A DNA stretch of 32,000 nt. Source: Geotalea daltonii FRC-32. Lineage in GTDB: Bacteria > Desulfobacterota > Desulfuromonadia > Geobacterales > Geobacteraceae. The notes under the pieces were generated by a model. The model was given only the letters and a program-made list of their open reading frames with translations, was not told where the DNA came from and did no database searches. Shown piece by piece: positions 1 to 32,000 of this stretch. Numbering within the stretch: position 1 is the stretch's first letter; each line of letters opens with the position of its first letter. A program made the translations under genes and the position numbers. The stretch covers positions 3,450,001-3,482,000 of the forward strand of contig NC_011979.1 of assembly GCF_000022265.1 (NCBI RefSeq), written 5' to 3'.

Positions 1-1
1 C

Positions 2-223
2 TGGTGCGGGCCGGCAATGGGCGCCTTCAACGAATGGACTGCCGGTTCGTTCCTGGAGCAGCATTCCCGGCGCACGGTAGTTTCGGCAGCTTTGAATATT
101 CTCTTCGGCGCCGCTGTCCAGACCCGCGCCGCCATGCTCAGCTGCCAGGGAATTCGCCTGACCCCGGAAGAACTGCAGATACAGCCGTTGGAAACAGCAA
201 AGATCAAGGAGTACCTTAGGTGA
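2..223 (+). CDS. pfaD: 3' end of a PfaD-type (trans-acting, FMN) enoyl reductase gene, truncated by the window edge
   Basis: Frame 2 is open from the window edge to TGA at 221-223. The translation WCGPAMGAFNEWTAGSFLEQHSRRTVVSAALNILFGAAV... resembles the conserved C-terminal block I recall for PfaD/trans-ER proteins. Its stop overlaps the GTG start of the next gene (GTGA). Only about 73 aa are visible, so the call is tentative. Confidence 0.5.
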   Translation, partial: WCGPAMGAFNEWTAGSFLEQHSRRTVVSAALNILFGAAVQTRAAMLSCQGIRLTPEELQIQPLETAKIKEYLR

Positions 224-3200
224 AAAAGAACGACGTGAAACCGGACGCGACTGCAAGCAGCACACCGCTGGCCATTATCGGCATCGGCTGCCTCTTCCCC
301 CAGGCCAATGATCCTGATGCCTACTGGTCCAATGTTGCCGAAGGTATCGACGCCATCACGGAAATACCCGCCACCCATTGGCAGATCGCCGACTATTTCG
401 ACGGTGATCCCAAGTCCCCGGACCGCACCTACGGCCGCAGGGGTGGTTTCATTTCACCGATCCCCTTCAATCCCATGGAATTCAACATTCCCCCCAACAT
501 CCTGGAAGCCATCGACACGTCCCAACTGCTCGGCCTGGTGGTGGCCGGCCAGGCGCTTAAAGACGCGGGCTATGGGCCGGGAAGCGATTATGACCGCAAC
601 CGCGCCAGCGTCATCCTCGGCGTTACCGGCACGCTTGAGCTGGTCGTGCCCCTGGGAGCGCGGCTGGGCCATCCCGTGTGGCGCAAGGCGCTCAAGGAAG
701 CCGGAGTGGATGAAAATATCGCCGAGGACGTGGTGCAGCGTATCGCCGACTCCTATGTCTCCTGGCAGGAAAATTCGTTCCCCGGTCTGCTCGGCAACGT
801 GGTGGCAGGGCGGATCAGCAAGCACTATGATTTGGGGGGAACCAACTGCGTCGTTGATGCCGCCTGCGCCAGCTCCTTCAGCGCACTGCACCTGGCCGCC
901 ATGGAACTGGATTCGGGCAAGGCCGACATGGTGGTAACCGGCGGCATCGATACTTTCAACGACATCTTCATGTACATGTGTTTCAGCAAGACTCCTGCCC
1001 TCTCCCCCACCGGCAATGCCAAACCCTTTGACGCCTCGGGAGACGGTACCATTCTCGGCGAAGGCCTGGGCATTGTCGTTATCAAGCGGCTGGCTGATGC
1101 AGAGCGGGACGGAGACAGGATTTATGCAGTTGTTCGCGGCATCGGTTCCTCCAGCGACGGCAAGGGGGATGCCATCTATGCACCCAGTGCCGGGGGCCAG
1201 AAAAAAGCCCTGGTTGATGCCTATAATCGGGCAGGAGTCACTCCCGACAGCATCGGGCTCATAGAAGCCCACGGAACCGGCACCAAGGTGGGGGATGCCG
1301 TTGAGGTAAGCGCTTTGCGCGACGTCTATGGTGAAGCAGATACCCCGTGGTGCGCCCTCGGCTCGGTCAAGTCGCAGATCGGCCATACAAAAGCCTCGGC
1401 AGGCGCCGCAGGCCTCATCAAATCGGCCCTGGCCCTGCACCACAAGGTGCTTCCCCCGACCATCAAGGTGGAAAAGCCGCTGAAAGAGGTGACAGCCGAG
1501 CGTACTCCGTTCTATCTTACCACCCGGAAGCGACCCTGGCTTCCCCGTGACAACGGGCCCCGCCGGGCCGCCGTCAGTGCTTTCGGCTTTGGCGGTTCCA
1601 ATTTTCATGTGGTCCTTGAGGAATACAAACCGGCAAAAGAAGCAGCAGACTGGGACGGCAATGTCCAGCTCGTTGCCCTGTCGGCACAGGGCGCCGATAA
1701 GCTGCAGGCTGCCCTGGACAACCTGTCTGCTTCTGCTTCGTGGGAAGAAGTGCGGGCTTTTGCCGCAAAAAGCCGTGCCGCCTTTGACAGCAGAGCTCCC
1801 TTCCGCATGGCTCTTGTCGTTGAACGGGAAAAAACCAATCTGGGTACTGTTGTCAATAACGCCAAGATGATGCTCGGCAAAAATGCCGCCAGTTCCTGGA
1901 GCACCCCCGATGGCGCTTTTTTCGCCCATGGTTCGCCCCCGGGAAAGCTGGGCATGCTCTTTCCGGGCCAGGGAGCCCAATATACCGGTATGCTCAGAGA
2001 CCTGGCATGCAACTTCCCGCAGATGCTCGACTCTTTAGCTGCTGCCGATGACGGTTTTGCAACCGCCACCGGCGAACGCCTCTCCGACCTCATCTACCCC
2101 CCCACTGCCTTTGATGGGGAAGCAAGGGAAAGACAGGAAGTGGCATTGCGGGCCACCGAATCTGCCCAACCGGCCATAGGCGCGGTCAGCACCGGGGCGC
2201 TGAATATTCTTAAAACCTTCGGGCTCAACCCTGACGCCGTCGCCGGACATAGCTATGGCGAGTTGACTGCCCTTCACGCTGCAGGACGACTGGATGAAAT
2301 GACGCTCAACCAGCTGTCTCGCCTGCGCGGCCGCCTCATGGGGGAGACAAAGGGGGAAAAGGGAAGCATGCTGGCCGTATCGGCCCCTCTGGCAACAATC
2401 GAACAGCTGCTGGCCGAGGAAAAGATCGACCTGGTCCTGGCCAACCGCAATGCCCCCAGCCAAGGGGTATTGTCGGGCAAGAGCGCCGAGATCGACCGGG
2501 CAGCCGATATCATTACCGGCCGCGGCATCCCCTGCAAGAAGATTCCCGTTGCCGCAGCCTTTCATAGCACCCTGGTCGCCGATGCAGCGGCACCCTTTCA
2601 GAAAGCGCTGGACAGCGTTATCTTCAATCCCGCCCAACTACCCGTTTATGCCAACACCACAGCCACTGAATATCCCGCTGAAAATACTGCTGCCAAGGCC
2701 CTTCTGGCAGGACAGTTGGCCAACTCGGTCGAATTCGTCGCCGAGATTGACGCCATGTATGCCGCCGGGATACGCACCTTTGTCGAAGTAGGTCCGGGAG
2801 CCAGACTCACCGGGCTCGTCAAAGCCATTCTCGGCGACAAGGAGCATCTGGCTGTTGCCCTGGATTCTTCAGCCGGCAAGCGCTCGGGCATTGCCGACCT
2901 GGGCAGGCTCCTTGCCCAGATGGTCGTGCTGGGGTACCCGGTGCGCCTGTCAATATGGGATGAAGGATATGAGATTCCTGCCGGGAATGGAAAAAAACCG
3001 GCCATGACGGTGCCCATCTGCGGTGCCAATTACGTGAAGCCTAAAGCAAAACGGCCGCCGCTGCCAAAGCAGATTCAACCGAACGTTGCCCGGCCTGTCC
3101 AGCCAGCGACCCAACCGGCAGCGGCTTTCCATTCCCAAGGACCGGCAGTTTCCCATACGACAACGTCCGTTTCCCCGGATGCCCTGGCCGAATCCATGCG

Positions 3201-6200
3201 TGTCACCCGCGACAGCCTGTCGCTGCTGCAAAAGATGCAGGAGGATACTGCCCAACTGCACCGGCGTTTTCTTGAGGGACAGGAAGCAGCCAACCGTACT
3301 TTTCAGACCCTGCTGGAGCAACAACAGCGCCTTTTCCAGGGAACGATCACCCCCGGATCAATGCCGCTGCCAGCTTCCGTTGCCCCATCAGCCACCGTGC
3401 AACAGGTTGCGGTCCAACCGGTTCAGGCTCCTTCGGCGCCTGCCACTGCAGCACCTGCAGTTTCTGCCCCGAATCCGGCGCCCCCTGCGGCCGCCAATCG
3501 GACGGCGGAGACCCTTCTTGCCGTGGTCAGCGAGAAAACCGGTTACCCGGTGGAGATGCTGGAAATGGAGATGGGGATGGATGCCGATCTGGGCATTGAC
3601 TCCATCAAGAGAGTGGAAATTCTCTCCGCTATCCAGGAACGCCTCCCCGGCGCACCGGTTATCGGCCCGGAACATCTGGGTACCCTGCGCACCCTGGGCG
3701 ATATTGCCGGCTATCTGGGCGCCGGAGCTCCTCTTTCTGCTCCTGCACCGCAGGCAGTCACGGCATCCCTGTCTTCCGCCGGCAACATCCAGGTTGCTGA
3801 AACGCTGCTGGCCGTGGTGAGCGAGAAGACCGGCTACCCGGTCGAAATGCTGGAAATGGAAATGGGCATGGATGCCGATCTGGGCATCGATTCCATTAAA
3901 CGTGTGGAAATTCTCTCGGCTATTCAGGAACGCCTCCCCGGCGCACCGGTCATCGGCCCGGAACATCTTGGTACGCTGCGCACCCTGGGTGATATTGCCG
4001 GTTATTTAGGTGCCGGAGCCTCTGTTGCCGCACCAGGTTCCATGGCAACAGCACCTGCAGCTGCCGGCAACGTAGCCGAAACTTTGCTGGCCGTGGTGAG
4101 CGAGAAGACCGGCTATCCGGTGGAGATGCTGGAAATGGAAATGGGAATGGATGCCGACCTGGGCATCGATTCCATTAAAAGGGTGGAAATTCTCTCGGCC
4201 ATTCAGGAACGCCTCCCCGGCACGCCGGTCATCGGGCCTGAACACCTGGGTACCCTGCGCACCCTGGGCGACATAGCCGGTTATCTCGGCGCCGGGTCAA
4301 CTCCCGTTCAGGCCGCCCTCCCACAGGCGGCCGCTATGCCCATCTCGGCAGGCGCTGGCGATGTTTCGCGGGTTCTGCTGGAGGTGGTCAGCGAGAAGAC
4401 CGGTTATCCGGTGGAGATGCTGGAAATGGAGATGGGTCTGGATTCGGACCTGGGTATCGACTCCATCAAAAGGGTGGAAATCCTCTCCACCATCCAGGAG
4501 CGCCTTCCCGGCGCACCGGTGATAGGTCCCGAGCATCTGGGCACCCTGAAAACCCTGGGTGAGATAGCCCGGCATCTGGGAAGTACTGCTGCAACTGCCG
4601 AGCCTGCCCCTGTGCAATCATCACTGCAGGCTGCTGCAGAGCCGGAATCAGGGAAAGAATCCCGAATCTCCCGCAGCACCATCCTCCCGGGCGAGCTTGG
4701 CGTCACCAAAGATGCTGAAGAATTACAGATAGGCACGGACAGTGAGTTCTGGGTAACCGACGATGGTTCCCCTTTTACCGCCGAGCTCTGCACCATGCTC
4801 TTCCGCCGCGGTTTTACCGTGCGCAGGATCAGCAACCATGAGGAACATGAAATTATCCCGCCGGCAAAACTTGCAGGTCTGGTAATCTCTGCACCCCAAA
4901 GCGGAACGGATGGGCAGTTCCTGGAGAAGGCCTTCATTCTCCTGAAAAGCGCCGCACCTGCCCTGCGCAAGGCGGGTGTAGAAGGGGGCGCGCGCTTTGC
5001 TACCATTTCCCGGCTTGATGGCGCCTTCGGTTGCGGTACGACCAATGAGCTTGCTGATCCCTTATCCGGCGGACTTGCCGGTTTTACCAAGACCGCAGCG
5101 CGGGAGTGGCCTGAGGTAACCTGCAAGGCCATGGATCTCGGCATTTTCCAGAATCCGACGACAATGGCAGAGGCCATTACCTCGGAGTTGTTCCGCGTCG
5201 GTCCTCTGGAAGTGGGTCTTGGCCCGGAACAGCGCGTAGGCCTTCAACTTGCCGAACTTCCCGCTGCCGAGACTGCTTCCACGCCATTGCGCGAAGGAGA
5301 TGTCGTCGTCATCACCGGCGGCGGCAGGGGCGTGACCGCTGAAACTGCCGTAGCTCTCAGTCGGGCCTACCGTCCTTTCCTGGTCCTCCTGGGCAGAAGT
5401 CCCGAACCTGTCCAGGAACCGGCATGGTTGAGCCCGTTGACGGAGGAAGCCCAGATCAAGAAGGGGATCATCGAGCAGGCCGGGGGCAAACTCCATCCCA
5501 GGGATATCGAGGAGCGCTACCGGGGCGTCCTTGCCGGACGTGAGCTTCGCGCCACCCTTGCCCGCATCGGAGCGGCCGGGGGCAAAGCCGCCTATCACTC
5601 GGTTGATATCCGCGATGTCGGCCAGGTGAGAAATCTACTGGCAGGCATCAGGCAGAAACATGGCCAAATCCGCGGTCTCGTTCATGGGGCAGGGGTCCTG
5701 GCAGACCGTTTGATCGTCGACAAATCGGTCGACCAGTTTGCCATGGTCTACGGCACAAAGGTCGACGGTCTGCATTCCCTGCTGAATGCCACGGCAGAAG
5801 ACGAGCTCCGCTTCATCGCCCTCTTCTCCTCCACCACCGGTCGTTTCGGCCGTGTCGGCCAGGTTGATTATGCGGTGGCCAATGAAGTCCTCAACAAGCT
5901 GGCCCAGGCTGAAATGCGCAAACGTCCTGGATGCAGGGTAGTCAGCATCAACTGGGGACCGTGGGACGGAGGCATGGTAACTCCTTCCCTGAAAAAGGTT
6001 TTCGCCGGCGAAGGGATCGGACTGATCGGTCTTGCTGCCGGTGGCGATTTCCTCGTTCGCGAGATTGCTGCCACAGGCTCGCCAGTCGAGGTCGTCGCCA
6101 TTGCCGGCGCTGCCGGTGAACTTTCCGCCATCTCACCCAATTCCCGCTCCCAGGTCCTGCCGGAAGCATTTGCCCTGAACCTGACCGTCAATGAATACCC

Positions 6201-7041
6201 GTTCCTCCGCTCCCACGTCCTGGACGGCAAGGCAGTGCTCCCCATGGCCGTCATCGTTGAATGGCTGGCCCATGGCGCCCTCCATGGCAATCCCGGACTG
6301 CATTTCCATGGTTTCAACGACCTGCGCATCTGCAAGGGTGTTGTCTTCGAACAAGGCTCCCCATGCACCCTCAGCTTCCTGGCCGGCAAGGCCCAAAAAC
6401 GGGATTCCTTCTATCTGGTGCCCGTTGAACTGACCAGTGCCACGGTAGAAGGCAAAAAGATCCTCCACGCCAAAGCAGAAATCATTCTGGCAGGGCGGCT
6501 ACCCGAAGGGATTCGCTCCATCATCGAAATACCCTCCACTCCTTACGAGCCCAAAAACGGCAAGATTTACGACAAGGAACGCCTTTTCCACGGCCCTGAA
6601 CTGCATGGCATCGAGCAGGTGATCGGCTGTTCCACCAAAGGGATTGCCGCCATGGCCAAGGGTGCGCCGTCACCGGCAAGCTGGATCAAGCAGCCCCTGC
6701 GTAGCGTATGGCTCACCGATCCCCTGGTCATGGACAGCGCCTTCCAGCTCATGATCCTCTGGTCCTTCGAGCGCTTCGGCGCCGGATCTCTTCCATGCTT
6801 TGCCGGCCGGTATCGTCAGTACGTGGACAGTTTCCCCATTGAAGGAGTTCAGGTGGTGGTGCGCATCACTGAAGAACGCCAGAAAAGCGCCACTGCCGAC
6901 ATGGAATTCCTCGATCGGCATTCGGGCAAGCTTGTTGCCCGCCTGGAAGGATACGAGTGCGTCATTGACCCCTCACTGAAACAGGCCTTTCAGCGTAACC
7001 AGCTCGCCAAAACAGGCGGAGTCCAGTTGGGAGCAGCCTGA
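220..7041 (+). CDS. pfaA: PfaA-like multidomain PUFA/polyketide synthase subunit: KS - malonyl-CoA:ACP acyltransferase - 4 tandem ACPs - KR - PKS-type DH
   Basis: 2273-aa ORF with a GTG start 11 nt after AAGGAG (203-208). KS motifs are VDAACASS (Cys codon 865-867), EAHGTGT and GHTKASAG. AT motifs are GHSYGE (Ser codon 2251-2253) and AAFHS. There are four LGIDSIKRVEIL ACP motifs. The KR Rossmann motif ITGGGRGVT lies near 5300. The DH motif HVLDGKAVLP has its His codon at 6214-6216. Confidence 0.95.
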   Translation: MKKNDVKPDATASSTPLAIIGIGCLFPQANDPDAYWSNVAEGIDAITEIPATHWQIADYFDGDPKSPDRTYGRRGGFISPIPFNPMEFNIPPNILEAIDTSQLLGLVVAGQALKDAGYGPGSDYDRNRASVILGVTGTLELVVPLGARLGHPVWRKALKEAGVDENIAEDVVQRIADSYVSWQENSFPGLLGNVVAGRISKHYDLGGTNCVVDAACASSFSALHLAAMELDSGKADMVVTGGIDTFNDIFMYMCFSKTPALSPTGNAKPFDASGDGTILGEGLGIVVIKRLADAERDGDRIYAVVRGIGSSSDGKGDAIYAPSAGGQKKALVDAYNRAGVTPDSIGLIEAHGTGTKVGDAVEVSALRDVYGEADTPWCALGSVKSQIGHTKASAGAAGLIKSALALHHKVLPPTIKVEKPLKEVTAERTPFYLTTRKRPWLPRDNGPRRAAVSAFGFGGSNFHVVLEEYKPAKEAADWDGNVQLVALSAQGADKLQAALDNLSASASWEEVRAFAAKSRAAFDSRAPFRMALVVEREKTNLGTVVNNAKMMLGKNAASSWSTPDGAFFAHGSPPGKLGMLFPGQGAQYTGMLRDLACNFPQMLDSLAAADDGFATATGERLSDLIYPPTAFDGEARERQEVALRATESAQPAIGAVSTGALNILKTFGLNPDAVAGHSYGELTALHAAGRLDEMTLNQLSRLRGRLMGETKGEKGSMLAVSAPLATIEQLLAEEKIDLVLANRNAPSQGVLSGKSAEIDRAADIITGRGIPCKKIPVAAAFHSTLVADAAAPFQKALDSVIFNPAQLPVYANTTATEYPAENTAAKALLAGQLANSVEFVAEIDAMYAAGIRTFVEVGPGARLTGLVKAILGDKEHLAVALDSSAGKRSGIADLGRLLAQMVVLGYPVRLSIWDEGYEIPAGNGKKPAMTVPICGANYVKPKAKRPPLPKQIQPNVARPVQPATQPAAAFHSQGPAVSHTTTSVSPDALAESMRVTRDSLSLLQKMQEDTAQLHRRFLEGQEAANRTFQTLLEQQQRLFQGTITPGSMPLPASVAPSATVQQVAVQPVQAPSAPATAAPAVSAPNPAPPAAANRTAETLLAVVSEKTGYPVEMLEMEMGMDADLGIDSIKRVEILSAIQERLPGAPVIGPEHLGTLRTLGDIAGYLGAGAPLSAPAPQAVTASLSSAGNIQVAETLLAVVSEKTGYPVEMLEMEMGMDADLGIDSIKRVEILSAIQERLPGAPVIGPEHLGTLRTLGDIAGYLGAGASVAAPGSMATAPAAAGNVAETLLAVVSEKTGYPVEMLEMEMGMDADLGIDSIKRVEILSAIQERLPGTPVIGPEHLGTLRTLGDIAGYLGAGSTPVQAALPQAAAMPISAGAGDVSRVLLEVVSEKTGYPVEMLEMEMGLDSDLGIDSIKRVEILSTIQERLPGAPVIGPEHLGTLKTLGEIARHLGSTAATAEPAPVQSSLQAAAEPESGKESRISRSTILPGELGVTKDAEELQIGTDSEFWVTDDGSPFTAELCTMLFRRGFTVRRISNHEEHEIIPPAKLAGLVISAPQSGTDGQFLEKAFILLKSAAPALRKAGVEGGARFATISRLDGAFGCGTTNELADPLSGGLAGFTKTAAREWPEVTCKAMDLGIFQNPTTMAEAITSELFRVGPLEVGLGPEQRVGLQLAELPAAETASTPLREGDVVVITGGGRGVTAETAVALSRAYRPFLVLLGRSPEPVQEPAWLSPLTEEAQIKKGIIEQAGGKLHPRDIEERYRGVLAGRELRATLARIGAAGGKAAYHSVDIRDVGQVRNLLAGIRQKHGQIRGLVHGAGVLADRLIVDKSVDQFAMVYGTKVDGLHSLLNATAEDELRFIALFSSTTGRFGRVGQVDYAVANEVLNKLAQAEMRKRPGCRVVSINWGPWDGGMVTPSLKKVFAGEGIGLIGLAAGGDFLVREIAATGSPVEVVAIAGAAGELSAISPNSRSQVLPEAFALNLTVNEYPFLRSHVLDGKAVLPMAVIVEWLAHGALHGNPGLHFHGFNDLRICKGVVFEQGSPCTLSFLAGKAQKRDSFYLVPVELTSATVEGKKILHAKAEIILAGRLPEGIRSIIEIPSTPYEPKNGKIYDKERLFHGPELHGIEQVIGCSTKGIAAMAKGAPSPASWIKQPLRSVWLTDPLVMDSAFQLMILWSFERFGAGSLPCFAGRYRQYVDSFPIEGVQVVVRITEERQKSATADMEFLDRHSGKLVARLEGYECVIDPSLKQAFQRNQLAKTGGVQLGAA
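3505..4587 (+). repeat. Tandem array of four ACP-domain coding repeats (period 279-291 nt) inside pfaA
   Basis: 74-aa units start at 3505, 3796, 4075 and 4366. Units 1 and 2 encode identical peptides (AETLLAVVSEKTGYPVEMLEMEMGMDADLGIDSIKRVEILSAIQERLPGAPVIGPEHLGTLRTLGDIAGYLGAG). Unit 3 differs by one residue and unit 4 is more diverged. Ala/Pro-rich linkers separate the units. Confidence 0.9.
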
Positions 7042-7043
7042 GA

Positions 7044-10000
7044 ATGCAGGAAAAACCTTCGGTTGCAATTGTCGGCATCGGCGCCATTTTCCCAGATGCC
7101 CCCGACCTTGAGCAGTATTGGGAAAATATCCGCGCCGGGCGCACTTCAGCCAGGGAAGTTCCGGCTGAAAGATGGCACGTTGCCGCCGATGGGGTCTTCG
7201 ACCCGACCCCGGGAAAAGCTGACCATGTTTACTCACGGCGCGGCTGCTTTATCGAGCAGCTGCCACCCATCTCCAGGCTTGACGGCATTGCCCTCGATCC
7301 AGGCCTCGTCGCCGGTCTCGATCCTCTTTTCCAACTCCTGCTCCACGCAGGGAAAAGGGCTTTCGACAACGGCATCACCGCCCCCCTTGACCGCTCCAGG
7401 GTGGGAGTCATCATCGGCAACCTGGCCCTTCCCACTGAAACATCCGCAAAACTGACCCGCGCCTGGTTGGGCAAAACTTTCGAGGAAAAGCTTCTCGGTC
7501 GATCCAGGAAGCGGGAAGACATCGATCCCATCAACCGCTATGTCGCCGGCCTCCCTGCCGGACTTCTGTCAAACGCACTGGGCCTTGGGGGGGGCAGCTG
7601 CACTCTCGACGCTGCCTGCGCAAGTTCCATCTATGCCATAAAGCTGGCCATGGACGAGCTTCTCTCCGGTCGCGCCGATGCCATGCTCACCGGCGGCGTC
7701 TCCAGGCCCGACCCCCTTTATACCCAGATGGGCTTTTCCCAGCTCCGCGCCCTGTCAAAACGTGGTATCTGTTCCCCTTTTGACGCTGCCGCCGATGGAC
7801 TGGTCGTCGGCGAAGGGGCCGGCATCTTCCTTCTGAAAAGAACCGAGGATGCCGTAGCTCATGGTGACCGGATTTACGGAATCATCAAGGGAGTCGGCCT
7901 CTCCAACGACGTGGGCGGCAGTCTGCTCGCCCCTCTATCCGAGGGGCAGCTTCGGGCCATGGGCGCTGCCTATGCCCAGAGTGGCTGGAAGCCGCAAGAT
8001 GTGGATCTGATCGAGTGCCATGCCACCGGTACTGCCGTCGGCGATGCAACGGAATTTGCCAGCCTTAAGCAGCTGTGGAGCGAGACCCCTACTGCCGCAT
8101 CCTGCGTTATCGGTTCGGTGAAATCCAATATCGGCCATCTGCTGACTGCAGCAGGCGCAGCGGCCCTGACCAAGGTGCTCCTGGCCATGAACGAGGGGAT
8201 TCTTCCCCCCACTGCAAGTTTTTCCACACCACCGGACGCCATTGATCTTGAGGGAAGCCCATTCCAGGTGCTGGCCAGTGCACGCCCATGGCAACGGCGC
8301 GGTGAGGGGATTCCCCGCCGGGCAGCAGTGAGCGCCTTCGGTTTCGGCGGCATCAATGGCCATCTGCTGGTTGAAGAGTGGCTGCCAGACAACCATTCGG
8401 GCTCACGGGCGATTGCCGTAAAGGCCCCGACTATGGAAGGGTCGGCTGATATCGCCATCGTCGGCATTGATGCCCGCTTCGGTCCTTGGCAGTCATTGAA
8501 AAAGTTCACCGAACGGGTTCTGGGTGGCGATGGCAGCGCTGAACCGACCACACCCCAGCGCTGGTGGGGAGCAGAGAAAAGCCGGTGGTTCAGGGAAGAA
8601 GAGCTGGATCTGGCCTCGTTCAAGGGCTTTTATATCGACGAGTTTGCCGTTGCCACCGATCAATTTCGCATTCCGCCGCTGGAAATGGAAGAAATGCTGC
8701 CCCAACAGCTCCTTATGCTGCAAACTGCCGCAGCAGCCATGGCCGACGCCGGTCTTGGCCGTGAAGGCAATGACCGGGCGGCGGTCCTCATCGGCATTGC
8801 ACTGGACCTGAACAGCACCAATTTCAGCTTCCGCTGGTCAATGGCAGAAGAAGCACGAAAGTGGCAGCAGGAGCTGGGAAATGAACTTACTCCCGGCGAC
8901 CTTGCAGGATGGACAGCCGAGCTGCGGGAGGCTGCCGGACCGTCTCTCACCGCCAACAGGACCATGGGCGCCCTGGGAAATATCGTTGCCAGCCGTATCG
9001 CCCGTGAGTTTCGGGTCGGCGGACCGAGCTTCACCGTCTCCAACGAAGAAGGCTCCGGCATCCGTGCCCTGGAAGCAGCGGTCAGGCTGCTGCATGCCCA
9101 CGAGATCGACCGGGCGCTTGTCGGGGCAGTGGATTTTGCCGGCGACCTGCGCGCCGTCCTCGGCCATCATTCCCGGCGTCCTTTCGCCTCTGACGGCAAT
9201 GGCAGTTCCTTCGATGAAGGTTCATGCGGCAGCACGGTCGGTGAGGGAGCCACGGCAGTGGTATTGAAGCGGCTGCAAGATGCGGAGCGCGATGGTGACC
9301 GCATCTATGCGGTCATCAAGGGCATCGGCACCGCCGGGGGGGGCATCGTCAACCCAGGGAAAAAAGCCTATACCAAAGCCATGGAACGGGCCTATGCCGG
9401 TTCCGGTGTGGAGCCTCACAGCATCAGCTACCTGGAAGCCTGCGGCAGCGGCAATCCTCCCGAAGACCGGATGGAAGCAAAGGCCCTGGCTGGTTTCCTT
9501 GCCGGCAACCAGCCCCGCCACTGCGCCGTTACATCGGTCAAGGGTGATATCGGCCACTGCGGCGCCGCCTCCGGCCTTGCCTCCTTCGTCCGGGGCTGTC
9601 TCGCCCTTTATCATGAAATCATCCCGCCGTGCCGCGGTGTAGAGTCACCTTTGCCGGAGTTGTCGGGCAAGGGATCACTCCACATTCCCCGCAGCCCACG
9701 CTACTGGCTGCGCAACCGGGCAGAGGGACCGCGCCGGGCAGGGATCAGTACCTTTGGTATTGATGGCACCTGCAGCCATGTTGTTCTGGAAGGATGGGCA
9801 TCGGTCCCCCAGCGTTTCCAAAGGGAGCGTCAAGCGCCTTTAGGCTCCCTGGGTGAATTCATCTTTGTGGTGGCCGGGAACAATCAGGCCGAGCTGACCC
9901 AGGGACTGGACCAGCTGCGTCAATTAAATGGCGAAAAGAAATTCGATCTGGCCCGGCTGGCACTGGAATGGCAGGCACGAAATGGTTCTGGCAAAACACT

Positions 10001-13000
10001 TGCCCTAACCATGGTGGCCAGAAATGTGGACGAGCTTGCGGCTCTCATGGAGCAGGCCAAGGCAGTAGTTGCTGGAGGAAATGCCCTGATCCTGGCGCAG
10101 CCCATGCTTCGCGACCGGCTTTTTTATTCAGCTTCTCCCATCGGCACTGAGGGTAAGATCGCCTTTGTCTTTCCAGGGTCCGGCAACCACTATGCCGGCA
10201 TGGGCATGGAACTGTCCGTTGCCTGGCCGGAGGTGTTCCGCCGCCAGGACGGCAGAAACCTTTACCTGTGCAGCCAGTTCCAGCCCGAATACTTCTGGAA
10301 CGGCGCTCCTGCAGCAGAGGTCAACAACAACCACGAGGCGGTCATCTTCGGCCAGGTGGCAACCGGCGTCGCAGTCAGCGATATCGTCCGCAGCTTCGGC
10401 ATCGAACCGACCTCGGTCATCAGCTACAGCCTGGGGGAATCGGCAGGACTTTTCGCCTTGGGGGCATGGCACGCACGGGATGAGATGCTGATGCGCATGC
10501 GCAAATCAACGCTCTTCACCCGTGACCTGGCTGGCGAATGCCGCGCCGCTGCCCGTACCTGGGGCTTGGGGGAAGGTAAGGAAGTGGAGTGGAGCATCGG
10601 CGTTGTCGAGGCAACGGCCAAGGATGTGCGCCGCGCCCTCCGCTCCACCCAGCGGGTCTACCTCCTCATCGTCAACACCCCTGACGAATGCGTCATCGGC
10701 GGCGATGCAAAGGCGGTGAAACGTCTGGTAGCCATGCTGGAATGCCGGTTCTACCCCCTGCACGGAGTTACTACCGTTCACTGCGAGGTGGCGAAACAGG
10801 TAGCCGAGGCGTATCGGGACTTGCACCTCTTTGAGACCACTCCGCCACCGGGGGTTACATTTTACAGCGGCGCCAAAGGGAAAGCATACTCCGTCACCCG
10901 CGCCAGTGCAGCCGATTCCATCCTTGCCCAGGCGGTGGAGGGCATCGATTTCCCTGCAGTCGTCAATGCAGCATATGATGCAGGAGTCAGGTATTTCCTG
11001 GAAATGGGACCCGGCAGCTCCTGCAGCAGAATGATTGGCCGCATCCTTGGAGAGCGCCCCCACCTGGCCAGGTCAGCCTGCTTCTCCGGCATCGATGGCA
11101 CCTCGGCGATTCTTCGCCTCCTGGCCCAGCTCATCGCCGAGCGGATACCGGTCGATCTCTCGCCCCTTTATGCAGAACAAGCAATACCGGTTTCCACAGC
11201 AAAAGGTGAGCGTCAATTCCAGATCGTCATGGTCAATAGACCCTTTGAGCCACCCAAGCCCACATTGCGACCGGTTCCAACACCCCCTTCCCCACGCCCC
11301 CTTCCACGAGGTGAAGGGGTAGTTGCAGCACCTCCCAAGACAGCAGTAGCACCTGAGACTCCCATTACGGAAAGGGAATCGGCAACTACATCTGCTGTAT
11401 TTTGTCATCAATCTCCAGCGGCGACAGGGGACCCGCTCATGCAAGCCTTTGCCGCTGCCCGGCAGGCACAATTGCAAGCCCATGATGCGTTTCTCAAGGT
11501 GTCGAACAGCTTCAGCCGGACCATGGCCGATACCCTGGCTTATCAGTTCTCCATCCGGAACGAACTGACCGCCGCCGGGATCATCATTGACCACCTCCCC
11601 CTTGATTCGCCAAGACCGCTAACTGCTCCTGAACCTGGGCCGAAAGCAGCCTTCGACCGGGAAATGTGCCTGGAGTTCGCCCGTGGCCTGGTCGGTCGCA
11701 TGCTCGGCCCGGCCTTTGCCGAAGCCGATTCCTTCCCCACCCGGGTCCGTCTCCCCGATGAACCGTTGATGCTGGTGGACCGGATCATGAGCATCGAGGG
11801 GGAGGCGAAGTCCATGACCAGCGGCCGTGTGGTAACCGAGCACGATATCCATCCCGGCGCCTGGTACCTGGATGGTGGCCGCATTCCCACCTGTATTGCC
11901 GTCGAAGCCGGGCAGGCCGACCTTTTCCTCTCGGGCTACCTGGGAATCGATTTCATCACCAGGGGCTTGGCCGTCTATCGCCTCCTCGATGCGGTGGTCA
12001 CATTCCATCGAGCACTGCCCGTTCCTGGCGAAACCATCCATTACGATATCAGCATCGAGCGCTTCTTCCGCCAGGGTGATACCTACCTGTTCCGCTTCCG
12101 CTTCGATGCCACGGTCAACGGGCAACCGCTTCTCACCATGCGTGACGGCTGCGCCGGCTTCTTTACCGCTGGCGAGCTGGCAGCAGGCAAGGGAATTGTC
12201 AAGGGAGCCCTCGATTTGCGCCAGATCGCCGGTAAACGACCAGCCGATTGGATGGAACTGGTGCCGATGGTCAAAGAATCTTACACCGCCTCCCAGCTGG
12301 AGAGCTTGAGGAGAGGCGATCTGGCCGGCAGTTTCGGCCCCCTCTTCGCCCACATCGAATTGGCCGCCCCCCTGACCATTCCCGGTGGAAGGATGCAGCT
12401 GGTGCACCGGGTACTGGAGCTCGATCCCACCGGCGGCCGTTACGGCCTGGGGATGATCCGCGCCGAAGCCGACATCCATCCCGATGACTGGTTCATCACC
12501 TGCCACTTCGTCGACGACCGGGTCATGCCCGGCACCCTCATGTATGAGTGCTGCCTCCATACCCTGCGTATTTACCTGCTGCGTATGGGTTGGATTGCGG
12601 AAGCTGCCGAAGCGGCCTGGGAGCCGGTGCCAGGAGTAGCGAGCCGGCTCTGCTGCCGCGGCCAGGTCCTGGAAAGCACCAGGGTCGCCGCCTATGAAAT
12701 CACCATCCGGGAACTGGGCTATCGCCCTGAACCCTATGCCATTGTGGATGCGCTGATGTATGCGGATGGCAAAGCTATTGTCGAGATTACCAGCATGTCG
12801 GTAAGGTTGAGCGGGACCAATAAAGAGAAGCTGGTAGAGTTGTGGCAGGGTCGGAAGTCTGCGGCTACCTCCCTCTCCCCAACCCTCTCCCACCAGGGGA
12901 GAGGGAGCTCTCTTGTTCCCCCTCCCTTTAGGTACCCACGAGGCATAAAGGAGAGGGGTCAGGAGGAGGGCGAGGCTCCTGCAGGCGCACACAAACCCGC

Positions 13001-14072
13001 CATCTACACCAAGGAACAGATCCTCGCCTACAGTAACGGCAAACCGTCGGAAGGCTTCGGCGACCGCTACCGCATCTTCGACAACGACCGCAAGATCGCC
13101 CGACTCCCCGGCCCTCCTTTCCAGTTCATGGACCGGGTCACCGGATTGCGCGGCGAACCGTGGCAGATGGTCGCCGGCGCCATGGCCGAAGCCCAATACG
13201 AGATTCCCGTCGATGAATGGTACTTCAAAGCGGAGCGTCAACCGCTCATGCCCTTCTGCGTGCTATTGGAGGCGGCTCTGCAGCCTTGCGGCTGGCTGGC
13301 AGCCTATGTGGGCTCGGCACTCAACAGCCCTACGGATATTTCTTTCCGCAATCTGGGGGGCAATGCGGTTCAGCATCGCCCGGTGACACCTGACAGCGGC
13401 ACCCTTACCGCGACCGCCACCATGACCAAAGTCGCCACCAGCGGCGGCATGATCATCCAGGAGTTCGACTTCAGTGTCGCCGACGGAAAAGGGATTATCT
13501 ACGAAGGTGATACCATGTTTGGCTTCTTCTCCCGTGAAGCGCTGGCCAACCAGGTGGGGGTCCGCGATGCTGTCATCTACCAGCCGACCGCCGAAGAGGA
13601 ACAACGGGGGCGCAGCCTGTCCTACCCCCAAAACGCCCCTTTCCCGGAAACAATGCTGCGCATGATCGACCGCATCGATCTCTTCGTCCCGGACGGAGGT
13701 CCGAAAGGGCTCGGCTATGTGAGAGGCATAAAAGAGGTGGACCCTGACGAGTGGTTCTTCAAGGCCCATTTTTACCAGGATCCTGTCACACCGGGCTCTC
13801 TGGGCCTGGAGTCGTTCCTCCAGCTCTTGAAGTTTGCTGCAGTTGAGCGCTGGGGCTGCAATGCAGGGGAAACCGTTGCCGTCATTGCACTTGGGCAAAG
13901 ACATAGGTGGCTCTACCGGGGGCAGGTGGTTCCCGCAAACAGCAGGGTTACGGTCCACGCATGGATCACTGCAGCGAACGACGAAGAACGGAACCTGACT
14001 GCCGATGGTTTTCTCTCCGTAGATGGAAAAACCATTTATCAAATGAACAATTTCACTGTAAAGCATGGGTAA
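7044..14072 (+). CDS. pfaC: PfaC-like PUFA/polyketide synthase subunit with embedded acyltransferase: KS - chain-length factor - AT-like - two (pseudo-DH + FabA-like DH) pairs
   Basis: 2342-aa ORF with its ATG 2 nt after the pfaA stop. KS has LDAACASS (Cys codon 7617-7619), ECHATGT and GHLLTAAG. The second KS-like domain lacks the active Cys (VSNEEGSG) and so reads as a CLF. The AT-like motif is SYSLGESAG (Ser codon 10440-10442). The two FabA-type motifs are WFITCHFVDDRVMPGT (His codon 12504-12506) and WFFKAHFYQDPVTPGS (His codon 13767-13769). Confidence 0.95.
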   Translation: MQEKPSVAIVGIGAIFPDAPDLEQYWENIRAGRTSAREVPAERWHVAADGVFDPTPGKADHVYSRRGCFIEQLPPISRLDGIALDPGLVAGLDPLFQLLLHAGKRAFDNGITAPLDRSRVGVIIGNLALPTETSAKLTRAWLGKTFEEKLLGRSRKREDIDPINRYVAGLPAGLLSNALGLGGGSCTLDAACASSIYAIKLAMDELLSGRADAMLTGGVSRPDPLYTQMGFSQLRALSKRGICSPFDAAADGLVVGEGAGIFLLKRTEDAVAHGDRIYGIIKGVGLSNDVGGSLLAPLSEGQLRAMGAAYAQSGWKPQDVDLIECHATGTAVGDATEFASLKQLWSETPTAASCVIGSVKSNIGHLLTAAGAAALTKVLLAMNEGILPPTASFSTPPDAIDLEGSPFQVLASARPWQRRGEGIPRRAAVSAFGFGGINGHLLVEEWLPDNHSGSRAIAVKAPTMEGSADIAIVGIDARFGPWQSLKKFTERVLGGDGSAEPTTPQRWWGAEKSRWFREEELDLASFKGFYIDEFAVATDQFRIPPLEMEEMLPQQLLMLQTAAAAMADAGLGREGNDRAAVLIGIALDLNSTNFSFRWSMAEEARKWQQELGNELTPGDLAGWTAELREAAGPSLTANRTMGALGNIVASRIAREFRVGGPSFTVSNEEGSGIRALEAAVRLLHAHEIDRALVGAVDFAGDLRAVLGHHSRRPFASDGNGSSFDEGSCGSTVGEGATAVVLKRLQDAERDGDRIYAVIKGIGTAGGGIVNPGKKAYTKAMERAYAGSGVEPHSISYLEACGSGNPPEDRMEAKALAGFLAGNQPRHCAVTSVKGDIGHCGAASGLASFVRGCLALYHEIIPPCRGVESPLPELSGKGSLHIPRSPRYWLRNRAEGPRRAGISTFGIDGTCSHVVLEGWASVPQRFQRERQAPLGSLGEFIFVVAGNNQAELTQGLDQLRQLNGEKKFDLARLALEWQARNGSGKTLALTMVARNVDELAALMEQAKAVVAGGNALILAQPMLRDRLFYSASPIGTEGKIAFVFPGSGNHYAGMGMELSVAWPEVFRRQDGRNLYLCSQFQPEYFWNGAPAAEVNNNHEAVIFGQVATGVAVSDIVRSFGIEPTSVISYSLGESAGLFALGAWHARDEMLMRMRKSTLFTRDLAGECRAAARTWGLGEGKEVEWSIGVVEATAKDVRRALRSTQRVYLLIVNTPDECVIGGDAKAVKRLVAMLECRFYPLHGVTTVHCEVAKQVAEAYRDLHLFETTPPPGVTFYSGAKGKAYSVTRASAADSILAQAVEGIDFPAVVNAAYDAGVRYFLEMGPGSSCSRMIGRILGERPHLARSACFSGIDGTSAILRLLAQLIAERIPVDLSPLYAEQAIPVSTAKGERQFQIVMVNRPFEPPKPTLRPVPTPPSPRPLPRGEGVVAAPPKTAVAPETPITERESATTSAVFCHQSPAATGDPLMQAFAAARQAQLQAHDAFLKVSNSFSRTMADTLAYQFSIRNELTAAGIIIDHLPLDSPRPLTAPEPGPKAAFDREMCLEFARGLVGRMLGPAFAEADSFPTRVRLPDEPLMLVDRIMSIEGEAKSMTSGRVVTEHDIHPGAWYLDGGRIPTCIAVEAGQADLFLSGYLGIDFITRGLAVYRLLDAVVTFHRALPVPGETIHYDISIERFFRQGDTYLFRFRFDATVNGQPLLTMRDGCAGFFTAGELAAGKGIVKGALDLRQIAGKRPADWMELVPMVKESYTASQLESLRRGDLAGSFGPLFAHIELAAPLTIPGGRMQLVHRVLELDPTGGRYGLGMIRAEADIHPDDWFITCHFVDDRVMPGTLMYECCLHTLRIYLLRMGWIAEAAEAAWEPVPGVASRLCCRGQVLESTRVAAYEITIRELGYRPEPYAIVDALMYADGKAIVEITSMSVRLSGTNKEKLVELWQGRKSAATSLSPTLSHQGRGSSLVPPPFRYPRGIKERGQEEGEAPAGAHKPAIYTKEQILAYSNGKPSEGFGDRYRIFDNDRKIARLPGPPFQFMDRVTGLRGEPWQMVAGAMAEAQYEIPVDEWYFKAERQPLMPFCVLLEAALQPCGWLAAYVGSALNSPTDISFRNLGGNAVQHRPVTPDSGTLTATATMTKVATSGGMIIQEFDFSVADGKGIIYEGDTMFGFFSREALANQVGVRDAVIYQPTAEEEQRGRSLSYPQNAPFPETMLRMIDRIDLFVPDGGPKGLGYVRGIKEVDPDEWFFKAHFYQDPVTPGSLGLESFLQLLKFAAVERWGCNAGETVAVIALGQRHRWLYRGQVVPANSRVTVHAWITAANDEERNLTADGFLSVDGKTIYQMNNFTVKHG
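11285..11320. repeat. Short GC-rich palindromic repeat remnant, in frame in the post-AT linker of pfaC
   Basis: CCCCTTC (11298-11304) pairs with GAAGGGG (11313-11319) across an 8-nt loop. It translates as PSPRPLPRGEGV, the same P/S-rich ...GEG... signature as the larger copies at 12868-12975 and 15136-15246. Confidence 0.4.
12868..12975. repeat. REP-like GC-rich palindromic element inserted in frame in the linker between the two DH pairs of pfaC
   Basis: A 9-bp perfect stem joins CCCTCTCCC (12883-12891) and GGGAGAGGG (12897-12905). A second, imperfect hairpin spans about 12919-12958. The 15-mer CCCCAACCCTCTCCC (12877-12891) is identical to 15219-15233 in the oleA-oleB spacer. The reverse-strand translation gives LPLPWWERVGERE, typical of such intergenic repeats. 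Confidence 0.75.
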
Positions 14073-14076
14073 AAAC

Positions 14077-15120
14077 ATGAAGTACTCAAAAGTACATATC
14101 GAGGCTTTGGGCTATGAACTTGCACCGATGGTCATAACATCGTCCGAGCTTGAATCGCGTCTGGAGCCACTTTATAAGTCCCTTTTCCTGGCCCCCGGCC
14201 AGCTGCAGGCCCTGACCGGCATCCGCGAACGTCGTTGGTGGGAGCCCGGCTATCCATTGTCACAGGGAGCCATTGCTGCCGGGAGAAAGGCTCTGGACGC
14301 CAGCGGCATCGCACCGGCGGAAATTGGCGCCCTCATCTACACCGGCGTCTGCCGCGAACAGTTCGAGCCTGCTACCGCCTGCCGCGTTGCAGCTGGTCTA
14401 GGCATCCAGGGCAATGCCGCTGTCTTCGACCTTTCCAACGCCTGTCTCGGAGTGTTGAACGGCATTCTGGATGTGGCGAACCGCATCGAGCTGGGACAGA
14501 TCAGGGCCGGGTTGGTTGTTTCCTGCGAAAGCGCCAGGGAAATAACCGAAATCATGATCGGACGGATGCTGGAAGAGAGGAACATGGAGCATTTCGCCGT
14601 TTCCCTCGCCACCCTGACCGGAGGATCGGGAGCGGTTGCCGTGTTGCTTACCGACGGCTCCTTTTCCGGCACCGGTCGGCGCCGCCTGGTGGGTGGAGCA
14701 ACCCAGGCCGCTCCCGAACATCACCGCCTCTGCCTGTGGGGCATGGTGCCCGATGGCAAGGATGGCTACAAACAGACTATGAGCACCGACGGCGTTAACG
14801 TCATGAATTACGGCGTTGAGCTGGGCCTGCGCACCTGGCAGGCATTCCTGAAGGAAGTTGCCTGGAAAAGCGAGGACGTCGACCGGGTGGTCTGCCACCA
14901 GGTAGGTTCCGCCCACCAGAGCGCCATTTTGAAGACCCTCGGCATCGCCAGCGACAAGGATTTCACCACCTTCGAATACCTGGGCAACATGGGCACCGTC
15001 TCTCTGCCCCTGACCGCGGCCATTGCCGACGAGCGGGAGATGCTGGAGCCGGGAGAAAAGGTGGCCCTGCTTGGCATCGGCAGCGGGCTCAATTGTCTGA
15101 TGCTTGGGGTTGAGTGGTAG
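14077..15120 (+). CDS. oleA: OleA, thiolase-superfamily (KAS III-like) head-to-head Claisen condensing enzyme
   Basis: The ORF is open from ATG 14065, which overlaps the pfaC stop by 8 nt. I prefer the second ATG at 14077 (MKYSKVHIEALGYELAP...) because it matches the OleA N-termini I recall. The active-site motif is LSNACLG (Cys codon 14443-14445). It is followed by oleBCD. The start is uncertain by 12 nt. Confidence 0.88.
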   Translation: MKYSKVHIEALGYELAPMVITSSELESRLEPLYKSLFLAPGQLQALTGIRERRWWEPGYPLSQGAIAAGRKALDASGIAPAEIGALIYTGVCREQFEPATACRVAAGLGIQGNAAVFDLSNACLGVLNGILDVANRIELGQIRAGLVVSCESAREITEIMIGRMLEERNMEHFAVSLATLTGGSGAVAVLLTDGSFSGTGRRRLVGGATQAAPEHHRLCLWGMVPDGKDGYKQTMSTDGVNVMNYGVELGLRTWQAFLKEVAWKSEDVDRVVCHQVGSAHQSAILKTLGIASDKDFTTFEYLGNMGTVSLPLTAAIADEREMLEPGEKVALLGIGSGLNCLMLGVEW

Positions 15121-15135
15121 ACCAAACCCACCCCA

Positions 15136-15246
15136 TAGTCCTTCTCCCCCCGGGAGAAGGTGGCCGGAGGCCGGATGAGGGGTAGCCGTTACCACCGACC
15201 TTTACCATCGCCCCCTCACCCCAACCCTCTCCCTAAGGAGAGGGGG
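15136..15246. repeat. Composite GC-rich palindromic (REP-like) element filling the oleA-oleB spacer
   Basis: Hairpin 1 pairs CCTTCTCC (15140-15147) with GGAGAAGG (15153-15160). Hairpin 2 pairs CCCTCTCC (15225-15232) with GGAGAGGG (15237-15244). GAGGGG (about 15175-15180) can pair with CCCCTC (15212-15217). It shares a 15-mer with the in-frame copy at 12877-12891. No T-tract follows, so it is not a canonical terminator. Confidence 0.75.
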
Positions 15247-15276
15247 CAACTACAAGACTTATAAGGTAAACACAGC

Positions 15277-16173
15277 ATGGCCATGGACATAACAAAACAC
15301 TACCCCTTTACCAGCAACTACCTGGACCTGAATGGCCTGGCCTACCACTACCTTGACGAAGGGAGCGGCGACCCGGTGGTCATGGTCCACGGCAATCCCT
15401 CCTGGTCCTTTTACTACCGCAACCTGGTCCTTGCCCTCAGGGACCGCTACCGGTGCATTGTCCCCGACCATATGGGCTGTGGCTTTTCGGACAAGCCGGG
15501 CGATGACCGCTACGAATATACCCTTCCACGGAGGGTTGACGACCTGGAGCGACTCATAGACCATCTTAAAGTGAATAAGAATATCACTCTGGTGGTCCAC
15601 GACTGGGGCGGGATGATCGGCATGGCCTATGCCGTGCGCCATCCGGAGCGGATCAAAAGGCTGGTAATCCTAAACACAGCAGCTTTCCATCTGCCCAAGG
15701 AAAAGCCATTTCCCCTGGCCCTGAAAATCTGTCGAGACACAATGCTTGGGACCCTGCTGGTCCGCGGTTTCAACGCCTTCAGCCTGGCCGCATCATTTGT
15801 CGGCTGCAAACGGAACCCCATGAATGCCGAGCTGCGGAAAGCCTATCAGGCCCCCTACGACAGCTGGCAGAACCGCATCGCCACCCTGCGCTTCGTTCAG
15901 GACATCCCCCTCGCCCCCGGTGACCGCAATTATGACATGGTCAGCAGCGTGGAATCCGGTCTGGAGCAGTTCCGCAACCTGCCCATGTCCATCTTCTGGG
16001 GAGAGCTTGACTTCGTCTTCGACCGCGCCTTTCTTGCCCAATGGAAGCGACGTTTTCCAGCTGCGGAAGTGCACAGTTACGGTGACGCGGGCCACTATAT
16101 CCTCGAGGATATGGGAAACGAGATCATTCCTCTCATTTCAGACTTCCTCAGCCGAACCGAGATAAAACCATGA
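15277..16173 (+). CDS. oleB: OleB, alpha/beta-hydrolase (haloalkane-dehalogenase-like) beta-lactone decarboxylase
   Basis: 298 aa. It has HGNPSWSFYYR and the nucleophile-elbow motif VVHDWGG, typical of the HLD-like fold. It sits between oleA and oleC, and its stop overlaps the oleC start (ATGA at 16170-16173). Confidence 0.88.
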   Translation: MAMDITKHYPFTSNYLDLNGLAYHYLDEGSGDPVVMVHGNPSWSFYYRNLVLALRDRYRCIVPDHMGCGFSDKPGDDRYEYTLPRRVDDLERLIDHLKVNKNITLVVHDWGGMIGMAYAVRHPERIKRLVILNTAAFHLPKEKPFPLALKICRDTMLGTLLVRGFNAFSLAASFVGCKRNPMNAELRKAYQAPYDSWQNRIATLRFVQDIPLAPGDRNYDMVSSVESGLEQFRNLPMSIFWGELDFVFDRAFLAQWKRRFPAAEVHSYGDAGHYILEDMGNEIIPLISDFLSRTEIKP

Positions 16174-17807
16174 GCAGAGCCGACTTCGTCAATATCGCCG
16201 CACACCTCCCCGAAATGGCCAACAGCCAGCCCGACACCCCAGCCATCATTTTCCCCAACAAGAATTGCAGCCTGACCTTCAGCGAGTTGGATCGTCTGAG
16301 CGATCGCATCGCCTATGGCCTGGAAACCTACGGCATCGGCCGCGGCGTTCGAACCATCCTGATGGTTACTCCCGGTCCCGACCTGTTTACCCTGACCTTT
16401 GCCCTGTTCAAGGTGGGGGCGGTACCGGTGCTGGTCGACCCGGGGCTGGGAGTGAAGAACCTGAAAAAGTGCCTGGCCGATGCCGAACCCCAGGCCTTCA
16501 TCGGCATTCCCAAGGCCCATATGGCACGGAAAATCTTCGGCTGGGGAGAAGACACCCTGCGCACCTTCGTAACCGTCGGCCGGCGCCTGTTCTGGGAAGG
16601 AATTACCCTGGCGGAACTTGTCGCCGGCCAGGGGGAACGAGCTTTTCCCATGGCCCCGACCGACCGGGACGATATCGCCGCCATTCTCTTCACCAGCGGC
16701 AGTACTGGTTCCCCCAAGGGAGCAGTCTACACCCACGGCAACTTCGCCGCCCAAGTGGAGGCCCTGCGCCAGGTCTACGGCATCGAGCCGGGAGAAATCG
16801 ATCTGCCCACCTTCCCCCTGTTCGCCCTTTTTGCTCCTGCCCTGGGGATGACCGCCGTTATCCCGGAAATGAACTTTACCCGACCCGGTTCGGTAAATCC
16901 GCGGAAGATCATCTCTGCCATAGAGAAATATCATGTTACGACCATGTTCGGGTCCCCCGCCCTCATTAACCGGGTCGGCCGCCATGGGGTGAAGAAGGGG
17001 AAGAGACTCCCCTCTCTGAAACGGGTCATCTCAGCCGGTGCCCCTGTGCCAGCGGCAGTAATGGAACGCTTTGCCGCCATGCTCAGGCCGGACGCCCAGA
17101 TTTTCACCCCTTACGGAGCAACGGAAGCCCTGCCGGTCTGCTCCATCGGCAGCGATGAAATCCTCGGCGAAACCCGGGCCATCACCGAGGCCGGTGGCGG
17201 AGTCTGCATCGGCAGTCCGGTGAAAGGCATAAGGCTGGAAGTGATCGAGATCAGCGACACTCCCATTGATCAATGGGATGATGCCTTGCGCGCCCCCATC
17301 GGCAAGATCGGCGAGATTGTCGTTCAGGGAGAACAGGTAACGCGCCGCTACCATAACCGTCCGGAAGCAGACCTGCTTTCCAAGATAAAGGACCCGGCCA
17401 CCGGCGGCTTTTTCCATCGCATGGGCGACCTGGGGGGGAGAGACGAACAGGGGCGGATCTGGTTCTGTGGCCGCAAATCCCATCGGGTAGTAACCCCTGA
17501 GGAAACCCTCTTCACCATTCCCTGCGAGGCGGTCTTCAACACCCATCCCTCCGTCTTCCGCACAGCCCTGGTGGGAGTCGGAGAAAAGGGCAAACAGCTG
17601 CCGGTTCTCTGCGTGGAGCTGGAAAAGGGTATCAGGGCCAACAAGAAGAAGGTGCGACAGGAGCTGATGAACCTGGCCAAGGCCCACATCCATACCCAGG
17701 GAATCAGCACCATCCTCTTTCACCCGGCTTTTCCGGTGGATATCCGCCATAATGCAAAGATATTCAGGGAAAAGCTTGCCGTCTGGGCAGCACGGAGCCT
17801 TAAATGA
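16170..17807 (+). CDS. oleC: OleC, AMP-dependent synthetase/ligase family beta-lactone synthetase
   Basis: 545 aa. The adenylation motif is FTSGSTGSPKG and there is a later YGATE motif. It is translationally coupled on both sides (ATGA overlaps at 16170-16173 and 17804-17807). Confidence 0.9.
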   Translation: MSRADFVNIAAHLPEMANSQPDTPAIIFPNKNCSLTFSELDRLSDRIAYGLETYGIGRGVRTILMVTPGPDLFTLTFALFKVGAVPVLVDPGLGVKNLKKCLADAEPQAFIGIPKAHMARKIFGWGEDTLRTFVTVGRRLFWEGITLAELVAGQGERAFPMAPTDRDDIAAILFTSGSTGSPKGAVYTHGNFAAQVEALRQVYGIEPGEIDLPTFPLFALFAPALGMTAVIPEMNFTRPGSVNPRKIISAIEKYHVTTMFGSPALINRVGRHGVKKGKRLPSLKRVISAGAPVPAAVMERFAAMLRPDAQIFTPYGATEALPVCSIGSDEILGETRAITEAGGGVCIGSPVKGIRLEVIEISDTPIDQWDDALRAPIGKIGEIVVQGEQVTRRYHNRPEADLLSKIKDPATGGFFHRMGDLGGRDEQGRIWFCGRKSHRVVTPEETLFTIPCEAVFNTHPSVFRTALVGVGEKGKQLPVLCVELEKGIRANKKKVRQELMNLAKAHIHTQGISTILFHPAFPVDIRHNAKIFREKLAVWAARSLK

Positions 17808-18799
17808 AAGCTCTTGTTACCGGCGGTGGCGGGTTTCTCGGCAGCGCCATTGTCCGGCTGCTTATGACCAGGGGCGATGAGGTACGCAGCTTCTCCCGCA
17901 GTGAATACCCGGAGCTTGCACAACTGGGGGTGGAACAGGTGCAGGGGGATCTGGCCGATCAGGACTGCTTGATGGAAGCGGCCTCAGGATGCGACATCAT
18001 CTTCCATGTGGCGGCCCAGGCCGGCATCTGGGGAGATTACGCCGGCTATCACCGAGCCAACGTTACCGGCACGGAAAACATTATCGCCGCCTGCCGTGAG
18101 AACGGCATCAAGCACCTCGTCTACACCGGCTCTCCCAGCGTGATCTTTGACGGACGGGATGTGGAGGGGGGCGACGAGTCCCTCCCCTACCCGGTACATT
18201 TCGAAGCGAATTATCCGAAGACCAAGGCCCTTGCAGAGCAAATGGTCCTGGCGGCCAACGGCCCGGAGCTGGCTACCGTTTCTCTCCGGCCGCACCTGAT
18301 CTGGGGGCCCGGGGACAATCACCTGGTGCCGCGGATCATCGCCCGCGCCAAAGCAGGCAAGCTGCGCCGCATCGGCAACCGCCACTGTCTGGTGGACACG
18401 GTCTACGTGGACAACGCCGCCCAGGCCCATCTGCTCGCCGCCGACCGCCTCACCCATGACAGCCCCATAGGGGGCAAGTCCTACTTCATTTCCAACGGCC
18501 AGCCGATCCCCCTCTGGGAGATGGTCAATGCCATCCTTGACGCCGCAGGACTGCCGCCGGTGACGCGAACCATCCCGCCACAGGCCGCCTATGCCATAGG
18601 AGCGCTCTGCGAGCAACTATGGAAATTCCTCCCCATGAAAGGCGAGCCCCCCATGACCCGCTTTGTCGCCAAAGAGCTTTCCACCGCCCACTGGTTCGAC
18701 ATTTCCGCCGCCCGTCGTGATCTGGGTTATCAGCCGGAAATAAGTATTGCCGAAGGGCTGAAACGCCTGAAAACCTGGCTCTCCGAAAGGGAGGCGTAA
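17804..18799 (+). CDS. oleD: OleD, NAD(P)H-dependent short-chain dehydrogenase (3-beta-HSD / epimerase-dehydratase family), 2-alkyl-3-ketoalkanoate reductase
   Basis: 331 aa. It has the N-terminal Rossmann motif VTGGGGFLGSAIV, a YPKTK catalytic motif (YxxxK), and the typical position after oleC. Confidence 0.88.
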   Translation: MKALVTGGGGFLGSAIVRLLMTRGDEVRSFSRSEYPELAQLGVEQVQGDLADQDCLMEAASGCDIIFHVAAQAGIWGDYAGYHRANVTGTENIIAACRENGIKHLVYTGSPSVIFDGRDVEGGDESLPYPVHFEANYPKTKALAEQMVLAANGPELATVSLRPHLIWGPGDNHLVPRIIARAKAGKLRRIGNRHCLVDTVYVDNAAQAHLLAADRLTHDSPIGGKSYFISNGQPIPLWEMVNAILDAAGLPPVTRTIPPQAAYAIGALCEQLWKFLPMKGEPPMTRFVAKELSTAHWFDISAARRDLGYQPEISIAEGLKRLKTWLSEREA

Positions 18800-18804
18800 G
18801 ATCC

Positions 18805-19506
18805 ATGCCCCTTGCCCATGGAGAAGTGCATGTCTGTTTTTATTCCCTGGATGTTGAAAGTGCGGAACTGCAGCGACTTGAGCAGCTGTTGTCTGCCGAT
18901 GAGCTGGCACGGGCAAAACGGACCCTCAACCGGACGGTACGAAACAGGTTCATAGCCGGACGGGGGACTCTCCGCCGCATTCTCGCCCGATATCTGGAGA
19001 AAGAACCGGAGAGTGTGGTCTTTGCCGAAGGGGAACAGGGCAAACCGTATCTGGCCGACCGGGCTGAGCATCAAAGGCTCCGTTTCAACCTGACCCATAA
19101 GCATGAGCGGGCTGCTCTTGCCGTCAGCGGAGGCTCTGAGCTGGGAATAGACCTTGAAGAGCTGCAGGAGACCATTCCCTTTTGCAGGATGGCGGAACGT
19201 TTTTTTCTCTCAAAGGAAAGCGAGGAACTGTCGAGCCTGCCTCATGAACAGCAGCTGGCCGCTTTTTACCGCTGCTGGACCAGGAAAGAAGCCTATCTGA
19301 AAGGACTCGGCACCGGCCTGACCCGCCCGGCGAACAGTTTCGGCGTTTCTCTCCTCCCAGGCCAGCCACCAATCCTCGACGATCTACAGTATCCGGAGCT
19401 TGGCCGAAAATGGACTCTCCATGACATCGGCGTTCCGGTGGGCTACTGCGCAGCCCTGGCCATGGAAGGGAAGCCTGCTGCTTTAACCTGCTTTCCCTGG
19501 ACCTGA
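18805..19506 (+). CDS. pfaE: Sfp-type 4'-phosphopantetheinyl transferase (PfaE-like), presumably activating the four PfaA ACPs
   Basis: 233 aa. Motifs are GKPYL, FNLTH, GIDLEE and WTRKEAYLKGLGTG. The RBS GGGAGG lies upstream, and the gene starts 5 nt after the oleD stop. Confidence 0.85.
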   Translation: MPLAHGEVHVCFYSLDVESAELQRLEQLLSADELARAKRTLNRTVRNRFIAGRGTLRRILARYLEKEPESVVFAEGEQGKPYLADRAEHQRLRFNLTHKHERAALAVSGGSELGIDLEELQETIPFCRMAERFFLSKESEELSSLPHEQQLAAFYRCWTRKEAYLKGLGTGLTRPANSFGVSLLPGQPPILDDLQYPELGRKWTLHDIGVPVGYCAALAMEGKPAALTCFPWT

Positions 19507-19510
19507 CATT

Positions 19511-21079
19511 CTATTTCCCCCGCATCACATCCTCTATCTCAGCCGGCGCCGGGCGTTTGCTGAAGGCGTTTGTCCGCCTTGCCTCCGCCTCCATCTGCCC
19601 CAGGACCGATAGGAGATGATCCGCTGTGGTGATCCGGTAAAACCTGCCTATTTTCGATTCAAGACCCGAGATATCGCTTTTCCCGGGAAAGACGACCAGC
19701 CCGTACACCGGCAATTGGGGCAACCGTCCCTTCACCATGTTCATCAGGTTCATCACATAGTCACGCACCTGGTGATAGGGGTTTTCTCCCCAGTCCCCTT
19801 TAACTTCGACTGTTTGGTTACCGCTCCCCCGGCAGAGCCATTTGGAATTCTCCACCGAGCCTTCCGCTTCAATGGCGCCGAAGTAGCCCTTTGCCTCAAT
19901 GACAATCAGGCAGTCCTTGCTGATGACGATACAGTCGATAAAGCGGCTCCCCCTGTTGCCCGTTGCCACGTCGAACTGACTCACCACCCGCCAATGGCCG
20001 CTTTTGGCCTGGGGACTGTCGGCGACGATCCTGATCACCTGCTGTTCGAAAGCTGTGCCAGTCTTTGTACCGATGGCGCTGGAAAGGGTCTTGGAAGCCT
20101 CCACCTTGTCCCGCCCCACCGCCTTTTTATATTTCTCCACCTCTATCTGCAGCTGTTCCTTTTCAACCCTGGTCAGGTCAAGCTGTTCTTCAAATAGTTT
20201 GGACTGCCGGTTGTTTTCCTCTTCCAGATCCCTGATGATGCTCTCGGCAGCCTCGCGGTATTCCACCACATCCTTCAGCCTTTGCTCAAGCCCCCTGATA
20301 CGTCCGATGTAGGTTTCAAACTGCCTGCTGAACCGTAGTTGTTGATCCTCAATCTGACGCCCCTTCTCCTCCAGCTGGGCTACGTAAGTGTCGGCATCCT
20401 TGACCAACTCAGCCTCACGCTGCCGGGCATTGCGCAGCTCTATTCGTCTGATCTTTAGGAAAAGCTCCAGGAGCAGCCAGATGAATATCCCCCCCATGAG
20501 ACAGGAGGTCATGGTTGCCAGATATCGCCGCCACAGCTCGTTATCCCGGAAGGGATCATGCAACCATTGCCGGTAGTCTTCACTGAAAGAAGGAATGGTG
20601 CTGATGGAATAGACGCGCCCAATGATCTGGCCACTATGTCCGGCTTTGCCGTCCATCTGCTGCAGCAGCTGGAGAACGGATGAGGACGGTCTGCGGAGCA
20701 CTATATACGGATAGTTGAGCAGGTCTGTTGCATCAATGGGCTTATTTGGAATCAAGCCGGGACTTGTCCGAAAGAGAATGTTCTGCCCGCTGCAGTTTTC
20801 CTCGCCGGTCCTGCAGTCGGTTATCACCAGGGCGTAGATGCTGTAATTGCGATCCAGGAGCTCCTGCAGCTTGCCATGGTTTCCCTCCAGCAGAAGACTT
20901 GAGAGGAGGTTTGCATTCAGACCCATTCGGGCTTCCGCATGGACCTTGATCATGGTTTTGCCAAGGTAATCGGAAAAATTGCGGCCATTGAGGTAATTGG
21001 CCATGAGAACGGCAAGATAGAGGATGATGCAAAGCCTGATGCCGCTGTATGCCAGCTGTTTCAGCAACGCCTTCGACAT
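19511..21079 (-). CDS. Membrane-anchored coiled-coil protein with a C-terminal NERD (nuclease-related) domain
   Basis: 522 aa. Hydrophobic helices lie at about aa 13-29 and 188-209, flanking a roughly 160-aa loop. A heptad-rich E/K/R/Q segment spans about aa 212-325. The C-terminal NERD-like core is FIDCIVISKDCLIVIEAKGYFG. The gene is convergent with the PPTase gene, with 4 nt between the two stops. Confidence 0.7.
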   Translation of the reverse strand: MSKALLKQLAYSGIRLCIILYLAVLMANYLNGRNFSDYLGKTMIKVHAEARMGLNANLLSSLLLEGNHGKLQELLDRNYSIYALVITDCRTGEENCSGQNILFRTSPGLIPNKPIDATDLLNYPYIVLRRPSSSVLQLLQQMDGKAGHSGQIIGRVYSISTIPSFSEDYRQWLHDPFRDNELWRRYLATMTSCLMGGIFIWLLLELFLKIRRIELRNARQREAELVKDADTYVAQLEEKGRQIEDQQLRFSRQFETYIGRIRGLEQRLKDVVEYREAAESIIRDLEEENNRQSKLFEEQLDLTRVEKEQLQIEVEKYKKAVGRDKVEASKTLSSAIGTKTGTAFEQQVIRIVADSPQAKSGHWRVVSQFDVATGNRGSRFIDCIVISKDCLIVIEAKGYFGAIEAEGSVENSKWLCRGSGNQTVEVKGDWGENPYHQVRDYVMNLMNMVKGRLPQLPVYGLVVFPGKSDISGLESKIGRFYRITTADHLLSVLGQMEAEARRTNAFSKRPAPAEIEDVMRGK

Positions 21080-21154
21080 GTGATAGCCCTGACTCTATTT
21101 GGATTTCAGCGGCTCATAGTTTACCAGTTTTTCGCTCGAATACTCCTTCAGCCA

Positions 21155-21194
21155 CAAATTAAAATCGCCGTGACGAAGGGTCCGCCACGGCGAA
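21155..21194 (-). terminator. Rho-independent terminator downstream of the OmcS-like gene
   Basis: The minus-strand RNA reads TCGCCGTG-GCGGACCCTTCGT-CACGGCGA. The 8-bp GC-rich stem can be extended by inner pairs and is followed directly by TTTTAATTT. It lies 27 nt after the stop at 21220-21222. Confidence 0.75.
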
Positions 21195-21219
21195 GAGAGA
21201 TAAAACATCATCCTTCAGG

Positions 21220-22443
21220 TCAATCCCGTGCATGGCACTTGTTGCACAACTGCCGCTGAAAGGTGGCAAATTGTGCCGGGTCCCGATTGTACATGGCTGC
21301 CTTGTACTCAGTTCTCAGCTTGCCGGTGGAATTTTCCCCTTCCTTCCCCTTGCCGCCTGCGTCAATGCCCGGGTATTCTCCCCCAACGGTGATAAAGGTC
21401 CCTTTCATATTCCACCTGCCAATGCCGTCCCAACCGGAGGCGTGGGCGCGATGGCAGCTAAGGCATGTCACCCGGTCGTCGGGATTGGGGCCGTTGCTGG
21501 AGGTAAGCTCCGCAGCCAGCTGTTGAGGATCGGTTGTTTCGGTTGTCTGGAACGGTACCAGTGAAGTGTAGGCATTGGCCTGGATGCCGCTCAGATCGCC
21601 AGACTTGATGTAATTGTTGTAGACTCCGGCAATGGGGCCGAGCTCTGCGTCGGATGGGTGGACATGGCTCATGCTGCTCCCCTGCAGGAATGCCTCATGG
21701 CAGTTGGCGCACCACTTGGACACCCCTTTGCCATAGGCGACCCGGGTATCCCTGCCACTTTCGGGGCGGTTGTACTCCTTGGGAGCGACGGCAATGGGGG
21801 GATCATGGGCAAAAACATGGCTGGTTCCCCCGGCTTGGTAACCCTTGCCTGCCAGGAGGCGATAGCTGCCGACAGCTCCATTGGCGGTGGGGACGGCACC
21901 ATATGAACCGGATTCGCCGATGGGATTTATGTCGGTGGCGATGGTGCCGTAAACATCCACCAGCCGGTAATTTCCATGGGGATCATGGCAGCTGATGCAA
22001 GAGAGTGACTGGGCGGGATAACTGCCACCTGGCGAGACATGAAGGGTGCTGTCCCCCACATAGCCATAGGCCGCGGCAACGATGTTGTGCCCATGCCTTT
22101 CACCGGGACTGCTCCCCCCGGTGCCGTTGGTATTGACCCAGCTGTAGTTTTTTTTCACGTAGGCGAAGTCTCCACCCGGAGTCATGGCTTTGGGTGCAAG
22201 CCCCCTGGCCGGGGCCGGCTCTGTGGCTATCTGGTGTGCCTGGGGGTTCGGAGCACCATGGCAGCGCAGACAGGTGGAGCTGGGATCAGGACCGAGAAGA
22301 GAGGTATAGTTGGTGTCTGCCCCCCTTGAGCCGTGGCAGCCTTCGCAGGCACCAGTGTGCCCTCCATGGAATTTTTCTGCCCAGCCGGAGCCTGCAGTGG
22401 TCAGGATCAAGGCAATTGTTGTCAGGATGCCCGTGATACCCAT
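21220..22443 (-). CDS. omcS: OmcS-family hexaheme c-type cytochrome (extracellular filament / nanowire-type subunit)
   Basis: 407 aa with a signal peptide (…TTAGSGWA/EK). The six CxxCH motifs are CEGCH, CLRCH, CISCH, CANCH, CLSCH and CNKCH. Long blocks match the G. sulfurreducens OmcS sequence as I recall it: FHGGxxxxCEGCH, MTPGGDF.YVKK.Y.W, GER.GHNIVA, SCHDPHG.YR, RVAYG.G.S.WCANCH, Y.KSGDL.G.QA.AY.SL.PF, CLSCHRAHASG and LCNKCHA.D at the C-terminus. Confidence 0.85.
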   Translation of the reverse strand: MGITGILTTIALILTTAGSGWAEKFHGGHTGACEGCHGSRGADTNYTSLLGPDPSSTCLRCHGAPNPQAHQIATEPAPARGLAPKAMTPGGDFAYVKKNYSWVNTNGTGGSSPGERHGHNIVAAAYGYVGDSTLHVSPGGSYPAQSLSCISCHDPHGNYRLVDVYGTIATDINPIGESGSYGAVPTANGAVGSYRLLAGKGYQAGGTSHVFAHDPPIAVAPKEYNRPESGRDTRVAYGKGVSKWCANCHEAFLQGSSMSHVHPSDAELGPIAGVYNNYIKSGDLSGIQANAYTSLVPFQTTETTDPQQLAAELTSSNGPNPDDRVTCLSCHRAHASGWDGIGRWNMKGTFITVGGEYPGIDAGGKGKEGENSTGKLRTEYKAAMYNRDPAQFATFQRQLCNKCHARD

Positions 22444-22582
22444 TTTTTCCCCCTTGATGTTACCCTGTTACTTCAGACATAGCTTGAGTAACAGTATCGG
22501 TAACCGGGGGAAAACCTTTACCACAATCGATTTAAGCGAATCTAATAACGTACTGCAGTCCTGCAGGGCGAACGATTCGAGG

Positions 22583-22912
22583 TCAGTCTATCCTGTTGTA
22601 AATGGCCTGTTCCCCTTGGCCGGCAAGAACAAAGGTATTGCTCTTTTCCAGCCTGCCGTAAAGGGTTCGGCTATTGCCCATGAAGTTGATGAGCAACTCG
22701 ATCCTCCCGTCCTTGAGCTTTTTCCAGGTGAAGGGAAGACTTGGGTTGTTCTGCACGTTAAAGGTACCGGTGCTGTCTTTCCTGAATTCTACCGTTTCAG
22801 GCATATTTATGTTTTTCCATTTCCCCGTCACATCATTGCCTTGCTTGCAGGCCAGAAAAGACAGGCACACTGCAACTATGATCAACAGTAGGACCGGTTT
22901 CAATGCTTTCAT
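22583..22912 (-). CDS. Small lipoprotein of unknown function (109 aa)
   Basis: The track ORF extends to 23131, but the internal ATG at 22912 has an AAGGAA RBS. It gives MKALKPVLLLIIVAVCLSFLAC, a signal peptide with lipobox. The longer version would overlap the Sel1 gene. Confidence 0.65.
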   Translation of the reverse strand: MKALKPVLLLIIVAVCLSFLACKQGNDVTGKWKNINMPETVEFRKDSTGTFNVQNNPSLPFTWKKLKDGRIELLINFMGNSRTLYGRLEKSNTFVLAGQGEQAIYNRID

Positions 22913-22950
22913 GTAATTTCCTTTTTCAGCCTTGATAAGTACAGTCCCTG

Positions 22951-23466
22951 CTACTTCTCGCTCATCACCTTGAGCAGTTTCCGTGCCTTGCCATGTCCCT
23001 GCCTGGCCGCCTTGCGCAGCCATTTCATCGCTTCCTGCTTGTCCTTTTCCACACCTTCGCCGTTGGTGTACATGAGCCCCAAGTTGAACTGTGACTGGGC
23101 ATGCCCCTTTTCCGCCGCCCTGCGGTACCATTTGGCAGCGGCAGCCATATCCCTGGCAACGCCGTCACCCTTGTCGTACATCATGCCCAGGTTGTACTGG
23201 GCCCGTACCAGACCTTTTTCCGCCGATCGCTGCAGCCATTTCAATGCCTCGGTCTTGTTCGGCTCAACCCCTTCACCCCGAAAGTACATGACGCTCAGCA
23301 CATAGCTGGCATCGGCGCCGCCATCCGCCTTCAGCTCCTTCAGGGCGGTCTGGTATTCCTTTCTCTGGTAGGCATCCAGGCCGGTCTTGAAATCGGCACC
23401 TGCCGTCCCGACAACGGTACAGCAAAGGATAAGACAAACAGCGGCAAACAGTTTGTTGTGCTTCAT
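22951..23466 (-). CDS. Secreted Sel1-like (SLR/TPR-family) repeat protein
   Basis: 171 aa with a signal peptide. It carries three to four Sel1 repeats, for example A.YNLGMMYDKGDGVARDMAAAAKWYRRAAEKGHA.SQFNLGLMYTNGEGVEKD. An AGGAG RBS is present. Confidence 0.85.
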   Translation of the reverse strand: MKHNKLFAAVCLILCCTVVGTAGADFKTGLDAYQRKEYQTALKELKADGGADASYVLSVMYFRGEGVEPNKTEALKWLQRSAEKGLVRAQYNLGMMYDKGDGVARDMAAAAKWYRRAAEKGHAQSQFNLGLMYTNGEGVEKDKQEAMKWLRKAARQGHGKARKLLKVMSEK

Positions 23467-23493
23467 CTGAAATCGCTCCTGTGCTTTTCCTGT

Positions 23494-24396
23494 TTATTTG
23501 ACTGCTTCGAACAACTGTATCCTGCTGTTATCCCGGTCGGCGATGAAGACACTCCCCGAAGGTCCGAGACATATCTGCCCCGGATAATAAAGCAGGCCGT
23601 TTTTTCTCCCCATGCCCAACTGCCTGGCAAGGAAAGAGCCATCCTGGCCGAAGCTCACCAGGGCTCCGCCGTTCTGGTCGACCACCAGGATATTCCCCCG
23701 TGCATCAACGGTAAGGTAACCCGGAAATGATAGGTACTCCCGCAGGTTGTTCACCAATGGGGCAAATTCCTTGGCGGCACCGGAAGCGGCATAGATAATG
23801 CCGTTGGTGCTGTCGGCAAGATAAATGGTTCCTTTGCCGTCAACCGCCAAATCGACCATGAACCCGTAGCCTTTGGGGAAAGGCGCCTGGCTTAAGAATT
23901 TCCCCCCCTGGTCCAGCACCAGCACGCGCTCGGCAAAGATGTCCAGGAGATAGAAGCGCCCTTCGCTGTCGATTTTAAAGGCAGAGGCGATAAAGGCAGG
24001 GGCTGGAACACCCTGAGGGTCAAGATAGCCCTGGAAGGCGCCAGCCTGGCTGATGCGCACGATGCGTCGGGATTTGGCATCAAGGGCATAGATGTCTCCC
24101 TTGGCGGACAACTGGACCCGCACCGGATTGGCCAACTGGGCAGGCCTGAGTTCCGCCCCCCCTTTGACGCTGTCCCCGTCCAGCGTATAGCGCACCAGGC
24201 GGCCATTGCCCGAATCAGCAACCACCAGTGACGAAGCATCGCACGCAACCCCTTCCGGGTTCTTCAGCTCCACCCCTTTCTCGTCGCCGTAGATGGTGGT
24301 CAGATGTTTGATCTTTACCATATCAGCAGCAAAGGACAGGGCTGGAAGGAGCGATATCATGGCCAGAGCCATGGAGAAATATCTGCAGGATATCAT
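23494..24396 (-). CDS. Periplasmic NHL-repeat beta-propeller protein
   Basis: The preferred start is ATG 24396 (RBS GAGGTG), giving the signal peptide MISCRYFSMALAMISLLPALSFA. Repeated NHL-type blades are visible (NGRLVRY, SRRIVRIS, ERVLVLDQGGKF, NGIIYAA, NILVVDQNGGALVSF, NSRIQLFE). There is no CxxCH motif. The start lies 5 nt after the stop of the 16-heme cytochrome gene. Confidence 0.8.
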   Translation of the reverse strand: MISCRYFSMALAMISLLPALSFAADMVKIKHLTTIYGDEKGVELKNPEGVACDASSLVVADSGNGRLVRYTLDGDSVKGGAELRPAQLANPVRVQLSAKGDIYALDAKSRRIVRISQAGAFQGYLDPQGVPAPAFIASAFKIDSEGRFYLLDIFAERVLVLDQGGKFLSQAPFPKGYGFMVDLAVDGKGTIYLADSTNGIIYAASGAAKEFAPLVNNLREYLSFPGYLTVDARGNILVVDQNGGALVSFGQDGSFLARQLGMGRKNGLLYYPGQICLGPSGSVFIADRDNSRIQLFEAVK

Positions 24397-24401
24397 GGTC
24401 T

Positions 24402-25685
24402 TCACCTCTTGAATTGTTCGTGGCACTGGGTGCACAGCTCCGTTGGTGTGGCGAACGGAATGAAGTGCTTGTATTCCGTGCCGTGGGACCGGTGGCAACT
24501 CAGGCATTGCAAGGTGATGTTCTTGTCCCGCGGGTCCTTGAACTTTTCCCCGATGGGATGGGTGGAATGCTTCTGCCAGTCATGGCAGGTGCCGCATAAC
24601 TCGATGATCGAAGGCTGAGAGGTAAGGAACGTGTTGTCCGACGAATGTGGATCATGACAGGACATGCAGTCCCCGTCCTGGATCGGCGGATGCTTGGTCA
24701 GGGACTGCTCCTGGCGCTTGATGGTATCCTTGTGGCACCGGCCGCAGACAGCGATCATATTGTCTTTCAACAGCCCCTTTTTCGGTGCAGCATGGGGATT
24801 GTGGCAGGTAAGACATCCATCCCTGCTCAAAAGCGGCCAGTGCATCTGTTTCTTACCGAAGGTCTTGTTGACCATCTCGTTATGGCATCCCTTGCACAGC
24901 TCATAACCTGGCCGTTTGGTTTTAAGGGGAGTGGCCGAGCCGGATTCCCCATGGCACTGATTGCATTGCTTGTTGGCCACCGGCTTGTGCACGGCATTGA
25001 ACAAGATGCCAGGATTGTTCGAACCGTGGGGGTCATGACAGGAGGTGCAGCGGGCGGTCGCCACCGGGTAGTTCATATGCTGTTTGGCAAAGAGGGGGCG
25101 GTCGGTCTTGTGACAGCCGATGCACAGAGCCGGCACATCGTTTTTCAGCAGATAGCCGTATTTGGCTGAAACGTGGGGATCGTGGCAGTTGAGACAGCCC
25201 TTTGCCACGGGTGCGTGCTTGAATTTTATCTTGACCAGCATGCCGGCCAGATCCTTGTGGCAATCCAGGCACAGTTCATTGCCAGCCTTGAGAAGATTGT
25301 TCTTGTTGGCTGCAGAATGGGGATCATGGCACTTGACGCATTGCCCCTCTGCAACCACCCTGTGGACACTTTTGTCGGTGTCCTGGCCAAGCCTTGCGTG
25401 GCAGGAATAGCAGATATCCTTTGGATCCGAAGCCAGAAGCTTGCCATGGGATGAGGTATGGGGACTGTGGCAGCCGGTACATTCACCCGCTTTGACCGGC
25501 GTATGGATCACCGGCTTTTTCAGCTTTTCCTGGAAATCATTGTGGCAATTGAGGCAGAGCTTGCCGTTGGCGCCCGGTTTCAGCTTGTACTTCAGGGCAT
25601 TGTCCTGGGCTCCCTGCGATAGGGTGGCCGATCCCAGGAAAAAGAGCGTCAACAGGCAGAAAGCCGATGCTGATAGATATTTCAT
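24402..25685 (-). CDS. Periplasmic multiheme c-type cytochrome with 16 CxxCH motifs
   Basis: The preferred start is ATG 25685 (RBS AAGGAG), giving the signal peptide MKYLSASAFCLLTLFFLGSATLSQGA. I counted 16 CxxCH by eye. Most are arranged as paired CxxCH ... CxxCHxPH modules (doubled-CXXCH type). Confidence 0.9.
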   Translation of the reverse strand: MKYLSASAFCLLTLFFLGSATLSQGAQDNALKYKLKPGANGKLCLNCHNDFQEKLKKPVIHTPVKAGECTGCHSPHTSSHGKLLASDPKDICYSCHARLGQDTDKSVHRVVAEGQCVKCHDPHSAANKNNLLKAGNELCLDCHKDLAGMLVKIKFKHAPVAKGCLNCHDPHVSAKYGYLLKNDVPALCIGCHKTDRPLFAKQHMNYPVATARCTSCHDPHGSNNPGILFNAVHKPVANKQCNQCHGESGSATPLKTKRPGYELCKGCHNEMVNKTFGKKQMHWPLLSRDGCLTCHNPHAAPKKGLLKDNMIAVCGRCHKDTIKRQEQSLTKHPPIQDGDCMSCHDPHSSDNTFLTSQPSIIELCGTCHDWQKHSTHPIGEKFKDPRDKNITLQCLSCHRSHGTEYKHFIPFATPTELCTQCHEQFKR

Positions 25686-25695
25686 GATAACTCCT

Positions 25696-27669
25696 TTACT
25701 GCTTGCCGACGATGTGGCATTCGTCGCACGACCTGGCCGCGAAGGGAGCGTGTATCGTCTCTTTGAAAAATTTCGGGTCCTGTGAAGCATGAGGGGTGTG
25801 GCAGGTCATGCAGTTCATATCTGCAGCGGCAATACCCAGGTGCCCCTTGTTGAAGGCCGCGTCGCCGGTATCATGACACTGGGCGCACAGCTCCTGTACC
25901 GGCTGGCCGGTCAGTGCCCGATAGGGGGCGAAATGCGGTTTATGGCACTGCTGGCAGTCCTTTGCCGCCGGTGAATGTACCTTCTCCTTGCCGATCTTTT
26001 CCTTCAGCGACTTATGGCAGGTAAGACAAAGGTCGGGCGCCTGGGCGAGAAGAAGCTTGTTCAGGGATGACTTGTGCGGACTGTGACACTTGGTGCAATC
26101 CCCTGCCAGCAGAGGCTGATGCTTGCTTTTCGCCTCCACCAGTCCTTTCTTCAGATCGATATGACATTCCATGCAGAGCAGATCCTGCTTCTTCACCAGC
26201 ATCCCGGCTGTATTGCTACCGTGGGTATCATGGCAGGTGAGACATTCGCCGCTGTTAAACGGCATGTGGTTTGAGCCTCCCACCGATTCCTTCATCAGGT
26301 CGCCATGGCACTGGCTGCACAATTTGGCTCCCGAAGCCTTGAGCAGTTTACCTTCATCGGAGCTGTGCGCCTTATGGCAGGAGGTGCAGGTACCATCGGC
26401 GACCGGTCGGTGAGTATAACTTTTCTTGAACCTTGTTTCGGCCTCCGGATGGCAGCCATAGCAGATGTTGTCCATTCGGTCCTTGAACATGCCGGGCATA
26501 TTGGAGCCATGGGGATTATGACAGGAACTGCATTCACCACCGGCAAAGGGAGGATGGACAGTCTTGTTTTTCATGGCATCTTTCGTCCTGGCATGGCAGG
26601 GATAGCACAGCTCCGCATCCTTGGCCGACAGCAGCCCCCTGTTTTTGGCAGCGTGGTGCGTGTGGCAGGATAGACAGCCTTTCCCTTTGCCGACTGCTGC
26701 ATGGGGATAGGCCATGGCAGCAGCTTTATTCTTATGGCAACCGAAGCAGAGTTTGTTGCCGTCAGCGGCAAGAAGCCGTGGATAGTCCGAGGTGTGGGGG
26801 TTATGACAGGAGATGCAATCTCCCCCTTTGAAAGGCGCGTGAATGATGTTCCCATCCCCCTTCAGACCCTTCTCGTCATGGCACTGATAGCAGAGCGCAC
26901 TCCCCTTCCGGGTAACGGCAAAGGGTTTGGCTGAGGTGACGGCATCGTGACAGCCGTCACAGCCTCCGGAGGCAACCGGATTATGGGTGCTCCCCCGCAA
27001 AAGTTTTGCCTGGTCTGAAGAATGGGGAGTGTGGCAGATGGTGCAGCGTTTGGTTTCAACAGGATAGTTGCCGTGGGCCTTTTTAAAGCCTGTCTTGCCG
27101 CTATCATGGCAACCCAGGCAAAGCTTTGGTTCGGCACTGGCGAGGAGAAACTTTTCGTCGGAGCTGTGGGAGTAATGGCAGGCCTTGCAGCCTTGCTTGG
27201 CCAGCACCCCATGGACGAATTTCTTCTGGTAATCGTCCTTCTTATGACATTGGAAACAGATCTCATTGCCTTCTGCCTTCAGCAGATGACTGCCGTTGGA
27301 GGCATGGGGGTTATGGCAGAGGGTGCACTTGCCGGTTTTCAGGGCCGTATGTACATTGGGCTTGGTCAAGGCCGTCTTTACGTTGTTGTGGCATTTGAAG
27401 CAGAGGGCGTTCCCCGTCTCCTTCAAAAGCAGCTTCGGTACCACCCCGTGGCGCAGGTGGCAATCCTCGCATCTCTTCTCCTTGACCACCGCATGAACAT
27501 CCTTCATGCCCAGGTATTTGTCGGCAAACTTCTTATGGCAGTCCAGGCATTCCTTACGGGCGAATGTCCGCGCCGCCTCTGATGGCCTGGGTGAAAGGAG
27601 TATCACGGAGCTGCACAGGATCAGCAGCAGAATGATCAGTAATTTATTTTCAGTGAATGAATGAAACAT
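25696..27669 (-). CDS. Periplasmic giant multiheme c-type cytochrome with 26 CxxCH motifs
   Basis: The preferred start is ATG 27669 (RBS GGAG), giving MFHSFTENKLLIILLLILCSSVILL. Alternative starts lie at 27720 and 27717. I counted 26 CxxCH by eye, in the same paired-module grammar as the downstream 16-heme gene. The stop lies 10 nt before the next start. Confidence 0.9.
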   Translation of the reverse strand: MFHSFTENKLLIILLLILCSSVILLSPRPSEAARTFARKECLDCHKKFADKYLGMKDVHAVVKEKRCEDCHLRHGVVPKLLLKETGNALCFKCHNNVKTALTKPNVHTALKTGKCTLCHNPHASNGSHLLKAEGNEICFQCHKKDDYQKKFVHGVLAKQGCKACHYSHSSDEKFLLASAEPKLCLGCHDSGKTGFKKAHGNYPVETKRCTICHTPHSSDQAKLLRGSTHNPVASGGCDGCHDAVTSAKPFAVTRKGSALCYQCHDEKGLKGDGNIIHAPFKGGDCISCHNPHTSDYPRLLAADGNKLCFGCHKNKAAAMAYPHAAVGKGKGCLSCHTHHAAKNRGLLSAKDAELCYPCHARTKDAMKNKTVHPPFAGGECSSCHNPHGSNMPGMFKDRMDNICYGCHPEAETRFKKSYTHRPVADGTCTSCHKAHSSDEGKLLKASGAKLCSQCHGDLMKESVGGSNHMPFNSGECLTCHDTHGSNTAGMLVKKQDLLCMECHIDLKKGLVEAKSKHQPLLAGDCTKCHSPHKSSLNKLLLAQAPDLCLTCHKSLKEKIGKEKVHSPAAKDCQQCHKPHFAPYRALTGQPVQELCAQCHDTGDAAFNKGHLGIAAADMNCMTCHTPHASQDPKFFKETIHAPFAARSCDECHIVGKQ

Positions 27670-27773
27670 ATTTTTCTCCAACAGGAAACCCTGGATAATA
27701 AGGCTCCTGATTAGCATCATTCTCTGCCATGGATCCCTCTAGATATTTCGGTATGCACTCCGCTGACAGCCTG

Positions 27774-29516
27774 CTAATTGCCCAGGTCGGTGATATAGAC
27801 CTGCACCTTATAGGCTTCCCGAAGCTTTTGACCCCAATCTTCCACGGACTTGTTGAGCTTCTGGTTAAAGACCTCCTTGGTGATCGACTGCTTCACCTGT
27901 TCCAGAGGCTGCGGTTTTGCAGGGATCACTTCCTGCACCTGTATCACATAGACAAAACCCTCCGGCGTCTCGAACAACCTGTACTCGCCGGGCTTAGCCG
28001 CAGCAATTGCTTCCTGCATTTTTTCGGGCAGGCTCTTGCGGGTTACCGGAGTTTGCGAGAAGGACATCAGCCCTTCCGTATCACCGGGCACCAAACCTTC
28101 AGCGTTTGCCTGCAGCCATTGGTATTCGGTTCCTTTTTGCAATTTCTCCATGGCAGCTTCGGCAAAATCCTTCCTGGTGAAGGCGAGTCCCCGGAGCTTC
28201 AGCATCTCCGGCAGTGAAAACTCGTCGATTTCCGCATTGTAATGGGCTTTGATCTCCTCATCGGTTACCTTGATTTCAGAGGCTACCACTTTCTGGATGA
28301 ACATGCCGAACAGCAGCGAGTCCCTGAAATCCTTGATCCTGTTTTTGTAACTTTCAGTTTTATCCAGGCCGAGCTTTTTTGCCTCCATAGGATAAAGTCT
28401 GGCGTAGAAAATATCGTATAGCGCCGGCATTTTCTGCTCATTGATACGCTTGCCCTTGGCCGCTTCCTTGACCCCATGGAAAAACTTCTGCTTGAGCATT
28501 TCGCCCAGGTCGGCAACGGTGATCGGCTTATCCCCTTTGATGGTGGCGATGACCCGCTTATCCTTGAGCAACTTGTCAAAACCGGGCTTGGCTGACTCGA
28601 AATCCAGCTTGTCGAGTAACTTCCTGTCTATCTTGGCGTATTTCTTCACCAACATACCGTTATATTCGGTAAGCACCTGGAGCTGTTTCAGGGCCAGGGC
28701 CTGTTCCCGTGCGGCTTCCCTGGCCTCCATATCGTCAGCGGGATAGCGGATATCTTCCAGCTTGAGGATGGTGTAAGCGGGGCCCACCTGAACAACCGGG
28801 CTAATGCCGCCAACCCTGAGACTGGAGACAATGTGGGCAACCTGGGGAAGCAGTTCCTTTGCCTTGACGAATTCCCCTTCCTTGACGCCGGTGGCCTTGC
28901 CCGATTCGATCAGGCTGTTTGCCAGCTCGTCGAAATTGCCCCCGGCCTGGACTGCCCTGGCCAGTTCCTTGGCATCATCCTCCTTGTCAAAACGAACAGA
29001 TTTAACCTTAAGCTCCTTGACCGCTTCCTTGTAAAACCTCTCCGTATCTGCTTCTGCCGGCTTCAGGTCCTTGATTTGCTGCTCCTTCAATTCCTCCTTG
29101 ATGGCCATCCTGGGGAAATCTTCCAGTTTCTCCTTCACCTCGGGAAGGTCTGCAAGGCCCATGTTTTCTGCTTCCTGAACGATCAACTTGCTGTTGATCA
29201 AGCGATTGAGCACGATGTTATAGTCTTTCTTTCCCGCCGATTCATCTTCCCCGGCACGCTGATGTAAAGCTGCCAGTGACTGATTGAATTCCTCCATGGT
29301 CACCACGTCGTCCCCCACCGTCGCCACCGGCACGGAAGCGAACTTTGGCGAAAGCAGCGGTATTTTCAGGGTAATCCGGGACTCAGCCACCGGTGAGGCG
29401 TTTTCTTTTAATTCGTCGCCGGTTTTTGGCGCAACCGGACTCGGTTCAGCAGCGATCGACAGTGTCCCGAACAAAAGGCTGACCAGAAATGCTTTCATCA
29501 TCATGGTTCGTTTCAT
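27774..29516 (-). CDS. SurA-like periplasmic chaperone / peptidyl-prolyl isomerase with two parvulin-like domains
   Basis: The preferred start is ATG 29516 (RBS AGGGAGAG), giving the signal peptide MKRTMMMKAFLVSLLFGTLSIAA. Parvulin-like blocks are AVQAGGNFDELANS...LRVGGISPVVQVGPAYTILKLEDI and MEKLQKGTEYQWL...AKPGEYRLFETPEGFVYVIQVQEV. The N- and C-terminal chaperone-like helical regions are K/E-rich. Confidence 0.75.
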   Translation of the reverse strand: MKRTMMMKAFLVSLLFGTLSIAAEPSPVAPKTGDELKENASPVAESRITLKIPLLSPKFASVPVATVGDDVVTMEEFNQSLAALHQRAGEDESAGKKDYNIVLNRLINSKLIVQEAENMGLADLPEVKEKLEDFPRMAIKEELKEQQIKDLKPAEADTERFYKEAVKELKVKSVRFDKEDDAKELARAVQAGGNFDELANSLIESGKATGVKEGEFVKAKELLPQVAHIVSSLRVGGISPVVQVGPAYTILKLEDIRYPADDMEAREAAREQALALKQLQVLTEYNGMLVKKYAKIDRKLLDKLDFESAKPGFDKLLKDKRVIATIKGDKPITVADLGEMLKQKFFHGVKEAAKGKRINEQKMPALYDIFYARLYPMEAKKLGLDKTESYKNRIKDFRDSLLFGMFIQKVVASEIKVTDEEIKAHYNAEIDEFSLPEMLKLRGLAFTRKDFAEAAMEKLQKGTEYQWLQANAEGLVPGDTEGLMSFSQTPVTRKSLPEKMQEAIAAAKPGEYRLFETPEGFVYVIQVQEVIPAKPQPLEQVKQSITKEVFNQKLNKSVEDWGQKLREAYKVQVYITDLGN

Positions 29517-29539
29517 AACTCTCCCTTTATCCCCTGCTG

Positions 29540-29725
29540 TCATTTAGTTTCCATCCGGAAAGGGTTCTTTTCTGCCCTGGCGGCGTCAATCTGCGGGCTT
29601 ACTTGTGCGACGTACCGATGTACGTCTCCGCGCAAGCCCTTGATTTCCTTGCCAGAACAAAAAATCCCCTCTTTCCGAATCGGAAACCATTAGTTTCTCA
29701 TCCGGAGTTTCCGGATGGAAACCAT
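29540..29725 (-). promoter_or_regulatory. Repeat-rich, highly structured intergenic region (leader of the chaperone gene / internal operon regulator)
   Basis: Three palindromic GTTTCC-N4/5-GGAAA(C/G) sites lie at 29547-29562, 29671-29687 and 29707-29722. A perfect 8-bp/3-nt-loop hairpin spans 29699-29717. A long imperfect hairpin runs from GGGCTT to AAGCCC (29595-29639) with an inner 7-bp stem GACGTAC/GTACGTC. A direct repeat CATT(T)AGTTT starts at 29541, 29688 and 29723. Confidence 0.5.
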
Positions 29726-30844
29726 TTAGTTTTTCCCGATCATGCTCACTATTGCCGCAGCCATCTGGGAGGTCATTTCTCCTGCGGTATTGACTCTGCC
29801 CAGATCGAAAAAAAATACCCCGTCGTCACCTTCGTTATAACTGTGGGAGGTCCATACTACTTCCCGGCTTTTCCTGTCCAGCAAGGTCAACGAGAAATCA
29901 ACCTTCGGCGTCCCCATGCCCCCCTGGTAGTCCTGAAACTCCTGAACTTCACCTGTCAGGACAAGGTCGGCGTTGAGATCATTGAAAAGGACATCGGCAT
30001 TGGCCAGGGATATCCCCCCTTCGAGAATGATCCTGAATTTGAGGAATGCCTGCCTCACCACTCCTGGTTCAATGATAATATGTTTATTATCTTTTGCCAA
30101 TTCTTCAACAAAGTGCAAGGCAACTATTTCTCCGGCGCTTTTCCTGCCACTTTTGTTAATGAAGGGAATAATGGCAATGGTACGCTGCTGTTGCATATCC
30201 AAGCTCGGCGAATGATAGACCGTTTTGGGCCGGAACTTCCTCATCCACTTCCGGCCCTTTTCTTCCCGGCCACTGAAGGCACCGGCAAGACGAACCGCAA
30301 TTGGATCCAGCGCCTTTTCAAGGAGGTGGTCAGGTTTATGGATCTCTCCCATCCCCAAAAGACCCGGAGCATCGTCACCGGCGAGGGCAGCCGAAGTCAT
30401 GCCGATAATTTTCGCCTCCGGGGCGGTGGAAACCAGACGACAGGAGATTGCCACCTTTGGCGGCGCCGCTTCGCTGCTCATTTCCATGGATGAAATGAGA
30501 ACGGCTGCGGCACCGGTCTCTGTTTTCAGTGCCACCAATGTGTCCCTGTCGATGCTGCCGGTGTGACGCAGGCGATGCCTGGCCAGGAATTGGTCGGTTC
30601 CCTTTTCATCCAGTACTCCAACACCCTGCTCCCGCATTTTTTCCGCCAGCGATTGCCGGATACTTTTCAAAGGTACGGCCACGCCGCTCAGGTTTTCCAC
30701 CGGGAGGACAACTATGAATGGTTTTTTTCCTTCCGGAATGGCCGCTGATTTGACCGTGCCGGTTCCGGCGGCACAACCGCCTGCGCCTGAAAGCAGTGCC
30801 AGCAACAGAGCCAGTTTAGTTGAAAAGTTTATCAAGGAGCTCAT
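29726..30844 (-). CDS. Lipoprotein with two tandem LpoB/CsgG/DUF799-like alpha/beta modules
   Basis: 372 aa with signal peptide and lipobox LLSGAGGC. The two halves (about aa 40-160 and 225-345) each follow the same pattern: a hydrophobic strand, then P(V/F).N, then V(L)(I/T)(S/G), then a strand, as in FIVVLPVENLSG...AAVLISSME and IAIIPFINKSG...DLVLTGEVQEF...VVWTS. The start overlaps the upstream gene by 29 nt. Confidence 0.7.
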   Translation of the reverse strand: MSSLINFSTKLALLLALLSGAGGCAAGTGTVKSAAIPEGKKPFIVVLPVENLSGVAVPLKSIRQSLAEKMREQGVGVLDEKGTDQFLARHRLRHTGSIDRDTLVALKTETGAAAVLISSMEMSSEAAPPKVAISCRLVSTAPEAKIIGMTSAALAGDDAPGLLGMGEIHKPDHLLEKALDPIAVRLAGAFSGREEKGRKWMRKFRPKTVYHSPSLDMQQQRTIAIIPFINKSGRKSAGEIVALHFVEELAKDNKHIIIEPGVVRQAFLKFRIILEGGISLANADVLFNDLNADLVLTGEVQEFQDYQGGMGTPKVDFSLTLLDRKSREVVWTSHSYNEGDDGVFFFDLGRVNTAGEMTSQMAAAIVSMIGKN

Positions 30845-31382
30845 TCACTGCCTTTTCCGTTATCCTGTTCATTGGTTCTCCCCCTCCCCCCAAAAGACGT
30901 TCGGACATGCCGATCCCCCCCTGGGTCGACGAGGCGTTCCACACCACTTTGCCACTCTGGGCCTCGATTGCCTGGACACCGAGAGAAATGACGTTGGCTC
31001 CGGAACTTCCGGATCGTACCTCGCCGTACTCCCTGACCACACCAGTGATAACCGCATCAACCTTGATAATACCGGCGAGCTTGATTATGTCCTCGGGGGA
31101 CGGAGCAGCGGCGTTAGTTATGCCGGCACGGGACAAGCCCCGCAGTACCTCCCCCGCCGGCATCACATATATGGCGCCGGTTGCCATAAGCATGTTGGAA
31201 AAGACATCCCTCACCCTTTCCGCCGCCTGATTGTCGCGGGTGAGATTGGCAAAAGGCAGAACGGCAACGGTTCTTACCGAGCCAAAATCCATGTTGGCGT
31301 CCCGATAGACGTCGGCTGTTGTCCCACAACCGGCTGCAAAAATCAGGCAGATCAGAGTCATACTGATACGTATTCGTTTCAT
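30816..31382 (-). CDS. DUF799/GNA1162-like (LpoB-fold) lipoprotein
   Basis: The preferred start is ATG 31382, giving MKRIRISMTLICLIFAAGC (lipobox). Alternative starts lie at 31403 and 31400. The body reads VAVLPFANLTRD...VDAVITGVVREYG...ISLGVQAIEAQSGKVVWNAS, which matches the single-module version of the neighbouring lipoprotein. Confidence 0.7.
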   Translation of the reverse strand: MKRIRISMTLICLIFAAGCGTTADVYRDANMDFGSVRTVAVLPFANLTRDNQAAERVRDVFSNMLMATGAIYVMPAGEVLRGLSRAGITNAAAPSPEDIIKLAGIIKVDAVITGVVREYGEVRSGSSGANVISLGVQAIEAQSGKVVWNASSTQGGIGMSERLLGGGGEPMNRITEKAVNELLDKLFN

Positions 31383-31430
31383 CACACATCCTGGTTGCAT
31401 CATTTTTGTTTTACTTCTCCCTTCATAAAA

Positions 31431-32000
31431 TCAGAAAAAGATCCGGTAGGTAGCGTTGAAGATCTTTGAATCGAGCGACTGCCTGTGAGACGTGGAGCTG
31501 GTAAAAGAGTAACTCAGGTCAAGGAGGCTTTTACTGGTTATTTTCCAGGAAAGATTCGGAGAGATCAGCCTTTCCTTTGACCGCTCGAGACTGCGCAGGC
31601 TCTCATTGTAGGCAAAGCCGAACTGGATGGCTCCATCGGGAAACGGGGACCAGTTGACCCCGTAGTTCATCAAGGTATCGAAGGTACTGTTCTGCTCAAC
31701 CACCCCGATAGAGCCGAACAGGTACATGGCCGGAAACGGGCGGAAAGAAGCGTTGAATTCTCCCCGTTGCTGAAACGGATTCTGGTTCTGCGCCATGGCC
31801 AGAGAGGAAATGGTCTTGTTCAGGGTATAGTTGATGTTCATGCTCAGGGTAGGGTGCGGCACGATGTTGGCGCCGAAGACCATGCTGTAATCGTCCTCTT
31901 TTACCCCGGTTTCGGTAGTGACGTAGGTAGCCCCTCCGGACAGGTTGACGCTCACCCCCTTGTACAGGTCCGCATGATTATGGAGATAGATGGAGTTGGT
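31431..32000 (-). CDS. Outer-membrane beta-barrel protein, 3' part (5' end lies beyond the window)
   Basis: The frame is open from the window edge (…TNSIYLHNHADLYKGVSVNLSGG…). Beta-strand-like segments with alternating hydrophobic/polar residues and aromatic girdles are visible. The C-terminal signature is ...NATYRIFF, ending in Phe. Confidence 0.65.
   Translation of the reverse strand, partial: TNSIYLHNHADLYKGVSVNLSGGATYVTTETGVKEDDYSMVFGANIVPHPTLSMNINYTLNKTISSLAMAQNQNPFQQRGEFNASFRPFPAMYLFGSIGVVEQNSTFDTLMNYGVNWSPFPDGAIQFGFAYNESLRSLERSKERLISPNLSWKITSKSLLDLSYSFTSSTSHRQSLDSKIFNATYRIFF

What the first reader, a model, noticed from the sequence alone, without database searches (positions are those of the whole stretch)
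1..19506. PUFA-synthase-like PKS physically fused with OleABCD and a PPTase in one translationally coupled operon: predicted dedicated polyunsaturated hydrocarbon pathway
The gene order is pfaD(3' end)-pfaA-pfaC/AT-oleA-oleB-oleC-oleD-PPTase, all on the plus strand.

Junctions:
- GTGA overlap at 220-223
- 2-nt gap at 7042-7043
- 8-nt overlap or 4-nt gap at 14065-14079
- ATGA overlaps at 16170-16173 and 17804-17807
- 5-nt gap before the PPTase

Established knowledge covers the enzymology. OleA condenses two acyl thioesters head-to-head. OleD reduces the product, OleC forms a beta-lactone, and OleB decarboxylates it to a cis-olefin. In Shewanella, a pfa synthase supplies the chains that OleABCD turns into a C31:9 polyene. 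As I recall, the pfa and ole loci are unlinked there, whereas here they form one unit.

An open point visible in the sequence is the hand-off step. Apart from OleB, no thioesterase or acyl-CoA synthetase is present to move an ACP-bound product to OleA. This suggests either direct ACP-to-OleA transfer or a missing partner.
Basis: partly seen in the sequence, partly recalled or inferred. Interest (0 to 1): 0.7.

Follow-up and report, generated by a model that had tools for sequence, protein, structure and literature searches.

The report
Known Geobacter polyunsaturated hydrocarbon operon
This is a Geobacter-family gene cluster that joins a polyunsaturated-fatty-acid-type synthase to the OleABCD olefin enzymes; it is real and well conserved, but the same gene order and its likely C31:9 hydrocarbon product were already published for Geobacter bemidjiensis, so it is ordinary.

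Summary
On the + strand the window carries:
- the pfaD 3' end (to 223)
- pfaA (220-7041; KS-AT-4xACP-KR-DH)
- a pfaBC fusion (7044-14072; KS-CLF-AT-DH2)
- oleA (14077-15120), oleB (15277-16173), oleC (16170-17807), oleD (17804-18799)
- an Sfp-type PPTase (18805-19506)

One junction was left out: a 156-nt oleA-oleB gap filled with REP-like hairpins.

The source is an uncultured Geobacteraceae. In 80 Geobacterales oleA loci, pfaBC lies directly upstream in 72 of 76 loci that could be assessed, usually overlapping oleA or within 20 nt of it. oleB always follows oleA.

The arrangement is not new:
- Shulse & Allen 2011 defined this "Type I" pfa-like cluster in Geobacter and linked it to ole genes.
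- Yoshida et al. [quoted passage not shown]
- The hand-off question was addressed by Allemann et al. 2019, who found that OleA takes acyl-ACP directly in a fadD-null host.
- The cluster also has a PfaB-like AT domain, a class reported to off-load chains.

Verdict: correct reading, already known, low interest.

The parts
2..223 (+). 3' end of pfaD (enoyl reductase); the last 73 codons plus the TGA stop
   Evidence: It matches TIGR02814 pfaD_fam positions 401-442 of 444, E 2.9e-10. It is 68% identical to the tail of a PfaD in relative L082. The 471-aa body of that protein scores 527 bits against TIGR02814, above the 449 cut-off.
220..7041 (+). pfaA-like subunit (2273 aa): KS (Cys216), malonyl-AT (Ser678), four tandem ACPs (Ser1128, 1225, 1318, 1415), KR, PS-DH (His1999)
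   Evidence: TIGR02813 scores 1727 bits against a cut-off of 1010. Pfam domains come, motifs. The start is GTG 220, with AAGGAG 8 nt upstream.
3520..4569 (+). 291-nt tandem repeat, 3.7 copies, encoding the near-identical ACP domains of pfaA
   Evidence: Tandem Repeats Finder score 1094 with 80% matches. There are four LGIDSI phosphopantetheine sites.
7044..14072 (+). pfaBC fusion (2342 aa): KS (Cys192), CLF (aa 469-966, no active-site Cys), PfaB-like AT (aa 1041-1325, GESAG Ser1133), two FabA-type DH pairs (aa ~1570-2334)
   Evidence: Pfam on the whole protein and on segments. TIGR02816 pfaB_fam matches aa 1035-1375, E 1.3e-29, at 103 bits, below its 144 cut-off. In the KS1/KS2 alignment, DAAC is replaced by SNEE in the second KS.
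12870..12974 (+). In-frame REP-like palindromic insert in the linker between the DH pairs of pfaBC; it encodes SLSPTLSHQGRGSSLVPPPFRYPRGIKERGQEEGE
   Evidence: Sequence and translation are. In an alignment of 63 sequences this linker varies by 0-60 aa and carries similar PLP..GEGRGEG remnants. The hairpin motif recurs at the same site in relatives.
14077..15120 (+). oleA (347 aa), the thiolase that performs the head-to-head Claisen condensation; Cys123, Glu97, His274, Asn304
   Evidence: The best PDB match is X. campestris OleA 3ROW, E 1e-54, against 7e-19 or weaker for FabH. All four catalytic residues align. PRK09258 scores 499 bits. The listed homologues are 346-347 aa, which fixes the start at 14077.
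15121..15276 (.). Non-coding oleA-oleB gap carrying REP-like GC-rich hairpins (15140-15160, 15210-15247, 15225-15244). No + strand intrinsic terminator and no sigma-70-like promoter were predicted.
   Evidence: Sequence, inverted repeats, and the promoter/terminator scan. The RNA fold gives -54.2 kcal/mol, z -2.07. In 49 of 74 relatives this junction is an overlap, so the gap is a secondary insertion.
15277..16173 (+). oleB (298 aa), a haloalkane-dehalogenase-like alpha/beta hydrolase (beta-lactone decarboxylase); HDWGG Asp109, His273
   Evidence: Abhydrolase_1 matches at E 1.4e-33. The best NCBIfam and PDB matches are haloalkane dehalogenases. It lies immediately after oleA in 80 of 80 loci.
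16170..17807 (+). oleC (545 aa), an AMP-dependent beta-lactone synthetase
   Evidence: NF045786 and NF045785 (olefin beta-lactone synthetase) score 689 and 678 bits full-length, below their narrow cut-offs of 900 and 850. PRK09274 scores 789 bits against a cut-off of 478. The TSGSTGSPKG motif starts at aa 175.
17804..18799 (+). oleD (331 aa), an NAD(P)H-dependent 2-alkyl-3-oxoalkanoate reductase; GGGGFLG at aa 7-13, and Tyr137/Lys141
   Evidence: NF042422 oxyalk_red_OleD scores 478 bits full-length, below its 580 cut-off. 3Beta_HSD matches at E 3.5e-63.
18805..19506 (+). Sfp/HetI-type 4'-phosphopantetheinyl transferase (pfaE equivalent)
   Evidence: ACPS and AASDHPPT_N Pfam hits. NF042922 HetI scores 180 bits, below its 370 cut-off. 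The GIDLE and WTRKEAYLK motifs are present. It overlaps oleD by 4 nt in 21 of 25 relatives that have it, and overlaps it in 23 of 25.

Best explanation
The window holds the Geobacterales version of the pfa-ole polyunsaturated-hydrocarbon operon: pfaD-pfaA-pfaBC-oleA-oleB-oleC-oleD-pfaE. It is orthologous to the published cluster of Geobacter bemidjiensis.

Proposed mechanism:
1. The PPTase primes the four ACP domains of PfaA.
2. The iterative Pfa synthase builds a methylene-interrupted polyenoyl chain on ACP. Its parts are KS, KS-CLF, malonyl-AT, KR, PS-DH, FabA-type DH/isomerases and the PfaD enoyl reductase. By analogy the chain is 16:4n-3.
3. OleA (Cys123, Glu97, His274, Asn304) takes two such chains, most likely straight from the ACP domains, and condenses them head-to-head to a 2-alkyl-3-oxo acid.
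4. OleD reduces this acid, OleC closes the beta-lactone using ATP, and OleB decarboxylates it to the cis-olefin. The expected product is a C31:9-type polyene.

Shown here: the gene content, the domain and active-site integrity, the junction geometry, and conservation of the synteny.

Inferred: the identity of the product, that the synthase is dedicated to this pathway, and the route of hand-off.
For: - Domains and family models are.
- The OleA catalytic tetrad aligns with X. campestris OleA.
- Motifs of OleB, OleC, OleD, the PPTase, KS, AT and ACP are intact.
- The source is Geobacteraceae.
- Synteny: pfaBC is directly upstream of oleA in 72 of 76 loci and oleB follows in 80 of 80.
- True junction distances: pfaBC/oleA overlaps or is within 20 nt in 62 of 75 loci. 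oleA/oleB overlaps in 49 of 74, oleC/oleD in 41 of 47, and oleD/PPTase in 23 of 25.
- Cultured relatives with the full compact order include Geomonas limicola (L078), Geobacter sp. AOG1 (L076) and Geomobilimonas luticola (L063).
- Literature: the Type I cluster with a pfaBC fusion occurs in Geobacter and Pelobacter, G. bemidjiensis makes hentriacontanonaene, and ole genes are often linked to these clusters (PMC3098273).
- Literature: OleA uses acyl-ACP of the Pfa synthase directly (PMC6463001).
Against: - There is no chemistry or genetics for this organism, and no pfa or ole knock-out in any Geobacter was found in the literature searched.
- OleC, OleD and the PPTase fall below the narrow NCBIfam equivalog cut-offs. 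Those models were built on Xanthomonas, Shewanella or HetI sequences.
- pfaD is truncated by the window edge.
- The 156-nt structured gap could decouple oleBCD-PPTase expression from pfa-oleA.
- In 9 of 46 relatives oleC and oleD are not near oleAB, and 18 of 51 have more than 500 nt inserted between oleB and oleC. The unit is therefore less rigid than 'one operon' implies.
Confidence: 0.85

Rival explanations
1. The pathway is the same, but the hand-off is indirect. The PfaB-like AT domain of the pfaBC fusion, or a thioesterase encoded elsewhere, releases or transfers the polyenoyl chain. OleA then receives it as acyl-CoA or from another carrier, not from the PfaA ACP domains.
For: - The AT-like domain (aa 1041-1325) keeps a GxSxG serine and matches pfaB_fam.
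- PfaB is reported as a long-chain terminal acyltransferase (PMC12895367).
- The thraustochytrid AT-like domain is reported as a thioesterase (PMC8003026).
- X. campestris OleA works on acyl-CoA in vitro, as cited in PMC6463001.
- Deleting pfaT lowers PUHC about 10-fold in S. oneidensis.
Against: - No acyl-CoA synthetase or hot-dog thioesterase is present in the window, upstream of pfaD in L082, or among the insertions in relatives.
- In a fadD-null E. coli, pfaA-E plus oleA are sufficient for the 31:8 ketone.
- The tight pfaBC/oleA coupling is conserved.
Confidence: 0.25
2. The linkage is regulatory or historical only. The Pfa-like synthase makes its own secondary lipid, such as a PUFA or another long-chain acyl product for membranes, and OleABCD condenses ordinary FAS II acyl chains.
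For: - Shulse & Allen note that pfa homologues might retain a stand-alone product.
- In 4 of 76 relatives oleAB is not next to pfa; in L067 it follows hemA and hemC.
- In some relatives oleC and oleD lie elsewhere.
Against: - G. bemidjiensis is reported to make the polyunsaturated C31:9, not FAS II-derived olefins.
- In Shewanella, PUHC depends on pfa, and OleA uses only Pfa-derived 16:4 even though FAS II is present.
- Start/stop overlap of pfaBC and oleA is conserved in most lineages.
- No AGPAT or other lipid-incorporation domain is present in the cluster.
Confidence: 0.08
3. The end product is not an olefin but a beta-lactone or ketone, because the later Ole steps are inactive or differently used.
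For: - OleC and OleD score below the equivalog cut-offs.
- OleA/C/D homologues make beta-lactone natural products in other bacteria (abstract of PMC7064751).
Against: - OleB is present in 80 of 80 loci, directly after oleA, with the Asp-His residues intact.
- All four ole genes are full-length.
- The relative makes C31:9.
Confidence: 0.03

Closest known systems
Geobacter (Citrifermentans) bemidjiensis Bem pfaD-pfaA-pfaB/C-oleABCD-pfaE cluster; 'Type I secondary lipid synthase' of Shulse & Allen 2011 (PMC3098273; Yoshida et al. 2016, PMC4882568)
   Same: It has the same order of bacteria (Geobacterales), the same gene order with pfaD first, a pfaBC fusion, oleABCD directly downstream and a PPTase last. 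Its reported product is C31:9, the predicted product here. Relatives in Geomonas, Geobacter and Geomobilimonas show the identical layout.
   Different: The species is different and uncultured; OleA is at most 89% identical to any genome hit. This copy carries REP-like insertions in the oleA-oleB gap and in the pfaBC linker. No direct sequence comparison with strain Bem was possible, because it was not among the 80 loci returned.
Shewanella oneidensis / S. pealeana pfaEABCD plus oleABCD (C31:9 PUHC pathway)
   Same: The two enzyme sets and the chemistry are the same. OleA condenses Pfa-derived 16:4 chains, and the evidence points to direct acyl-ACP use (PMC6463001). The catalytic Cys is also at position 123.
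   Different: In Shewanella the pfa and ole loci are unlinked. pfaB and pfaC are separate genes, pfaD is last and pfaE is separate. An accessory thioesterase, pfaT, exists. The synthase also makes EPA for membranes.
Photobacterium profundum SS9 pfa-pfaT-ole adjacency (PMC6463001)
   Same: The pfa and ole operons are adjacent on the chromosome.
   Different: They are two operons separated by the hot-dog thioesterase pfaT. The strain makes EPA, and no PUHC was detected. No pfaT-like gene is present in this window.
Xanthomonas campestris / Stenotrophomonas OleABCD
   Same: The OleA fold and catalytic tetrad are the same (3ROW, E 1e-54). The OleB, OleC and OleD families are the same.
   Different: The substrates are FAS II-derived acyl-CoAs. 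There is no linked Pfa synthase or PPTase. The products are mono- or low-unsaturated C27-C31 olefins (the last point is from my own knowledge).

Membership tests
OleABCD head-to-head olefin pathway | OleA: a thiolase-fold condensing enzyme with Cys-His-Asn plus the extra Glu base (X. campestris C143/E117/H285/N315) | tested here: met
   Alignment to 3ROW (E 1e-54; the next family, FabH, is 7e-19 or weaker). Cys123, Glu97, His274 and Asn304 are conserved. PRK09258 scores 499 bits, above the 285 cut-off.
OleABCD head-to-head olefin pathway | OleB: a haloalkane-dehalogenase-like alpha/beta hydrolase with an Asp nucleophile and a His | tested here: met
   The best NCBIfam and PDB hits are haloalkane dehalogenases. 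HDWGG Asp109 and GH His273 are present. No OleB-specific model was available.
OleABCD head-to-head olefin pathway | OleC: an ANL-superfamily beta-lactone synthetase | tested here: inconclusive
   The top specific models are NF045786 and NF045785 (689 and 678 bits, full-length), but both fall below their curated cut-offs of 900 and 850. The broader PRK09274 model passes, at 789 bits against 478.
OleABCD head-to-head olefin pathway | OleD: an NAD(P)H-dependent 2-alkyl-3-oxoalkanoate reductase (3-beta-HSD-type SDR) | tested here: inconclusive
   NF042422 and NF042423 are the best hits (478 and 442 bits, full-length) but fall below the 580 cut-off. The Rossmann motif and YxxxK are present.
OleABCD head-to-head olefin pathway | The four genes are clustered in the order oleA-B-C-D | tested here: met
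OleABCD head-to-head olefin pathway | Production of a long-chain internal cis-olefin | not testable with these tools
   Only literature on the relative G. bemidjiensis is available (C31:9).
Pfa (PUFA-type) synthase, 'Type I' secondary lipid cluster | PfaA with KS-MAT-tandem ACPs-KR-DH | tested here: met
   TIGR02813 scores 1727 bits, above the 1010 cut-off. There are four ACPs.
Pfa (PUFA-type) synthase, 'Type I' secondary lipid cluster | A fused pfaBC with KS-CLF-AT and two FabA-type DH domains | tested here: met
   The second KS lacks the active-site Cys. The AT matches pfaB_fam, but at 103 bits it is below the 144 cut-off.
Pfa (PUFA-type) synthase, 'Type I' secondary lipid cluster | A PfaD enoyl reductase at the 5' end of the cluster | tested here: inconclusive
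   Only 73 C-terminal residues lie in the window (TIGR02814, E 2.9e-10). The homologous position in L082 is a bona fide PfaD at 527 bits.
Pfa (PUFA-type) synthase, 'Type I' secondary lipid cluster | An Sfp-type PPTase (PfaE) | tested here: met
   ACPS and AASDHPPT_N domains and the Sfp-type motifs are present. It falls below the HetI equivalog cut-off.
Pfa (PUFA-type) synthase, 'Type I' secondary lipid cluster | Synthesis of a methylene-interrupted polyenoyl chain | not testable with these tools
   Inferred from the domain set and from the product of the relative.

The most novel reading that the evidence does not exclude
In Geobacterales the Pfa synthase may be a dedicated hydrocarbon-precursor machine. 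On this reading OleA is made in fixed stoichiometry with PfaBC, as suggested by the start/stop overlap conserved in most lineages. OleA would dock on the synthase and intercept 16:4-ACP, so that no free fatty acid or acyl-CoA is ever formed. The PfaB-like AT would then serve chain-length gating rather than release. This would make the cluster a natural, compact PKS-to-olefin assembly line for testing carrier-protein-dependent OleA catalysis.
Probability: 0.3. Interest if true: 0.4.

Novelty: already known. Interest (0 to 1): 0.12.

Why it matters
It matters little as a discovery, because the linked pfa-ole-PPTase cluster of Geobacter and its C31:9 product have been in the literature since 2010-2016.

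The census run here adds detail that may help anyone engineering or dissecting the pathway:
- pfaBC-oleA-oleB is the conserved, tightly coupled core across Geobacterales.
- oleCD-PPTase is a looser module, and the oleB/oleC junction is an insertion hotspot.
- No thioesterase or acyl-CoA synthetase travels with the cluster, which fits the published model of direct acyl-ACP use by OleA.

Tried and rejected
- I looked for a pfaT-like or other thioesterase, or an acyl-CoA synthetase, in three places: the rest of the window, the DNA inserted between oleB and oleC in relatives, and upstream of pfaD in L082. None was found. The insertions are toxin-antitoxin genes, PhnA/YjdM and PilZ.
- I looked for a terminator or promoter in the oleA-oleB gap. 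None was predicted on the + strand.
- Rfam and tRNA scans of the whole window found nothing.
- An exact look-up of the window's PfaA, meant to recover the full pfaD and upstream DNA, found nothing on record.
- A search with the 73-aa pfaD tail returned only short proteins. They looked like stand-alone 100-aa genes, but in the two contigs I inspected (P0122 in L082, P0133 in L083) the pfa genes are split into many short ORFs, as expected from frameshifts in error-prone assemblies, so I rejected the idea of a small PfaD-C-terminal protein.
- PDB searches for OleB, OleC and OleD gave no entries named as Ole enzymes.
- The primary paper for C31:9 in G. bemidjiensis (Sukovich 2010, PMC2893475) is not held. 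That fact is therefore cited second-hand from PMC3098273 and PMC4882568.
- Strain Bem itself was not among the 80 genome loci, so the comparison with it rests on the literature and on Geomonas, Geobacter and Geomobilimonas relatives.

Full report
**1. Observation**

The ORF map and the junction sequences confirm a run of co-directional + strand genes:
- a truncated ORF ending at TGA 221-223
- 220-7041
- 7044-14072
- 14065 or 14077 to 15120
- 15277-16173
- 16170-17807
- 17804-18799
- 18805-19506

A convergent minus-strand gene ends at 19511.

- GTGA at 220-223, with an AAGGAG Shine-Dalgarno at 206-211
- a 2-nt gap at 7042-7043
- two candidate oleA starts, at 14065 and 14077
- ATGA overlaps at 16170 and 17804
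- a 5-nt gap before 18805

All 120 listed OleA homologues are 346-347 aa, like the 347-aa product from ATG 14077. The start is therefore ATG 14077, which leaves a 4-nt gap.

It is a 156-nt non-coding gap at 15121-15276.

**2. What the genes are**

Pfam and NCBIfam results and motif checks give the following.

- *PfaA (2273 aa).* It has a KS with Cys216, a malonyl-AT with GHSYG, four nearly identical ACPs, a KR and a PS-DH. The ACPs are encoded by a 291-nt tandem repeat. TIGR02813 scores 1727 bits against a cut-off of 1010.
- *PfaBC fusion (2342 aa).* It has a KS with Cys192, a second KS-like domain without the catalytic Cys (the CLF), a PfaB-like AT with GESAG, and two FabA-type DH pairs.
- *OleA.* Its best solved relative is X. 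campestris OleA (3ROW, E 1e-54, against 7e-19 or weaker for FabH). Cys123, Glu97, His274 and Asn304 align with the published catalytic residues.
- *OleB.* It is a haloalkane-dehalogenase-like hydrolase with the HDWGG Asp and a C-terminal His.
- *OleC and OleD.* Each hits the olefin beta-lactone synthetase or the 2-alkyl-3-oxoalkanoate reductase models as the top specific match, over the full length. Both fall below those narrow equivalog cut-offs.
- *Last gene.* It is an Sfp/HetI-type PPTase.
- *5' fragment.* It matches the last 42 positions of the pfaD model. In relative L082 the homologous tail (68% identity) belongs to a bona fide PfaD that scores 527 bits against a cut-off of 449.

**3. 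Source and conservation**

An identical OleC lies on a 25.5-kb Logan contig with the same neighbours. The closest named OleA sequences, at about 80% identity, are from Pelotalea, Geobacter and Geomonas.

A scan of one genome per species returned 249 OleA relatives. The best 80 loci were kept, and nearly all are labelled Geobacterales or Desulfuromonadales. I mapped the window's proteins onto those loci with tblastn and worked out true stop-to-start distances.

| Junction or feature | Result |
|---|---|
| pfaBC directly upstream of oleA | 72 of 76 loci with upstream sequence |
| pfaBC/oleA overlapping or within 20 nt | 62 of 75 |
| oleB follows oleA | 80 of 80 |
| oleA/oleB overlapping | 49 of 74 |
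| oleA/oleB with a 100-450 nt gap, as in this window | 16 of 74 |
| oleC/oleD overlapping | 41 of 47 |
| oleD/PPTase overlapping | 23 of 25 |

The weak point is the oleB/oleC junction. In 18 of 51 loci more than 500 nt is inserted there. In 9 of 46 loci with at least 8 kb of downstream sequence, oleC and oleD are not nearby at all. Only 14 of 46 loci have the fully compact layout of this window.

Cultured strains with the full order include Geomonas limicola (L078), Geobacter sp. AOG1 (L076) and Geomobilimonas luticola (L063).

**4. Comparison with the literature**

[quoted passage not shown] They list it in six Geobacter genomes (G. bemidjiensis, G. lovleyi, G. uraniireducens and three unnamed strains), Pelobacter propionicus, Desulfuromonas acetoxidans and Gemmata. 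[quoted passage not shown]
- Allemann et al. 2019 (PMC6463001) note that pfa and ole are adjacent in P. profundum SS9. They show that pfaA-E plus oleA are sufficient for the 31:8 ketone in a fadD-null E. coli. They conclude that OleA's in vivo substrate is acyl-ACP, taken directly from the Pfa synthase. They also describe the accessory thioesterase PfaT.

The linked state, however, is already described, and in the same bacterial family as this window.

**5. The hand-off step**

I found no hot-dog or other thioesterase, and no acyl-CoA synthetase, in any of three places: the window, the insertions in relatives, and upstream of pfaD in L082.

The cluster does carry a PfaB-like AT domain with an intact serine. 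This class is reported to be a long-chain terminal acyltransferase (PMC12895367) or a thioesterase (PMC8003026).

I consider direct ACP-to-OleA transfer the most likely route. It fits the published experiment and the conserved pfaBC/oleA coupling. An AT-mediated route is a real but less likely alternative.

**6. The oleA-oleB gap**

The gap contains GC-rich hairpins, CCTTCTCCC/GGGAGAAGG and CCCTCTCC/GGAGAGGG. It folds somewhat better than shuffled sequence (z -2.07). No T-tract terminator and no sigma-70-like promoter is predicted on the + strand.

Most relatives have an overlap at this junction. The gap is therefore best read as a secondary insertion of a REP-like element into a junction that was once tight. 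Co-transcription remains likely, although translational coupling is lost at this point.

**7. Verdict**

The functional interpretation is supported. The product (a C31:9-type polyene) and the claim that the synthase is dedicated to it are inferred by orthology, not shown. The arrangement is already known, so interest is low.

Noticed in passing
window 12870-12974 (inside pfaBC) and 15140-15247 (oleA-oleB gap); relatives L002, L005, L020, L025, L051, L056, L075, L081 at ~8870-8900: The same kind of GC-rich REP-like palindrome (CCCTCTCCC-N-GGAGAGGG) lies in the intergenic gap and also in frame in the linker between the DH pairs of pfaBC. In 63 aligned sequences that linker varies by 0-60 aa and carries PLP..GEGRGEG-type remnants. 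This suggests repeated in-frame insertions of repeat elements that a megasynthase linker tolerates.
   Followed up: partly
relatives L003, L005, L015, L018, L020, L023, L024, L032, L036, L052, L056 between oleB and oleC: The oleB/oleC junction is an insertion hotspot: 18 of 51 loci have 0.5-7.7 kb inserted. The inserted genes sampled are toxin-antitoxin components (BrnA, YafQ-like, PIN, DUF2442-HTH), PhnA/YjdM and a PilZ protein. None relates to the pathway.
   Followed up: partly
L027 (Pelotalea chapellei), L049, L058, L062, L073, L080; L061, L067, L069, L070: Some Geobacterales keep pfaBC-oleA-oleB but have no oleC or oleD within 9 kb downstream. Four loci have oleA-oleB without pfaBC upstream; in L067 they follow the haem-synthesis genes hemA and hemC. 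I could not check whether the missing genes lie elsewhere in those genomes.
   Followed up: partly
window 19511-21079 (-): A 522-aa protein with a C-terminal NERD nuclease-related domain converges on the PPTase gene. Only 4 nt separate the two stop codons, and no terminator is predicted between them.
   Followed up: no
window 21220-29543 (-): This is a cluster of multihaem c-type cytochromes (407, 462 and 674 aa; the last has 13 paired-CXXCH stretches and an MtrC/MtrF-like domain). It also holds a Sel1-repeat protein, an NHL-repeat protein and a SurA-like PPIase. GC is lower here (51-57%) than in the pfa-ole operon (58-62%).
   Followed up: no
L043 ('Pedobacter sp.' MAG) and L050 ('Lysobacterales' MAG): Short contigs (3-4 kb) assigned to non-Geobacter MAGs carry an oleA about 80% identical to the window's, with the Geobacter-type pfaBC tail upstream. 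They are most likely mis-binned contigs, not horizontal transfer.
   Followed up: no
L082, L083 (ENA ERZ25039480 / ERZ25039538 contigs): In these contigs pfaD and pfaA are split into many short ORFs, as expected from frameshift errors. The splitting creates spurious ~100-aa 'proteins' in the protein database that match the PfaD C-terminus.
   Followed up: yes

What the first reader, a model, noticed from the sequence alone, without database searches (positions are those of the whole stretch)
21220..32000. Ten-gene co-oriented locus ending in an OmcS-type filament cytochrome: candidate dedicated nanowire biogenesis and charging machine
All ten genes from the truncated beta-barrel to the OmcS homolog are on the minus strand. 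Junctions run from a 29-nt overlap to a 209-nt gap, and the locus ends at a strong intrinsic terminator 27 nt after omcS.

The inventory reads like an envelope-spanning pathway:
- an outer-membrane barrel
- three LpoB/CsgG-fold lipoprotein modules
- a SurA-like double-parvulin chaperone
- 26-heme and 16-heme periplasmic cytochromes
- an NHL propeller
- a Sel1 scaffold
- a small lipoprotein
- the hexaheme filament subunit

No T2SS, pilin, sortase-like or ATPase gene is present in the window. If these genes export and polymerise OmcS, they would therefore do it by a mechanism unrelated to known fibre systems. The closest analogy would be curli-like secretion (CsgG-type lipoprotein channel plus periplasmic chaperone).

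From memory, a similar neighbourhood (PPIase, 26-heme cytochrome, NHL, Sel1) lies next to omcS in G. sulfurreducens. I also recall that an 'omcS-companion' cluster has recently been proposed. I cannot verify either point here.
Basis: partly seen in the sequence, partly recalled or inferred. Interest (0 to 1): 0.9.

Follow-up and report, generated by a model that had tools for sequence, protein, structure and literature searches.

The report
Known OmcS nanowire assembly gene cluster
This stretch is the Geotalea (Geobacter) daltonii copy of the already published "omcS-companion" (osc) gene cluster that folds and exports cytochrome nanowires, so it is real but not new, and the cytochrome gene at its end is an unusual paralog rather than the typical wire subunit.

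Summary
Ten co-oriented minus-strand genes run with junctions of -29 to +209 nt and end at a strong terminator. The window is Geotalea daltonii FRC-32.

The genes are the 3' two-thirds of the osc (omcS-companion) cluster described by Shen et al. 2025 in G. sulfurreducens. A 2025 preprint already lists G. daltonii as carrying the eight-gene block GSU2500-2493. An overlapping contig shows the locus continues past the window: two-component system, NHL protein, a 430-aa hexaheme, beta-propeller OscD, and the full 739-aa barrel OscE.

The order NHL-hexaheme-D-E-F-G-H-I-J-K recurs in Myxococcota, Nitrospirota, Schekmanbacteria and most metagenomic OmcS loci.

- The window's 407-aa hexaheme has the OmcS fold (TM 0.82, 46% identity) and all 11 in-subunit heme histidines. 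It lacks the arm carrying the histidine that OmcS donates to the neighbouring subunit.
- All 53 hexahemes at the 5' end of such clusters keep that histidine, including the upstream G. daltonii gene (57% identical to OmcS).
- The three lipoprotein modules match PelC and GNA1162, not CsgG.
- Sel1, the small lipoprotein, the 407-aa hexaheme and a NERD gene form a 3' add-on seen only in Geobacteraceae.

Verdict: already known, with modest new detail.

The parts
31431..32000 (-). 3' end (last 189 codons) of the OscE-like outer-membrane beta-barrel. The full gene is 739 aa and continues beyond the window.
   Evidence: Contig L007 overlaps the window exactly and gives the full ORF. The protein ends in ...YRIFF, and most of 25 homologs end in an aromatic beta-signal. 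It has no Pfam, NCBIfam or PDB sequence match. One of 15 homologs hits OMP_b-brl.
30816..31382 (-). OscF-like lipoprotein, 188 aa, one PelC/GNA1162-like module
   Evidence: Pfam GNA1162-like, E 1.6e-7. The lipobox Cys19 is invariant in 13 homologs. The family profile hits PelC 9h80_C at E 2.3e-6, PelC 5t11/5t10 at about 1e-5 and GNA1162 4hrv at 2.3e-5.
29726..30844 (-). OscG-like lipoprotein, 372 aa, two tandem modules homologous to OscF; overlaps oscF by 29 nt
   Evidence: Pfam LpoB, E 7.6e-9, on the C-terminal module. hhalign: OscF versus the OscG C-module, probability 98.9%, E 1e-17; OscG N-module versus C-module, 96.5%, E 7e-10.
29517..29725 (-). 209-nt intergenic insert that folds into a very stable long hairpin and carries three TTTCC-N4/5-GGAAA palindromes
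   Evidence: MFE -98.4 kcal/mol, z = -9.5, 0 of 200 shuffles fold as well. All 3 pattern matches in the 32-kb window lie here, against 0.18 expected. Inverted repeat with 15-nt perfect arms 146 nt apart. Relatives lack it: their gaps are 23, 85 and 100 nt. No Rfam match.
27774..29516 (-). OscH-like periplasmic chaperone/prolyl isomerase, 580 aa (locus tag Geob_3161)
   Evidence: Pfam Rotamase_2 (2 stretches), Rotamase, and weak SurA_N_3. PDB matches: PEB4 3rfw over residues 345-572 and PrsA 6vj4 over 152-256. Identified as Geob_3161 of G. daltonii FRC-32.
25696..27720 (-). OscI-like 26-heme periplasmic cytochrome, 674 aa
   Evidence: 26 CXXCH motifs. Thirteen paired-CXXCH units. NCBIfam DmsE/MtrA decaheme family, 300.6 bits against a cut-off of 192.2. 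GSU2495 (= oscI) is described as about 70 kDa with 26 hemes. The heme count is kept in Geomonas, Anaeromyxobacter and others.
24402..25685 (-). OscJ-like 16-heme periplasmic cytochrome, 427 aa
   Evidence: 16 CXXCH motifs. DmsE family, 210 bits against a cut-off of 192.2. The 16-heme count is conserved across phyla.
23494..24396 (-). OscK-like six-bladed NHL beta-propeller, 300 aa, with signal peptide
   Evidence: Pfam NHL, E 3e-16. PDB NHL propellers (PknD-derived Pizza6), E 8e-25. Holds the last position of the core block in Anaeromyxobacter and in Nitrospirota locus L003.
22951..23466 (-). Secreted Sel1-repeat protein, 171 aa; first gene of the Geobacteraceae-only 3' add-on
   Evidence: Pfam Sel1, three repeats, E 2.9e-37. 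Present after OscK in Geomonas oryzae and in L095, with a likely counterpart (173 aa, no Pfam hit on record) in L091. Absent in Anaeromyxobacter, Nitrospirota and Schekmanbacteria.
22583..22912 (-). Small putative lipoprotein, 109 aa
   Evidence: Signal peptide ending ...LSFLAC. Only a weak DUF5640 hit. A 108-109-aa gene sits in the same position in Geomonas and L091.
21220..22443 (-). OmcS-family hexaheme cytochrome, 407 aa, of a divergent clade that lacks the inter-subunit histidine arm
   Evidence: 100% identical to a G. daltonii FRC-32 protein. E 4e-91 to OmcS 6EF8, 46% identity. AF2 pLDDT 81.5; the only significant Foldseek PDB hit is 6ef8_A, TM 0.82. The 11 invariant His are kept, while OmcS His16 and about 18 following residues are absent.
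21155..21193 (-). Intrinsic terminator closing the co-oriented run
   Evidence: 13-bp stem with 8 G-C pairs plus a U-run. The 73-nt stretch containing it folds to -27 kcal/mol, z -3.2.
19511..21079 (-). NERD-domain membrane/coiled-coil protein, 522 aa; a conserved 3' neighbour located after the terminator
   Evidence: Pfam NERD, E 3e-18. It follows the cluster in Geomonas oryzae, L091 and L095 even though the flanks beyond it differ.

Best explanation
The region is the Geotalea daltonii FRC-32 version of the osc (omcS-companion) cluster. This is a modular envelope machine that matures, exports and probably wires OmcS-family cytochrome filaments.

**Proposed working**
- Hexaheme subunits are exported by Sec and receive their hemes in the periplasm.
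- The double-parvulin chaperone OscH keeps them folding-competent.
- The lipoproteins OscF and OscG are three PelC-like modules. They form a ring under the outer membrane that docks on the large OscE barrel, and subunits leave through that barrel.
- The propeller proteins OscD and OscK control assembly and morphology.
- The MtrA/DmsE-like 26-heme OscI and 16-heme OscJ carry electrons across the periplasm to the base of the filament.

**What the window holds**
- The window contains OscE (3' end only) through OscK.
- It also contains a Geobacteraceae-specific add-on: a Sel1 protein, a small lipoprotein and a divergent hexaheme.
- The likeliest main filament subunit is the upstream 430-aa hexaheme, which lies outside the window. 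The 407-aa hexaheme in the window is an accessory paralog.

**Shown here**
- Gene content, gene order and domain identities.
- Synteny across phyla.
- The OmcS fold of the 407-aa protein.
- The absence of the trans-histidine.

**Taken from the literature**
- Roles in folding (OscH), secretion (OscE, F, G) and morphology (OscD).

**Inferred**
- The PelC-like ring.
- The charging role of OscI and OscJ.
- The accessory status of the 407-aa protein.
For: **Organism.** The window is G. daltonii FRC-32.

**Published osc cluster and roles.**
- PMC13194489 gives omcS = GSU2504, oscC = GSU2501, oscI = GSU2495 and oscJ = GSU2494. It assigns OscH to folding, OscE/F/G to secretion and OscD to morphology.
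- bioRxiv 10.1101/2025.11.06.686851 describes an eight-gene block, GSU2500-2493, downstream of a GSU2501-like hexaheme in 12 Geobacter genomes. G. daltonii is one of them.
- GSU2495 is described as a 26-heme, ~70 kDa protein. This matches the 26-heme, 674-aa gene in the window.

**Full G. daltonii order.** The composite of L007 and the window reads NHL-hex430-D-E-F-G-H-I-J-K.

**Synteny beyond G. daltonii.**
- Anaeromyxobacter diazotrophicus carries the whole order.
- Nitrospirota and Candidatus Schekmanbacteria loci carry parts of it in the same order.
- Among metagenomic OmcS-homolog loci, 28 of 37 have OscD immediately downstream.
- Of the 17 loci with at least 7.5 kb of downstream sequence, 13 have D+E, 12 have F+G and 11 have H.
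- Heme counts of 26 and 16 are conserved, apart from 25 in the Schekmanbacteria OscI and 17 in the L091 OscJ.

**Component identities.**
- OscF and OscG consist of three homologous modules related to PelC and GNA1162.
- PelC forms a 12-lipoprotein ring in the PelBC outer-membrane export complex (abstract of PMC12141448).
- OscE homologs carry the C-terminal beta-signal.
- The 407-aa hexaheme has the OmcS fold.
Against: - I could not obtain the G. sulfurreducens Osc protein sequences. Orthology to GSU2493-2500 therefore rests on gene order, domain content, heme counts and the statement in the preprint, not on direct alignment.
- I could not read Shen et al. 2025. I saw its conclusions only second-hand, and those sources call the mechanism 'proposed' or 'still speculative'.
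- No filament has been reported for G. daltonii in anything I read.
- OscE has no detectable similarity to PelB or to any solved barrel.
- The charging role of OscI and OscJ is inference only.
- OmcS homologs also occur without the cluster: 9 of 37 informative loci, of which about 5 show no osc gene within the flank read.
Confidence: 0.85

Rival explanations
1. The 407-aa hexaheme in the window is itself the homopolymeric nanowire subunit that this machine exports.
For: - It has the full OmcS fold (TM 0.82) and six hemes.
- All 11 in-subunit ligand histidines are conserved.
- It is co-oriented with the machine genes, with no terminator called on the minus strand in any intergenic gap before it.
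- OmcZ filaments polymerise without any inter-subunit histidine (PMC9473688). Loss of the trans ligand therefore does not by itself forbid a filament.
Against: - It lacks OmcS His16 and the following ~18-residue arm.
- All 53 hexahemes at the 5' end of osc-type clusters keep that histidine.
- It is only 46% identical to OmcS, against 57% for the upstream paralog.
- One relative (L095) keeps Sel1, a small gene and NERD but has no hexaheme at that position. Another clade member is an orphan far from any osc gene.
- In every cluster where this clade occurs, a His16-bearing paralog is also present.
Confidence: 0.25
2. The cluster is primarily a porin-cytochrome electron conduit of the Mtr, Pcc or Ext type. 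The OscE barrel would sheathe the MtrA-like OscI and OscJ, and the hexaheme would be the surface partner. On this view it is not a protein secretion and assembly machine.
For: - OscI and OscJ score above the curated cut-off of the DmsE/MtrA decaheme family (300.6 and 210 bits against 192.2).
- A barrel, periplasmic multiheme cytochromes and an extracellular cytochrome are the parts list of such conduits.
- OscE matches no known secretion pore.
Against: - Known porin-cytochrome conduits, as far as I know, do not include a PelC-like lipoprotein ring, a double-parvulin chaperone or two to three propeller proteins.
- The literature summary reports that OscE, F and G are needed for OmcS secretion and OscH for folding.
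- The two functions are not mutually exclusive.
Confidence: 0.1
3. The co-orientation and tight spacing are a chance neighbourhood of unrelated envelope genes.
For: The promoter and terminator scans are at chance level overall: 6 found against 6.1 expected, and 13 against 13.4.
Against: The same gene order is kept in four phyla and in most metagenomic OmcS loci. Heme counts are also conserved.
Confidence: 0.01

Closest known systems
osc (omcS-companion) cluster of Geobacter sulfurreducens, GSU2504-GSU2493 (Shen et al. 2025, Cell Chem Biol 32:239)
   Same: - The parts list and order of the eight-gene block match: propeller D, barrel E, lipoproteins F and G, prolyl isomerase H, 26-heme I, multiheme J and NHL K.
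- The block sits downstream of an OmcS-family hexaheme.
- G. daltonii is explicitly listed as a carrier.
   Different: - G. daltonii has a single hexaheme upstream, where G. sulfurreducens has omcS-omcT-oscC.
- It carries an extra 3' module: Sel1, a small lipoprotein and a His16-less hexaheme, followed by a NERD gene.
- A 209-nt structured insert sits between oscG and oscH.
- I made no direct alignment to the GSU proteins.
PelBC exopolysaccharide export complex of Pseudomonas aeruginosa (PelC lipoprotein ring on the PelB barrel; PDB 9h80, 5t11)
   Same: - The OscF family profile matches PelC at E 2e-6 to 1e-5.
- OscF is lipidated and is encoded next to an outer-membrane barrel.
- OscF plus OscG give three such modules per gene pair.
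   Different: - The cargo here is a heme protein, not a polysaccharide.
- OscE is much larger than the PelB porin and shows no sequence similarity to it.
- The ring stoichiometry is unknown.
Curli secretion (CsgG channel with CsgE/CsgF)
   Same: It is an ATP-independent outer-membrane lipoprotein-based export route for a fibre subunit that uses periplasmic helpers. From my memory of Pfam, LpoB, GNA1162-like and CsgG belong to related families.
   Different: - Neither Pfam nor the PDB profile search matches CsgG.
- The osc system has a separate beta-barrel, whereas CsgG forms its own channel.
Porin-cytochrome conduits (MtrCAB; OmbB-OmaB-OmcB; Ext clusters)
   Same: It pairs a barrel with MtrA/DmsE-like periplasmic multiheme cytochromes and an extracellular cytochrome.
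   Different: The osc cluster adds a chaperone, PelC-like lipoproteins and propellers. Its surface cytochrome belongs to the OmcS fold, which polymerises.
OmcS filament subunit (PDB 6EF8 / 6NEF)
   Same: - The fold matches (TM 0.82), with six CXXCH motifs in the same order.
- The 11 in-subunit axial histidines are invariant.
   Different: - The twelfth ligand of OmcS comes from the neighbouring subunit and binds heme 5 (PMC6584659; PMC7096707). That this residue is His16 is from my memory of Wang et al. 2019.
- This residue and its arm are missing in the window protein.
- The clade instead carries His209 (11 of the 15 His16-less members) and His260 (all members).

Membership tests
osc (omcS-companion) cluster | An OmcS-family hexaheme cytochrome gene is physically linked to the block. 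| tested here: met
   There are two: the 407-aa gene in the window and the 430-aa gene directly upstream of OscD on the overlapping contig L007.
osc (omcS-companion) cluster | The eight-gene block is in the order propeller (D), barrel (E), lipoproteins (F, G), prolyl isomerase (H), two large multiheme cytochromes (I, J) and NHL protein (K). | tested here: met
   The composite of L007 and the window shows this order. The same order appears in Anaeromyxobacter and, in part, in Nitrospirota and Schekmanbacteria. The preprint names G. daltonii as a carrier.
osc (omcS-companion) cluster | OscI is a ~70 kDa, 26-heme cytochrome (GSU2495). | tested here: met
   The window gene is 674 aa with 26 CXXCH motifs. 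The description of GSU2495 is and the name oscI is.
osc (omcS-companion) cluster | Each gene shows direct sequence orthology (reciprocal best hits) to GSU2493-GSU2500. | not tested
   The G. sulfurreducens sequences could not be retrieved. The paper is not held. The homology searches did not list the GSU proteins. The metagenome scan gave at best 72% identity to OmcS.
osc (omcS-companion) cluster | The genes are required for folding, secretion and morphology of OmcS filaments. | not testable with these tools
   This needs genetics in G. daltonii. The function is known only second-hand for G. sulfurreducens.
OmcS-type filament subunit | OmcS fold with six CXXCH motifs in register. | tested here: met
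   phmmer E 4e-91 over the full length. AF2 model pLDDT 81.5; the only significant Foldseek hit is 6ef8_A, TM 0.82.
OmcS-type filament subunit | The eleven in-subunit axial histidines are present. | tested here: met
   There are exactly 11 invariant His in a 64-sequence alignment. Six are the CXXCH histidines; the other five are H26, H119, H156, H262 and H334.
OmcS-type filament subunit | A histidine is donated to heme 5 of the neighbouring subunit (OmcS His16). | tested here: not met
   The window protein reads CEGCHGSRGADT, with an ~18-residue deletion where OmcS has CEGCHTMHNS.... In its clade, 15 of 18 members lack this His. All 53 hexahemes at the 5' end of osc-type clusters have it.
OmcS-type filament subunit | The protein forms extracellular filaments. 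| not testable with these tools
   This needs cryo-EM and mass spectrometry of G. daltonii filaments.
CsgG-type curli secretion channel | The lipoproteins match the CsgG family. | tested here: not met
   Pfam gives only LpoB and GNA1162-like at E <= 0.01. The PDB profile search at E <= 10 returns PelC, GNA1162 and LpoB but no CsgG.
PelC-like outer-membrane lipoprotein ring | Sequence-profile similarity to PelC, with an N-terminal lipobox. | tested here: met
   9h80_C E 2.3e-6; 5t11 E 8.7e-6; 5t10 E 1.4e-5; 5t0z E 2.2e-4. The lipobox cysteine is invariant. The OscG modules are homologous to OscF.
PelC-like outer-membrane lipoprotein ring | Oligomeric ring docked on a partner barrel. | not testable with these tools
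   The barrel gene is adjacent.
SurA/PrsA/PEB4-type parvulin chaperone | Parvulin PPIase domain(s) flanked by a chaperone domain, in a secreted protein. | tested here: met
   Rotamase at residues 184-264 and Rotamase_2 at 426-552. SurA_N_3 scores E 1.4e-5, below the Pfam cut-off. PEB4 3rfw E 5.9e-5 and PrsA 6vj4 E 9.6e-4. A signal peptide is visible in the sequence.
MtrA/DmsE-family periplasmic multiheme cytochrome | Score above the curated TIGR03508 cut-off. | tested here: met
   OscI scores 300.6 bits and OscJ 210 bits against a cut-off of 192.2. Both match as repeated modules.

The most novel reading that the evidence does not exclude
The His16-less hexaheme clade at the 3' end of Geotalea and Geomonas osc clusters may be a specialised non-donor partner of the nanowire built from the upstream His16-bearing paralog.

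It lacks the donor arm but keeps the OmcS fold and heme chain. It could therefore sit only at the filament end whose subunit need not donate a histidine. There it would act as a base, tip or terminator that sets polarity and provides the electron entry or exit site. Alternatively it could be a self-ligated monomer, with the clade-specific His209 or His260 closing heme 5, that shuttles electrons to the wire.

The conserved companions (Sel1 protein, small lipoprotein, NERD membrane protein) would then be its dedicated handling or anchoring module.
Probability: 0.15. Interest if true: 0.7.

Novelty: already known. Interest (0 to 1): 0.27.

Why it matters
How cytochrome nanowires are folded, exported and anchored was a long-standing gap in extracellular electron transfer, and the osc cluster is the published answer for OmcS. 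This window adds no new system.

It does give three testable details:
- Not every OmcS-fold gene next to the machine keeps the inter-subunit histidine. Calling nanowires from homology alone is therefore unsafe.
- The lipoprotein components resemble the PelC ring of a polysaccharide exporter. This gives a concrete structural model for the secretion pore.
- Geobacteraceae carry a conserved 3' add-on of unknown role.

Tried and rejected
**Attempts that led nowhere**
- Shen et al. 2025 is not held, by DOI or by PMC id. Wang et al. 2019 is also not held. A text search for 'His16' with OmcS found nothing useful. The residue number therefore rests on my memory. The fact that one heme-5 ligand comes from a neighbouring subunit is cited from papers.
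- The G. sulfurreducens Osc proteins could not be retrieved.
  - The PPIase search returned 88 relatives but no GSU protein.
  - The 26-heme search was swamped by generic multiheme proteins and did not even return the query itself.
  - The genome-collection scan found only 4 loci and not G. daltonii.
  - Scanning metagenomes with OmcS gave at best 72% identity.
- Two look-ups found no record (P0013; P0123).

**Ideas tested and rejected**
- A cyclic-dinucleotide (GEMM) riboswitch upstream of the hexaheme, as I recall for G. sulfurreducens omcS. Rfam finds nothing at gathering score in the window or L007. At E <= 1 it finds nothing meaningful in the 139-nt or 209-nt gaps.
- Internal sigma-70 promoters. 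The hits are at chance level.
- CsgG homology was not found.
- The TTTCC-N-GGAAA palindromes as a conserved operator. They are absent from related loci, and close relatives have short gaps. They look like a strain-specific insertion.
- OmcS His247 as a ligand replaced by His260. Exactly 11 His are invariant, which matches the 11 in-subunit ligands. His247 is therefore probably not a ligand.

Full report
**Observation**

- ORF listing and translation confirm ten consecutive minus-strand genes between 21220 and the window end.
- With the starts called on an identical public contig, the junctions are 48, -29, 209, 53, 10, 5, 27, 38 and 139 nt.
- A 13-bp, 8-GC hairpin followed by a U-run begins 26-27 nt after the stop codon of the last gene. 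The 73-nt stretch containing it folds to -27 kcal/mol, z = -3.2.
- Pfam, NCBIfam and PDB searches confirm every item of the inventory:
  - a hexaheme, a 16-heme and a 26-heme cytochrome;
  - a double-parvulin chaperone with a weak SurA_N region;
  - a six-blade NHL propeller;
  - a three-repeat Sel1 protein;
  - a small lipoprotein;
  - lipoproteins with LpoB and GNA1162-like matches.
- The rest of the window is a PfaA/PfaC-like PKS cluster on the other strand plus a NERD gene.

**Identity of the organism and true extent of the locus**

- The hexaheme and the prolyl isomerase are 100% identical to proteins of Geotalea (formerly Geobacter) daltonii FRC-32. The isomerase carries locus tag Geob_3161.
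- A second public contig, L007, overlaps window 32000..29695 without a mismatch and extends the locus. It adds, in order:
  - a response regulator and a histidine kinase;
  - a 320-aa NHL protein;
  - a 430-aa hexaheme (P0110);
  - a 474-aa lipoprotein beta-propeller.
- It also gives the full 739-aa barrel, of which the window holds only the last 189 codons. The cluster therefore has at least 13 co-oriented genes.

**What it is**

The literature held here shows that this system is published.
- PMC13194489 summarises Shen et al. 2025. [quoted passage not shown] OscI is GSU2495 and OscJ is GSU2494.
- A 2025 preprint describes GSU2495 as a ~70 kDa, 26-heme protein.
- The same preprint states that 12 Geobacter genomes, G. 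daltonii among them, carry the eight-gene block GSU2500-2493 downstream of a GSU2501-like hexaheme.
- Counting letters from those anchors gives D = propeller, E = barrel, F and G = lipoproteins, H = isomerase, I = 26-heme, J = multiheme and K = NHL. This is exactly the order in the composite G. daltonii locus.
- I could not obtain the GSU sequences or the primary paper. Direct orthology is therefore inferred, not aligned.

**Co-occurrence test**

- The order NHL-hexaheme-D-E-F-G-H-I-J-K is complete in Anaeromyxobacter diazotrophicus.
- It is present in part, in the same order, in two Nitrospirota MAGs and a Candidatus Schekmanbacteria MAG.
- I examined 80 metagenomic loci found with G. sulfurreducens OmcS as the query.
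  - 28 of 37 loci with at least 2.5 kb downstream have OscD as the next gene.
  - 28 of 38 have the NHL gene immediately upstream.
  - Of the 17 with at least 7.5 kb downstream, 13 have D+E, 12 have F+G and 11 have H.
- Heme counts of 26 and 16 are kept, apart from 25 in the Schekmanbacteria OscI and 17 in the L091 OscJ.
- Linkage is therefore strong, though not absolute, because orphan OmcS homologs exist.

**The hexaheme in the window is atypical**

*What it shares with OmcS*
- It has the OmcS fold: phmmer E 4e-91, AF2 pLDDT 81.5, and a single significant Foldseek hit, 6ef8_A, at TM 0.82.
- A 64-sequence alignment has exactly 11 invariant histidines. Six are the CXXCH histidines and the other five are H26, H119, H156, H262 and H334.
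- Eleven is the number of axial ligands that OmcS supplies from within one subunit (PMC6584659).

*What it lacks*
- In OmcS the twelfth ligand, on heme 5, comes from the neighbouring subunit, so ligation is part of polymerisation. From my memory of Wang et al. 2019, this residue is His16, in the motif CEGCHTMH.
- The window protein reads CEGCHGSRGADT and lacks about 18 following residues.
- In its clade (at least 56% identity), 15 of 18 members lack this His. All 18 carry a clade-specific His260.
- Of the 15 His16-less members, 11 carry His209. The three members that keep His16 have Val at that position.

*Comparison with other cluster hexahemes*
- All 36 hexahemes directly upstream of an OscD gene keep the His16 motif. 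So do all 17 further tandem upstream copies.
- P0110 also keeps it. P0110 is 57% identical to OmcS, against 46% for the window protein.

*Where the His16-less clade occurs*
- It sits at the 3' end of the cluster in G. daltonii, in a 74%-identical relative (L091) and in Geomonas oryzae. In each case a His16-bearing paralog is also present.
- One relative has the Sel1, small-gene and NERD arrangement without this hexaheme.
- One clade member is an orphan.

*Reading.* I read the window gene as an accessory paralog and the upstream gene as the likelier main subunit. OmcZ polymerises without inter-subunit coordination, so a filament made of the 407-aa protein is not excluded.

**The export module**

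- hhalign shows that OscF, the N-terminal half of OscG and the C-terminal half of OscG are homologous (98.9% and 96.5% probability).
- A profile of 13 OscF homologs matches PelC (9h80_C E 2.3e-6; 5t11, 5t10, 5t0z) and GNA1162 (4hrv E 2.3e-5). LpoB appears only at E of about 0.3, and CsgG does not appear at all.
- PelC forms a ring of twelve lipoproteins in the PelBC outer-membrane export complex (abstract of PMC12141448).
- OscE homologs mostly end in an aromatic beta-signal but match nothing solved.
- Six of 15 OscE homologs show a weak F5/8-type-C (CBM32-like) insert in the middle of the protein.
- My mechanistic inference is a PelC-like ring built from F and G modules under the OscE barrel. 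The curli analogy is looser than a Pel-type analogy.

**Electron input**

OscI and OscJ score above the curated cut-off of the DmsE/MtrA decaheme family as repeated modules. This fits a periplasm-spanning wire to the filament base. It also keeps alive a rival reading in which the barrel houses a cytochrome, as in Mtr-type conduits. The second-hand report of a secretion defect for OscE, F and G argues for export, and the two roles could coexist.

**3' add-on and other features**

- The Sel1 protein, the 109-aa lipoprotein, the His16-less hexaheme and the NERD-domain protein (the last lying after the terminator) recur in Geotalea and Geomonas relatives. They are absent from Anaeromyxobacter, Nitrospirota and Schekmanbacteria clusters.
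- The 209-nt gap between oscG and oscH folds to -98.4 kcal/mol (z = -9.5). It holds all three TTTCC-N4/5-GGAAA palindromes of the window, against 0.18 expected.
- Relatives lack this gap structure: their gaps are 23 to 100 nt. It has no Rfam match. It looks like a strain-specific inserted repeat that may affect transcript processing.

**Verdict**

The new points are minor refinements:
- a trans-histidine-less OmcS paralog clade at the 3' end of the cluster;
- the PelC-likeness of OscF and OscG;
- a Geobacteraceae-specific 3' module.

Novelty: already known. Interest: about 0.27.

Noticed in passing
window 29517-29725 (minus strand): The only large gap inside the cluster, between oscG and oscH, folds into a long hairpin of -98.4 kcal/mol (z = -9.5). 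It contains all three TTTCC-N4/5-GGAAA palindromes of the 32-kb window. Close relatives have gaps of only 23-100 nt, so it looks like an inserted MITE- or REP-like element. There is no Rfam match.
   Followed up: partly
window 19511-21079 (minus strand): A 522-aa protein with a membrane anchor, a coiled coil and a NERD domain follows the cluster, after the terminator. This is seen in G. daltonii, in two metagenomic relatives and in Geomonas oryzae, even though the genes beyond it differ. In L095 it is present without the 407-aa hexaheme. It is a possible unrecognised cluster member.
   Followed up: partly
window 220-19506 (plus strand): A PUFA-synthase-like polyketide cluster is convergent with the NERD gene. 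It comprises a PfaA-like KS-AT-ACPx3-KR-DH protein (2273 aa), a KS-KS-AT-FabA protein with three FabA-like stretches (2342 aa), KAS III, an alpha/beta hydrolase, an AMP-binding enzyme, an NAD-binding reductase/epimerase and a phosphopantetheinyl transferase.
   Followed up: partly
L007 2227-5704 (upstream of the window end): An OmpR-type response regulator, a histidine kinase and a 320-aa NHL protein precede the upstream hexaheme. The NHL gene sits immediately upstream of the hexaheme in 28 of 38 metagenomic OmcS loci. It appears to be a conserved 5' member that the osc naming seen here does not cover.
   Followed up: partly
L007 8804-11023 (OscE; residues ~310-400): Six of 15 OscE homologs give weak hits to F5/8 type C / NedA-like galactose-binding domains in the middle of the barrel protein. 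The family profile weakly aligns to a CBM32-like region of a hexosaminidase. This suggests a jelly-roll insert in the barrel.
   Followed up: partly
window 21220-22443 and alignment A3: Across 64 OmcS-family sequences exactly 11 histidines are invariant. This equals the number of in-subunit axial ligands in the OmcS structure. OmcS His247 is not invariant, so it is probably not a ligand.
   Followed up: yes
L095 16100-18723; L091 6144-9862: The 3' module varies among close relatives. L095 has Sel1, a 75-aa gene and NERD but no hexaheme. L091 has an extra FKBP-type isomerase and an opposite-strand 447-aa hexaheme inserted before the Sel1-like gene.
   Followed up: partly
window 25696-27720: The longest ORF of the 26-heme gene starts 17 codons upstream of a second Met (MFHSF...). 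That Met precedes a clear signal peptide, so the true start may be at about 27669.
   Followed up: no

What the first reader, a model, noticed from the sequence alone, without database searches (positions are those of the whole stretch)
29726..32000. Three copies of an LpoB/CsgG/DUF799-like module in two overlapping lipoprotein genes behind a beta-barrel gene: putative outer-membrane conduit
The 195-aa lipoprotein has one copy and the 372-aa lipoprotein has two tandem copies of the same roughly 120-aa pattern. The pattern is (I/V)A(V/I)(L/I)PF.N.., then V(L/I)TG.V.E(F/Y), then a short strand, then (V/I)VW..S. Both proteins have lipoboxes. The genes overlap by 29 nt and follow a gene for a barrel protein ending in ...YRIFF. 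This fold family includes CsgG (the curli secretion pore) and small lipoproteins that often occur in three-gene envelope clusters. Linkage to a filament-forming cytochrome suggests a lipoprotein-gated pore for a folded or partially folded heme protein.
Basis: inference. Interest (0 to 1): 0.65.

Follow-up and report, generated by a model that had tools for sequence, protein, structure and literature searches.

The report
OscE/F/G cytochrome-nanowire secretion channel genes

Summary
On the minus strand a barrel gene ending in YRIFF is followed by a 195-aa lipoprotein, then a 372-aa lipoprotein that overlaps it by 29 nt. The small protein and the C-terminal half of the large one are clearly homologous (BLASTP 1e-9; profile-profile 3e-16). 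The N-terminal half is a diverged third copy (profile-profile 3e-6; the AlphaFold model shows two alpha/beta modules).

Extending the contig and comparing it with G. sulfurreducens shows full-length orthology:
- OscE: 40% identity, 5e-167
- OscF: 57%, 2e-83
- OscG: 43%, 2e-102
- OscD: 44%, 1e-135

The gene order is also the same: NHL, OmcS-like, D, E, F, G, H (prolyl isomerase), I, J. That order recurs in about 80 genomes from several phyla. Shen et al. 2025 named this the omcS-companion (osc) cluster and assigned OscEFG to OmcS secretion.

The closest solved relative of the lipoprotein module is PelC, the 12-subunit lipoprotein ring under the PelB barrel. It is closer than CsgG or LpoB. The barrel is predicted to have 28 strands with a discoidin-like insert.

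Verdict: real, correctly interpreted and already known. What may be new is the PelBC-like architecture.

The parts
31431..32000 (-). C-terminal 189 codons (about the last nine or ten strands) of the OscE-like outer-membrane beta-barrel. The full protein is 739 aa and continues beyond the window. It ends in the aromatic motif YRIFF.
   Evidence: ORF and translation. Full length recovered on L001. 40% identity, E=5e-167 to G. sulfurreducens OscE (L089). AlphaFold2 pLDDT 87.8 with 28 strands.
30816..31403 (-). OscF-like lipoprotein with one PelC/GNA1162-type module (residues about 31-163, nt 30915-31313). The likely start is the ATG at 31382 (188 aa). The lipobox Cys is at residue 26 of the 195-aa reading.
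   Evidence: Pfam GNA1162-like, 31.5 bits. 57% identity, E=2e-83 to OscF. PelC 9H80_C E=2.8e-5 and GNA1162 E=1.2e-4 by sequence.
29726..30844 (-). OscG-like lipoprotein with two tandem PelC-type modules. The N-module is at nt 30335-30727 and the C-module at nt 29810-30232, joined by a helix.
   Evidence: 43% identity, E=2e-102 to OscG. AlphaFold2 model. Foldseek PelC E=1.8e-8, TM (target) 0.74-0.76. hhalign between modules.
30816..30844 (-). 29-nt overlap of the F stop with the G start. It probably provides translational coupling.
   Evidence: The same 29-nt overlap occurs in G. sulfurreducens (L089 20055..20083). It also occurs in 35 of 63 related loci, with 5 more at 26 nt.
27774..29543 (-). 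OscH-like SurA/PpiC-type peptidyl-prolyl isomerase chaperone. The likely start is at 29516.
   Evidence: Pfam Rotamase_2 1.8e-34 and SurA_N domains. A PPIase lies downstream of G in 61 of 75 loci with room.
25696..27720 (-). OscI-like multihaem cytochrome with 26 CXXCH motifs.
   Evidence: Pfam Paired_CXXCH_1 5e-156. Motif count. Conserved position.
24402..25790 (-). OscJ-like multihaem cytochrome with 16 CXXCH motifs. The likely start is at 25685.
23494..24507 (-). NHL-repeat beta-propeller protein, the gene that follows J in most related loci.
   Evidence: Pfam NHL 3e-16. Synteny.
21220..22443 (-). OmcS-family hexahaem cytochrome (407 aa) at the end of the gene row. It lacks the His16 position conserved in OmcS, OmcT and OscC.
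   Evidence: PDB 6EF8 OmcS E=4.2e-91, full length. Alignment A3.
21165..21193 (-). Terminator-like hairpin (13 pairs followed by a T-rich tail), 27 nt after the OmcS-like stop codon. It is the likely end of the minus-strand gene row.
   Evidence: The total number of terminator-like sites in the region is not above the shuffle expectation, so this rests on position and stem length alone.

Best explanation
The finding covers the OscE (C-terminal part), OscF and OscG orthologues of an omcS-companion (osc) gene cluster.

**Proposed components**
- OscE is a very large outer-membrane beta-barrel, predicted to have 28 strands. A discoidin-like domain is inserted between strands 11 and 12. By strand parity that is an extracellular loop.
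- OscF carries one PelC-type alpha/beta module and OscG carries two. Both are anchored to the inner leaflet of the outer membrane by their lipid.

**Inferred mechanism**
1. The F and G modules assemble into a periplasmic ring or vestibule under the barrel, as the 12 PelC subunits do under PelB.
2. OmcS-type hexahaem subunits are exported by Sec and loaded with haem in the periplasm.
3. The neighbouring SurA/PpiC-type chaperone OscH handles them and hands them to this channel.
4. They cross the outer membrane and polymerise outside the cell.
5. The conserved 29-nt F/G overlap couples their translation, which would fix their ratio.

**Shown here:** orthology, synteny, fold and module repetition.
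**Taken from the literature:** involvement of OscEFG in OmcS secretion.
**Inferred:** ring formation, stoichiometry and the state of the cargo.
For: **Orthology to G. sulfurreducens subsp. ethanolicus (L089)**
- G: 43%, 2e-102
- F: 57%, 2e-83
- E: 40%, 5e-167
- D: 44%, 1e-135

**Gene order and naming.** The order is OmcS, OmcT, B, C, D, E, F, G, with the same 29-nt F/G overlap. PMC13194489 gives oscC=GSU2501, oscI=GSU2495 and oscJ=GSU2494. It also reports Shen et al. 2025 as assigning OscE/F/G to secretion, OscH to folding and OscD to morphology. GSU2497 is annotated 'lipoprotein' and GSU2499 'hypothetical'.

**Synteny in 80 genome loci from several phyla**
- F directly upstream of G in 73 of 75 loci with room
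- E and F both present in 66 of 70
- PPIase downstream in 61 of 75
- An OmcS-like gene present in 57 of 58

**Cargo.** The in-window cytochrome matches OmcS (6EF8) at 4e-91.

**Fold.** Foldseek on G places PelC first (1.8e-8, including PelBC 9H80), followed by GNA1162, LpoB and CsgG. F matches PelC by sequence. PelBC is one barrel plus a ring of 12 PelC subunits (PMC12141448).

**Barrel.** The model has pLDDT 87.8 and 28 strands. Among the solved barrels listed, the 26-strand MtrB has the highest query TM-score, 0.30.
Against:
- The barrel has no periplasmic TPR or stalk domain. In PelB that domain is needed to hold the PelC ring, so assembly must differ.
- The PelC Asp119 that contacts the barrel rim is not conserved in F.
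- About half of the G homologues lack the lipobox Cys, so lipid anchoring of G is not a family-wide requirement.
- One locus (L032) carries an F-G pair with no barrel or OmcS gene within 10 kb.
- The primary paper could not be read. What it says is known only from a citing paper and from my memory of its abstract.
Confidence: 0.75

Rival explanations
1. The barrel is the sheath of a porin-cytochrome electron conduit of the MtrAB or Geobacter Pcc type. OscI and/or OscJ would thread through OscE to pass electrons to surface OmcS filaments. F and G would be accessory lipoproteins that stabilise the complex, not a secretion vestibule.
For: - Two large multihaem cytochromes (26 and 16 CXXCH motifs) are conserved directly downstream in nearly all loci.
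- Among the listed Foldseek matches to the barrel model, MtrB of the Mtr complex (6R2Q_B) has the highest query TM-score, 0.30.
- A 28-strand barrel is in the size class of the 26-strand MtrB.
Against: - All TM-scores are low (0.2-0.3), so the match says only 'large barrel'.
- The closest solved relative of F and G is an export-ring lipoprotein, PelC.
- The literature as cited assigns OscEFG to OmcS secretion.
- The two roles do not exclude each other.
Confidence: 0.13
2. E, F and G export a polysaccharide or other non-protein polymer, as PelBC does. That polymer would anchor or organise the cytochrome filaments, and any OmcS secretion defect would be indirect.
For: - The closest solved homologue, PelC, belongs to an exopolysaccharide exporter.
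- The barrel carries a galactose-binding (F5/8 type C) domain in 19 of 36 homologues.
- In G. sulfurreducens, glycosyltransferase genes lie upstream of the cluster.
Against: - No polysaccharide synthase or polymerase gene is conserved within the cluster across the 80 loci. The conserved partners are cytochromes, a prolyl isomerase and beta-propellers.
- The barrel has 28 strands, not the 16 strands of the PelB/BcsC/PgaA type, and it has no TPR domain.
Confidence: 0.07
3. F and G are generic envelope lipoproteins of the LpoB/GNA1162 kind, for example peptidoglycan-synthase activators, and lie next to cytochrome genes by chance.
For: Pfam LpoB hit in G (36 bits) and GNA1162-like hit in F.
Against: - The LpoB hit covers only profile positions 99-143 of 147.
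- The NCBIfam LpoB equivalog scores 17 bits against a cutoff of 110.
- Linkage to the barrel, the PPIase and an OmcS-like gene is nearly invariant across phyla.
Confidence: 0.03

Closest known systems
OscE/OscF/OscG of the omcS-companion (osc) cluster, Geobacter sulfurreducens (GSU2499/2498/2497; Shen et al. 2025, Cell Chem Biol 32:239)
   Same: - Full-length sequence homology at 40-57% identity.
- The same gene order: D, E, F, G, H, I, J.
- The same 29-nt F/G overlap.
- The same linkage to OmcS-family hexahaem cytochromes.
   Different: - This cluster lacks the OscB (spermine-synthase-like) and OscC genes between the OmcS-like gene and D.
- It has one OmcS-like gene upstream where G. sulfurreducens has the OmcS/OmcT pair.
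- It adds a Sel1-repeat gene, a small ORF and a second OmcS-like gene lacking His16 at the downstream end.
PelC ring on the PelB barrel (PelBC exopolysaccharide exporter; PDB 5T0Z, 5T10, 5T11, 9H80)
   Same: - The module fold (Foldseek 1.8e-8, target TM 0.74-0.76).
- Detectable sequence similarity (F vs PelC, 2.8e-5).
- An N-terminal lipid anchor.
- Encoded next to an outer-membrane barrel.
   Different: - Three modules are spread over two proteins, where PelC is a homo-dodecamer of a single module.
- The partner barrel is predicted to have 28 strands, has no TPR or stalk and is unrelated to PelB.
- The presumed cargo is a haem protein, not a cationic polysaccharide.
- The PelC D-loop Asp is not conserved.
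CsgG curli secretion pore (PDB 4UV2/4UV3)
   Same: A distantly related alpha/beta lipoprotein fold (Foldseek 2.7e-4) and a role in secreting a fibre subunit across the outer membrane.
   Different: - From memory of the CsgG structure, CsgG forms the membrane pore itself from hairpins of nine subunits. Here a separate barrel gene supplies the pore.
- There is no Pfam CsgG hit for the window proteins.
- Target TM is only about 0.37.
LpoB (activator of PBP1b) and GNA1162/DUF799 lipoproteins
   Same: Pfam-level similarity, with LpoB in G and GNA1162-like in F, and the same fold class.
   Different: - The NCBIfam LpoB equivalog is far below its cutoff.
- The genomic context is completely different.
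- There is no sign of the long disordered linker that, from memory, LpoB has.
MtrB/MtrA porin-cytochrome complex (PDB 6R2Q)
   Same: A very large outer-membrane barrel (26 strands against 28 predicted) encoded with multihaem cytochromes.
   Different: Only a generic barrel resemblance (TM 0.30), and the Mtr system has no PelC-like lipoproteins.

Membership tests
Osc (omcS-companion) cluster, OscE/F/G | Full-length sequence homology to G. sulfurreducens OscE, OscF and OscG | tested here: met
   BLASTP against L089 gave E 40% (5e-167), F 57% (2e-83) and G 43% (2e-102). The gene-name mapping is interpolated from oscC=GSU2501 and oscI=GSU2495.
Osc (omcS-companion) cluster, OscE/F/G | Gene order beta-propeller (D), barrel (E), F, G, prolyl isomerase (H), multihaem I and J | tested here: met
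   Window plus L001. The same order is seen in L089 and in most of 80 loci.
Osc (omcS-companion) cluster, OscE/F/G | Linkage to an OmcS-family hexahaem cytochrome | tested here: met
   The 407-aa protein matches 6EF8 at 4.2e-91. The 430-aa paralogue on L001 has six CXXCH motifs and keeps His16.
Osc (omcS-companion) cluster, OscE/F/G | Required for secretion of OmcS filaments | not testable with these tools
   This needs genetics. It is reported for G. sulfurreducens by Shen et al. 2025, as cited in PMC13194489.
PelC / GNA1162-like lipoproteins (Pfam PF05643) | Pfam score above the gathering threshold | tested here: met
   F scores 31.5 bits against a cutoff of 25.9. G scores only 15.5 bits for this family, so it is met for F only.
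PelC / GNA1162-like lipoproteins (Pfam PF05643) | PelC-type alpha/beta fold | tested here: met
   Foldseek of the G model against 5T0Z, 5T10 and 9H80 gave E 1.8e-8 to 3.4e-8 and target TM 0.68-0.76. The model has a mean pLDDT of 73.8.
PelC / GNA1162-like lipoproteins (Pfam PF05643) | Partner barrel of the PelB type (16 strands with a periplasmic TPR/stalk that nucleates the ring) | tested here: not met
   The barrel model has 28 strands and starts directly after the signal peptide. It has no TPR hit and no Pfam hit of any kind.
PelC / GNA1162-like lipoproteins (Pfam PF05643) | Dodecameric ring assembly | not testable with these tools
   No multimer prediction or experiment was available.
CsgG (Pfam PF03783) | Pfam CsgG match and self-contained transmembrane hairpins that form the pore | tested here: not met
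   No CsgG hit at E<0.1 for the window's F or G. Foldseek target TM is about 0.37. The G model shows no long hairpin.
LpoB (TIGR02722 equivalog) | Score above the equivalog cutoff | tested here: not met
   17.1 bits against a cutoff of 110.55. The Pfam LpoB hit covers only profile positions 99-143.

The most novel reading that the evidence does not exclude
OscF and OscG together build a hetero-oligomeric PelC-type ring under a 28-strand barrel. For example, four F plus four G would give 12 modules, matching the PelC dodecamer. The discoidin-like extracellular insert of the barrel would then dock or nucleate the emerging cytochrome filament. Together this would define an outer-membrane protein-secretion machine that is mechanistically related to the PelBC polysaccharide exporter. 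I could not check whether Shen et al. 2025 already describe this PelC relationship.
Probability: 0.3. Interest if true: 0.6.

Novelty: already known. Interest (0 to 1): 0.3.

Why it matters
How a folded, haem-loaded cytochrome crosses the outer membrane and polymerises into a conductive filament is central to extracellular electron transfer. The osc cluster is the current answer for OmcS.

This locus adds another orthologue. More usefully, it gives a structural handle: the lipoprotein modules are PelC-like and the barrel is unusually large. That suggests concrete stoichiometries and interfaces to test.

It does not open a new question. The system and its wide distribution were published in 2025.

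Tried and rejected
- **Primary paper.** Shen et al. 2025 is not held in the library, whether requested by PubMed id or by PMC11845295. A search for 'OscEFG' together with 'nanowire' found nothing. A looser search for the Osc gene names returned only rice genes.
- **Rfam.** A scan of the whole window found no RNA family, so no riboswitch was detected in the window.
- **Promoter and terminator scan.** Counts were not above the shuffle expectation. I kept only the long hairpin after the OmcS-like gene.
- **Foldseek on the barrel model.** It gave only generic large-barrel matches with TM 0.2-0.3, so no specific barrel family could be assigned.
- **Family libraries.** NCBIfam has no model for E or F, and for G only a sub-threshold LpoB match. 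Pfam has no model for E.
- **Genome scan.** It did not return G. sulfurreducens itself. I reached that locus indirectly: from the PDB OmcS sequence to a protein search, then through OmcS (which stopped inside OscF) and OmcT (which reached OscG).
- **Rejected readings.** LpoB and CsgG membership were considered and rejected (see the membership tests). The plus-strand ORFs at 29603..30493 and 30714..31469 were treated as antisense shadows of the conserved minus-strand genes.
Full report
**1. What is in the sequence**

On the minus strand the window ends with a row of genes:
- An open frame running in from beyond base 32000 and stopping at 31431 (…NATYRIFF).
- A 195-aa ORF (30816..31403).
- A 372-aa ORF (29726..30844).
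- A 589-aa SurA/PpiC-type prolyl isomerase (27774..29543).
- Two multihaem cytochromes of 674 and 462 aa, with 26 and 16 CXXCH motifs.
- An NHL-repeat protein, a Sel1-repeat protein and a small ORF.
- A 407-aa hexahaem cytochrome (21220..22443), followed by a long terminator-like hairpin.

The two lipoprotein ORFs overlap by exactly 29 nt. Both start with a signal peptide followed by a Cys in a relaxed lipobox. Pfam places the 195-aa protein in GNA1162-like/DUF799, above its threshold. It gives the 372-aa protein an LpoB hit with two stretches.

**2. Is the three-fold repeat real?**

- The 195-aa protein (F) and the C-terminal half of the 372-aa protein (G) align over 132 residues. BLASTP gives E=1e-9 and z=16.6 against shuffles.
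- The N-terminal half of G is only marginal as a single sequence, with z=3.8.
- With family alignments the relation becomes clear:
  - F vs G-C: E=3e-16
  - F vs G-N: E=3e-6
  - G-N vs G-C: E=3e-6, over 136 colinear columns
- The consensus of 23 homologues shows the same landmarks in both halves of G: hydrophobic strand-P..N.S, VLIT, PK(I/V), (I/V)LW and GDD.
- The AlphaFold2 model of G (pLDDT 73.8) has two similar alpha/beta modules joined by a helix.

The caveat is that the literal motif is degenerate in the N-terminal copy of this particular protein.

**3. Context beyond the window**

An exact-sequence look-up of G found a 42-kb public contig that continues past base 32000 (L001). Upstream of F it carries, in order:
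- A response regulator and a histidine kinase.
- An NHL protein.
- A 430-aa hexahaem OmcS-like cytochrome.
- A 476-aa lipoprotein with a YncE/lactonase-type beta-propeller.
- The full 739-aa barrel.

**4. Identification**

The in-window hexahaem protein matches the OmcS filament subunit (PDB 6EF8) over its full length at E=4e-91. I used the OmcS sequence to reach the Geobacter loci. The G. sulfurreducens subsp. ethanolicus chromosome (L089) shows this order:

OmcS, OmcT, a 1017-aa protein, an OmcS-like 437-aa protein, a 492-aa beta-propeller, a 725-aa protein with no Pfam hit, a 199-aa GNA1162/LpoB-like protein, and a 392-aa protein.

The last two overlap by 29 nt, as in the window.

| Window protein | G. 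sulfurreducens counterpart | Identity | E-value |
|---|---|---|---|
| Beta-propeller | 492 aa (OscD) | 44% | 1e-135 |
| Barrel | 725 aa (OscE) | 40% | 5e-167 |
| F | 199 aa (OscF) | 57% | 2e-83 |
| G | 392 aa (OscG) | 43% | 2e-102 |

PMC13194489 calls this region the osc (omcS-companion) operon and gives oscC=GSU2501, oscI=GSU2495 and oscJ=GSU2494. Citing Shen et al. 2025, it states that OscH is proposed to act in OmcS nanowire folding, OscE/F/G in secretion and OscD in morphology. By gene order the barrel is OscE (GSU2499, annotated 'hypothetical'), F is OscF and G is OscG (GSU2497, annotated 'lipoprotein'). I could not read the primary paper. My memory of its abstract, which speaks of 'channel-like OscEFG' and a 'widespread and ancient' machinery, agrees with the citing paper.

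**5. Distribution**

A protein search found hundreds of G homologues. A scan of one genome per species returned 80 loci in Thermodesulfobacteriota, Nitrospirota, Desulfuromonadales/Geobacteraceae, Myxococcota, Acidobacteriota, Rokubacteria and others. The usual order is NHL, OmcS, D, E, F, G, H, I, J, NHL. Among loci with enough flanking sequence:
- F lies directly upstream of G in 73 of 75.
- E and F are both present in 66 of 70.
- A PPIase follows G in 61 of 75.
- An OmcS-like gene is present in 57 of 58.

The 29-nt F/G overlap is kept in 35 of 63 loci, with 26 nt in 5 more. That explains the conserved N-terminus of G (M-x-S-S-T-x-F) and points to translational coupling. F nearly always has a lipobox Cys (59 of 63). 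G has one in only about half of the loci.

**6. Fold and closest solved relatives**

Foldseek on the G model ranks the hits as follows:
- PelC first: 5T0Z from G. metallireducens, the 5T10/5T11 dodecamer and the PelBC complex 9H80, with E about 2e-8 and target TM 0.68-0.76.
- Then GNA1162, CT253, FlgT and LpoB.
- Then CsgG, with E about 3e-4 and target TM about 0.37.

F matches P. aeruginosa PelC by sequence alone (E=2.8e-5, nearly full length), and also GNA1162. In PelBC, twelve PelC lipoproteins form a periplasmic ring mounted on a single 16-strand PelB barrel. A flexible Gly-rich 'D-loop' touches the barrel rim (PMC12141448). That loop aligns with the RSGSSGAN loop of F, but the Asp is not conserved.

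**7. The barrel**

The AlphaFold2 model (36-sequence alignment, pLDDT 87.8) has 11 strands, then an inserted domain at residues 262-434, then 17 more strands, for 28 in total. From strand parity, with both termini assumed periplasmic as is usual, the insert lies in an extracellular loop. This placement is an inference.

Nineteen of 36 homologues match the F5/8 type C (galactose-binding) domain there. Foldseek finds only generic large barrels. These include TonB-dependent receptors, MtrB and the PapC/FimD ushers, all at TM 0.2-0.3.

A textbook geometric estimate gives a backbone diameter of about 5 nm for 28 strands. That is only a rough indication that a folded protein domain could pass. It is not a measurement.

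**8. Mechanism**

The best-supported reading is an outer-membrane export channel for OmcS-type cytochrome subunits. OscE forms the pore, and the PelC-type modules of OscF and OscG form a periplasmic ring or vestibule. The SurA/PpiC-type OscH delivers the cargo.

- Shown here: orthology, synteny, fold, module repetition and conserved gene overlap.
- From the literature: the secretion role.
- Inferred: ring assembly, stoichiometry and the folding state of the cargo.

Points against a simple PelBC copy:
- The barrel is unrelated to PelB and has no TPR or stalk.
- The D-loop Asp is missing.
- The lipid anchor of G is not conserved across the family.

Three rivals are scored separately in the report: a porin-cytochrome electron conduit that uses OscI/J, a polysaccharide exporter, and generic LpoB-like lipoproteins. 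The last is effectively excluded by synteny and by the failed LpoB equivalog test.

**9. Verdict**

Its interpretation is supported, with the correction that PelC is the nearest analogue, not CsgG. The system is already known, because the osc cluster, its OscEFG channel and its wide distribution were published in 2025. This locus is another orthologue with a slightly different accessory gene set.

The possibly new residue is the explicit PelBC-like architecture: three modules per F+G pair, a 28-strand barrel and a surface discoidin domain. I could not check this against the primary paper.

Noticed in passing
window 21220-22443 (-), residues about 33-45: The in-window OmcS homologue reads CEGCHGSRGA where OmcS, OmcT, OscC and the upstream 430-aa paralogue read CEGCHTMHNS. 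It therefore lacks the His16 position and also has a 14-residue deletion just after it. From memory of the OmcS filament structures, His16 is the ligand that coordinates haem 5 of the neighbouring subunit. This paralogue may not polymerise in the OmcS manner. It does have an extra His at mature position 5.
   Followed up: partly
window 220-19506 (+): A large lipid or hydrocarbon biosynthesis cluster. One giant PKS/PUFA-synthase-like protein (KS-AT-ACPx3-KR-DH) was scanned with Pfam. A second, 2342-aa protein was judged from its sequence only. They are followed by a KAS III/thiolase-like protein, an alpha/beta hydrolase, an AMP-ligase, a 3-beta-HSD/epimerase-family reductase and a phosphopantetheinyl transferase. 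From memory, the four middle genes look like oleABCD, so this may be a pfa-plus-ole polyolefin pathway.
   Followed up: partly
window 29544-29725 (spacer between G and the prolyl isomerase gene): Two exact TTTCC-N4-GGAAA palindromes at 29548-29561 and 29708-29721, against 0.06 expected by chance. A near-copy lies at about 29673-29686. Each sits next to a GAAACTAAATG-like word. They could be protein-binding sites or small hairpins. Conservation in related loci was not checked.
   Followed up: partly
window 30816-30844; L089 20055-20083; many loci: The 29-nt overlap between the OscF stop and the OscG start is conserved across phyla, in 35 of 63 loci with 26 nt in 5 more. It fixes the first residues of OscG (M-x-S-S-T-x-F-x-x-K) and suggests translational coupling.
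   Followed up: yes
L001 7195-9414 (barrel residues about 262-434, outside the window): The OscE-like barrel carries an inserted F5/8 type C (galactose-binding, discoidin-like) domain between predicted strands 11 and 12. It is detectable by Pfam in 19 of 36 homologues, though not in this one.
   Followed up: partly
L032 9848-11621: A Deltaproteobacteria MAG has an OscF/OscG-like pair, again with a 29-nt overlap, next to gyrase genes and a two-component system. There is no OscE-like barrel, OmcS-like gene or prolyl isomerase within 10 kb, although other multihaem cytochrome genes lie about 4 kb away.
   Followed up: partly
Alignment A1 and loci L006-L085: About half of the OscG homologues have no lipobox Cys and instead carry a plain signal peptide, for example ...LSGAAWA. 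OscF keeps its Cys in 59 of 63 loci. Some OscG homologues also carry an extra N-terminal domain.
   Followed up: partly
window 19511-21079 (-): A 522-aa protein with a long coiled-coil-like region and a C-terminal NERD (nuclease-related) domain. It sits between the lipid cluster and the cytochrome gene row.
   Followed up: no
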